Of a stretch of DNA of 64,000 nt, positions 1 to 64,000 are shown piece by piece. The notes beneath the pieces are model-generated. The model was not told where the DNA came from, ran no database searches, and was given only the letters and a program-made list of their open reading frames with translations. This DNA comes from Anaerolineae bacterium. GTDB taxonomy: Bacteria > Chloroflexota > Anaerolineae > Epilineales > Epilineaceae. The translations under genes and the position numbers were made by a program. Location: NCBI GenBank assembly GCA_038913135.1, contig JBCLES010000010.1, forward strand, positions 4,298 to 68,297, in the 5' to 3' direction. The stretch's first letter is position 1. The number at the start of each line of letters is the position of its first letter.

Positions 1-1
1 A

Positions 2-220
2 CTGCGAGCAGCTTTACAAATTCCTGTCGGACTGCCGGCAATGAGCTGGATGGTGCGGCTGGCTGCGCCGCTGTTACTCGGCACGGATCCTGAGTTGGCT
101 CTGTACGGACGCTACTGTGTATCACGTCGCTTGCAAGATGAAGGGTTCGAGTTCGAGTTTCCAGATCTAGAGTCCGCGCTGCGGGATCTGTACAATCGGC
201 AGAGCACAGCCGCGGACTGA
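2..220 (+). CDS. 3' end of a gene that starts upstream of the window; C-terminal tail resembles YfcH/TIGR01777-type epimerase family (DUF1731)
   Basis: Frame 2 is open from the window edge to TGA at 218-220. The translation ...[36 protein letters not shown] resembles the conserved C-terminus (GF.F.yPdl..AL..L) of that family, recognised from memory only. Confidence 0.4.
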
Positions 221-698
221 TGGGGGGCGATGCATGGCCAACCTCCTAGTTTTGGTTTCGAGTCCTTCCTGCCAGGCGCCGGACGGGCATCATGGAGGTC
301 GATCTCGATGGCGCGCCGGAATCGACCAACGCCTGCGTGATCAGCGAGCCGAGATTAGCATCTCCTTCTTCGCGAATCTTCGAAAGTCCGCGAACGGCCT
401 TGTTACTTTGACTTTTTCAGAGAATCTCAATCAGGTATCTGACAAATTTCGCAGGCAGCTAGCTGGTCTCAATTGCGAGCGCATATGAAACGAGGGCGCT
501 TGTCAAAGACGAGTTCGGCCAGCATGGAATTCGATGTCTAGTTGGCCTATCATGCCTGCCGCATCCCACGAACGAAGGGGAGATAGTCGCTTGTTTCGCG
601 CCGCCGGCGGGTGCCACTCGTAGCCGGGCTCGGTCGTCCTACGGCTGCCGGTGGCCGTTCGAGGGATTGCCCAGACAAGATCGGATTAGGGGTTCCTT

Positions 699-1256
699 TT
701 GAAGACCCAGTACTACACGGCCGCGAGCCTTGACGGATTCATAGCCACGTCCGACGACTCCCTTGAGTGGCTCTTCCCATTGGGAGATATTGAGGACACA
801 AGCTATCCCAGCTTCATTCGGGATGTTGGTGCACTCGCGATGGGTTCAGCCACCTACGAATGGATGCTGCGGCACGCCGTTGGCGAGCAGGCAGAAAGTC
901 CGCAGCCGTGGCCGTATGACAAGCCAACGCGGGTCTTCACCTCCCGCGTTCTTCCATCGGTTGCCGGAGCTGACATCCAATTCGTGCGCGGCGATGTTCG
1001 CCCGGTTCACGAGGAGCTGGTGGCGGCGGCCGGCGGCAAGAACGTCTGGATCGTCGGCGGAGGCGACCTCGCCGGCCAGTTCTACGACAATGGCTTGCTT
1101 GATGACATCTTCGTCCAGGTGGGCTCTGTAACGCTCGGTGCAGGCAAGCCGCTGCTACCGCGGGCGATTACCAATCCGCCATTACGACTGATCTCGGTGC
1201 GGGCGATCGGTGTCGGTTTCGCCGAGCTGCACTACGAGGTACCGCGGCGAGAGTGA
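699..1256 (+). CDS. Dihydrofolate reductase family protein (RibD C-terminal domain type)
   Basis: 185-aa ORF. MKTQYYTAASLDGFIATSDDSLEWLF, GSATYEWM and NVWIVGGGDLAGQF are typical of the YwjB/RibD_C DHFR-like family. Non-ATG start as in the ORF track. Confidence 0.75.
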   Translation: MKTQYYTAASLDGFIATSDDSLEWLFPLGDIEDTSYPSFIRDVGALAMGSATYEWMLRHAVGEQAESPQPWPYDKPTRVFTSRVLPSVAGADIQFVRGDVRPVHEELVAAAGGKNVWIVGGGDLAGQFYDNGLLDDIFVQVGSVTLGAGKPLLPRAITNPPLRLISVRAIGVGFAELHYEVPRRE

Positions 1257-1330
1257 CGGCCAGTGGCCGCATCGCCATATAGTCCGCCGCATTAGAGTTA
1301 TCCGACCAACACCGCTACGGAGAAAACGAG

Positions 1331-2785
1331 GTGCAAGAGAACGACCGGAAGCCTACGACCACAGATGCCGGGATACAAGTGCCCAGCGACGAATTCTCGC
1401 TAACGGTGGGACCCGATGGCCCCATCTTGCTGCACGACCACTACCTCATCGAGCAGATGGCAAACTTCAACCGGGAGCGGATTCCGGAGCGTCAGCCCCA
1501 CGCTAAAGGCGCCGGCGCGTTTGGGCACTTCGCCGTGACCGAAGATGTCAGCGCGTTCACCAAGGCCGCGGTGTTCCAGCCGGACACGACGACGGAAACG
1601 TTGATCCGTTTCTCCACGGTGGCCGGAGAAAGCGGCAGTCCTGACACTTGGCGTGATCCACGCGGCTTCGCGTTGAAGTTCTACAGTACTCAAGGCAACT
1701 ACGACTTGGTAGGGAACAATACGCCGGTGTTCTTCGTGCGCGACCCCATGAAGTTCCAGCACTTCATCCGGTCGCAGAAGCGCCGAGCCGACAGCGGACT
1801 ACGCGACAACGACATGCAGTGGGACTTCTGGACGCTTTCGCCCGAGTCGGCCCACCAGGTTACCATTTTGATGGGCGACCGTGGCATCCCTCAGACTTGG
1901 CGGCATATGGACGGCTTCTCGAGCCACACCTATATGTGGGTCAGCGCAGGAGGCGAACGGTTCTGGGTCAAGTACCACTTCAAGACCGACCAAGGCAATC
2001 AATTCCTTACACAGGCGGAGGCCGACAGGATCGCCGGTGAAGACGCCGACTTCCACCGGCGCGACCTTTTCGAAGCGATCCGGCGTGGTGACCACCCCAG
2101 CTGGACGTTGAAGGTGCAGATCATGCCGTTCGAGGAGGCCCGGACTTATCGCTTCAACCCGTTCGACCTGACCAAAGTATGGCCGCACGGCGACTACCCG
2201 TTGCACGATGTCGGAAGGCTGACGCTAAACCGGAATCCCACCGACTTTCACACGGAGATCGAGCAGGCGGCGTTCGAGCCCAACAACCTCGTCCCGGGCA
2301 TCGGCGTCAGCCCGGACAAGATGTTGCTGGCTCGGGTCTTCGCTTACGCTGACGCCCACCGTGCCAGGATGGGGGTCAATTACAAGCAGATCCCCGTCAA
2401 CTCGCCGAAGTCGCCAGTGCACAGCTACAGCAAGGACGGGGCGATGCGCGTTCAGAACGTGTCCGACCCCGTGTACGCACCGAACTCGAAGGGCGGCCCG
2501 GCCGCTGATCCTGCGCAGTTCCCGCACGTAGAGAAGTGGGCCGCCGACGGAGAGTTCATACACTCAGCGTACACCAAGCGCTCGGACGACGACGACTGGG
2601 GCCAGCCCGGCACCCTGGTGAGGGGGGTCATGGACGACGCGGCGCGTGACCGCTTGGTGTCCAACGTAGTCGGTCATCTCAGCAACGGTGTGTCCCAACC
2701 GGTATTGGAGCGCGCTTTCCAGTATTGGCGCAACATCGACCAGAGTGTCGGCGATCGTATCGCCAAGGGCGTGAGCGGCGGCTGA
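1331..2785 (+). CDS. katA: Monofunctional heme catalase (small-subunit type)
   Basis: 484 aa. Catalase core motifs [22 protein letters not shown] (distal His), [19 protein letters not shown] and [17 protein letters not shown] (proximal Tyr region). Confidence 0.95.
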
Positions 2786-2843
2786 TCTTGGGCTTTGAAG
2801 CGGACTGGGCAGTTCGCTACTAATGCAATCGGAGGGTAACGCC

Positions 2844-3194
2844 ATGATCCGCGGCATGCACGCGATGTTCTACTCGTCGGAGGCCGAAGCCCTCCGCGCC
2901 TTCTTCCGCGACAAGCTCGGGCTGCGCGGAACGGACGTCGGAGACGGATGGTTGATCTTCGATGCTCCCGAGGCTGACCTTGGGGTTCATCCAACGGGCG
3001 ACGGCTCCGCAGAGTCAGGAACGGCCGACATTTCGTTCTACTGCGACGACATCGAGGCGACGGTGGCCGAGTTGAAGGCGCGCGGCGTGGACTTCACCCA
3101 AGATGTCGAAGATCATGGCTTCGGCTTTGTGACTTTCTTCAGGGTGCCCGGCGACTTTACCGTGCAGCTATACCAACCCAAGTATGCGAAGTGA
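2844..3194 (+). CDS. VOC/glyoxalase-bleomycin resistance family protein
   Basis: 116 aa from the ATG at 2844, with a GGAGGG RBS 7 nt upstream. MIRGMHAMFYSSEAEALRAFFRDKLGL...ISFYCDDIEATVAELKARGVDF...FGFVTFFRVPGDFTVQLYQPKY is a typical single VOC domain. Confidence 0.7.
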   Translation: MIRGMHAMFYSSEAEALRAFFRDKLGLRGTDVGDGWLIFDAPEADLGVHPTGDGSAESGTADISFYCDDIEATVAELKARGVDFTQDVEDHGFGFVTFFRVPGDFTVQLYQPKYAK

Positions 3195-3209
3195 AGGGAG
3201 CCAGACCAC

Positions 3210-3470
3210 ATGACCAGTAGAGTGATGCCGGGCGGATCGGTGACATGGACAGCGGGTAAACTGGGTGCGCATCGGTCGTGGAACACAGCAAGTCCAGCCC
3301 TTAGAACGGCACGCCTGTGTATTTCAAAGGTTACTTGTCCAAGAGGAGTCCATCAAGACCATAGCGTCCAGTGCACCGTACCATTCCCGTTTGACGAGCC
3401 GCTGCCGCACGATCTCATCGATCGTATCGTCAGATTCAGGGTTCAAGACAACATAGAGGAGAGGGCTTAG
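3210..3470 (+). pseudogene. Possible decayed remnant of a DUF1801/YdhG-like gene
   Basis: Only the last ~30 codons (TVPFPFDEPLPHDLIDRIVRFRVQDNIEE) look like the conserved C-terminus of YdhG/DUF1801 proteins. The upstream part has no recognisable domain in this frame, and weak similarity shifts to another frame. Confidence 0.3.
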
Positions 3471-3566
3471 AGACGACGATGGCGGCGATACTGCGGCCGA
3501 CGTGGAAGGTGAAATCGGTGGCGCCGCAGAGACATCTCGGCACGATCGAGCAACCTCAGGCGACTC

Positions 3567-3694
3567 GCAATGATCACCGATTCAGCGACGCACGATAGCC
3601 GCGAATGCAGCGACACACGATAGCCGCGGATGCAGCAACGCTCGATCACCGCCGACGTATCGACGCTCGATAGCCCCCGATGTATCGCCGCCGG
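3567..3694. repeat. Degenerate 25-bp tandem repeat, about 4.5 copies, intergenic
   Basis: Units cagcgacgcacgatagccgcgaatg (3583-3607), cagcgacacacgatagccgcggatg (3608-3632), cagcaacgctcgatcaccgccgacgt (3633-3658) and atcgacgctcgatagcccccgatgt (3659-3683), plus partial flanking copies. Confidence 0.8.
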
Positions 3695-3856
3695 GCGACG
3701 GACTCCTGGCGAAGTGGCCAGTGCACGACTGGCGTGCGAGGCGTTGCGCGGTCCGACTGTCCGGCGATAACCTACGGTAAGGTACTTTAGCTCTGTTTGT
3801 CCGGGGCCGGACCTGATATTCGTGAACACCTCAATTGGACTCGCACGGAGAATCTT

Positions 3857-4147
3857 ATGAACGATCAAGAACTGTATCGCCAGAAGCAAGAGGCGCAGTT
3901 AGACGAGTGGGCCGCCGATATCGAGAAGCTCAAAGCCAAAGCATCTGGGGCCAGTGCATCTGCGCAAATGGAGATAGAGAAGCAGATCGAAGCAATCGAA
4001 GACAAGCTCGAAGAAGCCCGAGAGAAGCTTGACGAGCTCGGGGACGCGAGCGAAAGTGCGTGGGAGTCCTTCAAGGTCGGCGTTGAACGCATTTGGGATT
4101 CCTTGAAGTCCTCGATCAGCGATCTAGCGGATCGAATCAGAAATTAG
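3857..4147 (+). CDS. Small coiled-coil protein of unknown function
   Basis: 96 aa from the ATG at 3857 (GGAGA RBS). The sequence is heptad-rich, acidic and Lys-rich: QLDEWAADIEKLKAKASGASASAQMEIEKQIEAIEDKLEEAREKLDELGDASESAWESFK. A strong terminator follows. Confidence 0.6.
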   Translation: MNDQELYRQKQEAQLDEWAADIEKLKAKASGASASAQMEIEKQIEAIEDKLEEAREKLDELGDASESAWESFKVGVERIWDSLKSSISDLADRIRN

Positions 4148-4166
4148 TCATCGGCTGACATCGATT

Positions 4167-4198
4167 GGGGGGCGGCGCGATCGCGCCGCCCCTTTTTT
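4167..4198 (+). terminator. Rho-independent terminator
   Basis: GGGGGGCGGCGCG-at-CGCGCCGCCCC stem followed by TTTTTT. Confidence 0.75.
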
Positions 4199-4445
4199 GC
4201 GCACGCCGACGCCGCTCTGGAACTCACCGCGGAACGAGTTGACCTCGAATCGGCGTCGGACACGGGATCGAAGATCCATTCGTGGGCATGTCGAACGATC
4301 TCCAGCCGAATCCCTTATTTTCACTAGATGAACGTAACAGTGGTATACCGATCATCAGGAAGTCGTTCGATGATGCGCGCCGGCTCATGGCCAGCCGCAC
4401 TGCCTTCCGCGAGCGCTCGGAACACTCGACTCCAAAGGATGAACC

Positions 4446-4871
4446 ATGGCTGAGCTTAAGACCCAGCGCAACGACGCAAGCGTGACCGATTTCCTGAACG
4501 CCATCCCTGACGAAACCCGTCGTGCCGATTGCTTCACCATCGCCGAAAAAATGCGGCGGGCCACGGACGCCGAGGCTCGGATGTGGGGTCCGGCGATCGT
4601 GGGCTTCGGCAGCTATCACTATCGCTACGCCAGCGGTCGCGAGGCCGACTGGTTTCTGGCCGGCTTCGCGCCGCGCAAGCAGGACCTTACGCTCTACCTT
4701 ATGTCCGGCTATGACCTTTACGATGAGCTGATGGGCAAGCTAGGCAAGCACTCGACCGGCAAGTCGTGCCTCTACATCAAGCACCTTTCCGACATCGACG
4801 TCGACGCGCTGCGAGAGCTGGTCGAATCGTCGGTCGCCCACATGCGCGCGACGAACCCGCCTGCGGACTGA
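4446..4871 (+). CDS. DUF1801 (YdhG-like) domain protein
   Basis: 141 aa. VTDFLNAIPDETRRADCFTIAEKMRRAT...MWGPAIVGFGSYHYRYASGREADWFLAGFAPRKQDLTLYL is typical of this family. Confidence 0.7.
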   Translation: MAELKTQRNDASVTDFLNAIPDETRRADCFTIAEKMRRATDAEARMWGPAIVGFGSYHYRYASGREADWFLAGFAPRKQDLTLYLMSGYDLYDELMGKLGKHSTGKSCLYIKHLSDIDVDALRELVESSVAHMRATNPPAD

Positions 4872-4960
4872 ACTCTGTAGATCCGGTCCCGAAGCCAACA
4901 AACGAACGTGCACGCAGTCGCTCACTTCCTCACACCCACCCCCAAGGAGCCCCGCGCTCG

Positions 4961-7225
4961 ATGCCCGCTACGCAAGCGCCGACCGAACCGACAACGCCGT
5001 CCGTTTCGCGCGACTCCTCTCTAGAAACTCCCGACTCCGCCGTAGCCGCTCCCGACTTCGCCCTGGCGAAAGTCGCGTTCACCCCCGCCGACGACTCCTC
5101 GCGCCTCGCCCGCGCCTTACACCTCGCGCCGACCAAAGTCTCGGCCACAATCGCCCTTATTGACGACGGCAACACCGTACCGTTTATCGCCCGCTACCGG
5201 AAGGAGGCTACGGGCGGCCTGGACGAAGTCGAGATCAGGGCGGTGGCCGATGCGCTGCTTGCCCTGCGCGCTCTCGACGCCCGCCGAACGACCGTGCTCG
5301 CTGCAATCGCCGAACAGGGGCAGCTCACCCAGGCACTGCGCGACGCCATAGTCAGCGCTGAAACACGGACCGATCTCGAAGATATCTACTTGCCGTACAA
5401 GCAGAAGCGGCGAACACGCGCTCAGATCGCCCGTGAGAATGGCCTAGCCGATCTCGCCGACTTGATCCTGCGCCAGACGTTGACGCGGCACTCACCGGGC
5501 GAAATCGCAGCGCCCTTCGTCGGCGAAGCGGTGCCGACCATCGAGGAGGCTCTGGCCGGGGCGCGCGACATCGTCGCCGAGGCCGTCGCCGACGATCCGG
5601 CGGTGCGCAGTGAAACCCGGCGGCGAGCCCTCGCCTTCGCCGGCGTCGATGCTGTTCGAAAGGAAGGCGCAACCGACGAGCGCGGCGTCTACAAGACTTA
5701 TTACGACTTTCACGGGCGCGTCGAACACTTGAGGCCGCATCAAGTGCTCGCCCTGAACCGGGCCGAGAGCGAGGGCGTGATCCGCTTGAAGGTCAACGTG
5801 TCTGAGCGGGACTGGCGATCGGCCGTCGGCGCGCGCTTCCGGGTCGACCCGCGCTCGGCTCTCGCCGGTGAGCTCGAGACCGCCATCGACGACGCTGCAT
5901 CGAGGCTCTTGCTGCCCGCGATAGAACGCGATGTTCGACGTGCACTTACTGAGAAAGCTGAAGCGCACGCCATCGAAGTTTTCGCCAGCAATCTGCGCAG
6001 CTTGCTGCTGCAAGCTCCGCTGTCCGGCCGAACCGTACTCGGCCTTGACCCGGCCTTCCGGACAGGCTGCAAGCTGGCGGTCGTCGATGCGACCGGCCGG
6101 TTGAAGGCGACAGCCAAGATTTATCCACATCCACCGCAGAACCAGCGGGCAGAGGCCATGTCGATGTTGCGCGACCTCATCAGCCGCCACAACGTGGCCA
6201 TCATCGCCATCGGGAACGGGACCGCGTCGCGTGAAAGCGAGCGGCTGGTCGCGGACGTCGTTCGCGATCTTGTCGGCGTCAAGTACGTCGTCGTTAGCGA
6301 GGCAGGCGCGAGCGTCTACAGCGCGAGCCCGCTCGCCCGCGCCGAGCTTCCCGACCTTGACGTTACGGAGCGCGGCGCCGTGTCAATCGCTCGTCGCCTG
6401 CAAGATCCTCTGGCAGAACTCGTCAAGATCGACCCGCAGTCGATCGGCGTTGGACTGTATCAGCACGATGTCGATCAGAATTCGCTCGCTCATTCGGTCA
6501 ACGGGGTGGTCGAATCCGTCGTCAATCGTGTCGGAGTCGATGTCAACACTGCTTCACCGGCGCTGCTCGCCAGGGTCGCTGGCATCGGGCCGAAGCTTTC
6601 CGAGTCGATCGTGGCGCAACGAAATGCCGAAGGTCCGTTCACTCGACGCACCAAGCTCAAGAGTGTCGCCGGCCTTGGCCCGAAGGCCTTCGAGCAGTCC
6701 GCCGGCTTCTTGCGCATTCGGTCGGGCGAAGATCCGCTCGACGCAAGCTCGATCCACCCGGAGAGCTACACGGCCGCAAAGGCGCTGCTCAAACGCGCCG
6801 GACTATCGACTTCGGCCGCCCCTAATGCGCGTCGAGAACCGCTTGAGACGCTCGTCGCCGCCGAAGGAGTCGAAGCACTTGCGGCAAGCTTGAGCGTCGG
6901 CGTACCAACCCTCGTCGACATAGTCGAACAGCTCGTCCGCCCAGGGCGCGACCCGCGCGAAGACGCGCCCGCGCCGCTCCTGCGCGACGACGTCCTGTCG
7001 ATGGCCGACCTCACGGTGGGGATCGAGCTCAGCGGAACCGTCCGCAACGTCGTGGACTTCGGGGCTTTTATCGACATCGGTGTCGAGCAGGACGGATTGC
7101 TGCACCGAACCGCCATGCCGCCGGGCCTGGGATTGGGAGTCGGAGACGTCGTGACCGTTGAGGTGGTGCGGATTGAGCACGAACGGGGGCGGATCGGATT
7201 GGGGTGGGTCGGGGAGAGCGCCTAA
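4961..7225 (+). CDS. tex: Tex-like transcription accessory protein (S1 RNA-binding)
   Basis: IDDGNTVPFIARYRKEATGGLDEVEIR (Tex N-terminus), YqgF-like VLGLDPAFRTGCKLAVVD, HhH LNTASPALLARVAGIGPKLSESIVAQR and C-terminal S1 GTVRNVVDFGAFIDIGVEQDGLLH. The ATG at 4961 was chosen as start; the longer ORF overlaps the previous gene. Confidence 0.9.
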   Translation: MPATQAPTEPTTPSVSRDSSLETPDSAVAAPDFALAKVAFTPADDSSRLARALHLAPTKVSATIALIDDGNTVPFIARYRKEATGGLDEVEIRAVADALLALRALDARRTTVLAAIAEQGQLTQALRDAIVSAETRTDLEDIYLPYKQKRRTRAQIARENGLADLADLILRQTLTRHSPGEIAAPFVGEAVPTIEEALAGARDIVAEAVADDPAVRSETRRRALAFAGVDAVRKEGATDERGVYKTYYDFHGRVEHLRPHQVLALNRAESEGVIRLKVNVSERDWRSAVGARFRVDPRSALAGELETAIDDAASRLLLPAIERDVRRALTEKAEAHAIEVFASNLRSLLLQAPLSGRTVLGLDPAFRTGCKLAVVDATGRLKATAKIYPHPPQNQRAEAMSMLRDLISRHNVAIIAIGNGTASRESERLVADVVRDLVGVKYVVVSEAGASVYSASPLARAELPDLDVTERGAVSIARRLQDPLAELVKIDPQSIGVGLYQHDVDQNSLAHSVNGVVESVVNRVGVDVNTASPALLARVAGIGPKLSESIVAQRNAEGPFTRRTKLKSVAGLGPKAFEQSAGFLRIRSGEDPLDASSIHPESYTAAKALLKRAGLSTSAAPNARREPLETLVAAEGVEALAASLSVGVPTLVDIVEQLVRPGRDPREDAPAPLLRDDVLSMADLTVGIELSGTVRNVVDFGAFIDIGVEQDGLLHRTAMPPGLGLGVGDVVTVEVVRIEHERGRIGLGWVGESA

Positions 7226-7348
7226 TCAAACGTCGAGCGATGTCGACTCGAGCTGTCGACTTCAATCGACTGGTCAACCGGCGTCGACTGAATGCGACCG
7301 AAATTCCGGCGTCGACCGAAGTCGCTCGGCCAACCAACGTCAACCACC

Positions 7349-8065
7349 CTATCCCCCCAAGTACGCCCGCCGCACCTCCGGATCGACCAATAGATCCGCG
7401 GACGGCCCTTCCAGGGCAATGTTTCCGCTCTCGAGCACGTACCCCCGGGCTGCGAACTTCAGGGCCAGCCGGGCGTTCTGCTCGACCAAGAGGATCGTCG
7501 TACCTTCCCGATTGATCTCGGCCAGCGCGGCGAAAACATCCATCATGAGCAGCGGTGCGAGGCCCATGGACGGCTCGTCCAGCAACATCATGCGGCGGCC
7601 GCTCATCAGGGCCCGGCCCACGGCCACCATCTGCTGTTCGCCGCCGCTCAGCGTGTCCGCACGCTGGTCTATCCGTTCGGCTAGCCGCGGGAAAACACCG
7701 AAGACGCGCTTCATGTCCTGGTCGATAGCCAGCCGATCGCGGCGTGCGAACGTGGCCAGCTTCAAGTTCTCCATGACGCTCAGGTTTCCGAAAAGACGAC
7801 GCCCTTCCGGCACGTGCGAGATGCCGAGATCGCTGACTATCCGATCAGCCGGTATTGAGGTGAGATCGCGGCCGTCGAAGAACATGCGGCCGCCGGCTTC
7901 GATAGGCACCAGGCCAGAGATCGCCCGCAGGACCGTCGACTTGCCGGCCCCGTTCGCGCCGATGATGCACACGATCTCGCCTTCGTCCACCGAGAAGTCG
8001 ATGCCGTGGAGCGCCTTGATCCGATCATACGAGACACGCATGTCCTGCACTGAGAGTAACGTCAC
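7349..8065 (-). CDS. livF: Branched-chain amino acid ABC transporter ATP-binding protein
   Basis: Walker A GANGAGKST, signature LSGGEQQM, Walker B MMLLDEPS. The GTG start overlaps the livG stop (GTGA). Confidence 0.9.
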   Translation of the reverse strand: MTLLSVQDMRVSYDRIKALHGIDFSVDEGEIVCIIGANGAGKSTVLRAISGLVPIEAGGRMFFDGRDLTSIPADRIVSDLGISHVPEGRRLFGNLSVMENLKLATFARRDRLAIDQDMKRVFGVFPRLAERIDQRADTLSGGEQQMVAVGRALMSGRRMMLLDEPSMGLAPLLMMDVFAALAEINREGTTILLVEQNARLALKFAARGYVLESGNIALEGPSADLLVDPEVRRAYLGG

Positions 8066-8832
8066 GTGTCCAGATCCTTGCCGAGATAGGCTTCGATGAC
8101 CGCCGGATCGTTCTGGATCTCCTCCGGTCGCCCTTCGGCGATCACCTCGCCGAATACAAGGGTCTGGATACGATCGCACAGCTCCATAACGAACTTCAAC
8201 CGGTGCTCGATCAGGAAGATGGCAGTGCCGGTTTCCGCGTGGACTGAGCGGACGATCGCCATCATCTGCTTGACCTCTTCCGGATTCATGCCGGCGGTCG
8301 GCTCGTCGAGAAAGAGAATCTTCGGCTCGATGGCCAAAGCCCGCGCTAGCTCCACGCGGCGCTGAGCGCCGTATGGCAGGTTCGTCACGATTTGTCCGGC
8401 CAGGTGATCGATTCCAACGATCTCGAGGATGCGATGCGCCTTCTTATCGCTTTCTTCCTCCTCCCTTTGTCGCCGCCGAGTGCCGAAGAACGCTCCGGTT
8501 AGGCCGTAGCCCAGCTTGGAGTAGCGGGCGAGCATCACGTGCTCGAGGACGCTCATGTGCCGCCAAAGGCGGAGGTTCTGGAACGTGCGCGCGAGACCCA
8601 TGGCGGCTATCTCATACGGCTGGCGACCGTTGATGACCTGTCCGTCGAAGATGATCCTTCCTTCCGCGGGCCGGTGTATGCCGGTGACGAGGTTGAATAC
8701 CGTCGTCTTGCCCGCGCCGTTTGGTCCGATGAGGCCACGGATCTGTCCCGGCTCGATCTCGAGCCCGTAGTCGTGGACCGCGCGTAAGCCGCCGAAGTAG
8801 TGCGTCAAGCCCTCAATCTGGAGGAGCGGCAT
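8062..8832 (-). CDS. livG: Branched-chain amino acid ABC transporter ATP-binding protein
   Basis: GPNGAGKTT, the LivG-type C-terminal extension, ILFLDEPTAGMNPEE and IFLIEHRLKFV. Confidence 0.9.
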   Translation of the reverse strand: MPLLQIEGLTHYFGGLRAVHDYGLEIEPGQIRGLIGPNGAGKTTVFNLVTGIHRPAEGRIIFDGQVINGRQPYEIAAMGLARTFQNLRLWRHMSVLEHVMLARYSKLGYGLTGAFFGTRRRQREEEESDKKAHRILEIVGIDHLAGQIVTNLPYGAQRRVELARALAIEPKILFLDEPTAGMNPEEVKQMMAIVRSVHAETGTAIFLIEHRLKFVMELCDRIQTLVFGEVIAEGRPEEIQNDPAVIEAYLGKDLDT

Positions 8833-10150
8833 TGCTTATCTCCTCGTCTGAATCGGCGGCCACGGTGTCTAGGTCATCGTGCCCACCTCGCGGCCCAAGC
8901 CACCGACGCACGTCGAACTCCCGGAACGCAATTAGGCCGGTCGGACGGTAGATCATGACCAAGATGAGTAGGAGCGGAATCACGATCCACTTCATGATTT
9001 GCAGAGGCCGGAGCATTTCGCCCAGGAGGATGATGCTCGACGCACCCACGATCGAGCCGACGACCGAATTCAGGCCACCGAAGTAGACCATGGCCAAGAC
9101 TTCGGCCAGCTTCTGGATGCCGAAGCTGCTCGGGTTCACATAGCGGACTATGTGAGCCAAGAGGCCGCCAGCGACGCCCGCCCAGAAGGCCGCGAAGAGG
9201 AAGGCGGTCACTTTGGTACGCCGCGTGTCTATCGTCATCGCGCCGGCAGCCGTCTCGTCGTCGCGCAACGCGTTCAGCGCCTTGCCGAGTGTCGAGCGGA
9301 CGAAGTTGTTTATGATCCACAAGCTGAGGACCGTCCACCCGAACACCATAGGCAAGCCCGCCAGATCCGGCTGCCCGCCCAGACCCCGCGGACCGCCGAC
9401 GAATTCCAAGTTCTCGAGCAAGCTCTTGACGATAAACAAGAACGCCAGCGAGATGATCGCGAGATAGTCGCCGCGCGTCCTGAACGACGGGATGGCCACG
9501 ACGAGCGCGCTCACCGACGCGACGCACCCGCCCAAGAAGAGGCCGACCGGGAAGAGCAGCGGACCCAGCTCCGCGGGCAGACGCGCCGCCCCGAAGGCAC
9601 TCGAATCCGTAAAGAGCGCCACGCTGAAGACCGTCGCCGTGTAGGCTCCCAGAGCCATGAAGCCCGGATGTGAGCAAGAGAACTCGCCCATGAAACCGTT
9701 GACTACGTTCAGGCTCAACGTCGCGATGATCGCTACAAGGATCAAGCGAACGATGAGGAGCCGATAGTCGCTCGATGCCGTCCACAAGTGCAGAGCGGCA
9801 TAGATCAGCGTGACGTGAAGCGCGAGAGAAACCGGCAGTCCAACGTCGAGAAGTCGTCCGGCCAGCCGGTCGGCGGCGCCCCGTGATGCGTCGGACACGA
9901 CAGCCACTGGAATGACGTAGACCGCCGCGACATAGATGAGCGCATTCGGGATCAAAGACGGCTTATCGAAGATGATCAGCATCCCGAACAGGGCCGGAAC
10001 CTTCTCCAAACCAAGCGTATGTGCGATCTCAGGGCCGAATACCGATTCAATGCCGATAGCGACAAGAAACGCTATGAGCCAAGCTAGGGTCGACACGCGC
10101 TCAGCCGCCCGGCGCAAGCGGTCGAGCGGCGTCATGAGCCTTGACTTCAC
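8813..10150 (-). CDS. livM: Branched-chain amino acid ABC transporter permease
   Basis: Polytopic membrane protein with LSLNVVNGFMGEFSCSHPGFMALGAYT and the LivM-type EAA-like region RDDETAAGAMTIDTRRTKV. The GTG at 10150 overlaps the livH stop (GTGA); the ATG at 10135 is an alternative start. The long N-terminal part of the track ORF is spurious. Confidence 0.85.
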   Translation of the reverse strand: MKSRLMTPLDRLRRAAERVSTLAWLIAFLVAIGIESVFGPEIAHTLGLEKVPALFGMLIIFDKPSLIPNALIYVAAVYVIPVAVVSDASRGAADRLAGRLLDVGLPVSLALHVTLIYAALHLWTASSDYRLLIVRLILVAIIATLSLNVVNGFMGEFSCSHPGFMALGAYTATVFSVALFTDSSAFGAARLPAELGPLLFPVGLFLGGCVASVSALVVAIPSFRTRGDYLAIISLAFLFIVKSLLENLEFVGGPRGLGGQPDLAGLPMVFGWTVLSLWIINNFVRSTLGKALNALRDDETAAGAMTIDTRRTKVTAFLFAAFWAGVAGGLLAHIVRYVNPSSFGIQKLAEVLAMVYFGGLNSVVGSIVGASSIILLGEMLRPLQIMKWIVIPLLLILVMIYRPTGLIAFREFDVRRWLGPRGGHDDLDTVAADSDEEISNAAPPD

Positions 10151-11070
10151 AGGCGGAGCTGGGATGTGTGGCTTTGGCCGAAGAGACCGTGTGGGCGGAA
10201 AGCGAGGATCAAAAGAATTATCGAATAGGCGATGAGATCGCGCAGCGTCGATGGGAAGATCGTCGCCGTGAAGATCTCGATGAAGCCGAGCAGGAAGCCC
10301 GCAATGGCCGCGCCCATGAGCGAACCCCGGCCGCCGAGAATGGCCGCGACAAAGGCCTTCCAGCCGAACGTGATGCCCATGTAGGGGTCGAGTACCGGGT
10401 ACGCCATGCTGTAAAGAATGCCGGCCGCGCCCGCAAGGGCAGATCCGAGACCAAATGTGAGTGCGGCGACCGTGTTTAGCGGCACGCCCATCAGCGGCAC
10501 TACCGTGAAGTCGTACGCCGTGGCGCGCATCGCCATGCCCCACTTTGTCCGCTGCACGAAATAGTGGAGCGCCAGCATGAGGATAATCGAGACGGCGACG
10601 ATCATGATCTTCTTGTTCGTGATGCTCACGCCGGCCACATCATAAATCTTCGTCGCGATCAGGGATGGGAAGCTCAGTCGCCGGGCGCCTAAGACCGCGA
10701 GCACGCCCGTCTCCATGATGATCCCGATCATCAGACCCGTGATCGCGGCCGAAGCGCGCGGGGCGTTGCGCAGCGGCCGATAGCCCACCCGCTCGACCGC
10801 CATCCCGACCAGCGATGCAAGAATCATCGTGATCGCGATGGCCAGAATCAGAATCAGCCATCCGGGTGGGCTAAGCGCGCTCGCGGCGAAAAGTGCGATT
10901 AAGAGCGTAGTGACGCCGAGACCTATATAGGCGCCCACCATGAAGATGTCACCGTGAGCGAAGTTGAACAGCAGCAGTACACCGTAAACCATGGAGTAGC
11001 CAAGCGCGATGAGCGCGTAGAAACTACCCCATTGCAGTGCGTTGACGACGTTCTGCAGGAAGAAGGTCAT
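10147..11070 (-). CDS. livH: Branched-chain amino acid ABC transporter permease
   Basis: MTFFLQNVVNALQWGSFYALIALGYSMVYGVLLLFNFAHGDIFMVGAY is the canonical LivH N-terminus. Confidence 0.9.
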   Translation of the reverse strand: MTFFLQNVVNALQWGSFYALIALGYSMVYGVLLLFNFAHGDIFMVGAYIGLGVTTLLIALFAASALSPPGWLILILAIAITMILASLVGMAVERVGYRPLRNAPRASAAITGLMIGIIMETGVLAVLGARRLSFPSLIATKIYDVAGVSITNKKIMIVAVSIILMLALHYFVQRTKWGMAMRATAYDFTVVPLMGVPLNTVAALTFGLGSALAGAAGILYSMAYPVLDPYMGITFGWKAFVAAILGGRGSLMGAAIAGFLLGFIEIFTATIFPSTLRDLIAYSIILLILAFRPHGLFGQSHTSQLRL

Positions 11071-11124
11071 GGGTCCCGGCCCTGGTCTTGGTACTGGTCC
11101 TGGTCCTGGTCATGGTCATGGTCC
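11071..11124. repeat. Hexanucleotide microsatellite (TGGTCN)x9, intergenic and immediately upstream of livH
   Basis: gggtcc cggccc tggtct tggtac tggtcc tggtcc tggtca tggtca tggtcc. It abuts the livH start codon on the minus strand. Confidence 0.85.
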
Positions 11125-11203
11125 CGCCGGCCGATCGCGGCTCGTATGAGCGCCGCATCCCCCGAGCCGGCGGGGGCTCAGGCAGCTTCGACTGCGGCGC
11201 GCC

Positions 11204-12487
11204 TTACGGGCAGACCTGCTTATAGAACTCGAACAGACCCTCATCGCTGATCTTGACGATCACGGCGCACTTGATCGGATCACCTTCTTCCGTGAACGTC
11301 ATGGTGCCAGTAATGCCCTCGAAGTCCTCGATCCCCGCCAAGGCATCTCGCACACAGGTGCGATCAACATTTATGTCGCCGGTGATGGCCCCACAGTTCT
11401 GGATGGCGGTCTGGATGAGCAACATCGAGTCCCAGGTCAGAGCGCCTACGTCATCCGGCACGTAGCCGTGCTTCGCTTCGTAGCGGTCGATGAAAACTTT
11501 AGTTGCGCCGGTCGCGCCGGCGGCGGCGTAGTGCGTGCTGAAGAACAGCCCCTTGCATGCGTCGCCGCAGAGTTCCATGAGCTCCGCCGAGCCCCAGCTG
11601 TCGCTGCCGACGATCGGCGCATCCCAACCCAATTCCCGGGCCTGCTGCACGATCAGTGCGACCTCGTTGTAGTACTGCGGGGTGAAGATAAACTCCGCTT
11701 CGGAGTTATCAATCGTCGTCAGTTGGGCGCTGAAATCGGAGTCTCGGGTTGTGAAGCTCTCGAACGCCACCACGGATCCCTCGCCGTGCGTTTCCTCCCA
11801 GGCGGTACGGAAGTACTCCGCCAGGCCCTTCGGATAGTCGCTGGCCACGTCGTAGAGGACCGCCGCCTTGGTGAAGCCCATCTCCTCGGTCACGAAGTCG
11901 GCGATGACCGGTCCTTGGAATGGGTCCAGGAATGGCGTGCGGAAGACCCACGGCCGGTCCTTAGTCGTGTCCGGATTGGTCGACCACGGGCTGATCATCG
12001 GCGTTTCAAGGTCATTGGCGACGCCGCCGGCGGGAACGGCCTGCTTGGAAGCTTGCGGGCCGATCATCGCCAGGATTTCGTCCTGCGTGATCAACTTGGT
12101 CGTGACCGCCGTCGCCGATTCGGCCTTGGCTTCGTTGTCCTCGATCACAAGCTCGACCGGATACATTTGCCCGCCGACCTCCAGCCCGCCGGCAGCCTCG
12201 ACGTCTTCAAGCCACATTTCGGCCGCGAACTTTGTGCCCTCGCCCACCTTCGGGATGTCGCCGGTGAGCGGCGCGTTGATGCCGATACGGATCGTCGAAG
12301 TTGTTGTCTCGGGTACAGTTTCAGGTGCGGTTTCAGGGGCGGTTTCTGCCGCGCTCTCGGAATCGGTCCCGGGTGCCGTGTCGGCTCCGGTATCGGGTGC
12401 TTCCTGCGCCGTATCCTGACACGCCGTCAATATCAGAGCCATCGCGCACAACAGAACGGCGAACGTACGAATCGGAATGGTGTTCAT
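11204..12487 (-). CDS. ABC transporter substrate-binding lipoprotein (LivK/type I periplasmic binding fold)
   Basis: Signal peptide plus lipobox (LILTAC), an acidic Pro/Thr/Glu linker (ETAPETAPETVPETT), then IRIGINAPLTGDIPKVGEG...MIGPQASKQAVPAGGVAND, typical of Leu/Ile/Val-binding proteins. Confidence 0.85.
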   Translation of the reverse strand: MNTIPIRTFAVLLCAMALILTACQDTAQEAPDTGADTAPGTDSESAAETAPETAPETVPETTTSTIRIGINAPLTGDIPKVGEGTKFAAEMWLEDVEAAGGLEVGGQMYPVELVIEDNEAKAESATAVTTKLITQDEILAMIGPQASKQAVPAGGVANDLETPMISPWSTNPDTTKDRPWVFRTPFLDPFQGPVIADFVTEEMGFTKAAVLYDVASDYPKGLAEYFRTAWEETHGEGSVVAFESFTTRDSDFSAQLTTIDNSEAEFIFTPQYYNEVALIVQQARELGWDAPIVGSDSWGSAELMELCGDACKGLFFSTHYAAAGATGATKVFIDRYEAKHGYVPDDVGALTWDSMLLIQTAIQNCGAITGDINVDRTCVRDALAGIEDFEGITGTMTFTEEGDPIKCAVIVKISDEGLFEFYKQVCP

Positions 12488-12581
12488 TCGCGCTTCACTT
12501 CCCCTTCAAGAGATCCGACCGGCCGGGCCGACGCCCGTGCCGGATGTTGCGCCATGACGGCGAACTTGGTCAAGGCTGCGA

Positions 12582-15500
12582 CTACTCCTTCTTCACATTC
12601 GGCAAGTAGATCATCGGCGCCCGTGGCGGCCGCACGACTACGCCGCCTATCGCTCGGTCACCGGCCCACTGCTCGATCGAGATCTCGGGTGGCTCGGCGC
12701 TGCCAAGGCCATCGATCTCAAGCGCGAATTCGCCGACTTCCTCGCCTTCGAACGGTATCCGCTCAATTCGAACGTCTAGCATGCCCGGGCCGGTTCGACC
12801 GTCAAGGCTGAACTCCACTGCACGCTCATCCTCCAAGATCGTGCCGCCGGAAACAGTCCCGCCCGCGACGCGCCACCTGCCAAAGAGCCCCTCGTCCGGG
12901 AAGATGATCCGCCCTGTCGCTGGAGCGTCAGGCAGACGGTCGGACCGCACGCGGATCGACCCGTAATCGGGCCCGATAAAGCGATTGCCCGACCGGACGC
13001 CCGCTCCGGACGCACCCGAGCCGGCGACGACCTTCACGTTGCGTTGGCAGATGTTGCTATCGAACGGAACCCAGCCGTCGTGCATTATAGGATCGGTGGC
13101 GGATTGGATTCGGGCGAGGAAGCAAGTGTGTCCGTCGGCGGTCGGTGTCCACGGAATAGCGACAACTACGGTTGCGCCCGGACCAATCCGAGCGATCGTC
13201 GCCTGGCCTATAGCCGGCACCCAATCGTCCGGCCAGCGGATAGAGGTCGCGCCCGGCGAGTCGTACACGATCACCGTCACGTCGCGCGCTTCAGCATCGC
13301 CCACGTTCCGGACTCGGACATAGACCGTGTTTTCGCTGCCCGTGATTGGGTTTTGGTGCTCTGGGACACCATCGGGCATGTTGCGGACCCAAATGTCGGG
13401 GCTATCCCACCACACTTCGCCGTTCCGATTCGAAGGCACGCTTCCAAAGTCGTGCGAATGGTCGCGGCAGACGAGTTCCGGATGGCCTTCGTCCGCAGGT
13501 AGGACGTGCACTCTCGGGATGGGGAAGACCAGACTGCCTGGATTGCCCTGTGAGTTCGTGTAAGTGGCGGTGGCAATCTCGTTGGTCGGCCACGTTCCCG
13601 CCCGATCGGTCATCCGGACCAAGTAACCCCACCGAATCGTCTCGATGCCGATGCGCGGGAACGTCCAGGTCAGGGTCTTGCCGTCCGCGGAGACCTGCGG
13701 CGCCGGCGCACCAAAGAAGGAGCCCGGAATGAGCGTCGCATCAGGCGAGATGACATCGACCACCGTGATGTTGGTGGCCGGAGCGCCCCCGATAACGCCG
13801 ACGATCCGCTCGTAGATCGATATGAGGTCGACGCTGCTGAGTGCGATGAAGGCATCGGACGGCGCGGACGCGATCGATCGCATTAGGTCAGGATCGACTT
13901 CGGAGCCCAAACCGATCGTGAAGATACGTGAGCCGGCCGCTTTGGCCGCCGCCGCCGCGACGACCGGATCGCCGCCCAAATTGGGCTGGCCATCGGACAT
14001 GAGGACGATCACCGGTTGGCTACCAGGTCGATGGCGCGCGCTCTCGAGTTCCGCCTGAGCGGTCAGAATGGCATCGGCAATATTCGTGTTGCCGGCCGGC
14101 ATTAGAGCGTCGATCTCGGCCCTGATAGCGCCGGGCCATGCGTTGAGCCGCTGGTTGAGGATCGGCGAATCGGCGAAAGACACCAAGCCGGCCTGATCGG
14201 TGGTCGGATCGAGGCGATCGAGGAAGCGTTTGGCCGCCGCTCGCAAATCGACGATCGGTCGGCCTTCCATGCTGCCGGAACGGTCGAGGACCAACATCAC
14301 GTCCGCGGCCCGGCGACTGGGCAAACAGGTGCCGTCGAAGCCGGTCAGGCTCAGCGTGACCGCCACTTCCCCGCGCGGCGGGACCGTCCCTGGGTGTGCG
14401 GCCTTGTCGCCCGCGATACGGCACGGCGGCCCGGACGTGCAGACGTTCAGCACGATGCCGTCAAGCGTGATGTTGGTCGTCCAGCCGCGAGTCTCCTTGA
14501 ACAGCCGCATGACGAGGACGACCCTGCTCCCAGCGACTAAGGCGCGCTCCGACGCCGTAAGGTTGTAAGTCGGCGAGTCCAGCGGGCATTCCTCAGGAAG
14601 CAATGGGTTCACTTCCCACAATCGCACCAATTCCGTACCGAGCAGCGGGTCGTAAAGCGATACGCGGAAGTAATCGCGTCCGGTCGGTGGCGCCGGGCTC
14701 AAAGTCGAGATCCGGCGGGCGATCCGTTCGACATCGAAGCTCATCGCGTCGATGGTCTCAGGCATGTCGATGAATTGGAACAGCCGGACGTCTGTTGTGC
14801 CCCATGCCGGGCCGTCAAAGGACGCGGAATAGAATCCCTCGATGGCGCTGCGGGATATCACATCGCCGGTTGGATTGCCGGCCATGCCCCAGCTTCTGCC
14901 CGCCAACTCGAACCAACGGTTCCGGATAACGTTCGGGCCGTGGCACATCAGGGTTGCGGGCGGACGCGGTGTCGGGCAAACAACGGGGGTCGGCTCAGGC
15001 GTATGCGTGGGCGGGATGGGAGTGCCCGGCGTGCGGGTGACCGTCCCTGTCGGGCAGGTGCGGGGCACGTCGATCGCCACGCTCTGTTCGCCGTAGACCG
15101 CGCCGTCGCCGATCGCTTTGACACGGAAGCGGTGACTCGATCCGAGCGGCGTTTCGGGCGGCACCGTGATTGTGACGTCGAAGGAGACTGCGCGGCCGCC
15201 CACTGGAATCGTCAGGTCGGTATAGGCGGGCGGATTCACCGTGAGCCACCGCTGGTAGCTCGGCGGATCGGTTTCGAGTGCGATCCGGGCGATGCGACGC
15301 CCTGCCGCGGACATCAAGTCACGGATCACGCTGGGCAGGTCGCCGGCAACATCGAGCGCGACCGCGTCGCCGCCTAGGTTCGTCCAGCTCGCCCACTGTT
15401 TCCAATATGCCGAAGTCGTGTCACGCCAAGTCCCGCTGCCGCTCACAACGAACAGGAGCGTGATCTTCCGATCGCGCATCGCGTCGAGAACGCTCTGGAA

Positions 15501-17256
15501 GTCGAGGTCGTCCGCCGTGCCCGGCACGCCGTCACGACCGGGATCGAGCACACACGGCGTGGCGTCGGCGCACCAAGTGCCGCCCGGATTGACGGGCGGC
15601 GAAGAGACGCGCGCGTTGAGGTTGTCGTCGTGCGGCACATTGTCGCCGAACATCACGACGAAGCGTCGCGCTTCAGGTCGCCAGCCGACGCTCGAATCCG
15701 TGTAGCTTTCGTAAATCGCCCGCGTGTAAGCCTCGGGTCCGTCGTTTCCGCCCGCCGGGCTGGTCAAGCCGATCGCGCTCTCCACCGCCGCACGATTGTT
15801 AGTGATCGGTTGCCGAAGCAGATAGGGCCAGTCGCCGCTGTCGCCATACGGAGCGATCGGGTAGTCGCGGAAGTCGACGACGCCGAATTGGATGTTGGGG
15901 ATCACGAGCGTCAGATCGTTCATGATCCGAACCGCGTTGGTCTTGGCTGAGTCGAGCACCGGGCCCATGCTCCCGGTCGTGTCGAACGCGAATAGGACGT
16001 CGGCTCGGGCCGGCGCAGGCGGGATGTGGATCACCTTGGTTTCGTGCACGCTTTGGCCTGGGCACGGCGTAGCTGAAAGATCCGGTGTGGAAGTGGGCTC
16101 CGGCGTACCAGGAGTCTCGGTGCCGCATTCGGGATCGATGCGGATGCTGCGCGTGATCTCCTCTTGCCAGCAGCCGGTCGCCGCGTCGAGCACCCAGATC
16201 GTTACGGTGTAATCGCCGGGTTCGAGCGGTTCGCCGGGGAAAGCCTCCGTCGGAATTTCAAGCTCGATCACCGTGCTCCCCGGCGCAATGAGCGCACGGG
16301 AAGCGCTTGAGATCCGAATGTCCGGCGTATACCAGAGCGACACCGTGACCGTGACCGGCTGTGAAGGGAGAACAGTCCCTACGTCGACAAGGACTCCGGC
16401 GGTGGAATCCGGCACATAACATGTTCGATCGAACCCGACGTTGCTGACATGGGCCGTCCGTGGGCACCGATCCGCCCGCAACTCGATATTGTCGACCTTC
16501 GCTCCACCCGGGTGTTGGACCGTGTCATCCGCGTCGAACAAATACGCGATCCACACCCGGCTCTCACCGGCGAACTCGTCCATCGCGTGGGTGTAGGACA
16601 GCCATCCATCCGGGTCCGCCTCAGGATCCGTGATCCAACCGCCCGCGATTCGGATACCCCCCCCATGTCTCGCCATCGGAAGATGCCCAGATGCGAAGGA
16701 AGTCGCCTCCGCCGGTGCAATCGGTGCCGACGCACTCGCTGTTGACCCAGAATTCGAAGTACATCTCAGCGTCGGTCGCGTCGCTCAGATCAAACGGGCC
16801 GGCGATCATCCACGACTCGTTGCAACACGGATAAGTCGCCCCGCAGGCCAGACCGCTCCCCGAAGCGCCTCCGCCAACAGCCCACGCGCTGCGGACACTC
16901 GCTCGGCCCGAACAGCGATTGGCCCAGTAGTACTCGCCGCCCGTCGTGCCGTCGTCGTCGAACACGCTCCATACGGTCCCTGTCGGCCACGAGGTGCTCT
17001 CGAAGTTTTCCGAGAAGACGGTCGACCATTCGTCGGGCGCGCTTGGGGCGAACTCCACCGGTTGCGCGGGCCGCGCCGGTCGCTGATCGACAGTGCCTTC
17101 GGGCGCATCGGCCGAATTCCCGTCAAGAAGGATCACGGCGCCCGAAGACTGCGCGGCTTCGGCCGCTGTGGCGGTCGCTCTGTTCTCGACGTGGAAGCTG
17201 AGCATCGTCGATAGTAATAAAACGGTCGCGAACACAGCCGGAACGGCCGCGCGCAT
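12582..17256 (-). pseudogene. Large secreted multi-vWA protein (about 1570 aa if repaired), split by a +1 frameshift in a G8 run
   Basis: Track ORFs 16621..17349 and 12582..16676 overlap at a run of 8 C (16657-16664). Removing one base joins ...IWASSDGETWGG to IRIAGGWITDPEADPDGW. N-terminal signal peptide from the ATG at 17256 (MRAAVPAVFATVLLLSTML). Two vWA domains with MIDAS motifs (FAFDTTGSMG and LVLDRSGSMEG), PT linkers, a CARDB-like domain and the C-terminus ...MIYLPNVKKE. This could equally be an intact gene with a homopolymer sequencing error. Confidence 0.7.
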
Positions 17257-17511
17257 GGCTGCCGGGCGAGTAGTAGAGTCGTTCACTCTGATGCCTCCGT
17301 GAATAGGACTTCGTGTGCGGGAGCGGTCGCCGACGATGACTGACTTCACTCACAGATAAAGCGCCCGATCGTCTGCTGAACCGGCAACGCGGGTCGCGAT
17401 TGTCGAGGATAAACTATTGCGCTGCGAAACAGGAATTTCTGCGATAGCTTCCGAGGCGAAGGTTTTTCTGGTCCGGGCGCTGAGCGGGTGGCACAGCTTG
17501 GTGGCGCCGCA

Positions 17512-17645
17512 GCGCATCGCCCACACGAGGCGCATCAATCACACGAGGCGGATCGCTCACACTAAGCGCACCAATCGCACGAGGCGCATCACTCACACGA
17601 AGCGCATCGTTCACACGAAGCGCATCGCTCACTCGAAGCGCTCAA
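17512..17645. repeat. 18-bp tandem repeat, 7 full copies plus a partial copy, intergenic
   Basis: gcgcatcgcccacacgag / gcgcatcaatcacacgag / gcggatcgctcacactaa / gcgcaccaatcgcacgag / gcgcatcactcacacgaa / gcgcatcgttcacacgaa / gcgcatcgctcactcgaa / gcgctcaatccg. It lies between the stop of 17664..19220 and the start of the vWA gene. Confidence 0.9.
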
Positions 17646-17663
17646 TCCGTTCCCGCTGCGCCT

Positions 17664-19220
17664 TCAGTCTCCGGTCGAAGCCCACGGCAACCCCGCGACG
17701 AAAGGCGAGCCGACCGGCTCGATCGGCGGCCACCATTCGGGCGTGGGACAAGGGATCGGTTCTGAGTCCGGGGGATCGGAGCGGCCATTCGCGGTCAGGA
17801 TTCCTGTTACACCTGTCTCCTGTCCTTCGAATCGGCATGCGGAGACAGCGTGGCGCAGAGTCATCCGATCGCCGCATGCTTCGACATCGATGATCAGCAC
17901 ATCCGAGTCGCCTTCGTTGCCCGCCGCGATCAGCTGCGAGCCGTCGGCGTTCCAAGCGATCGGGCCGCTCATCATGCGCCGGTCGTCGCTTATGGAACTC
18001 CGAATGGGCGTGATAGGAAGTCGCGACCGCTCTTTGATCTCCCCGTAGCGCGGGTCCAGCTCGAACACGGCGATCTTGTCGCCGCCATGAACCGCGATCA
18101 GTCCCGGATTCTTCCAGCCGTGGTTGGCGGCGACGGCGCCTGCGAAGGCAAAGTCCGCGGGCAGAGTCACGGTGAGCGGAGTCGTGGACAGATGCATGTC
18201 GGCGATGATCAATTCGGGCCGCAACCAGCGATTTACGACGATGTACCGTCCTTCCGGTCCGTAGGGCTTACCGCCACCGGGGAGCATCGTCGCCCACGCA
18301 AGGCGCCCGTTCTGCCGCCAGTCGTGAATGCCGACCTCGCGCAGTCCGGCGCCAGGCGGTTCGTTCACGACAAGAGGCGGCAGTACCACTGGCGCGCCGC
18401 GCGCGGCAAGGATCTCCGAATCCAATGTGTGCAGGCTCATGGGATGGCTTTCGACCACGTCACTCGGTTCTACCGCGGTGCGGTACCCAGCGCTCAGTAC
18501 ATGGTTTCGTCGGCCGTCCGGAGACGCCAGGATCTGGGTCACGCTCTGGTCGCGGGTTGAAAAGAATCCGCGAACCGGGTTGATATCCTTTAGGTCCGGC
18601 GTGCCGAGCTGTTCTGAGATTCGGATGCGCGCTAATCCCACGCCGTCTCTCGGGCCAGCCTCTACGCCAAGATAGAGGTCGTCGCCGAGGACCAACGGGG
18701 CTGAATCTTGAATCCGATGCGGCCCCGCAGGGCTCCAGAGAGTGGAGATCGTCCAATCGGAGGCGTTTGGAAACCGTGCGTCGAACAGGCTGAGCCTGCC
18801 GTCACCTCCCGCGCCGCGCCCGGTGACGAAGTGGCCGAAATCTTCGCTGGCGGCAATTTCGCTGCGACCGGCAAGGCGCGGGCTTCGGTACAGGACTTCG
18901 CCGCTCGCCACGTCGATGGCCGAAAGGGCTCCGCAACCCGGAAGGTCCCCACCGGCGCCGCCCGTCACTACGTATGCGGTAGTCAGAGGGTCGAACGCAG
19001 ACTTGTCCGAAAGGACGCGGCCGCTCGGCGAATCCGACTTCGCATTGGTCACCGCGATCCAGCCTTCCCCCGAGAAGACTTCAACCGACGCAACGTTCGA
19101 AGCGACGGTCGACCCGACGACCAACCCAAAGGTCAACACAACGGCCAACCCAAGGACGAGCCCAACGCCCTGCCCGACGCCCTGCCCGACGACCAACGGA
19201 AATGAGTGCCTTCGATGCAA
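17664..19220 (-). CDS. Membrane-anchored or secreted hypothetical protein, possibly beta-propeller-like
   Basis: 518 aa with an N-terminal hydrophobic segment (GLVLGLAVVLTFGLVVG). Repeated segments such as ILASPDGRRNHVLSAG and IAWNADGSQLIAAGNEGDSDVLIID are reminiscent of YVTN/lactonase-type propeller blades. No confident family call. Confidence 0.5.
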   Translation of the reverse strand: MHRRHSFPLVVGQGVGQGVGLVLGLAVVLTFGLVVGSTVASNVASVEVFSGEGWIAVTNAKSDSPSGRVLSDKSAFDPLTTAYVVTGGAGGDLPGCGALSAIDVASGEVLYRSPRLAGRSEIAASEDFGHFVTGRGAGGDGRLSLFDARFPNASDWTISTLWSPAGPHRIQDSAPLVLGDDLYLGVEAGPRDGVGLARIRISEQLGTPDLKDINPVRGFFSTRDQSVTQILASPDGRRNHVLSAGYRTAVEPSDVVESHPMSLHTLDSEILAARGAPVVLPPLVVNEPPGAGLREVGIHDWRQNGRLAWATMLPGGGKPYGPEGRYIVVNRWLRPELIIADMHLSTTPLTVTLPADFAFAGAVAANHGWKNPGLIAVHGGDKIAVFELDPRYGEIKERSRLPITPIRSSISDDRRMMSGPIAWNADGSQLIAAGNEGDSDVLIIDVEACGDRMTLRHAVSACRFEGQETGVTGILTANGRSDPPDSEPIPCPTPEWWPPIEPVGSPFVAGLPWASTGD

Positions 19221-19518
19221 TGAAATGATGCCCCCCTGTTCTTCGTCTCACTGCGCAGCTAAGGAAACTCCGTCAGGTTGGACATTCGATGCAAGGACAA
19301 GGTTCCCTCCTAATTTTCGTCACACTGCAGAGCTGAGAACTCAGGAATCTCATTCTTGTACCGCGCCACCGTGACTTCCAGGGGTTCGGCCTCCTCTGCG
19401 TCCGATTGCTTCGAGCCTAGTTCATTGCAGGTCGAGCCCATGGGCTTCGCCTTGGCGGCATTCTAATCTGTCAACGTTGGGTCGTCCAAACCTCCGGGCA
19501 GGCAGAAAGGTGTGAATC

Positions 19519-20697
19519 ATGAAGGCCGAAGACGCGGCAACCTTCGACGATAGGGCGGCAAATGAATCGGGCGTCGACGACCCCAGGAAGTCGTTTCTTC
19601 CGTGGTGGGAGCCTGTCCTAGGAGAAGCAGAGGCCGCGGCCGTCGCGGCCGTCGCGGCGAGCGGCTGGGTGAACGAGGGTCGGCTGGCCATCGAACTGGC
19701 GGCGCGGGTAGCGCGAACTCTCGGGGCACGATATGGGACAACGACGACGAGCGGCACGACGGCGCTTTTCGTCGCTCTGCGCGCGGCCGGCGTCCGGCCA
19801 GGTGACGAAGTCATCGTGCCCGACCTAACGTTCGTTGCGACGGCCAGCGCCGTCCGCTTGTGCGGCGCGCGGCCGGTTATCGCGGACGTGCTCCCCGCCG
19901 ACCTTACGCTCGACCCCGATCAAGTCGCCTCCGTGCTTACGGACCGGACTGTGGCGATATTGCCCGTCCATCTCAACGGCCGCCCCGCCGATGTCGGGCT
20001 TTTGCGTAAAGTCGCGGCCTCTGCCGCACGGCCCGTGTCGATTATCGAGGATGCATGTCAGGCGCTCGGCTCGCGGGTGGACGGAAGTGCACTCGGGACC
20101 ATGGCGGACGCCGGCTGCTTTTCGCTGGCCCCAACCAAACTCGTCACCGCCGGTCAGGGCGGCTTGATCTTGACGAACGATGGGGAGATGGCCGAGCGCT
20201 TTGCCAGACTGAAGGATCATGGGCGATCGGATCGGGCGATGAACGCCCATCCTGAGCCGGGCTTCAACTTCAAGCTGACCGATCTGCAGGCGGCCGTCGC
20301 CTTGGCACAATTGGATCGCCTGGCCGCGCGAATCAACCAGGTGGTAGCGCAGTACACGCGGTATCGCGATGGCCTGGCTGACGTCCCTGGCCTAACTTGC
20401 TACTCTACGCGATTGGACCGTGGCGTCGTGCCCCTCTGGGTCGACATTCGGGCGGAACATCGCGACCGCCTGGTGGAAGCGCTGGCGCTGGCGGACATCG
20501 AGGCCCGGCCGTTTTGGCCGGCGCTGCACACTCAGGGCCCTGACCGGTCCGACCGCGCGTTCCCGGTGGCCACGGACGCGGCCGAACACGGCCTCTGGCT
20601 GCCGTCCGGCCCGGCAAGAACCGAGGCCGATATCGACCGCGTGATCGAGACTGTCGGGCGCGCTTGCCGTCGGTTGCATGGGGGGGCGTGGTCGTGA
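19519..20697 (+). CDS. DegT/DnrJ/EryC1/StrS family PLP-dependent sugar aminotransferase
   Basis: FLPWWEPVLGEAEAAAV...TTTSGTTALFVALRAAGVRPGDEVIVPDLTFVATASAV...FSLAPTKLVTAGQGGLILTND (PLP Lys region). Confidence 0.85.
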   Translation: MKAEDAATFDDRAANESGVDDPRKSFLPWWEPVLGEAEAAAVAAVAASGWVNEGRLAIELAARVARTLGARYGTTTTSGTTALFVALRAAGVRPGDEVIVPDLTFVATASAVRLCGARPVIADVLPADLTLDPDQVASVLTDRTVAILPVHLNGRPADVGLLRKVAASAARPVSIIEDACQALGSRVDGSALGTMADAGCFSLAPTKLVTAGQGGLILTNDGEMAERFARLKDHGRSDRAMNAHPEPGFNFKLTDLQAAVALAQLDRLAARINQVVAQYTRYRDGLADVPGLTCYSTRLDRGVVPLWVDIRAEHRDRLVEALALADIEARPFWPALHTQGPDRSDRAFPVATDAAEHGLWLPSGPARTEADIDRVIETVGRACRRLHGGAWS

Positions 20698-21758
20698 ACG
20701 AGACGATGATCGGCGGAACTTTAGCGAAGTCTTCGATGGGATCCGCGCCGGCACCGACGGATACGGTCCTCGCGACGCCAGGACATGGATCGGCAGTCAT
20801 CGGCGGGGACGGGATGCTCGGGCGGGCAATCATGGCCGAGCTGAAGCGTGCGGGCGCTAGTTGTCGGAGTTGTACGGCACCGGCATCGCCCGCCGCGTCG
20901 GGCGAACTGCGCCGGGGTCTACAGACCGATTGTCCCGCGACCGTGTACTGGTCGCTTCCGGAGCGTGCCGGGATCGGGCGACACCGCCTGCAGCCGGCTT
21001 CGCTTGCCGTTCACGCGATGGCGTCGTTCATCGACATTTTAGACGCGTGTCGCGGCGTTGGCGTGGCACGTTTGGTGAACGTCGTGCCGCACTGCGCATA
21101 CCCCGGAGAAGGAGAGGTGCCGCTGCAGGAATCGGCGCTGTGGGACGGCCCGCCGGATCGAGGACTGTTGGCATACGGATCCGCTATGCGGACAACTATC
21201 GCTCTGGCAGAGGCGGCCCGTGCAGAGCATGGTCTGTTGACGCTTTCGGTGATCGTCACGGGCCTCTACGGCCCGGGCGATGTATTTGACACGGCGGAAG
21301 GCCAAGTGGTCGGGGCGATGGTGCGCCGGTTCGATGAAGCCGCGCGTTCCGGTGACGAGCGTGTGCGATGTTGGGGAGACGGGACCGCGGAGCGAGAGCT
21401 GCTCTTCGTTGACGACGCCGCTCGCGGGATCATCGCGCTTTCGACCGTGCCGGATGAGGAGGTCTCGGCGTGGCCCGAGGCCATTGTCAACATAGGCGGC
21501 TTGCACTCCGGAGCCGTTGTAGTTTCTACAACTGAGCTCGCCGAGGCGGTCGCTGCTGCCGTCGGTTACAGCGGGCGCATCGAGTGGGATGCTGCGGCGC
21601 CGAGTGGCAGGGCCCGCGTCGCTCTCGACGATACCCGCTTGTCGAGCCTGATTCGCGAGCAGCCGCCCCGCCCGCTGGAGGACGGGTTGGCGAGGACCGT
21701 AGCCGATTATCGGCGGCACGTTATTGTCGCCGGGCATCCTGCGGCCGCTTCCACGTGA
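20694..21758 (+). CDS. NAD-dependent epimerase/dehydratase family protein (GDP-fucose-synthase-like)
   Basis: Rossmann motif VIGGDGMLGRAI. The later region VTGLYGPGDVFDTAEGQVVGAMVRRFDEA...RCWGDGTAERELLFVDDAARG resembles Fcl/WcaG-type enzymes. The GTG at 20694 overlaps the upstream stop (GTGA). Confidence 0.65.
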   Translation: MNETMIGGTLAKSSMGSAPAPTDTVLATPGHGSAVIGGDGMLGRAIMAELKRAGASCRSCTAPASPAASGELRRGLQTDCPATVYWSLPERAGIGRHRLQPASLAVHAMASFIDILDACRGVGVARLVNVVPHCAYPGEGEVPLQESALWDGPPDRGLLAYGSAMRTTIALAEAARAEHGLLTLSVIVTGLYGPGDVFDTAEGQVVGAMVRRFDEAARSGDERVRCWGDGTAERELLFVDDAARGIIALSTVPDEEVSAWPEAIVNIGGLHSGAVVVSTTELAEAVAAAVGYSGRIEWDAAAPSGRARVALDDTRLSSLIREQPPRPLEDGLARTVADYRRHVIVAGHPAAAST

Positions 21759-23500
21759 AGGCCACACGCCCGCGGGTCATAATCGTACCGACGCTCGAAG
21801 AGGCAGCGACCATCGGCGAGTGCCTCAAGGCCCTCGCCGCGCTGCACGATTGCGACGTCCTGGTCATCGACGACTCTTCTCAGGACGGTACGGCTGACAT
21901 CGCCCGCAGCTTTGCCGGCAACCATCAGAGCGTGCTCGTATCGGTACGAGCAGGTGTGGCTGCGCGGCCAGGACTCGGAAATGCGCTGCGCTACGCCTTC
22001 GACCTCGCCGCCGAGCTCGGCTACCGTGCTGCATGCGTTTTCGACTCCGATCTGCAGCAACGCCCTTCGGACGCCCGACGCCTACTCGACGGGGTCGAGT
22101 ACGGTGCGGATGTGGCGGTAGGGTCGAGGTGGATGGACCCGAACGATATCGGCGCGGGGGTCGTGGCCGGGTCGAGGTGGATGGGCATCGACGATGTCGG
22201 CGCGGAGGTCGTGGCCAGGCCGAGGTGGATGGCGACGGATTATGTCGATTCGCAGGCGACTCGATCAAGCCGCTTCGCCTCCGCGCTACTGCGACGGATC
22301 TTCGGCGTTCCGTGGCGCGACGCGACGACGGACTTCATGGCCATCCGACTGGAGTGCTGGACGCCGGAACTGTCTACCGCCGTTCGAGCAGGCGGATTGT
22401 TCGCGGCGTTCGAGATCCGGTGGCGTATCGCCCATGCCGGCGGCATCGTCGTCGAACATGCCGCACCTTGTCGGCCGCGTGCCGCCGGGCGCGCGCATGG
22501 GGGCTGGAAGCGGACGGGGGGCTGGGCGCTGGACGTCCTCCGGTTGGCGCGCGAGGTTCTCAGCCAAACGTCGGAAACAGCAAAGCAAAGTGAGCCTTTC
22601 GCGCACCAGCAGGCGTCAAGAATCGCGCCGGCGGTTTCGATGGAGGCGACGTCACGGTTCGCGGCGGCGGCTCCGAGCGCGGCGGCGACGGCGAATAAAG
22701 CGGCGTGCGACAACCTGGCAAGCGACGGTCGACGGATCAGTGTCGGCGAGCCCGATCCTGCATTGGACAGCGGCGCCGAGTCAAGAGGCGCCGAGTCAGC
22801 TACCGCGGTTCCCGGTGCCACTCCATCCGACAACTCGCCCGGCCCGGAGCGCGTCGCAAGGCTGATTGCGGCCGGCGTACCGTTGAAGCTGCATTTGGCG
22901 TGTGGCAAGCGGTTCATCCCGGGCTGGGTGCACGTCGATGTTGACGACTGGCCGCATGTTGACCTCGTGCAAGCCGTCGAGCGCTTGCCGTTTCCGGATG
23001 CTTCAGCGGCGGTGATCTACAACTGCCATCAGATCGCCTATTTCGATCGCGTGACCGTGCTGGATGTGCTGGCTGAGTGGCGGCGTGTACTCCAGCCCGG
23101 CGGGATATTGCGAATCGCGACCGCCGACTTCCAAGCCGTTGCAGCAGAATACGCGCTCGGCCGGACGCTCGAGTCGTTCGACGGGCTGATCCACGGTCGC
23201 TATCCCATCCGAGCTTCGAGCGCACGCCGACTCGGCCTGGATACCGCCGCCGCCAACAGTGCCGCCGGAAACGGTCGAGACGGACTACCGATTCCCATCT
23301 TCTACCACACGACATACGACTTCGAAACGCTGCGCGCGGCGCTCGAGCGAGCGGGCTTCCTGGACGTTCACCGCTACGACTGGCGCTCGACGGAGCATGC
23401 CTTGGTCGATGATTACTCGCAGGCCTATTTACCGCACATGGATAAGGACAATGGTCGGCTGATGAGCCTGAACGTCGAAACGCGGAAGCCAACCGAGTGA
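21755..23500 (+). CDS. Fusion protein: GT2 glycosyltransferase (N-terminal) plus class I SAM-dependent methyltransferase (C-terminal)
   Basis: N-terminal VIIVPTLEEAATIGECL...VIDDSSQDGT...FDSDLQ (GT2/DPM1-like). C-terminal LHLACGKRFIPGWVHVDV...VLQPGGILRIATAD (methyltransferase type 11-like). A single uninterrupted frame whose GTG start overlaps the upstream stop. Confidence 0.7.
   Translation: MKATRPRVIIVPTLEEAATIGECLKALAALHDCDVLVIDDSSQDGTADIARSFAGNHQSVLVSVRAGVAARPGLGNALRYAFDLAAELGYRAACVFDSDLQQRPSDARRLLDGVEYGADVAVGSRWMDPNDIGAGVVAGSRWMGIDDVGAEVVARPRWMATDYVDSQATRSSRFASALLRRIFGVPWRDATTDFMAIRLECWTPELSTAVRAGGLFAAFEIRWRIAHAGGIVVEHAAPCRPRAAGRAHGGWKRTGGWALDVLRLAREVLSQTSETAKQSEPFAHQQASRIAPAVSMEATSRFAAAAPSAAATANKAACDNLASDGRRISVGEPDPALDSGAESRGAESATAVPGATPSDNSPGPERVARLIAAGVPLKLHLACGKRFIPGWVHVDVDDWPHVDLVQAVERLPFPDASAAVIYNCHQIAYFDRVTVLDVLAEWRRVLQPGGILRIATADFQAVAAEYALGRTLESFDGLIHGRYPIRASSARRLGLDTAAANSAAGNGRDGLPIPIFYHTTYDFETLRAALERAGFLDVHRYDWRSTEHALVDDYSQAYLPHMDKDNGRLMSLNVETRKPTE
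22121..22238 (+). repeat. In-frame 48-bp tandem repeat (about 2.5 copies) inside the GT2 domain
   Basis: Units at 22121-22168 and 22169-22216 plus a partial third, encoding GSRWMDPNDIGAGVVA / GSRWMGIDDVGAEVVA / RPRWMATDYVDS. Confidence 0.85.
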
Positions 23501-25176
23501 ATAGCCTCGACCACGCGTCAGCCGGCCGAGGGGAGAAGATAGCGCGCGTTCCCGATCGCGCACCGCGGCTGACCTCGACAATCGTCATTCTGGTGGCGGC
23601 AGGCATAACCTGGACGGCGGCCGCGGCTTATGCGGCTTCGGCTTTCGAGTTGGCGACTCTGGGGCAGGATGTGGAACTCGGCTTCGCCGACGCGGTAATG
23701 GCCGACGCCGCGAGTTGGCGCTTCGCCGGTCAGCCAATATACGGCACTCTCGCCGTCGGCTACGCCGGGCCGCCGTATGCGCCAGGCATGCCGTTGCTCG
23801 TCGGTGTGCTGATGGGCATCCGACTGTGGAGTGGCTGGCCGCTCCTGGTCACATACGCCTGCGGCCTCGCCCTCATCCCCCTATCGATGTTCGCTTTGCG
23901 CGGCACTTCCCCTGTCACGGCAAGCGCTAGACGCAACGTCGCCGCACTGACCACCGCCCTTGCACCGGCCCACCTCGTCGCCGTTCCGCTCGTGGTGCCA
24001 CTTTCGCTTCTGCACGAAGGCAGGGCGGACCTCATGTCATGGGTGTTGGCGATGCTGGCGGTGGTTATTGCGGATCGAGCGGCGGGAGCTGCGGACCGAG
24101 CGGCCGGAGCGGCGGGCGCAGCTGGCGTTGCGGCCGGTCTAGGATTCGCGTTCAAGCAGACGGCCGGGATCGCGATAGTGGCTGTCGTTGTGGCCGGGCT
24201 GTGGCGTCGCGGGCCGGCGTTTCGACAACTCCTGCCGTTTCTCGTTGGGGCGGGGGCCGTCGGGGTTGCGGTCGTGGGCGGTGTGATGCTGAACTCCGGT
24301 CAGGTGGGAGTTCACGCACTCCTCTTCGACGGCCCCGTGTTCGACCGTGCGATCGGCTGGGCGCCTGCGCTCGCAGCGCTGGTCGTCTTCGTTGGGCCGG
24401 CGGTATTGGCGTGGGTGGTATCGCAGGCGATAGTCCGCCGCGCCGTTGGGGTGGCCGCTTGGAGGGCAGGGTTGCGTGAGCACGCCGCGGTCATTGCCTT
24501 GGCGGTGGTCGGCATGCCCGCCGCGGCGGCACTACTGCGCTTCGACGGCTCTGACAGCAATCAGATGATCGGCATCGCTCTGGCTTGGACTTGGTCAATG
24601 GCACGCACGGCTCGCACGGCTGCCGCCGCGTCCGCGCATGGCGCAGCGGCGTCCGTCGTGTGCATGCTGGGGCTGGCCGTTTTCATTTCACCCCCATGGC
24701 AGCGGGCGGCTCAAACCATCCTGTCGGGCTTTGACCGCACTGAACCGATCTCGGCGGGGACGGTTTTCCGGCGGGTGTCACCCGCCACTACGACGGATCT
24801 CGCCCGCTTCGCACAGCCCGATGCGGTCGCGCTGGTGTGCGGCCAGGAGGCGGCGCGATGGTCCGAAGCTTCCTTCTACGACGCGCGCAAGCCCTATCGA
24901 GACGCGGTACGCACCGGCCGAATCGTTCCTGGAATCATCGGTTTGGTCGACGGATACGCGATCGGCCGCGGCCCGGCCACGCCGCTGCTCGCGGCGATCC
25001 GTGGTCGGCACTTCGCGTGCATCGTCGAGCCCGAGCTGCTCGATCGGCCGACCTGGCTTGAGTACATTGGAGAGCGAGACGCGACTAGCTTCGCGGAACT
25101 CGGGGATGCGGTTCGGGAAGCGTACGAACCGAGCGGGCGGCAATTCGAAGGTCGATCCATCTGGTGGCCGCGGTAG
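23497..25176 (+). CDS. Polytopic integral membrane protein, possibly a GT-C-type glycosyltransferase or glycan polymerase
   Basis: 559 aa with more than 10 predicted hydrophobic helices and a soluble C-terminal domain of about 100 aa. The start overlaps the upstream stop (GTGA). Function is inferred from operon context only. Confidence 0.45.
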   Translation: MNSLDHASAGRGEKIARVPDRAPRLTSTIVILVAAGITWTAAAAYAASAFELATLGQDVELGFADAVMADAASWRFAGQPIYGTLAVGYAGPPYAPGMPLLVGVLMGIRLWSGWPLLVTYACGLALIPLSMFALRGTSPVTASARRNVAALTTALAPAHLVAVPLVVPLSLLHEGRADLMSWVLAMLAVVIADRAAGAADRAAGAAGAAGVAAGLGFAFKQTAGIAIVAVVVAGLWRRGPAFRQLLPFLVGAGAVGVAVVGGVMLNSGQVGVHALLFDGPVFDRAIGWAPALAALVVFVGPAVLAWVVSQAIVRRAVGVAAWRAGLREHAAVIALAVVGMPAAAALLRFDGSDSNQMIGIALAWTWSMARTARTAAAASAHGAAASVVCMLGLAVFISPPWQRAAQTILSGFDRTEPISAGTVFRRVSPATTTDLARFAQPDAVALVCGQEAARWSEASFYDARKPYRDAVRTGRIVPGIIGLVDGYAIGRGPATPLLAAIRGRHFACIVEPELLDRPTWLEYIGERDATSFAELGDAVREAYEPSGRQFEGRSIWWPR

Positions 25177-25482
25177 CTCGTGATCGCGGATCGATTCGAG
25201 GCAGCGCTAAAGCTCGAAGAACGGCGTTACGGAGCGCGAAGGCATGCTGCGGGCTGCGGGTTCCGAAAGTCGCGGTCGACGCGAGACTCAGCCTCGATCA
25301 ATGCAAAGTCGGATTGCGTTCGCCATGCTGCGATACGGCCCGCGGATCACGCTCCTTGCAGGGCTTGCTCCTTGCAGCCCTTGCATTGACTCGGAGTAGG
25401 TCCGGCCGTTAGACTCGTGCGGCAAACGCGACGTCGGGCTCGGCGGAAATCTGCGTTCCATAGGGTGCGAGTGAATCGGACA

Positions 25483-26172
25483 ATGACCACCATCTTCATC
25501 GGCGACATCCATGGCTGCGCGATTGAATTCGAAGCGCTTCTTGACGCGCTTCGTTACGATCCCGAGCGCGACCGTCTCCTACTCACCGGCGACCTCTTTT
25601 CGCGCGGTCCGGAGCCTTTGGGTGTCTGGCGTGCGGTGCTGCGAACCGGTGCGGAAGTAGTCATGGGCAATCATGATGTCCGCCTCCTCAAACAGTTCCG
25701 GGCTCTGCTCTCAGGAGCAGCGCTGACGATCGAGAACGCTGACGAACAGCGAGTCGTCGATGCTCTGCTCCCATTCGGCGACGCCGTCCTCACATGGCTG
25801 GAAAATCAACCCTTCTTTGTTCGCGAGCCGGAATTCCTGCTTGTGCACGCCGGAATCCATCCCGTGCTTGGACTCGAGGCGACCCCCAACAAAATGCTGT
25901 ACACCCTTCGGCTGTGGCCACCTGCGAAGGGGATCGTGGGACCGCGTTGGCACGAATTCTATGATCCGTCGCCCGACGCACTACCTATCATCTTCGGCCA
26001 TGACGCTCCAGGTGGTCTTGTCGTGAAGCGCAGGCCGGACGGATCGCCGACGCTTATCGGGTTGGACAGCGGATGTGTTTACGGCGGCTCTCTCAGTGCA
26101 TGGCGGATGGAGGACGACGAGATCGTCCAATTGCAGAGCGGACAGAATCCGAAGGTCGGCCCCTTCGCATAG
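25483..26172 (+). CDS. Metallophosphoesterase (ApaH/PrpE-like Ser/Thr phosphatase family)
   Basis: MTTIFIGDIHGC, LLLTGDLFSRGP, VMGNHD and LVHAGI are the calcineurin-like phosphoesterase motifs. Confidence 0.75.
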   Translation: MTTIFIGDIHGCAIEFEALLDALRYDPERDRLLLTGDLFSRGPEPLGVWRAVLRTGAEVVMGNHDVRLLKQFRALLSGAALTIENADEQRVVDALLPFGDAVLTWLENQPFFVREPEFLLVHAGIHPVLGLEATPNKMLYTLRLWPPAKGIVGPRWHEFYDPSPDALPIIFGHDAPGGLVVKRRPDGSPTLIGLDSGCVYGGSLSAWRMEDDEIVQLQSGQNPKVGPFA

Positions 26173-26208
26173 AGCGCAAATCGGTCGAAATCAGCCTCCG
26201 CACCCTGA

Positions 26209-26982
26209 TCACATGCGGTTGACCAGAAGCCAGCCGCTGACGAAGATCGCCGCGTCGACAATTCCGTGGCTCAGCCACGCACCATAGAGATGCCCATGCC
26301 GCGCGCGCATCCCACACCACATCGCTCCTCCGAGTGAAACGGAGCCGGCGAGCAGCAGGGCAAGCGGCGTCACTCCGTCGAAGAATGTCGCGAGCAGCAG
26401 TAAGTGGTGAGCGCCGAAAGCGAGCGATGCGATCAAGATCGCATACGGGCGGGCAAGCGAATCTTCGAGTCCAGCCATAACGAAGCCCCGCCAATACCAT
26501 TCTTCGAGCCCGGAATGAACAAGCGCATAGAACACTCCGAACGCCGTGAACGCGGCAAGCGAGTCGATGCCGAAGGCATCTTGACGCTCTCGACTCGTCT
26601 CTATAAGTGGGCTCAGAGCACCGGATGGTGCAAGCCAAAGAAACACTGCGGCGAGTCCCACGGTCACGATCCCGGCGCCGGCAAGTAGTCCCTCCGCGAA
26701 GTGCCTGCGCGTCGCCGGCGCCTTTGGCCACTGCCCGCGTCCGCCCAAAAGAAGCCACGTTATCGGCAGCGCGAACTGGAAAATCTTACCGCCGGCGAAG
26801 GCGACCTGCGGCCAAGGTTGAGGTGCGTTCATGAGCCGCACGAAGTACACCCACGTAATCACCGTGGGCACGGCAAGGCCAAGCAACACCACGACACGTC
26901 GGGCGAAAGTGCGCGGTTGATCTTGTGTCACGTTGATCGTCGCCTCCTGCCTCCCTACCCGATTTCCGACCAATCTCGTCAC
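26209..26982 (-). CDS. CPBP family intramembrane glutamic endopeptidase (CAAX protease-like)
   Basis: Multi-TM protein with the EEWYWRGF (EExxxR) and FGAHH (FxxxH) motifs and a C-terminal His (LSHGIVDA). Confidence 0.75.
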   Translation of the reverse strand: MTRLVGNRVGRQEATINVTQDQPRTFARRVVVLLGLAVPTVITWVYFVRLMNAPQPWPQVAFAGGKIFQFALPITWLLLGGRGQWPKAPATRRHFAEGLLAGAGIVTVGLAAVFLWLAPSGALSPLIETSRERQDAFGIDSLAAFTAFGVFYALVHSGLEEWYWRGFVMAGLEDSLARPYAILIASLAFGAHHLLLLATFFDGVTPLALLLAGSVSLGGAMWCGMRARHGHLYGAWLSHGIVDAAIFVSGWLLVNRM

Positions 26983-27049
26983 AGCGCTTGGGCCATCGGC
27001 AAGCGCATCTCACCGCCCACCGCCCAAAGATGGCCTCTTTTTCACCAAC

Positions 27050-27134
27050 GGTGCACAAGCTGTGGAAAGCTTTGTGGATGACTCTCCCGTCCCTGTGGAT
27101 GCCGGTGGACGGGCTCGAAAATTGGGGTGGACAA
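27050..27134 (+). promoter_or_regulatory. Cluster of co-oriented DnaA-box-like 9-mers
   Basis: GGTGCACAA 27050, TGTGGAAAG 27061, TGTGGATGA 27073, TGTGGATGC 27094, GGTGGACGG 27104 and GGTGGACAA 27126. Compared with TGTGGATAA/TGTGGACAA these are 6-8 of 9 matches, all in the same orientation, with spacings of about 10-12 or 21-22 bp. Confidence 0.35.
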
Positions 27135-27737
27135 GACTCCGAGCAATTTTAAGGAAAACCCCTTGACGTGCCGAGCGCTACCGAATACCCTTCTTCCTGT
27201 ACCAGGTTCCGATAGTCACAGGAGCCTCGGCCTTAACAAGTGATCGCATCGGACGCGCAGGTTCAGGCCCGCGCGGCCCGATCATCATCCAAAGCGGGCG
27301 ACATGTCGGCGATTTCAAGCATTCGCGCCACTATCGAAAGCCGGACGCGGCGATTGGCCAAGTATGGCGCGGAAAGCCGGACAAGCTGCAGACTTACCGG
27401 CCAACGCACGACTTCGTCCCACGGCAGATCTGATCATCCCGAGCTTCTTAGGACGCCAAGGAAGACCACATTTTGCCAAGGGCATCGACGTACCCACAAG
27501 GCGGTCGATGACGAGAACGCGTTCACCGCGCAGGATGATTCGGCGATCACTTCGATAGGTTGAGGATCCCACGGCAATTGGAACCTGGTCTCTTTTTAAA
27601 GTCTGGCACTCCGGCTCACTGGATGTGTCGGGTAGTGAGGGCGCCGATGCGCCTTGCACCCTTTTTAGACTCGACCTCGCTGTCGTCCGGATTTCGTTCC
27701 CGTTTGCGCTCACCTTCGAGAGTCGAGCGAAGTCGGA

Positions 27738-30182
27738 TCATCCGTCCGCAGCACACCGGAACCCGATGTGATCGCTCCGGCCCGTCGCGTCGTACAGAAC
27801 ACGTACTGACGACCGGAGCAGAGCCTCGCTGTTCAACCAACTCCCGCCTCGGATGATCCACGTGTCGGTTCCGTTCTCCTGCGTCTGCCCATCGCTTGTC
27901 CACTCCCACACGTTGCCGGCCATGTCGAGAATGCCCCAAGGACTGGCGCCGTCGTCCATGAGACCGACCGAACGAGTGTGGACACTGCCGGGCACGGCGG
28001 TAACTCCGAAGTGCGCTCTGCCTTCGGCCGGCTCGTCACCCCACGGATAGTTTCGGCCTTCGGTTCCTCGGGCCGCTTTCTCCCACTCAAGCTCGGTGGG
28101 CAGCCGTCGTCGGGTCCATGCGCAATAGGTAAATGCATCGAACCAACTCACTTGGACCACCGGGTGGCGCATGAGATCGGTCGCGTCAGTCTCGAGACCG
28201 CGCGGATTGCGCCACGTCGCGCCCGCGACCGGAACCCAGCCGTCACCTTCACGCACAAAACCCACGTCCTGAGCTTCGGCGATCGTCACGTGACCGGTCT
28301 CGTCGACAAAGCGCTGGAATCGTTCATTGGTGACTTCGGTCCGATCGATCCAGAAGCCGCCGATCTCACGGCTCCCTTGCTCGAGGGCACCTTCCGAAAG
28401 CACTGTGCCGTCGTCGCCGATCGGGTCGCCCGCGATGAATGACCCCGCGGGGACGAAGACTTCGATCTCCACGTCAAAGGCTATCCGCGTAGAGCCGCCG
28501 GACGGAACCGTAGCGGGCACGGTCGAACCCTGCGCCGGTGATGTTGTTCCGTCAGTTTCGCCGGTTGGCGGCTCTACCGCGCCATCTCCGGGCTTGGATC
28601 GCGAGCCACCGCGCGCTCCGAAGACTTCGTTCGAAGGATCATCCACCTCGCCTCCCAGCAAACCTACAAACGACGGCGACTCAATCCGCGGACGGCGGAA
28701 TGGGCTTTCCGGGCGCGTAGCTGTTTCGTCGGCGCCCGTCGCAAGCGCTTTGAGTCGTGAACCAAGCGGCACAGCGAGGCCGGCCAGAATGACGATAGTC
28801 GCCAATCCCAAAGTACCGACAAGTACTCGTGGGTCGACCGATCGCGTTTCGTTCGCCTTCGAAGTCGCGGGCATCTCGATTGACTCGGCCCCGTCGACCA
28901 AATCGGCAGCGTCGACTGTGTCGATGACGTCGTCGGCGTCGATAGCATTGATTCCGTCAACTCTATCGTTCTCCGAAATGCCGCGCGCGTCTCGACGTCG
29001 CCTGATACTTTCTCCCGGCCGCACATCTCGTCCGACCGAGCGCGATCGGGCAGCGTCACGGGCGACAGACCAGCGAAGGCTCGATCGGCCGGCTGAGACT
29101 CGAACCTCGTCATTGGCAGTATCGCCGGAGGCAGGCTCATCAATGCCGGACGACGGCTCGCGACTGCCGGACGACGGTTCGCGACCGCTAGGTGACCGCT
29201 CGCTTCCTCGGGTACTTCCCTCGCGAGTCCATTCGGGCGAAGCGACGTGACGCTGAATGCCCGTTCGCTCCGGACTTCGTACCCGATCAGATGAGAGCAC
29301 ACCGGCGCCGTCGAGCGCTTCCGCGAAAGATGCGGCGCTCGACCATCGATCCGCTGGACGTGTCTCCAGCGCTTTCAAGAGCGCCTGCTCTATCAACTGC
29401 GCACTCCATGGACCGATCGACCCTTCAATCGCCGCCGCGGCCGAAAGCGCATCCGAGGACGCGACCGAAGGCGCGACCGACGACGCTGCCGAGCTGTCGA
29501 CATCTGACCCATACCGCCCGGTCGAGTTCGGCATCGGCTGCGCGCCCGTCAAGAGGTGAAAGAGCGTTGCCCCGGCGCCGTACACGTCGGCGCTGAAGTC
29601 GCCGGCCCTGCCCTCCGGCGGGCGATACGGGCGAAGGTCAGGACGGATCGGTCCGCCCGCTTCCGGCGGAGAAAACGGATTGGCGTGCCGATTAGCGCCG
29701 AATCCGACCAGCACCGGTCCGGCATCCGCCGACAATATGATATTGGCCGGTCTAACATCCAGATGAGCTACTGCATGCGGCGCGCCCGTGTGCAACGCAT
29801 GGATCGCCTTGAGCACGGTACGCATCCAGCCGAGAGCGCGCTCCGGTGTGACCGAACCCGGCATTGAAGCCAGAAGGTCTCTAAGGCTTGGGCCGGCGAC
29901 AAACTCGGTGATGAGCCAAATGGCCTCGTGCTCCTCGAACACGTCGTAGACTGTGACGAGCGCGGGGTGGGAGACTATGGCCATACCGGAGGCGTCATGA
30001 AAGTAGCGTCGGCGACGCGCGGCATCGGCCGAATGGAAGCCGAGCGCCACGCACGTGCGGCCTGCCAGCTGTGTGTCGGAAACCAGCTGGACATCGCCTC
30101 CGCGTCCGAGTGGCTTCTGAACCGCGTAACGACCGCCGATAAGCATGCCGGGCTCGATCAACATCGGATTCCTCCGACGCAC
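27738..30182 (-). CDS. Transmembrane protein: N-terminal Ser/Thr-kinase-like (apparently degenerate) domain, one TM helix, C-terminal FGE/SUMF1-like domain
   Basis: Kinase fold: [17 protein letters not shown] ... [11 protein letters not shown] ... YRPPE ... [17 protein letters not shown] helix: [21 protein letters not shown]-terminal [16 protein letters not shown]...[17 protein letters not shown]...[14 protein letters not shown]...GNVWEWTSD...IIRGGSW...IGFRCA is the FGE-sulfatase fold. Confidence 0.85.
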
Positions 30183-30345
30183 TTGCCCCGCGGGCGGGCG
30201 GGCGGCGATAATCCCAGGCGGACCAACTCGGCGATGAGCATCGCGGAACGCTAGCAGTGGGCCAGTTACCGGTCAACGGAAAGTATGAGGTCTGTGTCTG
30301 TGGTAAGTGATCGGACCGGTGAGGTCCTTCAGGGGGGTCGAAGTT

Positions 30346-33300
30346 ATGCATCGCGCCAATGCAGCTCAGATCATCGCTGGCATAACAGCTTTCGCGCTTT
30401 TCGGCTGGGGCACTTGGGCGGCGATTAAGTCCGCCACCGACGAGACCGCTCTAGATTCGAGCACAATCTTCACAGCGCCGCCGCCTAAGGCGAGCGTTGA
30501 TTCGGCCTGCGCCTCACCGGACCCGTTCGTCGCGCTGGCGGTTCACGCCCGAGGCGTCGACGATACCGCGCACTCGCTCACTCCCGCGATCATCGCGCGG
30601 CGGTCGGTCGGAGGTAATTTCGTCTTAGCCACCCAGGGCGAAGTCGGCGCCGTTTACGGGTTAGCGTTCGATCACCGGCGAGGTCACGTTTATGCCGGCG
30701 CTTATCATCGGGTCGGGTTGCCTATCGGACCCGGCGGTTTGGGCCAGATCTATCGGATCGACCTCGAAAGCGGCGATATCACTGCCTGGGCCTCTCTTGA
30801 AGCGGGCGAAGCCCCGTCCGATCCACTCGCTTCGGCGCAGCTCGTCGGCGAAATCGGTCTCGGCGATCTTGAAGTCTCCGAAGACGGCGCCCAACTCTTG
30901 GTCACCAACCTATCCGACCGACGAATCCATCGCTTCGCTCTTCCGGGCGGAGCGCCGCTCGGCAGCGCTGTCACCGGTGGATCTCGCGAAGCGTGGCGCG
31001 AACACGCGCGGCCGTTCGGTCTCGGAGTCCGTGACGGCCAACTCTATCACGGCGTCGTCAAGGCCCGGACCGACATGACCCTCGAGGGCATACTCTTCGA
31101 GGCCTGGGTCTATAAATCGGATCTGGACGGCCGCAACGAAACCGGGCTCATGCGGACTTGGCTCGGCTATTCGCGACTTGTGCCGTGGACACCGTGGGTG
31201 ACCGACGGCTCATTGAAGAGCGAAGATGCGCCGATGTTGGTCGACATCGACTTTCAGCCCAGCGGCGCCCCGATTCTGGGCTTCCGCGATCGCCAGTCGG
31301 ACATGCATCCGGATTGCGTGTGGCGGCCCGGTTGCACGGGTGGAGCGAGCGTGGGCGATATCATTCCCGCGCGGCGGGTTGAGCCAGTTTGGCGCGCCCT
31401 GACTTCCCCGCCCTTCTACGGCGACGCCGGAGCCGGCGGGTTCGATGCCGTCCTCGGTTCGCTCGCTTCCATTGCGGGCCTCGAATTGGTCGCTGCGCCC
31501 TCGCTGCCGCTTTCCGGAATGCCGACCGGGACATCGAACGGCGTTGACGTGATCTGGTTCGACAACATCGGCGGACGGGCCGCCTATGGTTCCCCGATCT
31601 TCGATGCAAGCGCCGACGACACCCTGATCGATGGCCACGCTTCTGCCGGCGACATCGAGGTGCTTTGCGGCCCGCCTGCTGATCCGGACGCCATAGCGGC
31701 CACCGCGACCGAGGCCGCGGCCGGTCCCGCGACCGAAACCGCGGCGGCGAACGCGAGTGCCACTGCCGTGGCAGCGATAGCGACGACCATTGGCCGAGCT
31801 ACCAACCATCCCGCTACCCAAACGGCTCACGCCCCCACCCATATCGCGCGCTCAACGGATGCCGCCGCAACTGCCACCATGCTGGCGCCGACGCTCCAAG
31901 CGGGCGGGCCGACACGCACCGCGGCCGCCACTCACGCCGCGGAGACCGCGACGGCGGCCGCCCCAAGTCTGAAGGGCATCGCGACGCGAGGTGCGATCGA
32001 GCTGACGCGGGTCGCGGCCGAGCCGACTCAGCATCCGGGCACTCCGGCTGCTGCCGGCGCGGCCTATCGGTTGATGAAGTCGCAGTGCGTGGGCGACAAT
32101 CCGCACTTCGTCACAACTTGCTTCGTGCCGGCTTCCGATGGGCGCGGAAATCTTTACGACGAAGATTGGTTCCTGGATCAGCCGGTATTGGTCGCGTTCA
32201 ACGACGCCGACCCTGAGGATCTTTCGCAGCACCTCATGCTCGCCTACGAGCCACAGGTCGGCGCCGTATTCGGGGTCGGGCATGACCTGGAGCGCGAGCA
32301 GATCTACATTTCCGCCTACAACAAGCGCCTTGCATACCTTGGCCCGCTAGGCGCAGGCGGCATCTACCGGATCGATCTGCCCACGGGACGTGTTGAACCG
32401 TGGGCGTGGCTGGACGCCGGCCTGGATCCGCACGACATGGGGCGCGGCTTCGACAGCTCCGGCGGTCGCTGGGTCGGCCGCACCGGACTCGGCGACATCG
32501 AAGTCACGGAAGACTTCCGTGAGCTCGTAGCGGTCAACATGTACGACCGGCTCCTTTATCGATTCAGCATCCCTGACGGCAAGCTTCTCGGCGCTTTCCC
32601 GCATGGCGCGGTCGGCGAGGTGTGGGCGGAAGACGCACGGCCGTTCGGCCTTGCCGTGAAGGATGAGTGGCTTTACCACGGACTCGTCGATTCCCGCGAG
32701 ACCGCAGCCGACGATGATCCACGGCTCTTGCAAGCATATGTCTATCGATCCAGAACCGATGGCACCGAGATGTCGGAGGTAGCGCGGATCGACATGTCCT
32801 ACTCTAGGGTGCCGGCGTGGGAAGACTGGCCGGAACGAGACGAGGACGAACCGGTTTCGCCGATGCTCGTCGACATCGCGTTCCGGAACGACGGCGATCT
32901 GGTCGTCGGGTTCCGCGAACGGCGCGGCGACGCGCGGATACTGATCGCCGGCGGCGGCGACATGGTGCTCACAATGCGGGTGGGCGACCGCGACGGCCCT
33001 GAGGAGCGGTACATCGCGCTCACATCGCCCGAGTTTTATCAAGACAATATCCGCCATCCCGAGTCATCGTGGGGAACGCTGACTAGTTTGCGCTGGCTCG
33101 ATCAGGTCATCACGACCGTCATCGATCCATGGGAGATTTGGAGCGGCGGGGCGGCATGGTACGACAACGTCTCGGGCGGGATCGTTCGCCGCGAGACCGT
33201 CTACGCCGGCCGCGACCAATCCTTCGGCAAGACTTCCGGCCTGGGCGACCTCGAATCGCTCTGCGAAGCGCCGACGCCAACGCCGACCTTCACGGCAACG

Positions 33301-34722
33301 CCGCCCGTAAGCACGACGCCGTCGACGGCATCCCCGACTCCGACCGCGACGTCGACCGCGACCCCGACTGTTTCCCGCACGTGGACCATTTACCTGCCAT
33401 ACGGTGAGAACCTGTGCGTGCCGGAGAAGCGCTTCGTGGACGTCGTACTCGTCCTCGATCGCTCGACCTCGATGCTCCGCCCGGTCGTCGAAGGTGGCTT
33501 GGCCAAGAACGAGGCCGCCATCGACGCCGCCGCGCGCTTCATCGAAGAGCTGGCGCTGGAGCCGGATCCGACGGATCCGCTCGGCCGCCACGACAACGTC
33601 GCGCTCGTCGGCTTCAACGACACGGCTTGGACGGAAAGCGAGCTAACCAACAATCGCCCCGCGGCTTACGCGGCTCTCGAGCGGCTGCGCGACAAGACTG
33701 TCGAAGGCACGCGTCTCGACTTGGCTATCGCCCAAGGCCAGGTCCCGCTCGACGGTCCTGGACGAGGTCCGGGCAATCAAGCGGTGATCGTCCTTCTCAC
33801 CGACGGGCTGCCAAATCGGGTGCCTTTCGACGCCTCGAAGGGCGAGCGGCAAGAGGACACGGTCATGCGGGCGGCCGAAGCGGTGAAGGCGGCCGGCAGC
33901 ACCGTATACACCATCGGGCTTGGGACACCGATGGACATCAATCCGCGGCTGCTTATCTCGATGGCGACCGAGCGCTTCAACTACTACTATGCGCCGCTGC
34001 CCGAGGCGCTCGAAGGCATCTATCGCATTATCGCGGACGAGTTCACGTTCTGCGGCCGGGAGAGAGTCCCGCCGCCTGAGCCGTGCATCCCGGAACATGT
34101 CTACGCCGACGTCATGCTGGTCTTGGACATGTCGACCTCGATGCGAAGGACCACGCGCGACGGTCGGCTGAAGTCGGAGGCTGCGCTCGAGGCGGCGAAG
34201 CGTTTCGTAGACGAGCTCGACCTGGAGCGCGACGGCTGGGGGCGGCAGGATCAGGTGGGGATCGTCGGCTTCAACGGCACGGCGTGGACCGAAACGACGC
34301 TGACGGATGATCGGGAGCGGATCCAACTGGCGTTCGAGCGGCTGCCGGACCGGATGGAGGAAGGCACGCGGCTCGATCTCGCGCTGCGGGAAGGTCTGGC
34401 CGCTTGGCATGCCTCCGGACGAATTCCGGAGAATCGACCCGTCATGGTTTTCCTGACCGACGGCCTGCCCAACCAGGTTCCGACGCCGGTGCCTTCGGGC
34501 CGGCAGGAGGACACCGTGTTGGCCGAAGCCGAGCGGGTGAAGGCGGCGGGAATGCGCGTCTTCACGATCGGGCTCGGGCTGCCGGACGATGTCCTGCGCG
34601 AATTGCTCGAAGGTGTAGCTTCGAGTCCGCGCGACCATTACTTCGCGCCGGACGGAGAGGATCTGGCCGATATCTACCGCCAGATCGCGGGGCGGCTCGT
34701 CGAATGTCCGAGGGAGGAGTAA
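30346..34722 (+). CDS. Giant anchored protein (1458 aa): N-terminal TM, a duplicated unknown module, PT linker and two C-terminal vWA domains
   Basis: TM anchor IIAGITAFALFGWGTWAAI. Two homologous modules start at GEVGAVYGLAFD (30637) and PQVGAVFGVGHD (about 32254). PT linker at 33270-33380. vWA MIDAS motifs are VLVLDRSTSM and MLVLDMSTSM. ATG at 30346 with an AGGGGGG RBS. Confidence 0.8.
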   Translation: MHRANAAQIIAGITAFALFGWGTWAAIKSATDETALDSSTIFTAPPPKASVDSACASPDPFVALAVHARGVDDTAHSLTPAIIARRSVGGNFVLATQGEVGAVYGLAFDHRRGHVYAGAYHRVGLPIGPGGLGQIYRIDLESGDITAWASLEAGEAPSDPLASAQLVGEIGLGDLEVSEDGAQLLVTNLSDRRIHRFALPGGAPLGSAVTGGSREAWREHARPFGLGVRDGQLYHGVVKARTDMTLEGILFEAWVYKSDLDGRNETGLMRTWLGYSRLVPWTPWVTDGSLKSEDAPMLVDIDFQPSGAPILGFRDRQSDMHPDCVWRPGCTGGASVGDIIPARRVEPVWRALTSPPFYGDAGAGGFDAVLGSLASIAGLELVAAPSLPLSGMPTGTSNGVDVIWFDNIGGRAAYGSPIFDASADDTLIDGHASAGDIEVLCGPPADPDAIAATATEAAAGPATETAAANASATAVAAIATTIGRATNHPATQTAHAPTHIARSTDAAATATMLAPTLQAGGPTRTAAATHAAETATAAAPSLKGIATRGAIELTRVAAEPTQHPGTPAAAGAAYRLMKSQCVGDNPHFVTTCFVPASDGRGNLYDEDWFLDQPVLVAFNDADPEDLSQHLMLAYEPQVGAVFGVGHDLEREQIYISAYNKRLAYLGPLGAGGIYRIDLPTGRVEPWAWLDAGLDPHDMGRGFDSSGGRWVGRTGLGDIEVTEDFRELVAVNMYDRLLYRFSIPDGKLLGAFPHGAVGEVWAEDARPFGLAVKDEWLYHGLVDSRETAADDDPRLLQAYVYRSRTDGTEMSEVARIDMSYSRVPAWEDWPERDEDEPVSPMLVDIAFRNDGDLVVGFRERRGDARILIAGGGDMVLTMRVGDRDGPEERYIALTSPEFYQDNIRHPESSWGTLTSLRWLDQVITTVIDPWEIWSGGAAWYDNVSGGIVRRETVYAGRDQSFGKTSGLGDLESLCEAPTPTPTFTATPPVSTTPSTASPTPTATSTATPTVSRTWTIYLPYGENLCVPEKRFVDVVLVLDRSTSMLRPVVEGGLAKNEAAIDAAARFIEELALEPDPTDPLGRHDNVALVGFNDTAWTESELTNNRPAAYAALERLRDKTVEGTRLDLAIAQGQVPLDGPGRGPGNQAVIVLLTDGLPNRVPFDASKGERQEDTVMRAAEAVKAAGSTVYTIGLGTPMDINPRLLISMATERFNYYYAPLPEALEGIYRIIADEFTFCGRERVPPPEPCIPEHVYADVMLVLDMSTSMRRTTRDGRLKSEAALEAAKRFVDELDLERDGWGRQDQVGIVGFNGTAWTETTLTDDRERIQLAFERLPDRMEEGTRLDLALREGLAAWHASGRIPENRPVMVFLTDGLPNQVPTPVPSGRQEDTVLAEAERVKAAGMRVFTIGLGLPDDVLRELLEGVASSPRDHYFAPDGEDLADIYRQIAGRLVECPREE

Positions 34723-36062
34723 TGCGCTTCGACGTCATCGGTTTCGGCTCGCGCGGCGACGCACAGCCCATGGCCGCATTGGTCCGCGGTCTTCGGACCG
34801 CCGGACATTCCGCCCGTCTTATCTCGCACTCGAACTTCGCGGATCTGGCCGAACTGCACGGGCTCGACTTCGCCCCGATCGACATCGATACGCGGTCGCT
34901 CGTCGAGAGCGAAGCGGGGCGCGAATGGTTGTCCGGCGGCACCGCTGCCAGACCATTTCTTACGCGCTTCTCGAAACTCATATCCGATGCGATGCATGTC
35001 ACGTTTCGTGACACTTGGTCCGCCATTAATGACGATCCGCCGGACGCTATCGTGGCGAACGGCTCGGCGATCCTGGCCGGGGCATCCATGGCCGAGCGGC
35101 TTGGCGTACCCTTCGCCCGTGCCGAACTCCAGCCGATGGAGTCTACCCGAGCTTTCCCGCCAACGTACGTCGCACCGGCACCTGCTTGGCTGCGATCGAT
35201 CCGTGGGGACGGCTTGTACAACCTTGCAGCCCACGCCTGGAGCGGTCTCACCGTATGGAAGGGAACCCGCGAAGCGACGAACTTGGCGCGCGCCGAGGTG
35301 CTCGGACTACCCCCGTGGAGCTGGACGGCGCCCTTGGGCGCAATGCAACGGCAGGGGTGGCCCATCCTGTGCGCTTTCAGCGAGGCGATCGTCCCCCGGC
35401 CCTTCGAGTGGAGCAAGAACGTCCATGTCACCGGATATTGGACGCTGCCGGCGTCGGATGCTTGGGCGCCGCCAGCAGAGCTTACAGCGTTTCTAGATGC
35501 CGGTCCGAAGCCGATCTGCGTAACCTTCGGCAGCATGCTTGGCCCCGACCCCCAAGCGACGACCGCTGCCGTGCTCGGTGCGATCGAAAGGGTTCAGCGG
35601 CGCGCTATCTTGGTCAGCGGCTGGGGCGGTTTGGCCCAGTCCGACTTGCCGCCGGGTGTCATCTGCATAGATTCGGCGCCGTTCGATTGGCTTTTCCAGC
35701 ATGTCTCAGCTGTCGTTCACCACGCCGGCGCCGGTACGACGGGCGCTGCGCTGCGCGCGGGTCGACCGAGCATCGCCGTTCCACTCTATGCCGACCAACC
35801 ATTCTGGGCGCGCCGAATCCACGAACTCGGCGCTGGCCCCGCCCCGCTCCCGATGCCGACCCTCAGCGCCGAGCCTCTGGCTCTGGCGATAGAGACGGCG
35901 ATCATGGACCCCAAGATCGCTGGTTCGGCGGCTATGCTCGGCGAGCGGATCAGGGCGGAAGATGGCGTTGGCGATGCGATACGCGTGCTCGAGGGGCTCA
36001 TCGAATTGGAGCCGGTATCGCCGGACGACGTCGAAAATGCTCAGCTATCCCCGAAGCCGTAG
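34722..36062 (+). CDS. GT1-family glycosyltransferase (MGT/UGT-like)
   Basis: MRFDVIGFGSRGDAQPMAALVRGL (N-terminal GsrGD.qP motif). The C-terminal HHAGAGTTGAALRAGRPSIAVPLYADQPFWA is like the UDP-glycosyltransferase signature. The start overlaps the upstream stop (TAATG). Confidence 0.8.
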   Translation: MRFDVIGFGSRGDAQPMAALVRGLRTAGHSARLISHSNFADLAELHGLDFAPIDIDTRSLVESEAGREWLSGGTAARPFLTRFSKLISDAMHVTFRDTWSAINDDPPDAIVANGSAILAGASMAERLGVPFARAELQPMESTRAFPPTYVAPAPAWLRSIRGDGLYNLAAHAWSGLTVWKGTREATNLARAEVLGLPPWSWTAPLGAMQRQGWPILCAFSEAIVPRPFEWSKNVHVTGYWTLPASDAWAPPAELTAFLDAGPKPICVTFGSMLGPDPQATTAAVLGAIERVQRRAILVSGWGGLAQSDLPPGVICIDSAPFDWLFQHVSAVVHHAGAGTTGAALRAGRPSIAVPLYADQPFWARRIHELGAGPAPLPMPTLSAEPLALAIETAIMDPKIAGSAAMLGERIRAEDGVGDAIRVLEGLIELEPVSPDDVENAQLSPKP

Positions 36063-37195
36063 AGCTCCGTTTCCGGATGGAAGTCTGACCAGGCAAACCA
36101 GAACACGCTCATCGCAGGAATCTGGTCGAGCGAACTGCCGGCCAGCGGGCCCTCAACGGCCACCCCCGTCCAAGCCATCCATAGCGAACCCGTCTCTTCG
36201 TCGACAACGTATCGTCCGCGGCCGCTGGCGCCTTCCGGTGGATCAGGGTCGCTCCGGAACGTGTAAGCCGTGCCGCCGACACGACGATCGAAGAGCACTG
36301 TCGACGAGACTTCGGGAGCGTGAATCGCCAGAACCGGCACGGCCCCGACCACGTCGTTCACCACGCGCCCTGTTTCGAGAACCTCCCACGGATAGGCCAC
36401 CGGCACGCCTTCGACGACGGCTGCGGTCACCATCGCCTTGGTCGGGAGTCGGCGATCCGGATTCGCTTCTCCGATCACACCGGCGTCAGGTCGTTCGAAG
36501 TAGCCCGCGTATGGATCGCGCCCATCCCAGCCCACGGTTTGCAATGCCTTGGACTCTGGATGAAGCTGCCGCCATTCGCCCCAACTCATTTGGGCATACG
36601 GCACCGGTACAAGCTCGGCGCCTTCGAGCGGTCCTTCGACCGCATGGCCCAGCATTTGGCTCCAATACGACTCAGTCTGGCGATCGTACATCACAAGTGC
36701 GTTCATGATCAGCTTGCCCGAGACGCCGAAGTCGAGCACTTCGCCCTTCACTTCAGGCCGGGCATACACGATGCCCGTGAAGCAAAGCGGTCACCAAGTT
36801 ACTGTGATTGCGCGGCCTCCGACGGAGTCGTTCACGATTTCATGGCGGCTTAGGAATGGGATGGAATAGGCACGAGCCTCGCCATCGAATGCCACACCGA
36901 GCACCAGCATCTCGTCGGGATAATTAGCGCGCGCGTCATCGCCCTCCCAGAACTTCGGTTCGTCGATAGCAGGGATCGCGTCGCGAGGTAGGATATCGAC
37001 CATCTCGTACTCCGGCACGTAGGCCGGCGCGGCTTCCAAGGCGGTTGATCGGTCGTCGGCCATTTGTTGCTCGGACTGACCGCATGCCGACGTCGACACA
37101 GCGACAGCGAAGGCGGCGGCGATCGCTATGGCCGAACGAGGGGATCGAGAGCGCAGCGGTAGCCGAATTGCAGAGATAAGCGGCTCAGCCTTCAT
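36041..37195 (-). CDS. DUF3179 lipoprotein with one in-frame TGA (36791..36793): candidate selenoprotein, or a nonsense pseudogene
   Basis: Track ORFs 36791..37207 and 36041..36769 share one frame and are separated by a single TGA. The joined sequence ...RHEIVNDSVGGRAITVTW-TGA-PLCFTGIVYARPEVKGEVLDFGVSGKLIMNALVMYDRQTESYWSQ is one continuous DUF3179 domain. The N-terminus has a lipoprotein-like signal (AAAFAVAVSTSAC). Confidence 0.7.
36746..36787 (-). promoter_or_regulatory. SECIS-like mRNA hairpin immediately 3' of the in-frame UGA
   Basis: mRNA nt +4..+45 after the UGA: lower stem CUUUGCUUCA/UGAAGUGAAG (10 bp, 2 G-U), a 3-nt bulge GCC on the 3' side, upper stem CGGGCAU/AUGCCCG (7 bp) and apical loop CGUGU that begins 21 nt after the UGA. 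Confidence 0.4.
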
Positions 37196-37325
37196 CGCGT
37201 CCACCACCGGCGTCGAAATTCATCCGTCGCACCCGTCCGCCATGGCGGCATACGCCTTCATCGCCGGCGTCGAAAGTCATCTGTCGCCCTCGCCTACCAT
37301 ATCGGCATACGCCTCCATCGGCGGA
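37188..37325. repeat. Tandem duplication (57- and 66-bp units, about 2.3 copies) spanning the gcvP 3' end and the DUF3179 start
   Basis: Read on the minus strand: ATGGAGGCGTATGCCGATATGG...GACAGATGACTTTCGACGCCGGCG (37318-37262) / ATGAAGGCGTATGCCGCCATGG...GACGGATGAATTTCGACGCCGGTGGTGGACGCG (37261-37196) / ATGAAGGCTGAG... (37195 onward, the DUF3179 start). Confidence 0.8.
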
Positions 37326-40195
37326 CACGAGCAGACGATATTGCGATCGCCGTAAGCGTTGTCGATACGCGCTACCGGCGGCCAGAACTTGTGGTCGTGA
37401 AGCCACGGAGCGGGGTATGCCGCCTCCGAGCGCGAGTAGGGATGGCGCCAATCGTCGGCCATCACCGCGCGTGCGGTGTGCGGAGCGTTCTTCAGTGGAT
37501 TGTCGACCCTATCCGCTGTTCCGCGCTCTATCGCCCGAATCTCCTTCCGGATGGCGATCATCGCGTTGCAGAAGCGATCCAGTTCGGCAAGGTTCTCGCT
37601 TTCAGTCGGCTCGATCATCAACGTTCCCGCGACCGGCCACGACATCGTCGGAGCATGGAAGCCGTAGTCCATGAGACGCTTGGCCACGTCATCCGGCTCG
37701 ATGTTCGCGGAATCCCTAAGCTGCCGCAAGTCGATGATGCATTCGTGTGCCACCCGATTGTTCGGACCCCGATAAAGGACCGGGTAATGGGGCGCCAACC
37801 GTTCGGCGATGTAGTTGGCGTTCAAAACCGCGATCTCGCTAGCCTTTTTGAGCCCATCGGGACCCATCATCGCGACATATGCATACGAAATCGGCAAGAT
37901 GCTCGCGCTGCCCCACGGCGCGGAAGTAACCGGTAGAATCGCCTGTTCGCCCCCCACATCGGAGACTACGCCGTGGCCAGGCAAATAAGGCGCCAAATGC
38001 GCCGCGACGCCGATCGGTCCCACGCCGGGTCCGCCGCCCCCGTGAGGGATGCAGAAGGTCTTGTGCAAGTTCAAGTGGCAGACATCGGCGCCGAGCTCGG
38101 CCGGACGGCACAGGCCGACCATCGCGTTCAAATTCGCGCCGTCCAAATAAACCTGACCGCCGCCGGCATGGACGGCATCGCAGATCGACTTGATGGTGGG
38201 CTCGAAGACGCCATGTGTTGACGGATACGTGATCATCAGAGCGGCGAGGCGGTCGCCTTGCAGGTCGATCTTGGCTTGCAGGTCGGCCATGTCAACGTTG
38301 CCGCCCTCATCCGTCGCGATCGGCACAACCCGCATACCGGCCATTACGGCGCTTGCGGGATTCGTCCCATGTGCCGACGTCGGGATTAGGCAAACGTCGC
38401 GTTGGTCGTCGCCGCGCGCACGATGATGCGCCCGGATGACAAGGAGCCCGGCGTACTCGCCCTGCGATCCGGCGTTCGGCTGCACCGAGAAGGCGTCAAA
38501 GCCGGTGATCTCAGCCAACCAAGCTTCGAGTCGATCGATCAGTGTTCGATATCCTTCCACGTCTTCGGCCGGCGCGAACGGGTGAATGTTCGAGAAGCCG
38601 GGCAAGGTGATCGAGAGCATCTCGGCGGCTGCGTTCAACTTCATCGTGCACGAGCCGAGCGGGATCATAGAAGTTGTAAGGCTAAGATCACGCGCCTCGA
38701 GCCGGCGCATGTAGCGTTGCATCTCGGTTTCGCTTCTGTAGGTGTTGAAAATCGGATGGGTGAGGTAATCCGAGGTGCGGGCGTGCGGACTAGGAATTGC
38801 CTCGTCGATGCTCGACGCCTCGGCATCCGGATCGAAATCCCCAGGAGCGCCTCCGAAGGCTTCGACTATGTCGCAGAGATCCGCCGCGGTCGTCGTCTCG
38901 TCTAGGCTGATCCCGACCCGCCCGTCGGCTAAAGACCGCAAGCCGATCCCCAAAGCGCGGGCCGCGGCGACCACTTCGTCACGGCTCCGACCGGTGGCCC
39001 CTGGATCGATCGTCAGAGTATCGAAGCGCGTTTCGTCACTCACTTCGCAGCCCAAGGCGTCGAGGCCGCGGCCTAGGACAAGCGCCATCCGACGCACTCG
39101 GCGCGCAATGTTCGCCAGCCCTTCAGGTCCGTGATAGACCGCATACATCGACGCGATTACCGCCAGCAGCACTTGCGCCGTGCAGATGTTGCTGGTGGCG
39201 CGATCTCGCCTTATATGCTGCTCGCGCGTCTGTAGAGCCAGCCGCAGCGCCGGCCGCTCGTCGGCGTCATGCGACACCCCGATCAGACGGCCGGGCAACT
39301 GTCGCTTGAATTCGTCACGCGCCGCCATGTAGCCTGCGTGCGGCCCGCCGAAGCCCATCGGGACTCCGAAGCGCTGCGTGCTCCCGACAGCAACATCCGC
39401 TCCGAAGTCGCCCGGCGGACGCAGGAGCGTCAGCGCGAGCGGATCCGCGGCAACGATGACATAGGCGCCGGCGGTGTGGGCGTCTTCACACAGCTCTTCG
39501 AAATTCCGGACGACGCCATCGGTCGATGGATATTGCACAAGCACCCCGAACACCGATGTGTCGATTCGCCAGTCCGCGGGATCGCCCACTTCGACCGCGA
39601 TGCCTAGGGGCTCCGCCCGGCCTCGCACGACGTCTATGGTCTGTGGGTGACAATCGGAGGCAACTAGGAAGCGCACCTCGCCTTGGGCACCGCTGACACG
39701 AAGACACATCATCATCGCCTCCGCCGCGGCGGTAGCCTCGTCCAGGACGGAGGCGTTAGCGATGTCTAGACCTGTCAGGTCCATTATCATCGTCTGAAAG
39801 TTGAGAAGCGCCTCGAGTCGGCCTTGGGCTATCTCCGCTTGGTAAGGGGTGTACTGGGTGTACCAGCCCGGATTCTCGAGGATGTTGCGCTGGATGACCG
39901 CCGGAAGATACGTGCCGTTGTAGCCCATTCCGATAAAGGAATGCATGAGCCGATTGCATCCGGCGAGTGCAGCCATCTCATCCAGAAGCTCAGCTTCGCT
40001 GACGGCGCGCGGCAGATCGAGCGGCCTTGACGTGCGGATCGCGGCAGGGATTACGGCCTCGATAAACGCATCGAGATCAGAGTAGCCGAGAAGTTCGAGC
40101 ATAGTTTTCAGCTCATCGCCGCGCGGTCCGATATGTCGATCCGGAAACGCCGACGGGGCGTCGAGACTCGTGGCGCGGGCGAAGGCTTCGATCAT
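37277..40195 (-). CDS. gcvP: Glycine dehydrogenase (decarboxylating), single-chain P protein
   Basis: 972 aa with [26 protein letters not shown] and [19 protein letters not shown] (PLP-Lys region). Full-length alpha-beta fused form. Confidence 0.95.
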
Positions 40196-40374
40196 CTGTG
40201 GTCCCTTATCACGTGGCCGGGAGTGTCCGCGTGCATGGCGCCCGCGGCGGCCAAGGCTAGCACCTGATGGCGCTGCCGAGCAATGATCCGATCGGCCTTA
40301 GGAGCACTCGCGCTGACCGCTACAATGGCCTGCCGCGTCGATACCAACGGCGCGCAACATAGGCGGAGCTAAAC

Positions 40375-41199
40375 GTGGTCGAAACCGAATCCGAAGCCGA
40401 AACTCAGGCGGCCCAAGTGCCAAAGAGCGTGCTGGATGAGACCGAGGCCGGCGGAGGCAAATACCTGGGCGACTTCCTAGAAGGCCCGCGGAATCGACGC
40501 TTCGAGATGCTCGAAGTCTTCCGCATCGCGCTCGAGTTCATACGCGGATTTCGCGCATTCCACTTCCTGGGCCCTACGGTCACCGTCTTCGGATCCGCAC
40601 GATTTTCGGAGGGCCACGAGTATTACATCATGGCGCGCGAGATCGGACGCAGGATCGCGGACGCTGGTTTCGTCACAATGACCGGTGGCGGACCAGGGGT
40701 CATGGAGGCCGCCAATCGAGGGGCGATGGAAGCCGGCGGACTCTCGGTAGGCAGCAACATCGTTCTGCCGCACGAGCAACGGCCCAACCAATATATCGAT
40801 CGATGGGTCGACTTCGACTACTTCTTCGTCCGTAAGCTCATGCTCCTGAAGTACAGCCAGGCTTTCGTGATCTTGCCTGGCGGATTCGGGACCCTCGACG
40901 AGCTGTTCGAAACGTCAACTCTCATTCAAACCGGCAAGCTGCATGGCTTCCCGCTGGTTCTCATGGGCCATGACTTCTGGGATCCACTGCTCGATTTCGT
41001 GCGCGATACGATGGTCAAGGCGGGCACGATCGGCCGCGCTGATTACGATCGCTTCGTGGTCACCGATTCGTCGGAAGTAGCGATCGCGCACATCCTGCAC
41101 TTCGCGACCGAATCCTATGGCTTGCGCTGGACAAAGCGCTTGCGGCCTCGCTGGATCCTCGGCGAGCAAGGCGCACCTAAAAAGGTCAGCGATCAGTAG
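40375..41199 (+). CDS. LOG family protein (TIGR00730, long form)
   Basis: VTVFGSARF...TGGGPGVMEAANRGA...PGGFGTLDELFE are the diagnostic LOG motifs. Confidence 0.85.
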   Translation: MVETESEAETQAAQVPKSVLDETEAGGGKYLGDFLEGPRNRRFEMLEVFRIALEFIRGFRAFHFLGPTVTVFGSARFSEGHEYYIMAREIGRRIADAGFVTMTGGGPGVMEAANRGAMEAGGLSVGSNIVLPHEQRPNQYIDRWVDFDYFFVRKLMLLKYSQAFVILPGGFGTLDELFETSTLIQTGKLHGFPLVLMGHDFWDPLLDFVRDTMVKAGTIGRADYDRFVVTDSSEVAIAHILHFATESYGLRWTKRLRPRWILGEQGAPKKVSDQ

Positions 41200-41357
41200 A
41201 TCGGGCCTCTGTCATGACGGAAGTCATACGTCGTCGATGGCGATTGCCGACCGCACTCGCCCAAGGGTTCAACGTATCTCGGTGCCAGGGACTGCGTCAA
41301 ACGTTATTGGCCATTTCGACAAGTGATCGGGCCGTTCGAAGTTAGAGGAGAACACGC

Positions 41358-42788
41358 ATGAATCGCCGCTTCGCACTTCGTATGACCGCAGCCGGACTGG
41401 GGATTGCTACGCCCGTCTTGGTCGCGCTCTTGGCTCTCGGAACAGCCAACGCCCAGACGATCGATTTCGATTGGCTGAAGCTTGGCACTAGTGCCCAGAA
41501 GCTCTTCCACCGCGCCTCCGCATTCGACGCCACAGATAACGTGATGTACGTCTACGGCGGCTACGATGTCACCAACGCGACGCGCAACAACGTCGACGTC
41601 GTGAGATTGGGCGATCCCTTGCTCGAGAACGCCGAAATCGCGAGTCTGCGTCCAGCGGGGGCTGTCGCATCGCTCTGGGGCGTTGCCGGCGCGTTCAGGA
41701 CAATCGCCGGCGAACGTCAAGCCATCTTCACCGGCGGAGCGAACGCGTCCAACGATCCGTTCGAGCAGGTTCAGATCTACGACGCGAACGACAATACCTG
41801 GACGCAGGTTCGGCCGCCTGGGCTGTTCAACCGGCGTGTGCTTCACGTCTCGGTCTATGATCCGCTGCACGACGTAGTTGTCGTGCACGGCGGCAGTCAG
41901 CGCTGCATCCTGCTTCCGGACGATCCAGCCGATCGCGATTGCGATGAGCCGTATGGGCAAACGCAGTTTCTAGCGTATGAGTCGGCGACCGACAGTTGGC
42001 GTTGGATGGAAGGACCGACCGGACCCAAGTTGTTCGGTCACGCGGCCGGTTGGGATGCGGCGAACGATCGGATGATCGTTTTCGGCGGCACATATGATCG
42101 TCTGCGTGGCGACGAAGACGTTTGGGAGCTCGATCTTTCGGATGCGGACCTCGGCATGGCGGAATGGCGTCGAATCGATGTCGCACCAGGCCCTGCGCCC
42201 AGGGGACGCGCGCTTCACGTCGGTGGGTTCAACGACGCGCAGAATCGATTCGTGATCTATGGGGGCGCCGAGCGCGCCATTTACGGCGACGCAGAAGTTG
42301 TCGCCGCCCCCGAGACTTGGGCGCTCGACTTCAGCTCGACACCGCCGGTCTGGATGGATCTAGGCGCTGCGGCCGGAGATCGCGTTGCGGCATCGATGAC
42401 CTACGATCCGCTGCACAATGCGATGATTATGTGGGGCGGAAGAGGCAAGGTGCGCGCCGATCGTCAGACAATCTCGTCCGACGTGCTCGCGCTCGATCGA
42501 AAGGTGCTCGGACCATCGCCGGCGACTGCCACGCCACGTCCCGCGCCGACCTCCGTTATCCCGTTGGACCCGAAGGCATGCGACTTCATCGACGGGCGAG
42601 TTCCGCCAGTCGTAATCGCCAGCGCTCTCGCCAATCCGACTCGGATCAGCGGCTACGGCCAACCGGCCAATCCATCGCTGCCGCCAGGCATCACGAATCC
42701 GCCTAGGATATGGCTTACCCTTCGCAACCCGGCGGTTCCTTATGACGTGCTCTTCAACAGCGTGGCATATCGGGCGGGGTGTCCGTAA
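41358..42788 (+). CDS. Secreted Kelch-repeat (beta-propeller) protein
   Basis: Signal peptide MNRRFALRMTAAGLGIATPVLVALLALGTANA (possibly Tat-type RRF). Repeated blades: VMYVYGGYD, VVVVHGG, MIVFGGTYD, FVIYGGAE and MIMWGGRG, each with a W a few residues downstream. Confidence 0.7.
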   Translation: MNRRFALRMTAAGLGIATPVLVALLALGTANAQTIDFDWLKLGTSAQKLFHRASAFDATDNVMYVYGGYDVTNATRNNVDVVRLGDPLLENAEIASLRPAGAVASLWGVAGAFRTIAGERQAIFTGGANASNDPFEQVQIYDANDNTWTQVRPPGLFNRRVLHVSVYDPLHDVVVVHGGSQRCILLPDDPADRDCDEPYGQTQFLAYESATDSWRWMEGPTGPKLFGHAAGWDAANDRMIVFGGTYDRLRGDEDVWELDLSDADLGMAEWRRIDVAPGPAPRGRALHVGGFNDAQNRFVIYGGAERAIYGDAEVVAAPETWALDFSSTPPVWMDLGAAAGDRVAASMTYDPLHNAMIMWGGRGKVRADRQTISSDVLALDRKVLGPSPATATPRPAPTSVIPLDPKACDFIDGRVPPVVIASALANPTRISGYGQPANPSLPPGITNPPRIWLTLRNPAVPYDVLFNSVAYRAGCP

Positions 42789-42874
42789 GACGCCGAGCGA
42801 GGCGGGCAGGGCGTGACCGAATTCCTCGAATGCGCTAGAATCGGGCGCTTGTTCACGTCAGGAGGAGAGGGAAA

Positions 42875-43039
42875 ATGGCCAAGAAGAAAGGTGTGCGGAT
42901 CATCGTGAAGATGCGAAGCACTGAAAGCGCTCACATGTATTTGACCGAGAAGAATCGGCGTAACGATCCGAGCCGCATGGAATTGAAGAAGTACGATCCA
43001 ACGATCCGCCGACACGTTCTCTATCGCGAGACGAAGTAA
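42875..43039 (+). CDS. rpmG: 50S ribosomal protein L33
   Basis: 54-aa ORF too short for the track: [68 protein letters not shown] upstream. Lacks the Cys pairs (C-minus form). Confidence 0.9.
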
Positions 43040-43102
43040 CGACGGGCAAACGCTCGATCGCATCTTCTCGCGCTGATTCAATCTTCACGCGCTGACTTTG
43101 AT

Positions 43103-43663
43103 ATGAACGAGCAGGAACGCGGATCGCTTGTCGACAAGAACGAAGCGGCCGGGCCAGGTGGCCCGGCCGCTCATCGTGTTCGGGCGGAAGGTCGCGGTCC
43201 AGTCGCGATCGGGATCGTGACGGTCTCGGACAGTAGAACGCCTGAAACAGACGATAACGGGCGGTGGCTCAAGGCGGCTATCGAGACAAGCGGTCACTCC
43301 GTCGCGGCTTATCTCTTGGTTCGCGACGAGCCCGCAGAAGTGATCGAGGCGTTCGAGAAGGTTGCCGGCTCCGGAGCACAGATCGTCATCTTCAACGGCG
43401 GAACTGGAGTCGCGCGCCGCGACACGACGGTGGATGCGATAGCAAAGCGCTTCGAGCGGGAGCTGCCCGGCTTCGGTGAACTCTTTCGGATGCTCAGTTG
43501 GAGGGAGATCGGCTCGGCCGCGATGCTTTCGCGCGCTACGGCAGGGATCTGGCGCGACTGCGTCGTCTTTTGCCTTCCGGGATCCGCTAAGGCGGTCGAA
43601 CTCGCATGGAGCGCCTTGATCGAGCCGGAAGTTGAGCACCTGGCGTGGGAGCTCGTGCGCTGA
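43103..43663 (+). CDS. moaB: Molybdenum cofactor biosynthesis protein B (MogA/MoaB family)
   Basis: VAIGIVTVSDSR...IVIFNGGTGVARRDTTVDAI...ELPGFGELFR...MLSRATAGIW...VVFCLPGSAKAV. Confidence 0.8.
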   Translation: MNEQERGSLVDKNEAAGPGGPAAHRVRAEGRGPVAIGIVTVSDSRTPETDDNGRWLKAAIETSGHSVAAYLLVRDEPAEVIEAFEKVAGSGAQIVIFNGGTGVARRDTTVDAIAKRFERELPGFGELFRMLSWREIGSAAMLSRATAGIWRDCVVFCLPGSAKAVELAWSALIEPEVEHLAWELVR

Positions 43664-43825
43664 GTCCACGCCCTGGGCGAAGACGGACGTCGGAAGGTAG
43701 TCGGAGGGCAGTCGAAAGCTCGTTGGTCGACGGCACCGCGCTGAGCCTCCTGCATCCGTGCACAACTGCACTGACGCACAATCGCACAAAGCAAAGAAGC
43801 GGTACAGATCCGACCCTCTGAACTC

Positions 43826-43854
43826 TCGACAAGTTCCGCTCGCTCGACTATAAT
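43826..43854 (+). promoter_or_regulatory. Sigma-70-like promoter upstream of rpmB
   Basis: -35 TCGACA (43826-43831), 17-nt spacer, perfect -10 TATAAT (43849-43854). It lies 78 nt upstream of the rpmB ATG. Confidence 0.45.
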
Positions 43855-43931
43855 TCGTGTTCGCATTTCGTCGGGCTACGGTTTGGTTCGGCGCGCGGCA
43901 CATCGAACAGACATGCTTCAGGAGCAACGTA

Positions 43932-44171
43932 ATGGCGCGAAAGTGCAAGCTCAGTGGCAAGGGGCCGTTTGTCGGCAATAGCGTTTCCTTCTCGCATAAG
44001 CGGACTAAGAAGATCTGGCTGCCCAACCTCCAGCATAAGCGGTTGTGGGTGCCGGAGGAGAAGCGCTTCGTGCGAATTCGATTGAGCGCGCGCGCTCTCC
44101 GGACCGTCTCGAAGAACGGCCTGATGTCATATCTTCGAGCGCAGGGCCTGACGATGAAGGACGTGACGTAG
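43932..44171 (+). CDS. rpmB: 50S ribosomal protein L28
   Basis: MARKCKLSGKGPFVGNSVSFSHKRTKKIWLPNLQHKRLWVPEEKRFVRIRLSARALRTVSKNG is the canonical L28 sequence. Confidence 0.9.
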   Translation: MARKCKLSGKGPFVGNSVSFSHKRTKKIWLPNLQHKRLWVPEEKRFVRIRLSARALRTVSKNGLMSYLRAQGLTMKDVT

Positions 44172-44248
44172 GTCTCACCAACGCAATTTGAGCGGTCACG
44201 AGAACGGACCGGCTGGCGTGACGCTCCGACTCGTTTGACTAAATTGAG

Positions 44249-44284
44249 AGCGGGCGGCCGAATGGCCGCCCGCTTTTCGTTTCG
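44249..44284 (+). terminator. Rho-independent terminator after rpmB
   Basis: AGCGGGCGGCC-gaat-GGCCGCCCGCT stem followed by TTTCGTTTCG. Confidence 0.65.
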
Positions 44285-44568
44285 CAAAGATGGCTGAAGA
44301 GTTCCGACGGCGGATGCCGTCACGGATCGCGACCTTCTGAAGAGAGTACGGGGATCGCGACCTTCTAAAAAGAGTTCGGGCCAGCGCCCGTAACCACAGC
44401 CCATCGGCGAGCACTGGCCCAGTAGCACTCTCACGTCTAACGCAGTCACCACGCGATCGTGGCAGACCCCCACACAGCCGCTGGCGTGTCGTGTGCTACG
44501 CACCGGAGTATAAGGACAGTGTTGCTTTTCGAGCATAAAGGTTAGATTAAGGTTAAGTACACGACGCG

Positions 44569-44597
44569 TTGACCTGACTGCTACCGCCGACTAGAAT
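44569..44597 (+). promoter_or_regulatory. Sigma-70-like promoter for the SRP RNA gene
   Basis: -35 TTGACC (44569-44574), 17-nt spacer, -10 TAGAAT (44592-44597). An A/T-rich stretch (ataaaggttagattaaggttaagt) lies immediately upstream. Confidence 0.5.
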
Positions 44598-44623
44598 CCC
44601 CAGGCCATCCTTCTAGGTTGCTT

Positions 44624-44762
44624 GACGCCGGCGGCGGTGGCCCAGCCAGGGTCCTGCGCGGCGGAGCCCTTCGAACCGCGTCAGGTCCGGAAGGAAGCAG
44701 CGCTAAGGAGATGTTTCCGGGCGCCGCAGGGGTGCCTTGGCTGTGCCTCCTACGCCGGCGTC
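44624..44762 (+). ncRNA. ffs: Signal recognition particle RNA (4.5S/small SRP RNA type)
   Basis: Contains the invariant domain IV sequence GTCAGGTCCGGAAGGAAGCAGC (44679-44700). The flanks pair as a long helix (GACGCCGGCG...CGCCGGCGTC and GCCAGGG...CCTTGGC). The ends are approximate; transcription may start near 44603. Confidence 0.8.
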
Positions 44763-44806
44763 TGTATTTACTCGACTCGTGCACATCGCTGAGAGCGCAA
44801 ACGCGC

Positions 44807-46471
44807 ATGCCCGAACGTCGGCCATCAGTGCCCAACACGATTGGGGTCCGACGTCGAGCGACTGTGCTCGGCCCTACGAGTCTGTCTCGCTTTCCCGAGT
44901 TCTGGTCGAACACGGTGCGTATCATTGCGGCCGCGGTCGGTTTGGCCGCCGCTCTGGAGTTCGCCGCCGTACCGGTGACGCTCCAAGTCGATGGGGCTGA
45001 GCGCTCCATGGTGACACGGGTCGGAACCGTCGGCGCTCTTCTCGCCGAGGCCATGGTGGACGTCGAGCGCGGTGACCTAGTCTCGCCGCCGCCTTCGAGC
45101 CACCTCCGGCGCGGGGAAACCGTGGTGGTGGAACGCGCTAGGCTGGTCCGCATAAATGTTGAAGGTGACGTCCGCTCGATTCGTACGCACGCGATCACAC
45201 CCCTCGGAATGCTGCATGCGGCCGGAGTCAGTGTCGATCACGATGATCGCGTGGCCGTGGGCGGTCAGGGCTGGCCGGCAGATCGACCGCTCTGGACCAC
45301 TTCCGCTGCCGGCAAGACCGAACAAGGCAACGACGCCGAACGGTCGCTTGTAGCCTCGTCCCGAGCCGTGGCCGCCGATCGGTCCCGTCACGGTACAGGC
45401 GTCGCGACGCTGGCTGACGCTTTTGAAGTTGTCCCGAAGACGCGCCGGTCGGAGAATCAGTCGCCGTCGGACTTCATAGACGGCACCGACTCGGAAGTGA
45501 TCGTTCACATCGACATTCTTCGACCAGCACCAATCACCGTGGTTGAGGACGGGATCCCGATTGCGATCATGCTTACGGGGCGGACGGTCGGAGAGTCATT
45601 GGCGGCAGCTGGTCTGCACCTCTGGAACGAAGACGTGCTCTTTCCTAGCTCGGAGACCCTGCTCTCTCGAACCTCGCGCGTCTCGATCCAGCGGGCGATT
45701 CCGTTCACGGTCAGCTCCGATGGCGAGAACCGATCGGTGCGAGCCGTTGCGGACACGGTTAGCGAAGCGCTGGCCATCGCTGGCGAAACGCTCGTCGGGC
45801 GCGATTACTCGATCCCGCCCTCCGATACGGCTCTGCGCTCCGGGATTGAAGTTCAAGTGGTTCGCGTCGTCGAGGACTTCCTGGTACAGCAAGTCGATGT
45901 GCCATTCGGCACCGAAACGGAGGCCGACTGGGGACTACCCCTCGACGAAAAGCGTGTCTTGCGTGAAGGCGAACCAGGGTCGAAGACGCAGCGCATTCGG
46001 ATCGTTTACGAGGACGGCGAGGAGATCAGCCGCGATCTCATAGAGGAGATGTTGGATCGAGAACCTGTCGCTCAGCGCATCGCTTATGGGACGCGCATCG
46101 ATTGGAACACCGTTCAGACCGAAGCGGGCCCCAAGCGCTATTGGCGCAAGTTGAGGGTATATGCCACCAGCTACAGCGCTTCCCGCGCCGGGACGGCTCC
46201 ATCGGCGCCATGGTACGGCCTGACGCGCCTGGGTTGGCCGATGCGAAAAGGCATCATCGCAGTCGATCCGCGGATCATCCCGCTCAGGACTGAGATGTAC
46301 GTGCCCGAATACGGCCTCGGAGTCGCGGGCGACACGGGCGGCGGGCTCAAGCAGTACCATATCGACCTAGGCTACGATGACGACAACTATCAGAGCTGGC
46401 ACTGGTGGGTCGACGCCTACTTGCTCGAACCTCTGCCGCCCGAGGGCTCGATCCCCTGGATCTTGCCGTGA
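44807..46471 (+). CDS. YabE/RpfB-like cell-wall protein (DUF348 repeats, G5 domain, C-terminal 3D domain)
   Basis: N-terminal TM segment. DUF348-like VTLQVDGAERSMVTRVGTVGALLAEA. G5-like VPFGTETEADWGLPLDEKRVLREGEPGSKTQRIRIVYEDGEEISR. 3D domain YATSYSASRAG...GIIAVDPRIIPLRTEMYVPEYGLGVAGDTGGGLKQYHIDL. The position next to rsmA matches Bacillus yabE-ksgA. The part of the track ORF upstream of 44807 overlaps ffs. Confidence 0.75.
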   Translation: MPERRPSVPNTIGVRRRATVLGPTSLSRFPEFWSNTVRIIAAAVGLAAALEFAAVPVTLQVDGAERSMVTRVGTVGALLAEAMVDVERGDLVSPPPSSHLRRGETVVVERARLVRINVEGDVRSIRTHAITPLGMLHAAGVSVDHDDRVAVGGQGWPADRPLWTTSAAGKTEQGNDAERSLVASSRAVAADRSRHGTGVATLADAFEVVPKTRRSENQSPSDFIDGTDSEVIVHIDILRPAPITVVEDGIPIAIMLTGRTVGESLAAAGLHLWNEDVLFPSSETLLSRTSRVSIQRAIPFTVSSDGENRSVRAVADTVSEALAIAGETLVGRDYSIPPSDTALRSGIEVQVVRVVEDFLVQQVDVPFGTETEADWGLPLDEKRVLREGEPGSKTQRIRIVYEDGEEISRDLIEEMLDREPVAQRIAYGTRIDWNTVQTEAGPKRYWRKLRVYATSYSASRAGTAPSAPWYGLTRLGWPMRKGIIAVDPRIIPLRTEMYVPEYGLGVAGDTGGGLKQYHIDLGYDDDNYQSWHWWVDAYLLEPLPPEGSIPWILP

Positions 46472-47457
46472 GCCAAGGCGTCCCGGCGGACGGCGGCCCG
46501 ACTGACTTCGACATCCCGAATCCATACGTCCTGTTGCGGCGCGCCGGCCTTCGACCAAAGAAGGGCCTGGGCCAACACTTCCTCGTGGAACGAGCCCATC
46601 TGGCGCGTATCGTGGAAGCGGCCGATATCGGGGCCGACGACACCGTCCTGGAGATCGGCCCTGGCCTTGGCGTGCTGACCGGCGCGCTCGCGAGCCTCGC
46701 CGCTCGGGTCGTGGCCGTCGAGATAGACGGTGCCCTCGCCGAGATCATCGAAGAGACCCTTGGCGACCGGCCGAATCTCGAGGTGATCGTCGCGGACATC
46801 CTCGAACGCCCGGCGGCCGACTTCGCCGGCTTTGCGCCCGATTCAGTGGGCGCCCGAATGGCGTCGCCCGAGGCGCGGCGCGTCGAGCCCGATTCAGAGG
46901 GCGCCCGTGAGTCGTCGCCCAAGTCGTGGCAGGTCGTGCCCGAGTTCAAGATCGTCGCGAATCTGCCTTTCTACATCACGTCGGCCGTCCTGCGCCACGT
47001 GCTCGAGGCGCCGATCAAGCCTTCGAGCGCTGTGGTGATGGTCCAGCGCGAGGTGGCGGATCGGATGATCGCGAAGCCGGGCCGGCTGAGCATCCTCGGG
47101 GTCGCGGTGCAATTCTACGCGCGGCCCACCCGCATCTGCATCGTCCCGGCGGGCGCCTTCGTGCCGGCGCCGGCCGTGGACTCCGCCGTCGTGCGGCTTG
47201 ACGTGCATCCCTGTCCACCGATTCCGGTGCGCGACGAAGCAGTGTTCTTCCGGGTCGTGCGCGCCGGTTTCGGCCAGAAGCGAAAACAGCTTCGCAACAG
47301 TATCGCCGCCGGGCTCGACATCACGCCCGCGGATTCGGCTAGCGCGCTCGATTCGGCGGGCATCGACCCGCGCCGGCGCGCAGAAACGCTGGCGCTAGCC
47401 GAATGGGCTGCGTTGACGAAGGCGCTGGAAGGCGTCGGGTTTGGGTTGGAGACGTAG
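46468..47457 (+). CDS. rsmA: 16S rRNA (adenine1518/1519-N6)-dimethyltransferase
   Basis: LGQHFLV, VLEIGPGLGVLT and IVANLPFYITS motifs. The GTG start overlaps the upstream stop (GTGA). Contains an insertion of about 40 aa with an internal duplication. Confidence 0.9.
   Translation: MSQGVPADGGPTDFDIPNPYVLLRRAGLRPKKGLGQHFLVERAHLARIVEAADIGADDTVLEIGPGLGVLTGALASLAARVVAVEIDGALAEIIEETLGDRPNLEVIVADILERPAADFAGFAPDSVGARMASPEARRVEPDSEGARESSPKSWQVVPEFKIVANLPFYITSAVLRHVLEAPIKPSSAVVMVQREVADRMIAKPGRLSILGVAVQFYARPTRICIVPAGAFVPAPAVDSAVVRLDVHPCPPIPVRDEAVFFRVVRAGFGQKRKQLRNSIAAGLDITPADSASALDSAGIDPRRRAETLALAEWAALTKALEGVGFGLET
46837..46938 (+). repeat. In-frame 51-bp tandem duplication inside rsmA
   Basis: cccgattcagtgggcgcccgaatggcgtcgcccgag... 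(46837) versus cccgattcagagggcgcccgtgagtcgtcgcccaag... (46888), encoding PDSVGARMASPEARRVE / PDSEGARESSPKSWQVV. Confidence 0.85.
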
Positions 47458-47488
47458 GGAGGGGCACCCACATACGGGTGCCCCTCCT
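47457..47488. terminator. Bidirectional GC-rich hairpin between convergent rsmA and the vWA gene
   Basis: GGGAGGGGCACCC-acatac-GGGTGCCCCTCC, a 12-bp perfect stem with no clear U tract. Confidence 0.55.
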
Positions 47489-47500
47489 ACGGCTTACAAA

Positions 47501-49399
47501 TCACCCGCCCCACACCACCCCACCCGGGCACGGTAGGTCGCGGGCGAGTTCGTCGTAGATCGATTCGAGCGCCTCGGCATTCGGTGCTGCGAAGTAGTGA
47601 CCCGGCGTGCTTGCGATAGCCCTGAGCAAGGCCGCATCGACGTCGTCGCCCAAACCGATCGTGTAGATCGTCAAACCGGCATCGCGCCCTGCGGCGGCCG
47701 CGGCCAGCGCGGCGTCCGACGTCCCCGCATCCGGACGGCCATCGGTGAGGATTACGATAACCTGAGTGAAGTCCGGCACGGCGTCGATCGCAGCCTCCAA
47801 CATCGATGCCGACATGTCGAGTCCTTCGTCTATCCGCGTCCCCTCGCCCGTCAGGACGGAATCGATCCCCGCGTGGAGCGCCGCATGGTCAGCGGTCACA
47901 TCGACGATGATCCGGGCTCGGGCGTCGAACGCTACGATGCCGGCGAGATCGCCTCGCCCGAAGCCAGCGAGCACGTCGACAAATGCTTTGGCCGCCGCTT
48001 TGGCAGCTTCGAGCTTCGTCGTCCCACCACTCGCTTCGTCCATGCTTGAACTGGTGTCGATCGCGAGCGCGACGAGAAGCCGTCTCGTGCCCGGCTTACA
48101 CGTATTCTTCATAGCGACAGGCAGCCAGATCCGTCCGGGCTCCGTCGTGCTCGTCGGTGTGTTGGTGCTCGTCGCCTCGGGCATCGGCGTCGATTCGGGC
48201 GTGTCTATCGGGATTGGCGTTGGGCCCGGCGTGTCCGTGGGCAGACCGGTCGGGGTGGCGGTCGGGCAGATTTCGACGCTCAGGTCGGGCGAGGTCAGCG
48301 GGATCTCGACTGCGCGATCCATCGAGTCGACGATTCTCACGGCCGAAAGGGCGGAGTCCCGGAGCGGCCTCGTGCCGCCCGCCATGGCGGCAGAGATGCG
48401 ATATGTAGCGGTAAGAACGTCGCCGCGCTCAACGTCCGACCACGCGAAGACGTGAACGCCGTCGACCTCGCTCGGCGCCGGCGCGCCGCTGCCCGGGATC
48501 ATCGAGAAGCCAGGACCGAGCGCCTCGGCCAGGCTGACTGCGCCGGGCTGCAGGGATTCGACCTCCTCCATGAGCTCTGCCAGATCGCTCTCGACCCGCC
48601 TGGCCTGATTTAGGTTATGGTAGAAGCCGCCGCTCGCGATGTTGCGGATGTACTTACAGTGGTCACCGGGAATCCTGATGAGTCCGAACGGCGTCGCGTC
48701 CGGATTGCAGACTCCGATCACAGTGATGTCGGCGCCCTTAGCCCGATTCGCTGCGCCGACCTGTCGGTTGCAGAAGCTGTCAAAGCCCGTCGGGCAGCCG
48801 GTCGAGAAGAGGACTATGGCTTCGACGGCCGGCAGGGCTTCAGTGCGCCGCTCCTCTTCCAGTAAATCCTGGGCTTTGCCGAGCCAGTCGAAGTAGCGCA
48901 TGGTCGGATCGACGCGATCGAGGCGGATCGATCCGATCGCACCCATCACAGAACTCTTGCTGTCGGTCATCTCCTGCTCGACACGTTCCTGGATGCTCAC
49001 CGAAACCACGCCAGCCTTCGTGCCCGCGACATGGAAGGGCATCGAGTTCGCGATGCTTCGCGCCGCGTTCTTCACCTCGTCGAGGTGGTCCTCCATCAGA
49101 AGGTGCCGCCCGATGACGAATACGACCCGCATCGGCAGCTCAGTCGGGCAGGTAAGCCCGAGCGTGACCGTGACCTCTGCCGCCTCGCACTCCCGAATCG
49201 GTGACGCGACTACGGTGTCTGAGATCGCGAGCGTACACGCGCTCACCGGCTTGCGTGCGACCGTGCCCTGCGCGGCGACAGGCTCGATGCGCTCGAAGAG
49301 CAAGGCGACCGAGAGTAAGGCGAGCGAGAGAAAGGCGATGCCGGACGCGATCGCTAGGGTCGCGATTCCGGCCGACGAGCAGACAAGGTCGAGCCGCAT
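47501..49399 (-). CDS. Membrane-anchored protein with a degenerate vWA-like domain, PT linker and canonical C-terminal vWA domain
   Basis: N-terminal TM IATLAIASGIAFLSLALLSVALLF. The first vWA-like domain lacks MIDAS (VVFVIGRHLLMEDH). PT linker CPTATPTGLPTDTPGPTPIPIDTPESTPMPEATSTNTPTSTT, then RIWLPVAMKNTC, then vWA with ALAIDTSSSM...VILTDGRPD...IYTIGLG...YFAAPNAEALESIY. Confidence 0.8.
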   Translation of the reverse strand: MRLDLVCSSAGIATLAIASGIAFLSLALLSVALLFERIEPVAAQGTVARKPVSACTLAISDTVVASPIRECEAAEVTVTLGLTCPTELPMRVVFVIGRHLLMEDHLDEVKNAARSIANSMPFHVAGTKAGVVSVSIQERVEQEMTDSKSSVMGAIGSIRLDRVDPTMRYFDWLGKAQDLLEEERRTEALPAVEAIVLFSTGCPTGFDSFCNRQVGAANRAKGADITVIGVCNPDATPFGLIRIPGDHCKYIRNIASGGFYHNLNQARRVESDLAELMEEVESLQPGAVSLAEALGPGFSMIPGSGAPAPSEVDGVHVFAWSDVERGDVLTATYRISAAMAGGTRPLRDSALSAVRIVDSMDRAVEIPLTSPDLSVEICPTATPTGLPTDTPGPTPIPIDTPESTPMPEATSTNTPTSTTEPGRIWLPVAMKNTCKPGTRRLLVALAIDTSSSMDEASGGTTKLEAAKAAAKAFVDVLAGFGRGDLAGIVAFDARARIIVDVTADHAALHAGIDSVLTGEGTRIDEGLDMSASMLEAAIDAVPDFTQVIVILTDGRPDAGTSDAALAAAAAGRDAGLTIYTIGLGDDVDAALLRAIASTPGHYFAAPNAEALESIYDELARDLPCPGGVVWGG

Positions 49400-49568
49400 G
49401 TGGTCCTCCCCGGGAGCCGAAGTGCCGCGGGCCTATTGTTCGGAATTGTAACATGCTCACGGCCGGTTCCTCGCCCCGATCGCCGAAGCCAGATCGCCGA
49501 GGACTGATCGCCGGCATGTGGTGACAAGACCGAGTCACGTCTGCGTCGCCACTGCGGGCACCCTCGTA

Positions 49569-49591
49569 GGGGCACCCCATGTGGGTGCCCC
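49569..49591. terminator. GC-rich hairpin downstream of tsaD, related in sequence to the hairpin at 47457
   Basis: GGGGCACCC-catgt-GGGTGCCCC. The flanks also resemble the 47455-47512 element. Confidence 0.4.
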
Positions 49592-49618
49592 GGGTAAGGC
49601 CCACAATTCACCCGGCGA

Positions 49619-50686
49619 TCAGGCCCCGAGCGGCAACGACGCCATTACGTCGAGATCGAGGCCGGCCCGCGCGGCAACCTCCGGCGCGTCCTCGCACAGG
49701 CCGATGTGCGCCGCGGCCGCGATCATCGCGGCGTTGTCAGTGCACAGCGCCAGCGGCGGGAAGCGCACAGGGAGCGACGTCGCGTCCTTCAAGGCAGCGC
49801 GTAGCGCGACATTCGCCGCGACTCCGCCCGAGACTAACACCGCGCGCGCTTCCGGGTGCGCCTCGAGCGCGCGAACGACGCGGAGCGACAGCGCCTTGGC
49901 GACGGCCGCCTGAAACGAAGCGGTGAGATCCGCGACCGGAAGCGGCGCATCCGAGTCGCGCATGCCCTCGATCAGGCGCAGAAGCGCGGTCTTCAGACCA
50001 CTGAAGCTCAGGTCGAGTGGCCCGTCCGTCCGCCCTACTGGCAGTCGGAAGGCCGTCGGATCCCCGCCTTCCGCGGCCGCTTGGATGGCCGGGCCACCGG
50101 GATAGCCGAGCCCGAGCATGCGGGCGGCCTTGTCGAAGGCCTCGCCGGCCGCGTCGTCGAGCGTCCCGCCGATGTGCTCTATCGACCCGAAGGTCCGCAC
50201 CAGGTACAGCTCTGAATGACCGCCCGATACAACGAGCGCGACGTGAGGTAGCGGCGGATAGTCAACCGGCGGCGCTTCGTCGGGCTCGAACATTCGACCG
50301 TCGACGCAAAGCCGGTGGGAGGCGATATGCCCGGCGATATGGTGGACGCCGAGCAACGGGAGGCCGGTCGCCATCGAGATCCCCTTCGCAGCGTTGACGC
50401 CGACAAGCAGCGCCCCGGAAAGCCCGGGACCGCGCGTGACCGCGACGTCGTCGAGGTCGCCCCACCCGTGGCCGGCCGAACTGAGTGCGCTCAGGATGAC
50501 CGGGTGGATATCGCGGACGTGTTGGCGCGACGCGACCTCGGGGAAGACGCCACCGAACGGGGCGTGCAGGGCGGATTGGCTCGCGACAACGTTGGAGAGG
50601 ACGTACCGCCCGTCGCGGACGACCGCGGCCGCAGTCTCGTCGCACGACGTCTCGATGGCGAGAATGAGCGTGCTTCGTTCGCTCAT
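49619..50686 (-). CDS. tsaD: tRNA N6-adenosine threonylcarbamoyltransferase
   Basis: LILAIETSCDETAAAVV, GVHHIAGHI and LVVSGGHSELY are canonical Kae1/TsaD motifs. Confidence 0.9.
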   Translation of the reverse strand: MSERSTLILAIETSCDETAAAVVRDGRYVLSNVVASQSALHAPFGGVFPEVASRQHVRDIHPVILSALSSAGHGWGDLDDVAVTRGPGLSGALLVGVNAAKGISMATGLPLLGVHHIAGHIASHRLCVDGRMFEPDEAPPVDYPPLPHVALVVSGGHSELYLVRTFGSIEHIGGTLDDAAGEAFDKAARMLGLGYPGGPAIQAAAEGGDPTAFRLPVGRTDGPLDLSFSGLKTALLRLIEGMRDSDAPLPVADLTASFQAAVAKALSLRVVRALEAHPEARAVLVSGGVAANVALRAALKDATSLPVRFPPLALCTDNAAMIAAAAHIGLCEDAPEVAARAGLDLDVMASLPLGA

Positions 50687-51660
50687 GATCGCTGTTCCGA
50701 CCTGGCTCGCGAGGCAGCGCCCGACTCGGCGATCGAGGCGGCTCCCGAAGTGGCATCCGAATCGGCGATCGAAGTGACACTCGACCCGGCGCCCGAGGAC
50801 GCCGCTCGCAACCGTTCGACCGTTTCAGGCGGGACGTCGACGGAGCCGAGCATCCTGTCCGGGCGACGTGCACCGTGGAAGTCGCTGCCGCCAGTCGGGA
50901 CCAAGCCGTTGTGGTCGGCTAGGGCGCGGAGCCAGCGGACCGTCCCCGCGGAGTAACTAGGGTAGTGGCATTCCAGGCCGCCGAGACCGGCTTCGACGAG
51001 AGTCGGCAAGAGGTGTCGAAGGCGCTTCGGATCGCGGCGTGGAGCGCCGGGCGGCACCGGGTGCGCGATGACCGGCACACCGCCGGCGGCGCGGATGACG
51101 GCGCAGGCTTCGGCCGGGCTCAGCCGAGTCCTAGGCACATAGGCCGGAGCGCGCACACCGATCAGCTCCGCAAAGGCGATTCCGAAGTCCGTGACGACGC
51201 CCGAATCGAAAAGCGCCTGGGCGATATGCGGGCGCCCGATCGGAGCCGTGCCCGCGATAGCCGCCACGTCCTCGAAGGCGATCTCGATCCCCCGCCCGCG
51301 CAGACGGTCCACCATCGCTCGAGCGCGCTCTTCGCGGCCCGCTCGGATCCGCAGAAAGAGCGCCTGCAGCGACGGCGTTTCTGCCTCTACGAAGTACCCG
51401 AGGATGTCGGTGATCCCTTCGCTCGGCGTCTCGCAACCGATCTCCACCGCTGGGACGATCTCGATGCCGTGATCGAACGCTTCGGCCTGCGCTCCGGGGA
51501 TGCCGGCCATGTTGTCGTGGTCGGTCAGGGCGAGCGTCCCGATGCCGGCGGCCGCGGCGGCGGCAACGAGTTCGCGCGGCGACAGCTCTCCGTCGGATGC
51601 GGTCGAGTGGGTGTGGAGGTCGATCCGGCCGGGACGCGACCGGTTCGTGCCGCCGGGCAT
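50683..51660 (-). CDS. PHP domain phosphoesterase (TrpH/YciV-like)
   Basis: IDLHTHSTASDG, ALTDHDN and IAHP motifs. The stop overlaps the tsaD start (ATGA). Low-complexity Ser/Ala C-terminal tail. Confidence 0.8.
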   Translation of the reverse strand: MPGGTNRSRPGRIDLHTHSTASDGELSPRELVAAAAAAGIGTLALTDHDNMAGIPGAQAEAFDHGIEIVPAVEIGCETPSEGITDILGYFVEAETPSLQALFLRIRAGREERARAMVDRLRGRGIEIAFEDVAAIAGTAPIGRPHIAQALFDSGVVTDFGIAFAELIGVRAPAYVPRTRLSPAEACAVIRAAGGVPVIAHPVPPGAPRRDPKRLRHLLPTLVEAGLGGLECHYPSYSAGTVRWLRALADHNGLVPTGGSDFHGARRPDRMLGSVDVPPETVERLRAASSGAGSSVTSIADSDATSGAASIAESGAASRARSEQRS

Positions 51661-51662
51661 AA

Positions 51663-52808
51663 TCAGCGTCCCGCGGCGTCGCCGATATCGCCTGCCCCGC
51701 CGGTATCGCCCGCCTCACGCTCGATCAGTCTCCGCTCGGCCACGGTCCGCCGCCTGCCGTCGTGCGGGCTGCGCCGGCTGAGCGAGGCGACCTGCTGTTC
51801 GGCGCGATAGCTCGAACGCACCAGCGGTCCGGCTTCGACCCAGCGCATGCCGAGTTCCAAGCCTCGTTCGCGGAGGCGATCGAATTCTTCGGGACGCCAG
51901 TAGCGGGCGATCGGGAGGTGCGTTTCGGTCGGGCGGAGGTATTGGCCGACGGTCAGGATGTCGACGTCGATCTCGACGAGGTCACGGATCAGGGATTCGA
52001 CCTCGTCCAACGTCTCGCCGAGCCCGACCATGATCCCGGTCTTGGTCAGGACGCTTCCGTCCATCTCCTTGGCCCAGCGGAGCACGTCGAGGGATCGCCG
52101 ATAGATCGCTTGCGGACGGACAGTTCGATACAGGCGCGGCACGGTCTCGACATTGTGGTTCAGGATTTCGGGCCGCGCGTCCATCACAACCTGGAGGGCG
52201 GCCCGGTCACCGCAGAAGTCCGGGATCAACACCTCGATCGAGGTCTGGGGCGAAAGCGCGCGCGCTCGACTGATGCTGCGGGCGAAAATTGCGGCGCCGC
52301 CATCCGGCAATTCATCGCGATTGACCGACGTTATCACGGAGTGCGTGAGGTTCAAGCGCTCGATGGTCCGCGCGACACGCTCCGGCTCCAGAACGTCGAA
52401 GCCGCTCGGTCGGCCAGTCTTGATCGCGCAGAAGCCGCAGCTGCGGGTGCAGGTGTCGCCCATTATGAGAAACGTGGCGGTCCCGGCCCCCCAGCATTCG
52501 CCGATGTTAGGGCAGCGCGCCTCTTCGCAAACGGTATGAAGGTTTCCGGTGCGCATCAGGCTTTGAACCTGTTGAAAGGAGTCGCCCCATGGCGCCTTGA
52601 CCTTCAGCCACGGCGGCCGCCGGTGCTTGAAGGGGAGCGGCGCATCGCCTTCGGCGGTGAGCCGGTCGAGGTCGAGGAGTTGGATAGGGGCGGGGCTGCC
52701 AGCACGCTCGCGATCCGTGCTGCGAACAGCGCCGGCCACGTCGGAACCCTTCGTGCCGTCCGGGTTGTGCCTGTACAGGGGAATCGGCTCGGAGCCTGGT
52801 GTCGTCAT
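51663..52808 (-). CDS. lipA: Lipoyl synthase
   Basis: [13 protein letters not shown] and [10 protein letters not shown] Cys clusters, and [10 protein letters not shown]. The ATG at 52808 was chosen as start. The C-terminal extension of about 45 aa is unusual. Confidence 0.9.
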
Positions 52809-53386
52809 GCGGAGATTATGGCAGCGGGCGGGTGGGAGGCCAAGGTCGGGAGGCCGAGTTCGGGCGACCAAGACCGAGGGGCGCCCGCTAACTCGGTTCG
52901 CCCGTTAGCGCCGGCGTTTGCACCTAACGAACCGCCCGGCTCGGACGCGCTATGAAGTTGGGGGAGTGGCGTCAATCAACTCGTTTGCGCCAGACCTGCC
53001 GTCCCCCTCGTCACCCCGGCGACCCCCTCTTCGAATTCTCGAATGCGCCCGCTTTGGGAAGCCGGATGCTCTTCCCAGAGATGGACTCGAACCATCTACC
53101 ACACTCTGTGGCTCGTTTCCATAGCAGGTTCACTACTCGACTTTCGGGTTCCCGCACTGGTGGTCTTAAGTTTCTCGGAGCAAGTTGCGCGATTTGAACG
53201 GGCCAATCGAGGAGAAAGCGTTGCGATTCGGTTGAATCCCAGCGGATGGGAAATGCGTGTCACCAGACGAAGTGTGATCGGCCGAACTCAGGATATCGGA
53301 TCACGGACCAAAGAAGTAAACATGCCGCTGCAGCCGCGTCATTCAACCGGTCAGTGCTTTCCAGCTGGTTCTTCCTTCCTTTCTGT

Positions 53387-53827
53387 TCAATCCGGCACTT
53401 CGATCGGCCCCGCCGGCACGCCCTCAATCCATGCCTCGCCGTCCGCCCAGATCTCCTTTTTCCAGATCGGAACCGCGGTCTTCAACGTGTCGATGGCCCA
53501 GCGGCACGCTTCGAAGGCCTCCGCGCGGTGCGGCGACGAGACTGCGATGACCACGCTCGCTTCGCCGATCTCGAGGCGCCCCGTCCGATGGACGATGGCC
53601 GCCCGCGCCCCCGGCCACCGCTCCGCGACGACCTCCGCGATCCGCACCATGGAGGGCATGGCCATCTCGGGGAAGGCCTCGTACTCCAGATGCCCGACGT
53701 CTCTGCCCAAGTTCGAGTTCCGAACGACGCCGAGAAACGTACAAATCGCGCCTGCCTCCGGTCTAGCGACGGCCGCCTCCACGACGCGCGGATCGATCGG
53801 CGACTCGGTGAGCTCTACCATCGGCAT
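53387..53827 (-). CDS. moaE: Molybdopterin synthase catalytic subunit
   Basis: GAICTFLGVVRN...LEYEAFPEMA...IVHRTGRLEIGEASVVIAVSSPHRAEAFEACRWAIDTLKTAVPIWKKE. Confidence 0.85.
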   Translation of the reverse strand: MPMVELTESPIDPRVVEAAVARPEAGAICTFLGVVRNSNLGRDVGHLEYEAFPEMAMPSMVRIAEVVAERWPGARAAIVHRTGRLEIGEASVVIAVSSPHRAEAFEACRWAIDTLKTAVPIWKKEIWADGEAWIEGVPAGPIEVPD

Positions 53828-53957
53828 CACCGGCCACCCATATCGCGATTCGGGCCGCATGCCAGATGGCTCGACCGGACGCACGCTGCAGGGAGCTTAC
53901 AGCGACTGCGTCGGAGGAGACTCCGTCGGCGGCTCGGCCGGCCGATGCCTCCCGATC

Positions 53958-54197
53958 TCATCCGCCGCTGACCGGGGGCAGGAAGGCAACCTCATCGCCG
54001 TCGGCAACCCGCGCGTCCATGCGCGCCCACTGCGCGTTGACCGCCGCCGCTGGGACATGTCGATCAAGTTCGGGATGTCGCGCCACGAGCCATGCCCATA
54101 GCTCGTTCACCGTGTCGGCCGCATCGGCCGGGGCTTCGAGGCGATCTGCGCCCGCAGTCTCGCGGAACATCGCGAAGAGCCGGATTTGCACGGTCAT
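53958..54197 (-). CDS. moaD: Molybdopterin synthase sulfur carrier subunit (MoaD/ThiS fold)
   Basis: 79 aa. MTVQIRLFAMFRETAG...DGDEVAFLPPVSGG with the C-terminal Gly-Gly. Confidence 0.8.
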   Translation of the reverse strand: MTVQIRLFAMFRETAGADRLEAPADAADTVNELWAWLVARHPELDRHVPAAAVNAQWARMDARVADGDEVAFLPPVSGG

Positions 54198-54331
54198 ACG
54201 AGCCACTCCTCAGCGGCGAGCCGCTCCTCCTCGCGGAGCCGAGTTCGCACGCTCATAAGACTCGCTCTCGCACCGACGAACCGCTTCCCTCCGTCGAGCC
54301 GAGTTCGCACGCTCATACGACTCGCTCTCGC
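54181..54331. repeat. 60-bp tandem repeat (2 full units plus the homologous moaD start) at the yitJ-like/moaD junction
   Basis: Minus-strand units at 54331-54272 and 54271-54212 both contain GCGAGAGCGAGTC(G/T)TATGAGCGTGCGAACTCGGCTC. The third unit is the genuine moaD start, GGCTCGTATGACCGTGCAAATCCGGCTC. Confidence 0.85.
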
Positions 54332-56292
54332 CCGGGGACCATCCCCGACCCGGCAATCTCCGCCACGACAGACTCGACGTGCTCGATATGGCCGAAGGGC
54401 GGGACAAGTTGCACCCCGCCTACGATGTCGCGGAGCGCATCGACCAACTCACAGGCAATTACTATCCCTTCGCGGCGGGCGTCGATCGATGCCGCGATCC
54501 GTTCCATCACCTGATCCGGGATGTCGAGATCGGGCACCTCGTTATGCAAATAGCGCGCGTGTCGTACGTTCCAAAGTGGAATCACGGTCGCGATGAACGG
54601 CACTGGAAAGCTTCCGCCGAACGAGTGCCGCGCCCTGAGGACGTCCTCGGAATCGAAAATAGGGCGGCTGATCACGAAGCGCGCGCCGGCATCGACTTTG
54701 GCCTTTAGTTCGGTGCGCGCACGCTCGGGATCCCGCGCAGCCGGATCGAATTCGCAACCCACATGAAAGGCCGTTTGCTCTTCGAGTGCTCGACCTTCAG
54801 GATCGAAGCCGCGATTGAAGCCGTCGATCATTCGGACGAGACCGATGTCGTTGAGGTCGCGCACCACGGTCGCATCCGGATAGTCGCCGTTAGCCGGCAG
54901 ATCGCCTGCTACGACCAAGATATCGCGAGCGCCCAGTGCGTGGGCACCAAGGATCTCGGAATGCGTCGCGACTAGGTTGCGATACGCACAGCCCAATTGG
55001 AGGACGGTCGGCAGGCCGACTTCGCCGCGCAACACGGCGCTGAGCGCGAGTGCGCTTACCCGAGCTCTGGCTCCGGCAGCATCGGTCAGGCACAGTGAGT
55101 CGACGATGCCGGAGTCACGCAGACGGCGCAGACTCGGCAAGAGTGGTGAGATGTTGAAACCACGGGGCGGGTCGATCTGAACCAGGGTCGCAAAGCGCTC
55201 CGACAGGATGGATTCGAGCGGCGTCGGACCCCGAAGTTCGGAGGGAATTGCCTGGACGGCTGGCCCTGGACCCAACACCGGGAACGAGGGCCTCGGCGGC
55301 TCGCGCCGTGCGCCGCTGATCGCCGCGCCGATCGCCGAAATGTGCTGCGGACCCGTGCCGCAACAACCGCCGATCAGTCGAACACCGGCGTCAACCATTC
55401 TCGCGCTTCTATCGGCGACATAGTCCGGCGATGAGGAGTAGATGTAGCGGCCGGCGACCAGCGTCGGCAGGCCGGCGTTTGGCATGGCGGCGAGCGGCAC
55501 AGTCGCCACAGCGGCCATGCGCGCGACCACCTCGAGCATCGGCGCGGGACCCGTGCTGCAATTCGTTCCGATAACGTCAGCGCCGTCTGCCTCGAGATCG
55601 GCGACGACCTCCTCGGGAGTCGCCCCGCTCGCCGTCCGTCCCTCCGGTCCGAACGTCATAAGGACGCAAACGGGCTTATCCGACACCTTCCGCGCCGCTT
55701 CGAGCGCCAAGCGGGCCTCTCCAAGATCGCCCATGGTCTCGATGATGATCAGGTCGACGCCGCCTTTCACGAGACCGGTGATGGCATCGGCGAAAGCCGC
55801 CTTCGCGACCCCTCGATCCAACGCGCCGACGGGCGCGATAGGCACGCCGAGCGGGCCGACGCTGCCAGCGACCCAGATCCGCTCACCGGCCCCGGTCCGA
55901 TGGCTCGAGTCCAACTCGCCCACGCCATACTCGCCCGCTCCGGCGCCCGCCGCTCCCGTCGCTGCCGCGCCCATACTATGCGCATCCGCGACCGAGCGCG
56001 CGATCCGCGCGCCCGCCTCGGCTATCTCGGCCGCCCGCTCCGCAAGACCGTGTTCGGCCAGGCGAATGGCGTTCGCACCGAAAGTGTTCGTCTCGATCAA
56101 TCGGGCGCCGGCCGCTACATACGATCTATGGACCTCGGTGACTAGCTCAGGATCCGAAAGGTTCAACGCGTCGAAACATTTCTCGAAGCCGACGCCGTGG
56201 GCGTAGAGCTGGGTGCCCATCGCGCCGTCGGCAAGGAGTGGCCCCTCTGAAAGTCGCGCCAGGAACGCCGCGATCGGATTGTCCGTGCTCAT
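54313..56292 (-). CDS. Bifunctional homocysteine S-methyltransferase / 5,10-methylenetetrahydrofolate reductase (YitJ-like)
   Basis: N-terminal LADGAMGTQL, IETNTFGAN and GGCCGTGPQHI (Hcy-binding, Zn Cys motif). The C-terminal half is an MTHFR-type TIM barrel (VQIDPPRG...ILVVAGDLP...FVISRPIF). Confidence 0.85.
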   Translation of the reverse strand: MSTDNPIAAFLARLSEGPLLADGAMGTQLYAHGVGFEKCFDALNLSDPELVTEVHRSYVAAGARLIETNTFGANAIRLAEHGLAERAAEIAEAGARIARSVADAHSMGAAATGAAGAGAGEYGVGELDSSHRTGAGERIWVAGSVGPLGVPIAPVGALDRGVAKAAFADAITGLVKGGVDLIIIETMGDLGEARLALEAARKVSDKPVCVLMTFGPEGRTASGATPEEVVADLEADGADVIGTNCSTGPAPMLEVVARMAAVATVPLAAMPNAGLPTLVAGRYIYSSSPDYVADRSARMVDAGVRLIGGCCGTGPQHISAIGAAISGARREPPRPSFPVLGPGPAVQAIPSELRGPTPLESILSERFATLVQIDPPRGFNISPLLPSLRRLRDSGIVDSLCLTDAAGARARVSALALSAVLRGEVGLPTVLQLGCAYRNLVATHSEILGAHALGARDILVVAGDLPANGDYPDATVVRDLNDIGLVRMIDGFNRGFDPEGRALEEQTAFHVGCEFDPAARDPERARTELKAKVDAGARFVISRPIFDSEDVLRARHSFGGSFPVPFIATVIPLWNVRHARYLHNEVPDLDIPDQVMERIAASIDARREGIVIACELVDALRDIVGGVQLVPPFGHIEHVESVVAEIAGSGMVPGRERVV

Positions 56293-56981
56293 TCGTAGCC
56301 CTCGTCGCGACGCGCGCGTGTCAGCCAGTCCAGAACGAAAGGATTGGACGCCTTTTCGTGTCCGACGGTTGTCACGGGCCCATGACCGCTGAAGAGCAGC
56401 GTCTCGTCGGGCAGAACCAGGATCTCACGCTCGATGGAGCGCATCAGCGTACCGTAGTCACCGCCGAGCAGGTCGACGCGTCCGATGGACCCACGGAAGA
56501 TCACGTCGCCGCAAAGCGCGAACGTCCGGACGCTCCCCTCGTAATTCACGGGAGGTCCAACCAACGTTACATGGCCCGGCGCGTGGCCCGGCGTGTCGCG
56601 CACTTCCAGCTCGAAACCGCCGACGGCGATGCGCTCCCCGGGAATCAGGTGTCGATCGACTATGGGCGGATCCATCGGCGGGAAACCGTACATCGCGGCC
56701 TGAGTCGCCACGCCTGCCAGCATCGGTTCCGCTTCCTTATGGAGCCAGAACGGGACATCGACTAACGCCTGCAACGCGCCTACTCCACTGACATGGTCGA
56801 TATGGGAATGGGTGTTGACGATCGCCTTCACGCGGACGCCTTGCTGCGCCGCGGCGCGGACGATCTCTTCGGCGCGCCCGCCGGGATCCACGACTATCGC
56901 TTCGCCCGAGTCGGCATCACCGACCAGGTAAGTGTTCTCGGCGAAGGGTTGAGTAACGAACACGTCGAGGACGAAGCGCAT
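56289..56981 (-). CDS. MBL-fold metallo-hydrolase (glyoxalase II-like)
   Basis: NTHSHIDHVSG (HxHxDH), TPGHAPGHV and GDVIFRGSIGRVD. The stop overlaps the downstream start. Confidence 0.8.
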   Translation of the reverse strand: MRFVLDVFVTQPFAENTYLVGDADSGEAIVVDPGGRAEEIVRAAAQQGVRVKAIVNTHSHIDHVSGVGALQALVDVPFWLHKEAEPMLAGVATQAAMYGFPPMDPPIVDRHLIPGERIAVGGFELEVRDTPGHAPGHVTLVGPPVNYEGSVRTFALCGDVIFRGSIGRVDLLGGDYGTLMRSIEREILVLPDETLLFSGHGPVTTVGHEKASNPFVLDWLTRARRDEGYE

Positions 56982-56984
56982 GCA

Positions 56985-57710
56985 TCACGCCCTGCGCGCG
57001 AAGCGTCCACCGCCCCGCCGGCCGGATTTCAATACCTGGGCGGGCGGGCGCTCCAGCAACAGCGCCCACCATTCGGGCTCATAGTCGCGCATCTTCATCT
57101 TCTTGCCGCTTTGAAGCGCGGAAAGGTTGGTTTCGATCCCCTCATCGGCGGGCAATATCTTTTGGGCTCGCTTGAGCACCTCAATCGCTTCTTCAGTGTG
57201 CCGACGCTTCCACAAGCACCACGCATAGGCCGCCCAGAGCATACCCTCCTTCTTGTTGCTCTTCACCGCCTTCTCGAAGACCTTCCGCATCTCGTCGTCG
57301 TCCTTGCGGCGATAGTGGTACGCTCCCAGCATCGCTTTCGCGTACCAGTTCTTGGGGATGGTCTTCTCCAAGTACGGTCGCGCGGCTTCAGGGTCCTGCT
57401 TGTGGGCGTAAAGGATGGTCCCGATCTGACCGTCGATCGCCAGACCGGCCGTCGGTTGCCAGCGATCTAGAGCGCGAAGATCCTCCAGGATCTTTATCGC
57501 GACATCCGGCTTCTGCGCGCCAAGCGCGCCCTCGACGTCCGGCATACGCGCTTCGAGCTTCTTGTTGGTGTAATAGGCCATTCCGACAAAGCTTGCCATG
57601 CCGGCTGTAAAGCCCGCAAGCCCGCTCCAAATCCAGCTGATATCGAAAGGAAAATAGAGCCCCGAGAAGACTGCAATTGCCAGGGCTAGGCTGATAAGGA
57701 CGGCGTACAT
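56985..57710 (-). CDS. Membrane-anchored TPR-like protein, function unknown
   Basis: Two N-terminal TM helices (MYAVLISLALAIAVFSGLYF, GLAGFTAGMASFVGMAYY) followed by helical-repeat-like sequence (AKAMLGAYHYRRKDDDEMRKVFEKAVKSNKKEGMLWAAYAWCLW). Confidence 0.5.
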   Translation of the reverse strand: MYAVLISLALAIAVFSGLYFPFDISWIWSGLAGFTAGMASFVGMAYYTNKKLEARMPDVEGALGAQKPDVAIKILEDLRALDRWQPTAGLAIDGQIGTILYAHKQDPEAARPYLEKTIPKNWYAKAMLGAYHYRRKDDDEMRKVFEKAVKSNKKEGMLWAAYAWCLWKRRHTEEAIEVLKRAQKILPADEGIETNLSALQSGKKMKMRDYEPEWWALLLERPPAQVLKSGRRGGGRFARRA

Positions 57711-57994
57711 GGCGTTCTCCGGCGCTGCTGGCAAGGGGGCGGTTAGGAGTAGGTTCGAGTGGGGCTAGGGTGACGGTGATCGCGAGGCGAAGGCGAGTGC
57801 GAGGTCGAGGGCGGGAACGGTGGCGAGGGCGACAGCGGCAACGAGCGCTAGTGCGGGTGCGAGGTCGAAGTCGAGGGCTGGAAAGTTAGGCCCGCTTGAT
57901 GGAAATGTTCGCGCCGGCAGCGCGTGAAGCGAGCTTGGCCTGGACCGCGTATGGTAACGCTCTCCGCTGCCGCGGCCAAGGGATCGATTGATTG

Positions 57995-58381
57995 TCAGCG
58001 CGGAATGAAGGCGATGAAGAGCGCTCCCGCGATACACAATACGGCGCCGATCATGGTTGGCAAATGCCAGCGCTGCACGTCGGCGGCGACAGACTCAGGG
58101 TTGGCGCTCACCCACGCATTGCCGTAAAGCAGTCGATACAACGAAGTCACGCCCTTGCCGGTCCCCAACAGGCCCAGCACGATGCCCGTGGCTAGCCATG
58201 CTACATCTTGCCCGAGAAAGCGAGTTAGCAGTAGAAGCGCTGAATAAAGTACGGAGTAGAACAAGAAGAAGCGGCCCGGCGAACGGCGCGAGCGCGGTTC
58301 CGCCGCCATGCCGAACAGCAGAGCCGTAGTGGGCAGAGCCGCGAGCACTGCTAAGACCGCCAACGTGCTGCTTGAATCCAT
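57995..58381 (-). CDS. Small 4-TM membrane protein, function unknown
   Basis: 128 aa with four hydrophobic segments and no recognisable motif. Confidence 0.4.
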   Translation of the reverse strand: MDSSSTLAVLAVLAALPTTALLFGMAAEPRSRRSPGRFFLFYSVLYSALLLLTRFLGQDVAWLATGIVLGLLGTGKGVTSLYRLLYGNAWVSANPESVAADVQRWHLPTMIGAVLCIAGALFIAFIPR

Positions 58382-58657
58382 GCTTTGCGCCTAACTAGGG
58401 TTGGCGAGCCGGCTCGCGCGTGGCCGCGGTAGAAAGTTCATGAACCATCGCCGACGAATACAGTGCCAGCGTTCCCGACGCCGAAGCTCGCGATTCTGAA
58501 GCCCCTCGAAGCCGACGTTCTCGACACCGAAGATCCCGCCGGACAAGCCCTCGACACCGAAGCCCGCTACGCTGACATGCTCGAACCCGACGCTCGCAAC
58601 CCAGCGGCCCTCGCCGCCCGCATTCTCGACGCCGAAACTGCCGACAGCATCGCGGTT

Positions 58658-59809
58658 CTAGCGGGCGTCAATCGAGACGAAGGGTCGGTTAGTCGGCCCG
58701 GTATATTCGGCACGCGGGCGGATCAATCGATTGTCGGCATATTGTTCGAGAAGGTGTGCCGTCCAACCGGCCACCCGACTCACGGCGAAAAGTGGTGTGA
58801 ACTGATCGGACGGGACTCCGGCCGCGTGAAGCACCGCCGCCGAATAGAAGTCGACGTTCGGATAGAGCATGAGTTCGGGCCGGTTCTTTGCGAAGAAGTC
58901 GACCGCTGTGTCAGCAACCGCAAGCGCGATGTCATGGTAGAGCCTATCGCCGGACTCTTCGGCCTGAGCTTCGCTCATTCGGCGAAGGATGGCCGCGCGG
59001 GGATCGGTCGTTTTGTAGACCCGATGGCCGATACCCATGATCCGCTCTTTCTTCTCGATCTTGTCGAGCACCCATGCTTCGGCCGCGTCGACCGATCCGA
59101 TCGATTCCAGCATTTCCATAACCCGCTCGTTGGCGCCGCCATGGAGCGGCCCCTTTAGCGTTCCGATGGCGGAAGTGATCGCGGAATACGGATCGGACTT
59201 GGTCGCAGCCGTGACCCTGGCCGAGAACGTACTCGCGTTGAAGCCGTGGTCGGCGAGCAGCACAAGGTAGGTATCCAGCGCGCGCACCGCGGCCGGACCG
59301 GCTTCAGTTCCGTTCAGCATGAAAAGCATGTTGGCCGAATGGCCGAGATCGTCGCGCGGTGGAATGGGCGATTTGTCCTTACGAACGCGCTCGAAGACAG
59401 CTGTGATAGTCGGGATGCGTGCGACTATGCGCAGCAAAGCGCGGCGTCGCGCCGCCTCGTCGTCCGGCGCCAGCTCAGCGTCAGGATCGAAAGCCCCGAG
59501 TGCGCTGACCCCGGTTCGGAGGGCAGTCATCGGGTGTGTGTCGGCCGGGAGCGCCCTCAACACGCCGTGCACCGCATCCGGAATCTCGCGCTCCGCGGCT
59601 AGCGCGGAAGTGATGATCGCCAGCTCTCCTCGCGTCGGCAATTCGCCTTCCCACAGGAGCCAGATGACTTCTTCGAAAGTCGCGTGCCCGGCGAGGTCCT
59701 CGATCGGGAAGCCGGAGTATGAAAGCCGACCCTCGAGACCTTCCACCTTGCTCTTCTTCGACTCCGCGACAACGACGTTCTCCAGCCCGCGGTTGGTCAC
59801 GGCCGGCAT
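58658..59809 (-). CDS. gltA: Citrate synthase (about 383 aa, small type)
   Basis: GPLHGGANE, GHRVYKTTDPRA and NVDFYSA motifs. The ATG at 59809 was chosen (MPAVTNRGLENVVVAES). Confidence 0.9.
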   Translation of the reverse strand: MPAVTNRGLENVVVAESKKSKVEGLEGRLSYSGFPIEDLAGHATFEEVIWLLWEGELPTRGELAIITSALAAEREIPDAVHGVLRALPADTHPMTALRTGVSALGAFDPDAELAPDDEAARRRALLRIVARIPTITAVFERVRKDKSPIPPRDDLGHSANMLFMLNGTEAGPAAVRALDTYLVLLADHGFNASTFSARVTAATKSDPYSAITSAIGTLKGPLHGGANERVMEMLESIGSVDAAEAWVLDKIEKKERIMGIGHRVYKTTDPRAAILRRMSEAQAEESGDRLYHDIALAVADTAVDFFAKNRPELMLYPNVDFYSAAVLHAAGVPSDQFTPLFAVSRVAGWTAHLLEQYADNRLIRPRAEYTGPTNRPFVSIDAR

Positions 59810-60004
59810 GTTTCCTCCAAGAATGATTGATCGAATCCGGGCTAGTCTCCCCGGGGTGCCACCGAGCCTGATCGACTGCGCGTGGCTCCCGAACGGTGGC
59901 CCGAAGCGTATGATAGTATACGGGCCGGCCGCGGTCTGGCAATCGAGGCAACGGCGGAGCCTAACGTCGCGGCGCGCCGACTTCATGGCCGAGAGGGTAT
60001 CAGC

Positions 60005-62257
60005 GTGTTACATAGTCACAAGCGCAAGTCGGCTTTAGTAATCCGGCTCTCCGCCTTGAGCACCCTGGCCGGGTTCTCAGCGCTCACGGTGCTCACGCTT
60101 GTCGCGATCGCCTGCGACGACAAGGCGCAGCCGCCGCCTCAAGACTCGACCTCGACGGTCGACCGGTCACCGATGTCGGCACGAGGAACGTTTGTCATCA
60201 CTCGGACTAACGCTTCGATTGGCGGCAGCTCGGCCGGCGCTTTCGGCAGGGTAGAGGCTACTCTGTTCGACGTCGAAGGAAATGCCCGCGGTACCGGCTC
60301 CACAACCGTACGCGATGGCAGCTGGGAGTTACAGCTTTACGACGAAGCGGAGGATGTCGAAACCTATCCGATGCCGCGCGAGAGGGTCGAGATACGTCAG
60401 CTCGATACCGAGGTAGGAACTCCCACCAGTGTCACGTTTGAAGTTCCGGAGCTCACATACAACTTCGACGCGGATGCGGGCATCGTCTCGGGGAAGGTGG
60501 ACCGTTCCGCCGAAGGTTGGGGAGCTGAAGGAATTGCCAGCGCCGAGATAGTGATCGGTCGGCCGGAGATCGCCACGGCGTCCGCAGGCGTCGAAGAAGA
60601 CGGCTCGTTCTCGATCGATATTGGCGAATCGGCGGGTGCCGGCAGCTCGAGCGCCGCGATCAGCGTCGTGTCCGGCGATGGTTCGATCAGATTTGTAGAA
60701 GATCGTCGCGTCCCATACGTACGGGTCTCTCTTCGACCGGGCGACGTCACGGGCGCCATGGCGCCGCTTTCTAATGTCGAACTGGAACTCTTGGGAGAGG
60801 ACGGCGCGCCCCGTGGCCATGGGCGCGCGCTCAGCGGGCCGGATGGGCGATTCGAGGCATGGATGCGCGACGCTTCCGGCGAGCGCGTTCGACCGCGAGC
60901 GGGAGATCGAATCATCGTCGGCGACGGGCGCGATCGCCGGGACTGGGTTCTGCCCGAGATGGTCGGCTCCTTGGATCCCGTCAGCGGCGACCTGGTTGGA
61001 CGAGGCAGCCCGGGCAACGAGATCGCGATACTGATGTGGAATCCGTGGCACCGGGGCGCCGACGGCGAGCCCTTCACAGTCGTCAACGCTGACGGCACAT
61101 GGTCGGCGCAGCCGCCTTCACCCATCGAAGTGGCGACCCACTACTACATCACCGAACGCTTCCCGGAAGGTGACGAACTCTACTTGTGCTATCAGATACC
61201 TATGCTTCACGCGGAGCCTGGCTCCGCCGCCGTCTGGGTCGAGGCGCTGTGGGAGGTTCAAGCAGACCTTTCGTTGCAGCGCCACGGCGAAGTCATCGCG
61301 ACCGCTGTCGGCGGCGGCCCATGGTCGGGTGAACTTGAATTGATTTTCGAAGACGCGGGTGGTAGCCAAGTCGCCGTTGCTGCCGGAGATACGATCGACG
61401 GCACGCTCGATGGTGAGCCGGTCTCATTCTCGGTTGCAGCGCTTGAGGCGACCATCGACCCGGACGGCATGTTCGTGGGCTCGGGACCAGCGGGCGCGGA
61501 GGTCGGCGCAGCGACAAGGTCGCCGATCGGGGAACCGGTCACGCTAGGCGACGACGGACTCTTTTCCCTGGATGCCGTCGGCCGCACGACTGGTGGGAGC
61601 GCTAGGCCCGGCGATCGGCTGTCGGTGTTCACCCTTAACGAAAGCGGTCACGCAACCCATCGGAGCTTTGTCGGCCCGTCGCTCGAGGTTCGGCTAGACC
61701 GGCCGATCATTTCGGGTGCGCTTGATCCGAGGGGCCCGGCGGCGACACTCGCCCATGTGGGCGCCGACGGCACTTCGACGGCGATGCAAGTCGAGGCCGA
61801 CGTGTATGGGCTGTTTCAGGCGACAATCGATCGACCGGTGGTCGTACCGGATTACGGTAATGGCGAAGCAAGCTCCGCCACAGCCGATCCCGCGGGAGGC
61901 GACGGCGGCGAAAGAGGGGCGCTCGAACGCTTCGAGCTGTCGCAAGCGGGCGCGACGACTGCGGTCACGATTCCGGTCTTCAGCGCCGTCGTCGGCCAGG
62001 ACCAAGAGTCGTTGGTCGGAGTCGGGCCACCTTATGGTATCGTGGACGTCAAGGTCTGGATCGGAAGCAGCGTGATGCCGGAGGCGCTCGCGACCTTCAT
62101 CAAGGAAGACGGCACCTGGAAGGTCGCCTTCGGATCAGGCACGCCAGGGCGGTTCACGTACCAATTCGGCGATGTGAGCCGCTTCGAAGTGGGGCTTCTT
62201 CTGGGACCGAACGCACTTCGGATGGATCTGCCGGGCGGGCTGGCGGCAGAGCGCTGA
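60005..62257 (+). CDS. Large lipoprotein of unknown function
   Basis: Lipoprotein signal (ALTVLTLVAIAC) from the GTG at 60005. About 750 aa, Gly/Asp/Val-rich and probably all-beta. No recognisable catalytic motif. Confidence 0.5.
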   Translation: MLHSHKRKSALVIRLSALSTLAGFSALTVLTLVAIACDDKAQPPPQDSTSTVDRSPMSARGTFVITRTNASIGGSSAGAFGRVEATLFDVEGNARGTGSTTVRDGSWELQLYDEAEDVETYPMPRERVEIRQLDTEVGTPTSVTFEVPELTYNFDADAGIVSGKVDRSAEGWGAEGIASAEIVIGRPEIATASAGVEEDGSFSIDIGESAGAGSSSAAISVVSGDGSIRFVEDRRVPYVRVSLRPGDVTGAMAPLSNVELELLGEDGAPRGHGRALSGPDGRFEAWMRDASGERVRPRAGDRIIVGDGRDRRDWVLPEMVGSLDPVSGDLVGRGSPGNEIAILMWNPWHRGADGEPFTVVNADGTWSAQPPSPIEVATHYYITERFPEGDELYLCYQIPMLHAEPGSAAVWVEALWEVQADLSLQRHGEVIATAVGGGPWSGELELIFEDAGGSQVAVAAGDTIDGTLDGEPVSFSVAALEATIDPDGMFVGSGPAGAEVGAATRSPIGEPVTLGDDGLFSLDAVGRTTGGSARPGDRLSVFTLNESGHATHRSFVGPSLEVRLDRPIISGALDPRGPAATLAHVGADGTSTAMQVEADVYGLFQATIDRPVVVPDYGNGEASSATADPAGGDGGERGALERFELSQAGATTAVTIPVFSAVVGQDQESLVGVGPPYGIVDVKVWIGSSVMPEALATFIKEDGTWKVAFGSGTPGRFTYQFGDVSRFEVGLLLGPNALRMDLPGGLAAER

Positions 62258-62422
62258 TGGCGAGGGCTGAGGCCGAGCGCTGAGGACTAAGACCGACAGC
62301 TTTTCGGAAGGGCCATCCGCAGTGCGAATGACCGAGGAGTTGTTGCGGCTCTCGACCGTCGGCTGCATTCTCGCCGACCAGCGCCCGCTCGCCGTATCGA
62401 TGCAGATGCCGAGATGCGGTCG

Positions 62423-62457
62423 GCGGGGTGCGGGCGCTCTCGCGCTCCGCACCCCGC
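62423..62457. terminator. GC-rich hairpin between convergent genes
   Basis: GCGGGGTGCGG-gcgctctcgcgct-CCGCACCCCGC, an 11-bp stem with no U tract. Confidence 0.35.
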
Positions 62458-62486
62458 TCGGCCCTCGTCAGTGTACTGGCTTCGCC

Positions 62487-63995
62487 TTACGGCTCCGGAC
62501 ACTCCACTATCCGACCCGCGATCTGGCGATAGATCGATTCCAGATCATCGCCGTCAGGCGCGTAGTAGAAGTCCTCCGGGCTGGAGGCGGCTTCTTCCAA
62601 AAGTTCATGCGCCACGTCCGCCGGATCGCCGAGGCCGATTGTGAAGACTCGCGTTCCAGCTTCCTTCGCCTCCGTAGCGGCCTCGAGCACCGTCTCCTCT
62701 TGTCGTCCGCTCACCGGATGTAGAGGCACGCGATTCGGCAAGCCGTCGGTGAGCAGGATCAGCACCGGGCTGTTGTCGTCGATTCGCGCGGTGGCGTCCA
62801 AGACCGACTGACCCTGCAACAGGGCCAGGTCGAGCCGGGTGCCGTTAGCGATGCGATCGAGCAGTGACTCGATAGCCGTATCGATGGCGTCCGGATCGTT
62901 TGACAGCTCGATCGCGGTCCACGCCGTGTCGTTGAAGCCGGCAATGCCGACACGATCGTGCCGGCCGAGAATGTCGCCGACCAGGTTGAGCTGCTCGACG
63001 AACGCGCGCGCAGCGGCCAGGGCCGCCTCGTGCTTCGTCCTGCCGCTGCGAGTCTCGCGATACATCGAGGTCGACATGTCGATGACAAGGACCGCGTCGG
63101 CGTAGATCAGCTCCGGGATGCACTCGTCCGGATCCTGTCGCGCGATCGGCAAGTAGATCGTGTAAGAGGACGGAGTCGGCGTCAGGGTCGAAGTCGGCGT
63201 CTTCGTCGGCTCCGGTGTATCGGTCGGCGTCGGCGTCGACGTTTCAGTCGGAGTCGGCGTGGGCGTTATGCAGATGCCCATCATGATGCCTATGTCCGGC
63301 ACCGGCAGCTCCTTGACGCGCCGGCGGCTGTCGATTAGCTGCGCCGATCCGGTCAGCGTGTAGGCGGCCGTCACTTCGCCTGGCGTATTCACCTTGTAGG
63401 TAGCGGTATATGCTTCCTCATCAAGCTGATAGCTGTCGCTCCATATCCAAGTCAGCCGCGTCCCTTCGTCGATGAATTCGACTTCCGGCACGATATCGTT
63501 GGTTGCGAGACCGCCCGGCACGAAGTCAAGACCTGGTGGAAGGAGCTGTGACAGCGTCAGAGTCCTTGCTTTCTCTCCGCCATCGAATTCGTTCATCTGG
63601 CGGCGGACCATCCCTTCGAGCTTGCCGCTCTCGGCGTACTCGGTGTGGTCCCTAAGGTTGCGGGCCATCTTCTTGGTGTTGCGGCAGTACCAGGCGCCGG
63701 GGACCTGTGGGCACCCGACGAAGTACGTGTAGCGCTTCAGTTGGTCGGCCGCGGCCAACATCGCAGCCAGCATGTGGGCGTAGTGCGACTTCGTGTACCC
63801 GAAGATGACTACGAATTCGCACGGCTTGACTCCGCGAGGCGCATCGCGACCCATCTTTTGCATCAATCGGACACCCTCGCCCGCGGCGTCCTCGATGGTC
63901 ACCGCATTCGGTTCGTAGCCGGTCGTGGTCTTGCGAAGCTCGTTGCGTGTCCGCGATTCGTCGACGGCAACGCCGCGGGTCGGATCCAAGACCAC
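62487..63995 (-). CDS. vWA-domain protein, paralog of 47501..49399 (the 5' end may lie beyond the window edge)
   Basis: Degenerate vWA-like N-terminal part (FVVIFGYTKSHY), PT linker ITPTPTPTETSTPTPTDTPEPTKTPTSTLTPTPS, then YTIYLPIARQDPDEC, then vWA with VLVIDMSTSM...LLTDGLPN...VFTIGLG...FYYAPDGDDLESIYRQIAGRIVECPEP. Confidence 0.8.
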   Translation of the reverse strand: MVLDPTRGVAVDESRTRNELRKTTTGYEPNAVTIEDAAGEGVRLMQKMGRDAPRGVKPCEFVVIFGYTKSHYAHMLAAMLAAADQLKRYTYFVGCPQVPGAWYCRNTKKMARNLRDHTEYAESGKLEGMVRRQMNEFDGGEKARTLTLSQLLPPGLDFVPGGLATNDIVPEVEFIDEGTRLTWIWSDSYQLDEEAYTATYKVNTPGEVTAAYTLTGSAQLIDSRRRVKELPVPDIGIMMGICITPTPTPTETSTPTPTDTPEPTKTPTSTLTPTPSSYTIYLPIARQDPDECIPELIYADAVLVIDMSTSMYRETRSGRTKHEAALAAARAFVEQLNLVGDILGRHDRVGIAGFNDTAWTAIELSNDPDAIDTAIESLLDRIANGTRLDLALLQGQSVLDATARIDDNSPVLILLTDGLPNRVPLHPVSGRQEETVLEAATEAKEAGTRVFTIGLGDPADVAHELLEEAASSPEDFYYAPDGDDLESIYRQIAGRIVECPEP

Positions 63996-64000
63996 GCGGT

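Follow-up and report, generated by a model that had tools for sequence, protein, structure and literature searches.

A C-terminal YLP-Cys-vWA-Cys cassette in modular, probably secreted proteins of an Anaerolineae bacterium and related MAGs

In the analyzed stretch of Anaerolineae DNA (64,000 nucleotides, referred to below as the window) we found four genes, V1 to V4 (Table 1), for proteins with vWA domains, three of which (V2, V3 and V4) terminate in a stereotyped cassette that recurs, many copies per genome, in MAGs of Anaerolineae, Ardenticatenales and Caldilineae. With moderate confidence, we interpret the products of these genes as modular, Sec-secreted surface proteins, in which the YLP-vWA cassette acts as a metal-dependent binding or retention module.

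The cassette is composed, in this order, of a PT-rich linker, the motif x(Y/W/F)LPxxx(R/K)xxC, a vWA with a MIDAS and a C-terminal Cys. It was defined by (i) a vWA located at the extreme C-terminus, (ii) a Cys not more than approx. 20 aa ahead of the MIDAS, (iii) a Cys within the last approx. 25 aa, and (iv) a YLP-like motif placed after the PT linker. All of these features are present in V2, V3 and V4, whereas V1 has no bracket feature and carries only a bare YLP tail. The second cassette copy of V2 lacks the YLP motif because it directly follows the first. The first-pass annotation of this DNA had overlooked both the YLP motif that unites these proteins and the pair of Cys residues enclosing the vWA.

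Table 1. Positions of the four vWA genes, their modules and associated features in the window (aa, positions in the protein).
Feature	Position	Strand	Remarks
V1	12582..17286	-	predicted secreted multidomain protein of 1567 aa; interrupted by a frameshift in the window, intact in the sister MAG; domain order (Pfam): export signal, jelly-roll-like domain, weak vWA_4/integrin-beta-like domain, PT linker, canonical MIDAS vWA, GBS104-like Ig domain, CARDB domain, C-terminal YLP tail
V1 canonical MIDAS vWA	13830..14303	-	LDRSGSM ... SDGQPN; Pfam VWA, aa 792-949 of ORF 12582..16676
V1 YLP tail	12582..12614	-	C-terminal end of V1, ..PRAPMIYLPNVKKE followed by the stop
C8 homopolymer (G8 on the coding strand)	16657..16664	.	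+1 frameshift in V1
18-nt tandem repeat	17493..17654	.	intergenic, upstream of V1; approx. 8 copies here, 7 in the sister MAG
V2	30346..34722	+	predicted secreted protein of 1458 aa; order: export signal, two unannotated all-beta modules of approx. 370 aa, PT linker, YLP, two Cys-bracketed MIDAS vWAs
V2 beta-module copy A	30616..31668	+	internal repeat, 35% identity, E 2e-55
V2 beta-module copy B	32230..33264	+	AlphaFold pLDDT 85, 24 strands, high confidence
V2 cassette copy 1	33376..34065	+	TIYLPYGENLC, then vWA LDRSTSM, end ..FTFC
V2 cassette copy 2	34066..34719	+	PC..LDMSTSM..VECPREE
V3	47501..49399	-	predicted secreted protein of 632 aa, export signal at the N-terminus
V3 degenerate vWA-like domain	aa 55-282		without MIDAS
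V3 beta-sandwich	aa 286-376
V3 disordered PT linker			between beta-sandwich and MIDAS vWA; contains RIWLPVAMKNTC
V3 MIDAS vWA	aa 440-621		end PCPGG
V3 C-terminal YLP-Cys-vWA-Cys cassette	47504..48148	-	cassette HMM 241.7 bits, positions 2-213
V4	62487..64000	-	V3 paralogue of 631 aa with the same architecture; 5' end outside the window, approx. 64382
V4 C-terminal cassette	62490..63176	-	YTIYLPIARQDPDEC, then IDMSTSM, end ..VECPEP

The four vWA genes proposed in the first-pass annotation are real. Pfam VWA (PF00092; cut-off 23.8 bits) matched V1, V2, V3 and V4 with 108.4, 110.4, 97.2 and 62.7 bits, respectively, V2 containing two such domains, and the scores for VWA_2 ranged from 59.6 to 99.6 bits (cut-off 27). 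The MIDAS (DxSxS...T...D) is complete, and its residues D31, S33, S35, T104 and D136 are invariant across the four cassettes of the window. The MIDAS strings quoted earlier (LDRSGSM, LDRSTSM, LDMSTSM, IDTSSSM and IDMSTSM) and the motif (I/V)(F/Y)TIGLG are present in the sequences; in V1 the MIDAS reads LDRSGSM ... NT ... SDG. The quoted TDG(L/R)PN has to be widened to TDGxP(N/D), as V3 has TDGRPD. Among 17 orthologues of V3, residues P427, C434, D448, S450, S452, T521, D553 and C624 are invariant.

The view that all four proteins end in a vWA holds for V2 (..VECPREE), V3 (..PCPGGVVWGG) and V4 (..VECPEP), but not for V1 (..IYLPNVKKE), whose canonical vWA is internal (approx. aa 995-1150 of 1567) and is followed by approx. 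400 aa of Ig-like/CARDB domains and the short YLP tail. The vWA of V1 is devoid of the YLP/Cys bracket, and the cassette HMM aligns with it at positions 16-204 only. In the case of V4, the gene placed at 62487..63995 does encode a vWA protein, but it is cut by the window, and the full-length product has 631 aa.

N-terminal hydrophobic segments, consistent with the signal or membrane anchors proposed earlier, are present in V1, V2, V3 and V4 (in V4, truncated by the window, the segment is visible only on sister contigs), and an AxAQ-like site is kept after this segment in the orthologues of V3. The hydrophobic N-termini, the conserved AxAQ-like sites and the conserved Cys pairs suggest that V1-V4 are exported by the Sec system.

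V1, which had been annotated as one gene (12582..17256), is present in the window as two ORFs (12582..16676 and 16621..17349), and a +1 frameshift in the G8 run has to be bridged to connect them. In the sister MAG (L088:5203-9906) the run is G7 and V1 is intact (1567 aa), beginning at a GTG equivalent to window position 17286; V1 orthologues are also intact (1566-1625 aa, 49-78% identity). The frameshift may reflect either phase variation or an assembly error; in public sequencing runs only distant contigs were found, none of them covering the G run. Of 25 proteins of the V1 family, 16 retain the YLP tail, compared with 6.6% of internal 40-aa windows. Across all ORFs, the enrichment of YLP tails was weak (10 observed versus approx. 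6.6 expected), and the significance that we attach to the motif is therefore based on its context after the PT linker and on its conservation in the V1 family.

The four proteins had been described as paralogous. Their vWA domains are indeed homologous, but V1-V4 do not constitute one uniform family. V3 and V4 are true whole-length paralogues (32% identity over 419 aa, upstream modules included), V2 shares with the others only the C-terminal cassette, and V1 shares only the short YLP motif and an internal vWA that is more distant (approx. 34% identity). The great similarity between the second vWA of V2 and that of V4 was confirmed (61% identity over 212 aa). At the DNA level the cassettes of the window are just 61-68% identical, which rules out their recent duplication. 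AlphaFold models of the upstream modules of V3 and V4 contain a vWA-like alpha/beta domain and a beta-sandwich, in agreement with the common degenerate vWA-like domain and beta-rich module recognized earlier; the MIDAS is missing from these N-terminal domains. In V3, residues 10-37 are modelled as a helix, and the YLP region (residues 389-437) is modelled with low confidence (pLDDT <50).

The results of a scan of 1.84 billion cluster representatives revealed 1,131 with cassette matches at E<=1e-30. The cassette was C-terminal in 135 of the best 150 matches (approx. 90%), and among the C-terminal cassettes of these best 150 the upstream Cys was found in 129 of 129, the terminal Cys in 123 of 129 and the YLP motif in 112 of 129. 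In all of 78 related ORFs the vWA is located 171-217 aa before the stop, and 73 of them contain a YLP-like motif. Up to 11 of the top 79 loci originate from one MAG, and more than one cassette ORF is present at 19 loci; these 79 were chosen by a MIDAS-pattern search and are hence biased towards the cassette, which is partly corrected by the scan of the 1.84 billion representatives. The passengers linked to the cassette in related bacteria include NHL, SGL, LVIVD and FG-GAP domains, beta-propellers, a second vWA with Ig, the V2 module and the N-terminal type of V3. The expansion had been thought to fall outside the usual vWA contexts. Its occurrence many times per genome across the lineage contradicts this: the cassette is a lineage-specific form of the ordinary secreted adhesin-like vWA context, of which, as of the YLP motif, our literature searches found no description.

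No Pfam match was obtained for the beta-module of V2, and a search with the N-terminal region of V2 gave no PDB sequence match. The best 50 Foldseek matches to a model of the module plus vWA were all to vWA and none to the beta-module. Judging from the AlphaFold model, copy B is probably a 6-bladed propeller. Distant homologues (25-31% identity, E 5e-25 to 1e-6) occur in Streptomyces SdrD-B-like/SpaA-like proteins, whose N-terminal part the module resembles; Pfam detected no PF17210 (SdrD B-like) or SpaA matches in V1-V4. Two kinds of C-terminus occur among the homologues of the V2 module, namely a bare YLP tail and LPNTG or LPQTG with a TM helix and RRR after it.

V1-V4 are scattered and form separate transcription units; the remainder of the window is occupied by housekeeping genes, which lie on both strands. 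As stated in the first-pass annotation, there is no MoxR/AAA, BatA-D, sortase or pilus/pilin gene among the approx. 45 ORFs of the window (Pfam), and a six-frame regex scan of the window detected no LPXTG-like signal (LPXTG, TM helix, basic tail). No MoxR/AAA+ or BatA-D genes were found in six orthologue neighbourhoods. The neighbourhoods of the V2 and V3 orthologues, conserved only in close relatives, contain no recurrent partner, and the hypothesis of an operon or partner was rejected. A search near the kinase-FGE gene revealed no DGR template/variable repeat.

We propose that V1-V4 are four independent genes, rather than an operon or system, and that their products would be modular extracellular proteins exported via Sec in a member of the Chloroflexota of the Anaerolineae/Ardenticatenales/Caldilineae type. 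The vWA would most likely bind a carboxylate-bearing ligand through the MIDAS metal ion, and the cassette would hold or dock diverse passengers (the putative beta-propeller pair of V2, the degenerate vWA+Ig unit of V3 and V4) at the surface or matrix of filamentous Chloroflexota. A role as a common binding or retention module is suggested by the C-terminal location of the cassette after a spacer, by the many unrelated passengers, and by the presence of LPXTG at this position in homologous passengers from other bacteria.

It is possible, though unlikely, that these are instead conventional outward-facing adhesins, with the C-terminal vWA as the distal ligand-binding tip, directed at other cells, substrates or polymers of a host or matrix, and the hold on the cell elsewhere, e.g. 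in an uncleaved N-terminal signal-anchor. An outward-facing vWA is consistent with the same data as anchoring, and vWA is the adhesive head of SpaC, Mfa5, RrgA-type pilus tips, LapA, integrins and CMG2, among which are the best fold matches. Given their length, and the helix modelled in V3, the hydrophobic N-termini of V3 and V1 could be signal anchors. However, the AxAQ-like site of the V3 orthologues suggests cleavage, the LPXTG at the same C-terminal position in homologous passengers points to a cell-proximal C-terminus, and a single tip for dozens of passengers would be less economical than a common anchor.

More speculatively, and in our opinion improbably, x(Y/F)LPxxx(R/K) might itself be a C-terminal signal, so far unrecognized, for protein sorting or assembly in filamentous Chloroflexota, with the Cys-clamped MIDAS vWA as its partner. 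In trans, the vWA could then bind YLP tails at their acidic/carboxylate end; alternatively, in cis, it could bind the YLP-(D/E) segment upstream of it. If this were true, dozens of different secreted proteins would be connected in a network at the surface or sheath, which would serve, without covalent bonds, the function of sortase/LPXTG anchoring.

That V1-V4 belong to an intracellular or membrane system of the MoxR/AAA+-vWA, BatA-D aerotolerance or chelatase type is very improbable. Through the shared vWA fold, the NCBIfam models of BatA, PRK13685 and cobaltochelatase match weakly, and JGI labels some homologues ChlD ('Mg-chelatase subunit ChlD') or YegL. The scores (23-45 bits) are nevertheless far below the cut-offs (380-779): BatA/PRK13685 gave 28.7-44.7 bits (cut-offs 380 and 432) and TIGR02442 gave 23-32 bits (cut-off 779). 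V1-V4 have no AAA+ domain, an AAA+ partner is absent from the window and the six orthologue neighbourhoods, and the PT linkers, conserved Cys pairs and export segments suggest an extracellular location. With these results this explanation is effectively refuted, and the 'ChlD/Mg-chelatase' names of the homologues are misleading and are corrected here. The homopolymer frameshift in V1 might suggest that the apparent family expansion stems from faulty assembly or annotation, for example from repeats that were collapsed or a MAG contig that is chimeric. This can be practically discounted, given the recurrence of the gene order and of the proteins on independent sister assemblies, the DNA divergence of the cassettes, which marks them as old paralogues and not collapsed copies, and the full-length orthologues of each of V1-V4 in other MAGs (36-78% identity).

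Sediments and activated sludge harbour large numbers of filamentous Chloroflexota, which form the backbones of flocs there. To our knowledge, the attachment of surface and sheath proteins in these monoderm-like bacteria is poorly understood. As a putative binding or retention module, the cassette is a candidate, concrete enough to be tested, for a mechanism of surface display or adhesion specific to this lineage, on the strength of more than 1,100 representatives, many copies per genome, many passengers and the LPXTG position in homologues. In addition, two unannotated modules are defined for family curation: the all-beta module of V2 (approx. 370 aa) and the degenerate-vWA+Ig module of V3 and V4.

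Among the known systems, BatA/BatB and the MoxR-associated vWA proteins have the fold in common with V1-V4, and BatB (3ibs) is a good single-domain match (TM approx. 0.73), but there is no Bat operon, MoxR ATPase or BatA-type N-terminal double TM here. The fold and the complete MIDAS are also shared with the vWF A, integrin I and CMG2/TEM8 domains, which differ from the bacterial proteins in their partner domains. In vWF A domains, as in the cassette, Cys residues flank the vWA at its N and C ends; in A1 and A3 they are joined by a disulfide, and the bracket Cys pair probably forms a similar N-to-C bond.

Foldseek fold matches are adhesive vWA proteins (PTMP1, Mfa5, SpaC, integrin beta, CMG2 and LapA), those to SpaC, Mfa5 and PilB (E 1e-8 to 1e-16) indicating resemblance only. 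The best match to V3 (E 1e-17) is PTMP1, a tandem-vWA matrix protein of the mussel byssus, and the alignment covers both vWA-like domains (approx. 560 columns). PTMP1 is an extracellular tandem vWA protein, as V3 is predicted to be, but at 12-13% identity the resemblance is architectural only; the first domain of V3 has lost the MIDAS, and a beta-sandwich and a PT linker are inserted.

Gram-positive adhesins and pilus tips (SpaC, RrgA/GBS104, MSCRAMM/SdrD-like) are secreted and modular, as V1-V4 are predicted to be, with a MIDAS vWA, Ig-like partners and a Pro/Thr-rich stalk ahead of the C-terminal element, and some homologues of the V2 module have true LPXTG signals. In contrast, the window contains no LPXTG, sortase or pilin genes, and the vWA of the cassette, Cys-bracketed and preceded by the YLP motif, is at the extreme C-terminus, in the place of a sorting signal. 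Although the cassette has no sequence or fold relationship with LPXTG, T9SS CTD, SLH or dockerin, and we identified no receptor or processing enzyme dedicated to it, it follows the same logic: a stereotyped C-terminal element placed after a spacer, borne by many predicted secreted passengers, recurring many times per genome and confined to a lineage.

Pfam searches returned a VWA match in each of the four genes for which the first-pass annotation had proposed such domains (V1 to V4; see the table), and the MIDAS strings and other motifs that it quoted were found in the sequence. These are four independent genes for modular vWA proteins with export signals. The original observation was largely real, apart from errors of coordinates and architecture concerning V1 and V4. 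V4, which had been placed at 62487..63995, runs off the window; on sister contigs the full protein measures 631 aa and has a hydrophobic segment at its N-terminus. V1 had been described as a single gene (12582..17256) ending in a vWA domain; it is split in the window, and the domain is internal, with approx. 400 aa following it.

Coordinates of the features discussed (positions in the window, unless the related contig L002 is named)
Feature	Position	Strand	Remarks
V1, main ORF	12582..16676	-	VWA, 108 bits, aa 792-949
V1, N-terminal part	16621..17349		Other reading frame; bears the export signal
G8 run	16657-16664		Inside V1; sole homopolymer of at least 8 bases in the window
18-nt tandem repeat	17493-17654		Intergenic, upstream of V1; consensus ~GATGCGCYTCGTGTGARY (V1 coding strand)
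Gene directly upstream of V1	17664-19220	-	518-530-aa protein, N-terminal hydrophobic segment
48-nt unit x3	22102-22245		Short tandem duplication inside GT2/methyltransferase gene
Kinase-FGE gene	27738-30182	-	814-aa Ser/Thr protein kinase with C-terminal FGE-sulfatase domain; divergent from V2
V2	30346..34722	+	Two VWA domains, 110 bits
57-nt unit x2	37196-37309		Short tandem duplication, 3' end of gcvP
Rejected ORF (483 aa)	43085..44536	-	Spurious; overlaps rpmB and MoCF-type genes called on the opposite strand of sister contigs
SRP RNA	44555-44769	+	Bacterial large type, Rfam RF01854, 94.8 bits
Long ORF	44618..46471		
V3	47501..49399	-	VWA, 97 bits
60-nt unit x2	54211-54330		Short tandem duplication, 3' end of homocysteine-methyltransferase/MTHFR gene
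Gene convergent with V4	59882-62257	+	~750-aa protein, lipobox-like N-terminus (..LVAIACDDK)
V4	62487 to window end	-	VWA, 63 bits
Gene beside V4	L002:1740-5198		1152-aa secreted protein, just past the window end

All-against-all BLASTP bore out the close similarity suggested for the C-terminal vWA domains of V2 and V4 (61% identity for the second vWA of V2); the first vWA of V2 was 49% identical to that of V4, and the vWA of V1 approx. 34% identical to the others. V3 and V4, as had been proposed, share their upstream modules (32% identity over 419 aa, these modules included), which indicates that V3 (632 aa) and V4 (631 aa) are whole-length paralogues. V2 has only its C-terminal part in common with them, and V1 is the outlier.

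This common C-terminal part of V2, V3 and V4 is a highly stereotyped, lineage-specific YLP-Cys-vWA-Cys cassette. In an alignment of V3 with 16 orthologues (36-71% identity), the invariant residues comprised P427 and C434, located in the element x(Y/W)LPxA(L/M)(K/R)xxC directly after a PT-rich linker, the MIDAS residues D448, S450, S452, T521 and D553, and C624 within the PCPGG ending. This arrangement recurs in V2 and V4, the YLP motifs being TIYLPYGENLC (V2), RIWLPVAMKNTC (V3) and YTIYLPIARQDPDEC (V4). Nucleotide identity among the cassettes is 61-68%, which marks them as old paralogues.

A search of representative genomes revealed at least 359 related loci, the best 79 of which came from few MAGs, almost all with a Chloroflexota label; a single MAG contributed as many as 11. 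In this best set, the vWA domain started 171-217 aa before the stop codon in all 78 of the 78 ORFs, and a YLP-like motif preceded it in 73. A cassette HMM detected 103 C-terminal cassette ORFs in the same 79 loci, 19 of which contained two to four of them; the local cassette density of the window is thus nothing unusual for the lineage. In relatives (L092:4335-6581; also loci L021, L025 and L056) two to four cassette genes often lie within 6 kb, and so loose clustering like that of the window recurs across the lineage. The earlier reading, that vWA genes had expanded in contexts other than the usual ones, was partly right, but the expansion is lineage-wide and not local. In an unbiased search of 1.84 billion cluster representatives with the cassette profile, 34,106 were matched at E<=1e-3, 7,317 at E<=1e-10 and 1,131 at E<=1e-30. 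The match ended within 30 aa of the C-terminus in 135 of the best 150, and of 129 examined among these, the upstream Cys was present in all, the terminal Cys in 123 and a YLP-like motif in 112. The passengers of the cassette in related genomes include NHL, SGL, LVIVD and FG-GAP propellers, as well as vWA+Ig units. A literature search found no publication on the cassette.

The AlphaFold model of V3 (mean pLDDT 78) consists of a vWA-like alpha/beta domain that has lost its MIDAS (aa 55-282), a beta-sandwich (aa 286-376), a disordered linker including the YLP motif (aa 385-437) and the vWA domain (aa 440-621); the best Foldseek matches were PTMP1 (a tandem vWA protein), Mfa5, SpaC, integrin beta, CMG2 and BatB. 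A V3 orthologue (P0023, 36% identity) retains D-R-S-Q-S in the N-terminal domain, where V3 and V4 have both lost the MIDAS, which suggests that the V3/V4 family descended from an ancestor with two active vWA domains. The product of the gene convergent with V4 had no family match; this gene keeps its place beside V4 in a relative (69% identity). The secreted protein on the other side of V4 gave weak matches to a lactonase/Vgb-lyase beta-propeller and to CCP_MauG.

V2 contains an all-beta module of approx. 370 aa in two copies (35% identity, E 2e-55), for which Pfam and PDB sequence searches gave no match. It was predicted with high confidence (pLDDT 85) as 24 strands, and is probably a 6-bladed propeller; in the Foldseek search with the V2 model, vWA matches filled the list. 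One or two copies occur in many Chloroflexota proteins, nearly always with a C-terminal vWA domain, and the module has a distant occurrence in SdrD-B-like/SpaA-like surface proteins of Streptomyces. The kinase-FGE gene does not adjoin V2 orthologues. DGR-diversified putative sensors in multicellular bacteria are the subject of PMC10907252; the window yielded neither a reverse transcriptase nor a template/variable repeat pair.

V1 also contains a weak VWA_4/integrin-beta-like match (aa 228-357), a CARDB domain and a GBS104-like Ig domain. Its N-terminus joins the main ORF only across the G8 run, which shifts the reading frame. In the sister assembly GCA_038912965.1 the run is G7 and the 1567-aa gene is intact, and all V1 orthologues (49-78% identity) are intact (1566-1625 aa). 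The 18-nt repeat is present in approx. 8 copies in the window vs 7 in the sister MAG (L088), where the gene directly upstream of V1 is also kept; the product of this gene had no Pfam or NCBIfam match. The differences in repeat number and in the G run resemble contingency-locus variation, but could be assembly noise. Public contigs gave no coverage of the G run, whose extra base may reflect either an assembly error or phase variation.

The YLP element is common to all four proteins; V1 ends in ..PRAPMIYLPNVKKE*. A YLP-type motif was found in the last 40 aa of 16 of 25 V1-family proteins, vs 6.6% of internal 40-aa windows, with related sequences counted as independent. The secreted protein beside V4 ends in a PT/PE linker and a variant YLP tail (RVYLSVVWR*). 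The motif followed 86 PT linkers in approx. 1 Mb of such related loci, and 75 of these linkers led to a cassette and nine to a stop codon within 25 aa; over all ORFs the enrichment of YLP tails was weak (10 observed vs approx. 6.6 expected). Among homologues of the V2 module that lack a vWA domain, P0047 has a PT/PS linker leading to a terminal HVYLPIVGDVAMESW*, and P0074 and P0077 have a PT linker and then LPNTG or LPQTG with a TM helix and RRR after it, the canonical sortase signal. These alternative endings place the YLP or YLP-vWA element in the position of a cell-wall anchor.

The four ORFs are among the large ORFs of the window (GC approx. 64%), the remainder of which is ordinary chromosome with genes on both strands: catalase, Tex, a LIV-type ABC transporter, DegT, an epimerase, a GT2 glycosyltransferase, the kinase-FGE-sulfatase fusion, GcvP, LOG, a Kelch-repeat protein, a G5/3D protein, KsgA, TsaD, a PHP-domain protein, LipA, a homocysteine methyltransferase/MTHFR fusion, ThiS, MoaE, citrate synthase and the SRP RNA. 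Given the position of this RNA, the long ORF listed after it must start farther downstream. The known vWA partner systems are absent, as previously stated: the window contains no MoxR/AAA+, Bat, sortase, pilin or Tad genes, and none of its frames an LPXTG-like signal. NCBIfam showed generic, sub-threshold vWA likeness to BatA, PRK13685 and cobaltochelatase (23-45 bits vs cut-offs of 380-779). The source DNA corresponds to a group of MAGs (accessions JBCLEU, JBCLEO and JBCLEP). Homologues carrying names bear Anaerolineae, Ardenticatenales or Caldilineae labels, and orthologue neighbourhoods are kept only in close relatives: the order TsaD-V3-KsgA is present at 69% identity and absent at 46%, and DUF3179, GcvP and LOG are still near a V2 orthologue at 57%. 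No recurrent partner gene was found in the V2 and V3 orthologue neighbourhoods.

The hydrophobic N-termini, PT linkers and conserved Cys pairs point to an extracellular location of V1 to V4. A disulfide would clamp the vWA domain of the cassette, which would bind a ligand via its MIDAS metal, and the cassette may serve as a common binding or retention module for varied passengers. The main rival explanation is a plain outward-facing adhesin role for the vWA proteins. V1 to V4 belong to a known kind, the secreted vWA surface proteins; the C-terminal motif and module are possibly novel.

What the first reader, a model, noticed from the sequence alone, without database searches (positions are those of the whole stretch)
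27738..36062. Divergent three-gene module: pseudokinase-FGE-like receptor <-> giant dual-vWA protein + translationally coupled GT1 glycosyltransferase
The pseudokinase/FGE-like gene (minus strand) and the 1458-aa anchored vWA protein (plus strand) diverge from a 163-bp region (30183-30345). The vWA gene's stop overlaps the start of a GT1 (MGT/UGT-like) glycosyltransferase (TAATG at 34720-34724), which implies co-translation. The vWA protein has long Thr/Ala/Pro-rich stretches (about 31680-32000 and 33270-33380) that would be plausible O-glycosylation targets. One hypothesis, which is inference only, is a cell-surface adhesion or sensing module. In it the GT1 enzyme would modify the giant protein or a lipid anchor, and the FGE-like ectodomain would recognise it or its ligand. 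I know of no described system with this gene combination.
Basis: inference. Interest (0 to 1): 0.6.

Follow-up and report, generated by a model that had tools for sequence, protein, structure and literature searches.

The report
Neighbouring surface-protein, pseudokinase and glycosyltransferase genes
Three real genes sit side by side (a dead-kinase receptor, a large surface protein and a sugar-transferring enzyme), but only a few very close relatives share the arrangement, so it looks like a recent neighbourhood of ordinary genes and not a new three-part system.

Summary
There are three intact genes, the domain calls are right, and the TAATG stop/start overlap sits at 34720-34724 with a GGAGG ribosome-binding site just upstream.

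- **Kinase-like gene:** a predicted pseudokinase (VAIK Lys to Gly, DFG Asp to Gly; the same in two orthologues). Its FGE-like ectodomain lacks both catalytic Cys.
- **"Giant vWA" protein:** signal/anchor, beta-propeller, A/T/P linker, beta-propeller, PT linker, then two MIDAS vWA domains. The about 400-aa propeller has no Pfam match. It occurs in 17 of 17 genomes of the same GTDB family (4-21 hits each) and in 0 of 44 others.
- **GT1:** a soluble enzyme closest to yeast sterol glucosyltransferase UGT51.

The module reading is weak. Kinase, vWA and GT1 are adjacent only in a shallow clade (vWA 76-79% identical), where unrelated flanking genes are equally syntenic. The next orthologue (57%) keeps the downstream synteny but has neither GT1 nor kinase. 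Four more distant orthologues also lack both. The PT linker is present in 50 of 53 homologues whether or not GT1 is nearby. The genome carries 67 vWA segments.

Co-transcription of vWA and GT1 is likely. Functional coupling is unproven.

The parts
27738..30164 (-). Receptor-like pseudokinase with FGE-like ectodomain. It is 808 aa from ATG 30164; the ORF stays open up to GTG 30182.
   Evidence: ORF, translation. Pfam Pkinase plus FGE-sulfatase. The start is inferred from the SD and the orthologue N-termini.
29355..30122 (-). Kinase-like domain with degenerate catalytic motifs: VALG in place of VAIK, HLD with the Asp kept, and GFG in place of DFG.
   Evidence: phmmer alignment to M. tuberculosis PknB structures. 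L006 and L045 orthologues carry the same substitutions, whereas the outgroup P0203 has VALK and DFG.
28770..28838 (-). Single transmembrane helix (residues about 449-471) between the kinase-like domain and the ectodomain.
   Evidence: Kyte-Doolittle 19-residue window peaks at 2.51.
27750..28463 (-). FGE-sulfatase-fold (C-type-lectin-like) ectodomain without the catalytic Cys pair. The sequence reads [12 protein letters not shown] where FGE has RGGSYLCHDSYC.
   Evidence: Pfam PF03781, 7.5e-55. PDB alignments to pFGE (1y4j) and S. coelicolor FGE.
30165..30345 (.). Divergent intergenic region. It holds a sigma-70-like promoter for the vWA gene (TTGCCC-18-GATAAT, 30183-30212) and a conserved block, GCGGAACGCTAGCAG, at 30243-30257.
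   Evidence: Promoter scan, which is not above chance on its own. Both hexamers and the block are conserved in L006 and L045. The block is unique in the genome. No Rfam match.
30346..34722 (+). Secreted or membrane-anchored double-propeller, double-vWA protein of 1458 aa.
30346..30435 (+). N-terminal hydrophobic signal/anchor segment.
   Evidence: Hydropathy peak at residue 9 onwards. The orthologue L045 has a lipobox-like AFAAC at this position.
30478..31668 (+). Beta-propeller A. It belongs to an unannotated domain family with no Pfam hit even at E<=10.
   Evidence: AF2 model with pLDDT 92.8 and pTM 0.94, all-beta. Foldseek returns only generic propellers, TMq <= 0.51. Pfam is empty. The representative library holds 1542 relatives at E<=1e-3.
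31669..32052 (+). Ala/Thr/Pro-rich linker 1.
   Evidence: Composition scan. An A/T/P-rich stretch is present at this position in most of the 53 homologues scanned.
32053..33264 (+). Beta-propeller B, 35% identical to propeller A.
   Evidence: BLASTP of the two halves against each other, E = 7e-55.
33265..33390 (+). Pro/Thr linker 2.
   Evidence: An equivalent PT stretch is present in 50 of 53 homologues.
33415..34035 (+). vWA domain 1 with an intact MIDAS motif (DRSTS...T...D).
   Evidence: Motif read directly from the translation.
34084..34689 (+). vWA domain 2 with an intact MIDAS motif (DMSTS...T...D), 53% identical to vWA domain 1.
34710..34724 (+). Junction GAGGGAGGAG-TA-ATG. The SD lies inside the last vWA codons, the stop TAA (34720-34722) overlaps the GT1 start ATG (34722-34724).
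   Evidence: L006 has TGATG at the same junction. L043 has a 38-nt spacer instead.
34722..36062 (+). Soluble GT-B glycosyltransferase of family GT1 (446 aa) of the UGT51 / Gtf type, with a GSRGD motif at residues 9-13.
   Evidence: Pfam. NCBIfam best hit is Rgt at 122.7 bits against a cutoff of 800. PDB best hit is yeast sterol 3-beta-glucosyltransferase, 204 bits. No hydrophobic segment. Single copy in the genome.

Best explanation
The locus holds three separately functioning genes that came to lie together in a shallow Caldilineae-type (Chloroflexota) lineage. It is not a dedicated three-component system.

1. **vWA gene.** It encodes an exported, membrane-tethered or secreted binding protein. 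The protein has two beta-propellers and two metal-dependent (MIDAS) vWA domains, separated by flexible A/T/P-rich spacers. It is one member of a strongly expanded paralogue set restricted to one GTDB family. It most likely acts as an adhesin or ligand-capture protein (inference).
2. **GT1.** It is a cytoplasmic UDP-sugar-dependent GT-B enzyme of the sterol-glucosyltransferase / Gtf type. It probably glycosylates a lipophilic small molecule or lipid (inference from its nearest characterised relatives). In this lineage the gene lies directly behind the vWA gene. It is read from the vWA promoter with coupled translation.
3. **Divergent gene.** It encodes a single-pass receptor whose cytoplasmic kinase domain has lost the ATP-anchoring Lys and the metal-binding Asp. 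Its outer domain is a lectin-like FGE fold with no catalytic Cys. It probably binds an extracellular ligand and signals as a scaffold, not by phosphotransfer (inference).

Shown here: gene structures, domains, motif losses, the propeller fold, the distribution and the synteny pattern. Inferred: all biochemical roles.
For: **Synteny**
- The trio, or the part of it the contig covers, is present in three close relatives. L006 has vWA 76%, GT1 71% and kinase 48% identity. L045/L046 have vWA 79% and kinase 51%. L043 has GT1 69%.
- In these relatives unrelated flanking genes are just as syntenic: Metallophos, Rce1-like, DUF3179, GcvP.
- L001 (57%) keeps vWA, DUF3179 x2, FG-GAP x2 and GcvP, but tblastn finds no GT1 and no kinase/FGE there.
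- L003, L005, L007 and L008 have neither gene.

**Distribution in 60 GTDB relatives**
- GT1 homologues of 40-45% identity are patchy.
- The kinase-FGE protein has no full-length orthologue.
- The propeller domain is in 17 of 17 genomes of the same family, with 4-21 hits each, and in 0 of 44 others. The contigs listed for GT1 or FGE hits and for propeller hits do not coincide.

**Own genome**
- 67 vWA segments, about 7 propeller-vWA genes, 4 kinase hits, 13 FGE hits and 1 GT1.
- No other propeller-vWA paralogue shares a contig with a kinase hit.

**Other points**
- GT1 homologues of 45-46% identity sit in unrelated contexts.
- The PT linker is present in 50 of 53 homologues.
- GT1 is soluble and nearest to UGT51, GtfA and GtfB.
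Against: - The stop/start overlap with an internal SD is kept in two genomes, so vWA and GT1 are almost certainly co-expressed. That leaves room for a functional link.
- The kinase-vWA divergent pair survived in L006 although insertion sequences replaced the genes on the other side of the kinase.
- The 181-bp spacer is 76% identical across three genomes although the kinase protein is only 48-51% identical.
- An FGE-like protein (TagR) is known to act on a kinase that carries a periplasmic vWA domain (PpkA) (PMC13713981, PMC3224232). The domain combination therefore has a functional precedent.
- No expression data could be found.
Confidence: 0.7

Rival explanations
1. vWA and GT1 form a functional pair. 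The co-translated GT1 would glycosylate the adhesin in the cytoplasm before export. Known examples of that logic are the heptosyltransferases encoded beside AIDA-I/TibA, HMW1C beside HMW1, and GtfA/B beside serine-rich adhesins. Alternatively, GT1 would make a glycolipid that anchors or is bound by the vWA protein.
For: - Stop/start overlap with an SD inside the vWA gene.
- The junction is kept as TGATG in L006, and the two genes are adjacent in L043.
- No promoter-like site was found between the two genes.
- The protein has Thr-rich linkers.
Against: - The linkers predate GT1 and are present in 50 of 53 homologues, including five whose loci lack GT1.
- The orthologue L001 works without GT1 at the same site.
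- GT1 is closest to sterol and antibiotic-aglycone transferases, not to any known protein glycosyltransferase family.
- The other roughly six propeller-vWA paralogues have no partner GT1; the gene is single copy.
- L043 has a 38-nt spacer, so strict translational coupling is not conserved.
Confidence: 0.12
2. The pseudokinase receptor and the vWA protein form a sensing pair. The FGE-like ectodomain would bind a vWA domain (or the ligand the vWA protein captures) and relay this to the cytoplasmic pseudokinase scaffold. This would be a re-partitioned version of the TagR (FGE-like) and PpkA (kinase-TM-vWA) contact in the P. aeruginosa H1-T6SS threonine phosphorylation pathway.
For: - The divergent arrangement is kept in three genomes, including L006, where the other flank of the kinase was replaced by IS elements.
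- The intergenic region is well conserved, with a shared promoter and a conserved block.
- The pseudokinase state is conserved across three orthologues, which implies selection for a non-catalytic role.
- Literature precedent: TagR is an FGE-sulfatase-superfamily protein modelled in contact with the PpkA periplasmic domain (PMC13713981), and that PpkA domain is a vWA domain (PMC3224232).
Against: - The pairing is absent from every orthologue locus outside the shallow clade.
- No full-length orthologue of the pseudokinase exists in 60 related genomes.
- Pfam scans of the neighbouring ORFs on both sides found no PP2C, FHA or T6SS domains, although several short or unmatched ORFs remain unassigned.
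- With 67 vWA segments in 3.45 Mb, chance adjacency is not rare.
- No interaction test could be run here.
Confidence: 0.1
3. The full three-gene adhesion/sensing module: GT1 modifies the giant protein or its anchor, and the FGE-like ectodomain recognises that product.
For: All three genes are adjacent in the window and in L006.
Against: It needs both rival links at once. The set is seen complete in only two closely related genomes and is absent from L001 and from more distant orthologue loci. The topology is also awkward: a cytoplasmic GT1 would have to act on extracytoplasmic targets.
Confidence: 0.04

Closest known systems
Bacterial surface / secreted vWA (MIDAS) proteins, e.g. BatA/BatB-type and pilus-tip or fimbrial vWA adhesins (PDB 4rck, 3ibs, 6tnj, 3tvy)
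   Same: It has C-terminal vWA domains with intact DxSxS...T...D MIDAS motifs. It is exported and carries flexible Pro/Thr spacers.
   Different: Two tandem vWA domains are preceded by two copies of an about 400-aa beta-propeller that has no Pfam model. That propeller family is confined to one GTDB family among 60 relatives. There is no sortase, PEP-CTERM or pilin signal at the C-terminus (read).
Hanks-type receptor Ser/Thr kinases with a C-terminal FGE-sulfatase domain (the Proteo1-type architecture in the bacterial STK atlas, bioRxiv 10.1101/2025.01.12.632604) and bacterial pseudokinase families described there
   Same: The architecture is kinase fold, one TM helix, FGE-sulfatase ectodomain.
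   Different: The VAIK Lys and DFG Asp are lost while the HxD Asp is kept. The lineage is Chloroflexota. Assignment to any of the atlas's seven pseudokinase families was not tested.
TagR / PpkA of the P. aeruginosa H1-T6SS threonine phosphorylation pathway (PMC13713981, PMC3224232)
   Same: The same three domain types meet at the envelope: an FGE-sulfatase-like domain, a vWA domain and a Hanks kinase fold.
   Different: In the TagR/PpkA system the kinase is active and itself carries the vWA domain, while the FGE-like protein is separate. That locus also includes PppA, Fha1 and T6SS genes. Here the kinase fold is degenerate and carries the FGE-like domain, the vWA protein is separate, and the Pfam scans of neighbouring ORFs found no PP2C, FHA or T6SS domains.
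Yeast UGT51 sterol 3-beta-glucosyltransferase and the vancomycin-group GtfA/GtfB/GtfD enzymes (PDB 5xvm, 5gl5, 3h4i, 1iir)
   Same: It is a full-length GT-B / GT1 match (204 bits to UGT51, residues 2-426) with an N-terminal GSRGD motif, and it is soluble.
   Different: The acceptor is unknown. Scores are far below the NCBIfam equivalog cutoffs for Rgt (122.7 against 800) and MGT (66 against 260). The gene sits behind a surface-protein gene, not in a sterol or antibiotic cluster.
Adhesin plus cytoplasmic glycosyltransferase operons: Aah/TibC heptosyltransferases with AIDA-I/TibA, HMW1C with HMW1, GtfA/B with serine-rich repeat adhesins (from my own knowledge, not checked here)
   Same: A large surface protein gene and a soluble glycosyltransferase gene lie in one transcription unit.
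   Different: Those enzymes belong to other families (BAHT, GT41, GT4/GT8). Their pairing is conserved wherever the adhesin occurs. Here the pairing is confined to a shallow clade and the linkers exist without the enzyme.

Membership tests
Active Hanks-type Ser/Thr protein kinase | Kinase fold (Pfam PF00069 above the gathering score) | tested here: met
   70.7 bits against a cutoff of 31.7. Aligns to PknB residues 10-271.
Active Hanks-type Ser/Thr protein kinase | ATP-anchoring Lys of the beta-3 VAIK motif | tested here: not met
   VALG aligns to VAVK of PknB. The orthologues have VALA and LLG, while the outgroup P0203 has VALK.
Active Hanks-type Ser/Thr protein kinase | Catalytic Asp of the HRD motif | tested here: met
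   HLDVRPAN aligns to HRDVKPAN, so the Asp is kept.
Active Hanks-type Ser/Thr protein kinase | Metal-binding Asp of the DFG motif | tested here: not met
   VGFG aligns to V(V/M)DFG of PknB. The same GFG is present in both orthologues, and DFG is present in the outgroup.
Formylglycine-generating enzyme (FGE/SUMF1) | FGE-sulfatase fold | tested here: met
   PF03781, 186.8 bits, covering 5-254 of 255 profile positions.
Formylglycine-generating enzyme (FGE/SUMF1) | Catalytic (copper-binding) Cys pair | tested here: not met
   [12 protein letters not shown] aligns to RGGSYLCHDSYC of S. coelicolor FGE, so both Cys are absent. The best PDB hit is the inactive pFGE. L006 has RGGGWLNSAALL.
vWA domain with a functional MIDAS site | DxSxS ... 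T ... D metal-site residues | tested here: met
   DRSTS and DMSTS, EGTRLD, and LTDG are present in both domains. Metal binding itself was not tested.
GT1 (GT-B) UDP-glycosyltransferase | N- and C-terminal Rossmann halves with the nucleotide-sugar-binding C-terminal motif | tested here: met
   PF06722 at 59.1 bits, PF03033 at 33.5 and PF00201 at 31.2, all above their cutoffs. Full-length alignment to UGT51.
Rifamycin (Rgt) or macrolide (MGT) inactivating glycosyltransferases | NCBIfam equivalog or subfamily score cutoff | tested here: not met
   Rgt 122.7 against 800; MGT 66.1 against 260; OleI 41.9 against 700.
Conserved multi-gene module (kinase-FGE + propeller-vWA + GT1) | Co-localisation in genomes beyond the range where unrelated neighbouring genes are also syntenic | tested here: not met
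   The arrangement is present only in L006, L045/46 and L043 (vWA 76-79%). It is absent in L001 (57%), L003, L005, L007 and L008. In 60 GTDB relatives, no contig in the truncated lists of hits is shared.
Conserved multi-gene module (kinase-FGE + propeller-vWA + GT1) | Co-regulation | not testable with these tools
   Only three DNA runs hold the sequence and there are no RNA runs.
TagR/PpkA-type threonine phosphorylation pathway; TerY-P-type vWA-kinase-PP2C triad | Active kinase with partner PP2C phosphatase and FHA protein in the locus | tested here: not met
   The kinase motifs are degenerate. Pfam scans of neighbouring ORFs in the window found no PP2C or FHA domains.
Diversity-generating retroelement target (FGE/CLec variable protein) | A template repeat nearly identical to the 3' end of the FGE-domain gene | tested here: not met
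   blastn of the last 363 nt against the whole assembly finds no copy of the terminal 160 nt. The three DGR-type RTs lie on other contigs. The assembly is 77% complete.

The most novel reading that the evidence does not exclude
The pseudokinase receptor and the double-propeller vWA protein could be a split envelope sensor. The lectin-like FGE ectodomain would dock on a MIDAS vWA domain, as TagR does on PpkA. Ligand capture by the surface protein would then be relayed through a catalytically dead kinase scaffold. The co-transcribed GT1 would supply a glycolipid or glycan that tunes this contact. That would make it a Chloroflexota-specific, phosphotransfer-independent relative of the T6SS threonine phosphorylation pathway sensor.
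Probability: 0.07. Interest if true: 0.6.

Novelty: new member of a known kind. Interest (0 to 1): 0.25.

Why it matters
As a three-gene system it probably does not matter, because the arrangement is a young, lineage-specific neighbourhood. Two by-products are modestly useful.

- **An unannotated propeller domain.** It is a confidently folded, about 400-aa beta-propeller with no Pfam model. It has about 1500 cluster representatives in public data. It is strongly expanded in one Caldilineae-type family and was not detected in its sister families. It is always followed by a PT linker and a vWA domain, so it is a candidate lineage-specific adhesin toolkit. Sixty-seven vWA segments in a 3.45-Mb genome is a lot.
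- **A conserved receptor pseudokinase with a lectin-like ectodomain.** This adds a Chloroflexota case to the small list of bacterial pseudokinases.

If the minority reading were true, that the FGE-like ectodomain contacts a vWA domain as TagR does with PpkA, it would suggest that this domain pairing is a general envelope-sensing device.

Tried and rejected
1. **DGR target.** FGE/CLec domains are classic DGR variable regions, and the genome has three DGR-type reverse transcriptases (C11, C56, C65). The 3' end of this gene has no template-repeat copy anywhere in the assembly. Rejected, with the caveat that the assembly is 77% complete.
2. **Known propeller family.** Pfam gave nothing even at E<=10. 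The PDB sequence profile matched only the vWA part. Foldseek against PDB and BFVD returned only generic propellers, TMq <= 0.51.
3. **Expression evidence.** Only three DNA metagenome runs hold the sequence and there is no RNA.
4. **Riboswitch or sRNA in the divergent spacer.** No Rfam match. The conserved 15-mer has no second exact copy in the assembly, only scattered 2-mismatch matches.
5. **A better candidate for linker glycosylation.** The polytopic membrane protein at 23497-25176 lies behind a DegT/SDR/GT2 set and could be a GT-C-type transferase.
   - It has no Pfam, NCBIfam or PDB match.
   - It has no homologue in 60 relatives.
   - The single-sequence AF2 model was unusable, with pLDDT 40.5.
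   - Left open.
6. **Technical limits.** The genome search failed with queries longer than 1000 aa and worked with shorter pieces.

Full report
**1. Observation**

The three ORFs are present as described: 27738-30182 (-), 30346-34722 (+; an upstream in-frame GTG lies at 30307) and 34722-36062 (+).

- Pfam confirms Pkinase (residues 21-276) plus FGE-sulfatase (574-811) for the first gene.
- Pfam finds two VWA domains at the C-terminus of the second gene.
- Pfam finds EryCIII-like_C, Glyco_transf_28 and UDPGT for the third gene.
- The vWA stop TAA (34720-34722) overlaps the GT1 start ATG (34722-34724). It is preceded by GAGGGAGGAG.
- The A/T/P-rich stretches lie at residues 441-560 and 973-1015.

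Two corrections follow. The kinase-like gene most probably starts at ATG 30164. GGAGG lies 7 nt upstream, and the database entry and both orthologues start at that Met. The spacer is therefore 181 bp. Also, the "giant" N-terminal 1000 residues are not featureless (see section 2).

**2. The vWA protein**

The two halves of the N-terminal region align at 35% identity over 366 residues (E = 7e-55). The two vWA domains align at 53%.

The repeated unit was modelled with AlphaFold2 from a 30-sequence alignment. The model is confident (pLDDT 92.8, pTM 0.94) and all-beta. Foldseek matches only generic beta-propellers such as YWTD/LRP, TolB and NHL, with TM <= 0.51.

The domain has no Pfam match even at E<=10 and no PDB sequence match.

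The resulting architecture is:
- signal/anchor segment
- propeller A
- A/T/P linker
- propeller B
- PT linker
- VWA1
- VWA2

Both MIDAS motifs are intact. Each propeller starts and ends with an invariant Cys. That fits an extracytoplasmic disulfide (inference).

Homologues are Chloroflexota proteins labelled Caldilineae, Ardenticatenia or Anaerolineae. Most are about 1250 aa with one vWA domain.

In 60 GTDB relatives the propeller is found in all 17 genomes of the same family, with 4-21 hits each, and in none of 44 genomes of other families at E<=1e-8. The exhaustive library holds 1542 representatives at E<=1e-3.

The window's own 3.45-Mb, 77%-complete assembly has about 7 propeller-vWA genes and 67 vWA segments. 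Four vWA genes lie in this window alone.

**3. The kinase-like gene**

Aligned to M. tuberculosis PknB, the VAIK Lys is Gly (VALG). The HRD motif reads HLD with the Asp kept. The DFG motif reads GFG.

The L006 and L045 orthologues carry the same substitutions, while a 37%-identical kinase-FGE outgroup has VALK and DFG. The degenerate state is therefore derived and maintained.

One TM helix (about 449-471) separates the kinase-like domain from the FGE-fold domain. The FGE-fold domain's best solved relative is the inactive pFGE/SUMF2, and both catalytic Cys are missing.

The kinase-TM-FGE architecture is already described for bacterial STKs (bioRxiv 10.1101/2025.01.12.632604).

Other FGE-domain proteins of this genome are STAND-NTPase fusions on contigs that also carry DGR-type reverse transcriptases. 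The gene in the window has no template repeat.

**4. GT1**

- It has no hydrophobic segment.
- It is single copy in the genome.
- Its best solved relatives are yeast UGT51 sterol 3-beta-glucosyltransferase (204 bits, full length), then GtfA, GtfB and GtfD.
- NCBIfam hits are far below the equivalog cutoffs.
- The wider family is very large, with 5640 proteins at E<=1e-40 among the 8000 candidates scored.

A lipophilic small-molecule or lipid acceptor is the most likely substrate (inference).

**5. Is it a module?**

| Locus | vWA identity | Kinase-FGE | GT1 | Notes |
|---|---|---|---|---|
| L006 | 76% | present, divergent (48%) | present (71%), TGATG overlap | followed by DUF3179, FG-GAP x2, GcvP |
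| L045/L046 | 79% | present (51%) | contig ends before this site | Metallophos, Rce1-like, kinase-FGE, then vWA divergent |
| L043 | vWA C-terminus only | not covered | present (69%), 38-nt spacer | followed by convergent DUF3179 |
| L001 | 57% | absent | absent | keeps vWA, DUF3179 x2, FG-GAP x2, GcvP |
| L003, L005, L007, L008 | 49-51% (47% for L005) | absent | absent | unrelated contexts |

In the shallow clade the unrelated housekeeping neighbours are conserved too. The adjacency is therefore what common descent alone predicts.

GT1 homologues of 45-46% identity sit in unrelated contexts. In the 60 GTDB genomes the GT1 and FGE hits do not share contigs with the propeller hits listed. Those lists are truncated, so this is a check at contig level only.

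A PT-rich stretch before the vWA domain is present in 50 of 53 homologues, including all five whose loci lack GT1.

**6. What argues the other way**

- Co-transcription and coupled translation of vWA and GT1 are likely. No promoter-like site lies between them.
- The divergent spacer is 76% identical in three genomes. The TTGCCC-18-GATAAT promoter and a unique GCGGAACGCTAGCAG block are conserved.
- In P. aeruginosa, the FGE-like protein TagR acts on the periplasmic vWA domain of the kinase PpkA (PMC13713981, PMC3224232). An FGE-like to vWA contact therefore has a precedent.

**7. Verdict**

The genes are real and the domain reading is correct. Operon-type linkage of vWA and GT1 is likely. The proposed three-gene adhesion/sensing module is not supported beyond a genus-level clade.

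I estimate about 70% for independent genes in a recent juxtaposition. I estimate about 12% for a vWA-GT1 functional pair and about 10% for a pseudokinase-vWA sensing pair. I estimate about 4% for the full module.

Novelty is low: new members of known kinds. The side value lies in an unannotated, family-restricted propeller domain and a conserved receptor pseudokinase.

Noticed in passing
window 36041-37207 (-); L001 11954-13186; L006 15722-16906: The DUF3179 gene just downstream of GT1 is one reading frame interrupted by a single TGA inside a W-[TGA]-PLC motif. The same in-frame TGA is present in two relatives. This makes it a selenocysteine candidate. Another note of this scan already flags it.
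   Followed up: partly
G000 whole assembly; window 12582-16676, 30346-34722, 47501-49399, 62487-63998: The vWA domain is extremely expanded: 67 tblastn segments in a 3.45-Mb, 77%-complete genome, with four vWA genes in this window alone.
   Followed up: partly
G000 contigs C11, C56, C65: Three DGR-type reverse transcriptases (IGNLTSQ ... YVDD) lie on the contigs that also carry large STAND/NACHT-type NTPase proteins ending in FGE-sulfatase domains. One of those proteins has an N-terminal adenylate/guanylate-cyclase-like region; that assignment comes from inspecting the sequence, not from a Pfam scan.
   Followed up: partly
window 30243-30257 (extends to about 30238-30280); L006 and L045 spacers: A conserved block, GCGGAACGCTAGCAG, lies about 30 nt downstream of the predicted -10 of the vWA gene. 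It is invariant in three genomes, has no second exact copy in the assembly, and has no Rfam match. The window also carries a 30-nt insertion right after it. It could be an operator or a leader element.
   Followed up: partly
L006 10001-14382: The vWA orthologue in L006 is broken into several frames (851 aa, 108 aa, and so on, then 251 aa). This is either indel errors in the assembly or a pseudogene.
   Followed up: no
L045 3-3566 (-): The orthologue in L045 has a lipobox-like N-terminus (AFAAC), where the window protein has no Cys. Its single visible vWA domain aligns like a VWA1-front / VWA2-back hybrid, which suggests copy-number change by recombination between the tandem vWA domains.
   Followed up: no
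window 37208-37276 versus L001 13235-16273 and L006 17066-20080: Two FG-GAP/ASPIC genes, one of them fused to a redoxin domain, lie between DUF3179 and gcvP in both relatives. They are missing from the window, where only 70 nt separate the two genes.
   Followed up: no
window 19519-25176: A DegT aminotransferase, an SDR epimerase and a GT2-methyltransferase (AglJ / polyprenyl-phosphate-sugar-synthase-like) are followed by an orphan membrane protein with about 10-11 TM helices (23497-25176). That protein has no family, PDB or relative match. It may be a lipid-linked sugar pathway ending in a GT-C-like transferase, which would be a more natural candidate than GT1 for modifying exported PT linkers.
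   Followed up: partly
G008:C36:8813-9973, G013:C4:1799667-1800824, G016:C7:20109-21290: Three kinase homologues in one related genus each carry one in-frame TGA over the same query span.
   Followed up: no

Follow-up and report, generated by a model that had tools for sequence, protein, structure and literature searches.

The question raised by this locus is whether the TGA that interrupts a DUF3179 gene on the minus strand of the analysed stretch of DNA (64 kb, hereafter the window) ends a protein or encodes an amino acid within one. We conclude that this internal TGA almost certainly encodes selenocysteine (Sec). The explanation as a whole, in which the gene would give one 384-residue DUF3179 protein, UGA135 would be translated as Sec through a SECIS-like hairpin, and the product would probably be extracytoplasmic with a U135-P-L-C138 site, has in our estimate a probability of roughly 0.92.

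The two minus-strand ORFs (36791..37207 and 36041..36769) lie in the same frame, as the initial annotation had it, and the TGA (36791-36793) is the sole interruption between them (Table 1); translation across it reads ...GGRAITVTW-[TGA]-PLCFTGIVYARPEVKG.... When a Cys was put at the TGA, the read-through protein gave a single match to the Pfam family DUF3179 (PF11376), which covers profile positions 1-292 of 292 and spans the TGA (E = 1.4e-82, 277.8 bits vs. a gathering cut-off of 27), so the two ORFs belong to one gene. With the likely start codon listed in Table 1, the TGA is codon 135 and the second Cys of the motif is codon 138. Comparison with a 71%-identical orthologue (in L001) gave dN/dS values of 0.12 for the part upstream of the TGA and 0.10 for the part downstream, and both halves of the gene are under purifying selection. 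Within the seven codons that follow the TGA (P-L-C-F-T-G-I), alignment columns 4, 5, 7, 8, 10, 11, and 13 are invariant, and the third-position columns 6, 9, 12, and 15 vary; these codons are kept as amino acids with synonymous third-position changes, which argues that they are translated.

Table 1. Features of the DUF3179 locus, in window coordinates.
Feature	Position	Strand	Details and basis
Complete DUF3179 selenoprotein gene	36041..37195	(-)	Likely start ATG 37195-37193; 384 sense codons including Sec135; terminal TGA 36043-36041; frame and translation
N-terminal export signal, lipoprotein-like (putative)	37082..37195	(-)	Arg-rich n-region, hydrophobic AIAIAAAFAVAV, then STSA-C38; translation
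In-frame TGA (UGA), putative Sec codon	36791..36793	(-)	Residue 135, first position of U-P-L-C; alignment with homologues
Seven codons P-L-C-F-T-G-I	36770..36790	(-)	From the TGA to the first possible downstream start, GTG 36769-36767; homologue alignment
Full hairpin as first described	36746..36787	(-)	Lower 10-bp stem, 36778-36787 with 36746-36755; MFE structure
Conserved SECIS-like core	36759..36777	(-)	7-bp stem CGGGCAU/AUGCCCG, loop CGUGU at 36766-36770; covariation in 75 sequences, pairing in 108 TGA forms

We aligned the best 120 homologues, and the alignment agrees with the earlier proposal that the TGA replaces the first Cys of a conserved CPLC motif to give U-P-L-C: in nearly every full-length protein the motif is T-(W/Y)-C-P-L-C, with the first of these Cys in the TGA column. 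Among them C135 is nearly invariant and C138 invariant, so that the column forms a Sec/Cys pair. The same-column TGA expected of orthologues was found in 108 distinct sequences, drawn from Chloroflexota MAGs and from metagenomes that are independent of one another; among GTDB species representatives, which almost without exception bear a Chloroflexota label, 78 of the 80 best loci have it, as did 32 of 40 metagenome loci in the first scoring. TGA forms reach down to about 45% protein identity, and a neighbour-joining tree places all 107 TGA forms within one clade of 112 tips. The Cys-type DUF3179 proteins (the T-Y-C-P-L-C ... Y-D-R type) share the domain over its whole length with the TGA form at 37-50% identity, together with the invariant P136 and C138, the G-V-S-G motifs, and N-terminal signal sequences; they differ in having TGT or TGC in place of TGA, and in lacking the hairpin described below.

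Downstream of the UGA, the initial annotation had described a hairpin, and it exists as described: nt 7-16 pair with nt 39-48 and nt 17-23 with nt 29-35, enclosing the loop CGUGU (nt 24-28), with a GCC bulge on the 3′ side. Not all of it is shared with relatives. Conservation and covariation extend over the upper 7-bp stem with its 5-nt loop, whereas the lower 10-bp stem and the GCC bulge are peculiar to the sequence in the window; in the seven closest orthologues the consensus structure retains the upper stem only, with no conservation of the lower one. The fold energy (MFE -24.3 kcal/mol, z = -2.9, with 3 of 200 shuffles folding at least as well) is by itself only moderately unusual, and we place the main weight of the case for the hairpin on comparison with other sequences rather than on this energy. 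Across 75 sequences the seven stem pairs are almost always formed (91% of cells are paired when three flanking pairs are included), and 94 of the 108 TGA forms have the complete set of seven, whereas in 48 Cys forms just one to five of the seven are possible. Compensatory changes were seen at pair 18:34 (GC to UA), pair 20:32 (GC to CG), and pair 21:31 (CG to AU, UA, or GU); the change at 18:34 is synonymous on both sides (Thr ACG to ACU, Arg CGN to AGA). The observed covariation score was reached by none of 500 shuffles, although the conservation of the hairpin is partly confounded with that of the T-G-I-V-Y-A-R peptide encoded there. At the position where the stem can be completed in the TGA forms only with a codon for Ala, Ser, or Gly, the Cys forms usually have Asp (GAY).

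The placement of this element also suits a SECIS, as had been proposed: the 7-bp stem begins 13 nt past the UGA, and the loop, which contains G, begins at the 21st nt, where the bSECISearch distance rule places the apical loop about 16-37 nt from the UGA. The SelB-binding SECIS of E. coli fdhF, which has a spacer of 11 nt and the loop GGUC, is likewise a stem-loop that lies in the coding region immediately 3′ of the UGA and has a small apical loop containing G/U. The two differ in that there is no sequence similarity between them (the loop here being CGUGU), and the conserved 7-bp stem shows no evident bulged U; SelB binding is putative for the element here. One source describes bacterial SECIS elements generally as stem-loops just downstream of the UGA, with guanosines conserved in their apical loop (PMC1976440). 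A permissive Rfam search around the TGA gave no family that matches the hairpin, and at the gathering threshold SRP RNA was the sole Rfam match. We propose that the hairpin acts as a bacterial SECIS that would bring SelB-GTP-Sec-tRNASec to the ribosome, so that UGA codon 135 would be decoded as Sec in translation. A UGA with no such hairpin is the terminator both of the DUF3179 gene itself and of most other genes in the window.

A conserved hairpin behind a stop codon might instead serve reinitiation or mRNA stability in a truly split gene, one that makes a 134-residue exported N-terminal fragment and a separate 242-residue C-terminal part from the GTG at 36769. A GTG or ATG does sit eight codons past the TGA in many orthologues, and this is why gene callers start there, but in Cys forms too the same codon encodes the conserved Val of G-I-V-Y, so it gives no evidence of a start. 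A split would also cut the CxxC motif in half and leave the C-terminal piece without the export signal that is present in 76 of 77 orthologues, and it fits poorly with the P-L-C-F-T-G-I codons being kept as protein with synonymous variation; moreover, the sequence can be explained without any Shine-Dalgarno-like conservation. We therefore consider a split gene highly improbable.

Reading the UGA as Sec presupposes the machinery for it. In the 64-kb window, ARAGORN, Pfam scans covering 20 ORFs, and tblastn searches queried with SelA and SelB from E. coli and a SelD from Chloroflexota revealed no selA, selB, selD, or tRNA-Sec. Components were found on the contigs that carry TGA forms in relatives: selD in L005/L012 (TIGR00476, 343 bits), itself with an in-frame TGA at its active site, and again in L048; selB in L081 (TIGR00475, 299 bits vs. 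a cut-off of 242); and tRNA-Sec in L027 (ARAGORN; RF01852, 77 bits). No selA was seen on these contigs. We infer from these relatives that this particular organism would be capable of using Sec.

Among the ordinary stops of the window TGA is the most frequent, ending 24 of the 37 long ORFs, including gcvP and the DUF3179 gene itself; the codon is thus not reassigned genome-wide, and we rejected that possibility. We scanned the window for further in-frame TGAs flanked by coding-like segments, and no other site was convincing; site 56985, for example, proved to be two adjacent genes in the same frame. Similarly, a split H+-PPase gene in L005 was rejected as a further Sec gene, since it carries a frameshift, probably a long-read assembly error.

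The UGA could also be recoded but not as Sec, with the hairpin aiding a near-cognate Trp, Cys, or Arg tRNA, or with some other amino acid at the site. Read-through can be stimulated by downstream structures, and the TGA column is occupied by Ser (TCA) or Gly (GGA) in rare relatives, so other residues are tolerated there in some lineages. Nevertheless, in nearly all non-TGA homologues the column is Cys, the classic Sec/Cys pairing; selD, selB, and tRNA-Sec lie on contigs of relatives with TGA forms; the hairpin geometry and the G-containing loop fit a SECIS; and TGA serves as the window's main terminator. Such recoding is accordingly very doubtful to us. A pseudogene or an assembly error, an alternative kept by the initial annotation, would mean that in a Cys-type gene TGC or TGT had recently mutated to TGA or that a base had been miscalled. 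In its favour, the TGA is one base from TGC or TGT, databases list the gene as two ORFs (the record P0001 is the 242-residue C-terminal piece only), and the window has no Sec machinery. We regard it as excluded to within a very small residual chance, since conservation of the TGA extends over 108 distinct sequences, in independent assemblies, down to about 45% identity and in one clade, and since dN/dS is about 0.1 on both sides, with both halves under purifying selection; the covarying hairpin specific to TGA forms also speaks against it.

With Sec at position 135 as the preferred reading, we asked what kind of protein the gene would encode. By simple sequence heuristics, an N-terminal hydrophobic 12-mer is present in 76 of 77 TGA-form orthologues, and a lipobox-like motif ending in Cys in 42 of them. 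Such a signal or lipoprotein-like N-terminus, followed by a linker, suggests that the product is exported and probably tethered to the membrane, outside the cytoplasm.

For the fold we used an AlphaFold2 model of P0005, the closest full-length Cys homologue (pLDDT 86.8). The model is nearly all beta, and its CPLC motif lies at a beta-hairpin turn between two strands, not at the N-terminus of helix alpha1, where thioredoxin folds carry their CxxC or UxxC. No thioredoxin-fold match was present among the 50 PDB matches listed; Rieske-type domains gave TM-scores on the target of 0.5-0.63 with E = 0.009-0.1, and no match had E <= 0.001. The earlier view of the site as a classic redox UxxC is thus not borne out by the predicted fold, for which the listed matches include none to thioredoxin-like proteins and those to Rieske-like domains are weak. 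Thioredoxin-fold UxxC selenoproteins (DsbA-like and thiol-disulfide isomerase-like) do have the same U-x-x-C spacing, and several of them are extracytoplasmic; they differ in fold, since the matches of the P0005 model are weak Rieske-type beta domains. The Rieske [2Fe-2S] fold, whose cluster ligands follow the motif CxH-x(15-17)-CxxH, shows a weak domain-level likeness to the model, whose CPxC sits at a beta-hairpin turn, and the spacing His118-x16-Cys/Sec135-x2-Cys138 recalls the Rieske motif. The CxH...CxxH ligand set itself is absent, however, the conserved residues being one His (His118) and two Cys/Sec (135 and 138). Sec135-Pro-Leu-Cys138 would sit at a beta-hairpin turn within a beta domain that is weakly Rieske-like and not of the thioredoxin type, and there Sec135 and Cys138 may form a redox-active selenenylsulfide or a metal-binding site. 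A PDB sequence search returned no solved relative. When the neighbouring genes of about 75 loci were clustered, no partner proved to be conserved (the best genuine cluster occurs in 11 loci), so the genomic context gives no functional clue.

The initial annotation had proposed a new selenoprotein family, and here the literature is ahead of it. Two reviews already list "DUF3179 domain-containing protein, pfam11376, UxxC/T" among prokaryotic selenoprotein families (Zhang et al., 2022, PMC9312934; a 2026 AEM review, PMC13188914), both crediting the family to Zhang and Gladyshev (2007, NAR 35:4952), and the example accessions given are MBW1804167.1 and MDJ0986319.1. We take the gene in the window to be a genuine selenoprotein gene and a further, mis-annotated member of this catalogued family: it shares the Pfam domain and a predicted stem-loop downstream of the UGA, and its U135-P-L-C138, within the PF11376 domain, fits the catalogued U-x-x-C/T motif with Sec first, the Cys homologues having C-x-x-C. 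The literature gives DUF3179 selenoproteins no more than a table row, which describes neither the large and coherent clade in Chloroflexota, nor the export or lipoprotein nature of the product, nor the conservation of the hairpin. In the searchable literature we found no experimental report of selenium incorporation for any DUF3179 protein, and NCBIfam has no model for the family.

The finding is thus neither a new recoding mechanism nor a new selenoprotein family. Taken together, the observations could be read as a large, long-kept clade of TGA-type DUF3179 proteins, (nearly) restricted to Chloroflexota, membrane-tethered, extracytoplasmic, and Rieske-like rather than thioredoxin-like, in which Sec135, Cys138, and His118 would form a metal or redox site not yet described for selenoproteins, and in which the SECIS would dictate Ala, Ser, or Gly where Cys forms have Asp. 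The hosts would be at least partly aerobic, because the window encodes catalase and citrate synthase. This joint reading is tentative and, as a whole, unlikely. The TGA clade is also a clear-cut case in which a SECIS hairpin constrains the peptide it encodes.

The main value of the finding is practical and concerns annotation. Gene callers split this gene and more than 100 relatives into two fragments at the TGA, and among the best 120 database matches 22 are C-terminal stumps of about 240 residues. With such split gene calls and no NCBIfam model, the selenoproteomes of Chloroflexota are under-counted and DUF3179 proteins mis-annotated; the hairpin could serve as a marker to find Sec-using Chloroflexota.

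The DUF3179 locus of the window comprises two open reading frames that lie in one frame and are split only by a TGA, as the initial annotation had described, and translation through this codon reads ...VNDSVGGRAITVTW-[TGA]-PLCFTGIVYARPEVKGEVLDFGVSGKL... (see the table). With a cysteine put at the stop, a single Pfam DUF3179 match (PF11376; E = 1.4e-82; score 277.8 bits, cut-off 27 bits) runs across the TGA and covers positions 1-292 of the 292-position profile, so the locus is one gene rather than two. The region before the gene contains a 57-nt tandem repeat (2.3 copies, 79% matches) that extends from the 3′ end of gcvP through the entire intergenic spacer to the base preceding the DUF3179 start codon; the spacer seems to be derived from a duplicated gcvP tail, as possibly is the DUF3179 start region. 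Elsewhere in the window, a large bacterial SRP RNA (RF01854, 94.8 bits) is overlapped by a mechanically called ORF (DUF348/G5/3D domains, Rpf-like), so the true start of that gene must be further downstream.

Coordinates of the DUF3179 gene and of other features (window positions unless a contig is named)
Feature	Position	Strand	Remark
ORF upstream of TGA	36791..37207	minus	same frame as 36041..36769
ORF downstream of TGA	36041..36769	minus	same frame as 36791..37207
In-frame TGA, codon 135	36791-36793	minus	sole interruption between the two ORFs
Likely start ATG	37195-37193	minus	places TGA at codon 135
Real terminator of DUF3179 gene	36043-36041	minus	also TGA
57-nt tandem repeat	37196-37324
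gcvP (glycine dehydrogenase)	37277-40195		stop at 37277
Catalase gene	1331-2785
Citrate synthase gene	58658-59986
SRP RNA	44555-44769
ORF overlapping SRP RNA	44618..46471
selD, contig L005 (= L012), Chloroflexia MAG	11220-12333	minus	in-frame TGA at active-site position, ECAG-U-ASK (ECAG-TGA-ASK)
H+-pyrophosphatase gene, contig L005	5003-7028	minus	two ORFs

We searched 5.8 billion proteins for homologues and aligned the best 120 matches. Nearly all full-length homologues among them carry T-(W/Y)-C-P-L-C at the site, and the TGA is aligned with the first cysteine, as the initial annotation had anticipated. Fragments of about 240 residues make up 22 of the 120 matches; 20 of these begin within one residue of a valine located eight residues past the TGA column, and another (P0081) starts further downstream, which is the pattern expected from gene callers that take the TGA for a stop and begin anew at the following GTG or ATG. 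Serine (P0027) and arginine (P0066) were also seen at the Sec column, at the protein level.

Four of the fragments are encoded on contigs L001-L005 (50-71% identical to the window), all of which have TGA at this column and, in frame with the downstream piece, a further DUF3179 piece upstream of it. L001 and the window have a gene order in common (Kelch, LOG-like, gcvP, DUF3179, GT28); no neighbouring gene is conserved across loci. With one genome scanned per GTDB species, the codon is TGA in 78 and TGT in two of the best 80 loci, which belong almost entirely to Chloroflexota MAGs (Anaerolineae, Dehalococcoidia and Caldilineae among others). Metagenome loci found with Cys forms as queries added to both types, and all loci pooled yield 108 distinct TGA and 48 distinct Cys sequences. 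A midpoint-rooted neighbour-joining tree, built without support values, places all 107 TGA forms that it includes in one clade of 112 tips, the other five tips being three with Cys, one with Ser and one with Gly; 44 Cys forms fall outside. Because the TGA is conserved across relatives in this way, a nonsense mutation or base-call error in the window is ruled out. One locus labelled Cellvibrionaceae (Gammaproteobacteria; L068) carries a TGA-type gene nearly identical to Anaerolineae MAG copies and is probably a binning error, not a proteobacterial occurrence. Some genomes contain two DUF3179 paralogues within 20 kb, either one TGA and one Cys form (L054) or two Cys forms (L079).

Relative to L001, dN/dS is approximately 0.12 before the TGA and 0.10 after it, with dS near saturation. 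The seven codons from the TGA to the next possible start vary at third positions only (alignment A2); therefore the ribosome reads through the TGA. TGA is the commonest normal terminator in the window, closing 24 of 37 long ORFs, so a genome-wide reassignment of the codon is ruled out.

The initial annotation had proposed a 17-bp interrupted SECIS-like hairpin downstream of the TGA. Nucleotides 7-48, counted from the U of the UGA, do fold as described (minimum free energy -24.3 kcal/mol, z = -2.9; an equal or better fold in 3 of 200 shuffles). Across sequences, conservation is confined to the upper part (CGGGCAU-CGUGU-AUGCCCG), where nt 17-23 pair with nt 29-35 in a 7-bp stem capped by a 5-nt loop; the lower 10-bp stem shows no conservation even in the seven closest orthologues. 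Over 75 distinct sequences, 91% of cells are paired, three flanking pairs counted in, and compensatory changes occur at pairs 18:34 (GC to UA, 6 sequences), 20:32 (GC to CG, 6 sequences) and 21:31 (CG to AU, UA or GU, 21 sequences). The covariation score of the alignment was not reached in any of 500 shuffles, and slid registers fall far short of it. At 18:34, a Thr codon change (ACG to ACU) is accompanied by an Arg codon change (CGN to AGA), both of them synonymous, and selection acts here on the RNA alone, as read from alignment A2; the 21:31 change couples GGC to GGA, synonymous for Gly, with a replacement of Ala by Ser (GCC to UCC). All seven stem pairs are present in 94 of 108 TGA forms and six in another 11, whereas the 48 Cys forms, used as control, have one to five (median three). 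Most Cys forms read Y-D-R where TGA forms read Y-A/S/G-R, and an Asp codon at this position would break the stem. Two loci within the TGA clade, L087 (P0065) and L088 (P0049), have TCA (Ser) or GGA (Gly), one base from TGA, and a partly decayed hairpin (5 of 7 pairs); either loss of Sec in these lineages or base-call errors may explain them. No Rfam family matches the hairpin.

The window contains no tRNA genes, and neither tblastn nor Pfam scans of 20 ORFs revealed selA, selB or selD in it. Such genes do occur on TGA-form contigs of relatives: selD lies 1.2 kb from the DUF3179 gene in L005 (TIGR00476, 343 bits), and a selD 75% identical to it is found in L048, selB in L081 (TIGR00475; score 299 bits, cut-off 242 bits) and tRNA-Sec in L027 (ARAGORN; RF01852, 77 bits). 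Since the L005 selD has its own TGA at the active-site position, this SelD is itself a selenoprotein. A class-V aminotransferase gene lies immediately upstream of DUF3179 in L005, and tRNA-Cys adjoins selD. In selD the reading frame is shifted by 1 nt within a GCGCGCGC run, and the H+-pyrophosphatase gene of this contig was rejected as a further in-frame-TGA gene, its two ORFs being joined at a frameshift; the two shifts suggest indel errors in this long-read assembly.

The cysteine column, the conserved TGA, the covarying hairpin and the Sec genes of relatives together make it very likely (probability about 0.92) that the window TGA encodes Sec, as first proposed. The accompanying claim of a new family was mistaken: "DUF3179 domain-containing protein, pfam11376, UxxC/T" is listed in the prokaryotic selenoprotein family tables of a 2022 paper (PMC9312934) and a 2026 review (PMC13188914), both citing Zhang and Gladyshev (2007; PMC1976440). 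New families in which Sec/Cys pairs are followed by stem-loops are presented in that 2007 paper, which does not use the DUF name. The searchable literature yielded nothing on DUF3179 beyond these table entries, and NCBIfam has no model for the family. The window gene adds a new member, so far mis-annotated, to this known selenoprotein family.

The protein begins with a lipoprotein-signal-like N-terminus, MKAEPLISAIRLPLRSRSPRSAIAIAAAFAVAVSTSAC; by heuristics, 76 of 77 TGA orthologues have an N-terminal hydrophobic segment and 42 a lipobox-like cysteine, and TGA-form proteins are probably exported to an extracytoplasmic location. No solved structure related by sequence was found. For P0005, the closest Cys homologue of full length, the AlphaFold2 model (pLDDT 86.8) consists almost entirely of beta structure and has CPLC in the turn that links two strands. 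Its PDB fold matches are weak (best E 0.009, none as low as 0.001; TM-score on the target 0.5-0.63) and almost all Rieske-type ferredoxin domains, and none of those listed has a thioredoxin-like fold. The conserved residues His118, Cys/Sec135 and Cys138 are spaced similarly to the Rieske ligand loops, but lack the full Rieske ligand set. We tentatively favour a non-thioredoxin scaffold whose site would either bind a metal or form a selenenylsulfide.

The catalase, citrate synthase and GcvP genes of the window suggest an aerobic or aerotolerant lifestyle, which is notable given that aerobic bacteria rarely keep selenoproteins (PMC13188914). To the known family our analysis adds a predicted fold without a thioredoxin-like match, a probable extracytoplasmic location, a predicted minimal SECIS core with covariation, and the size and coherence of the Chloroflexota TGA clade.
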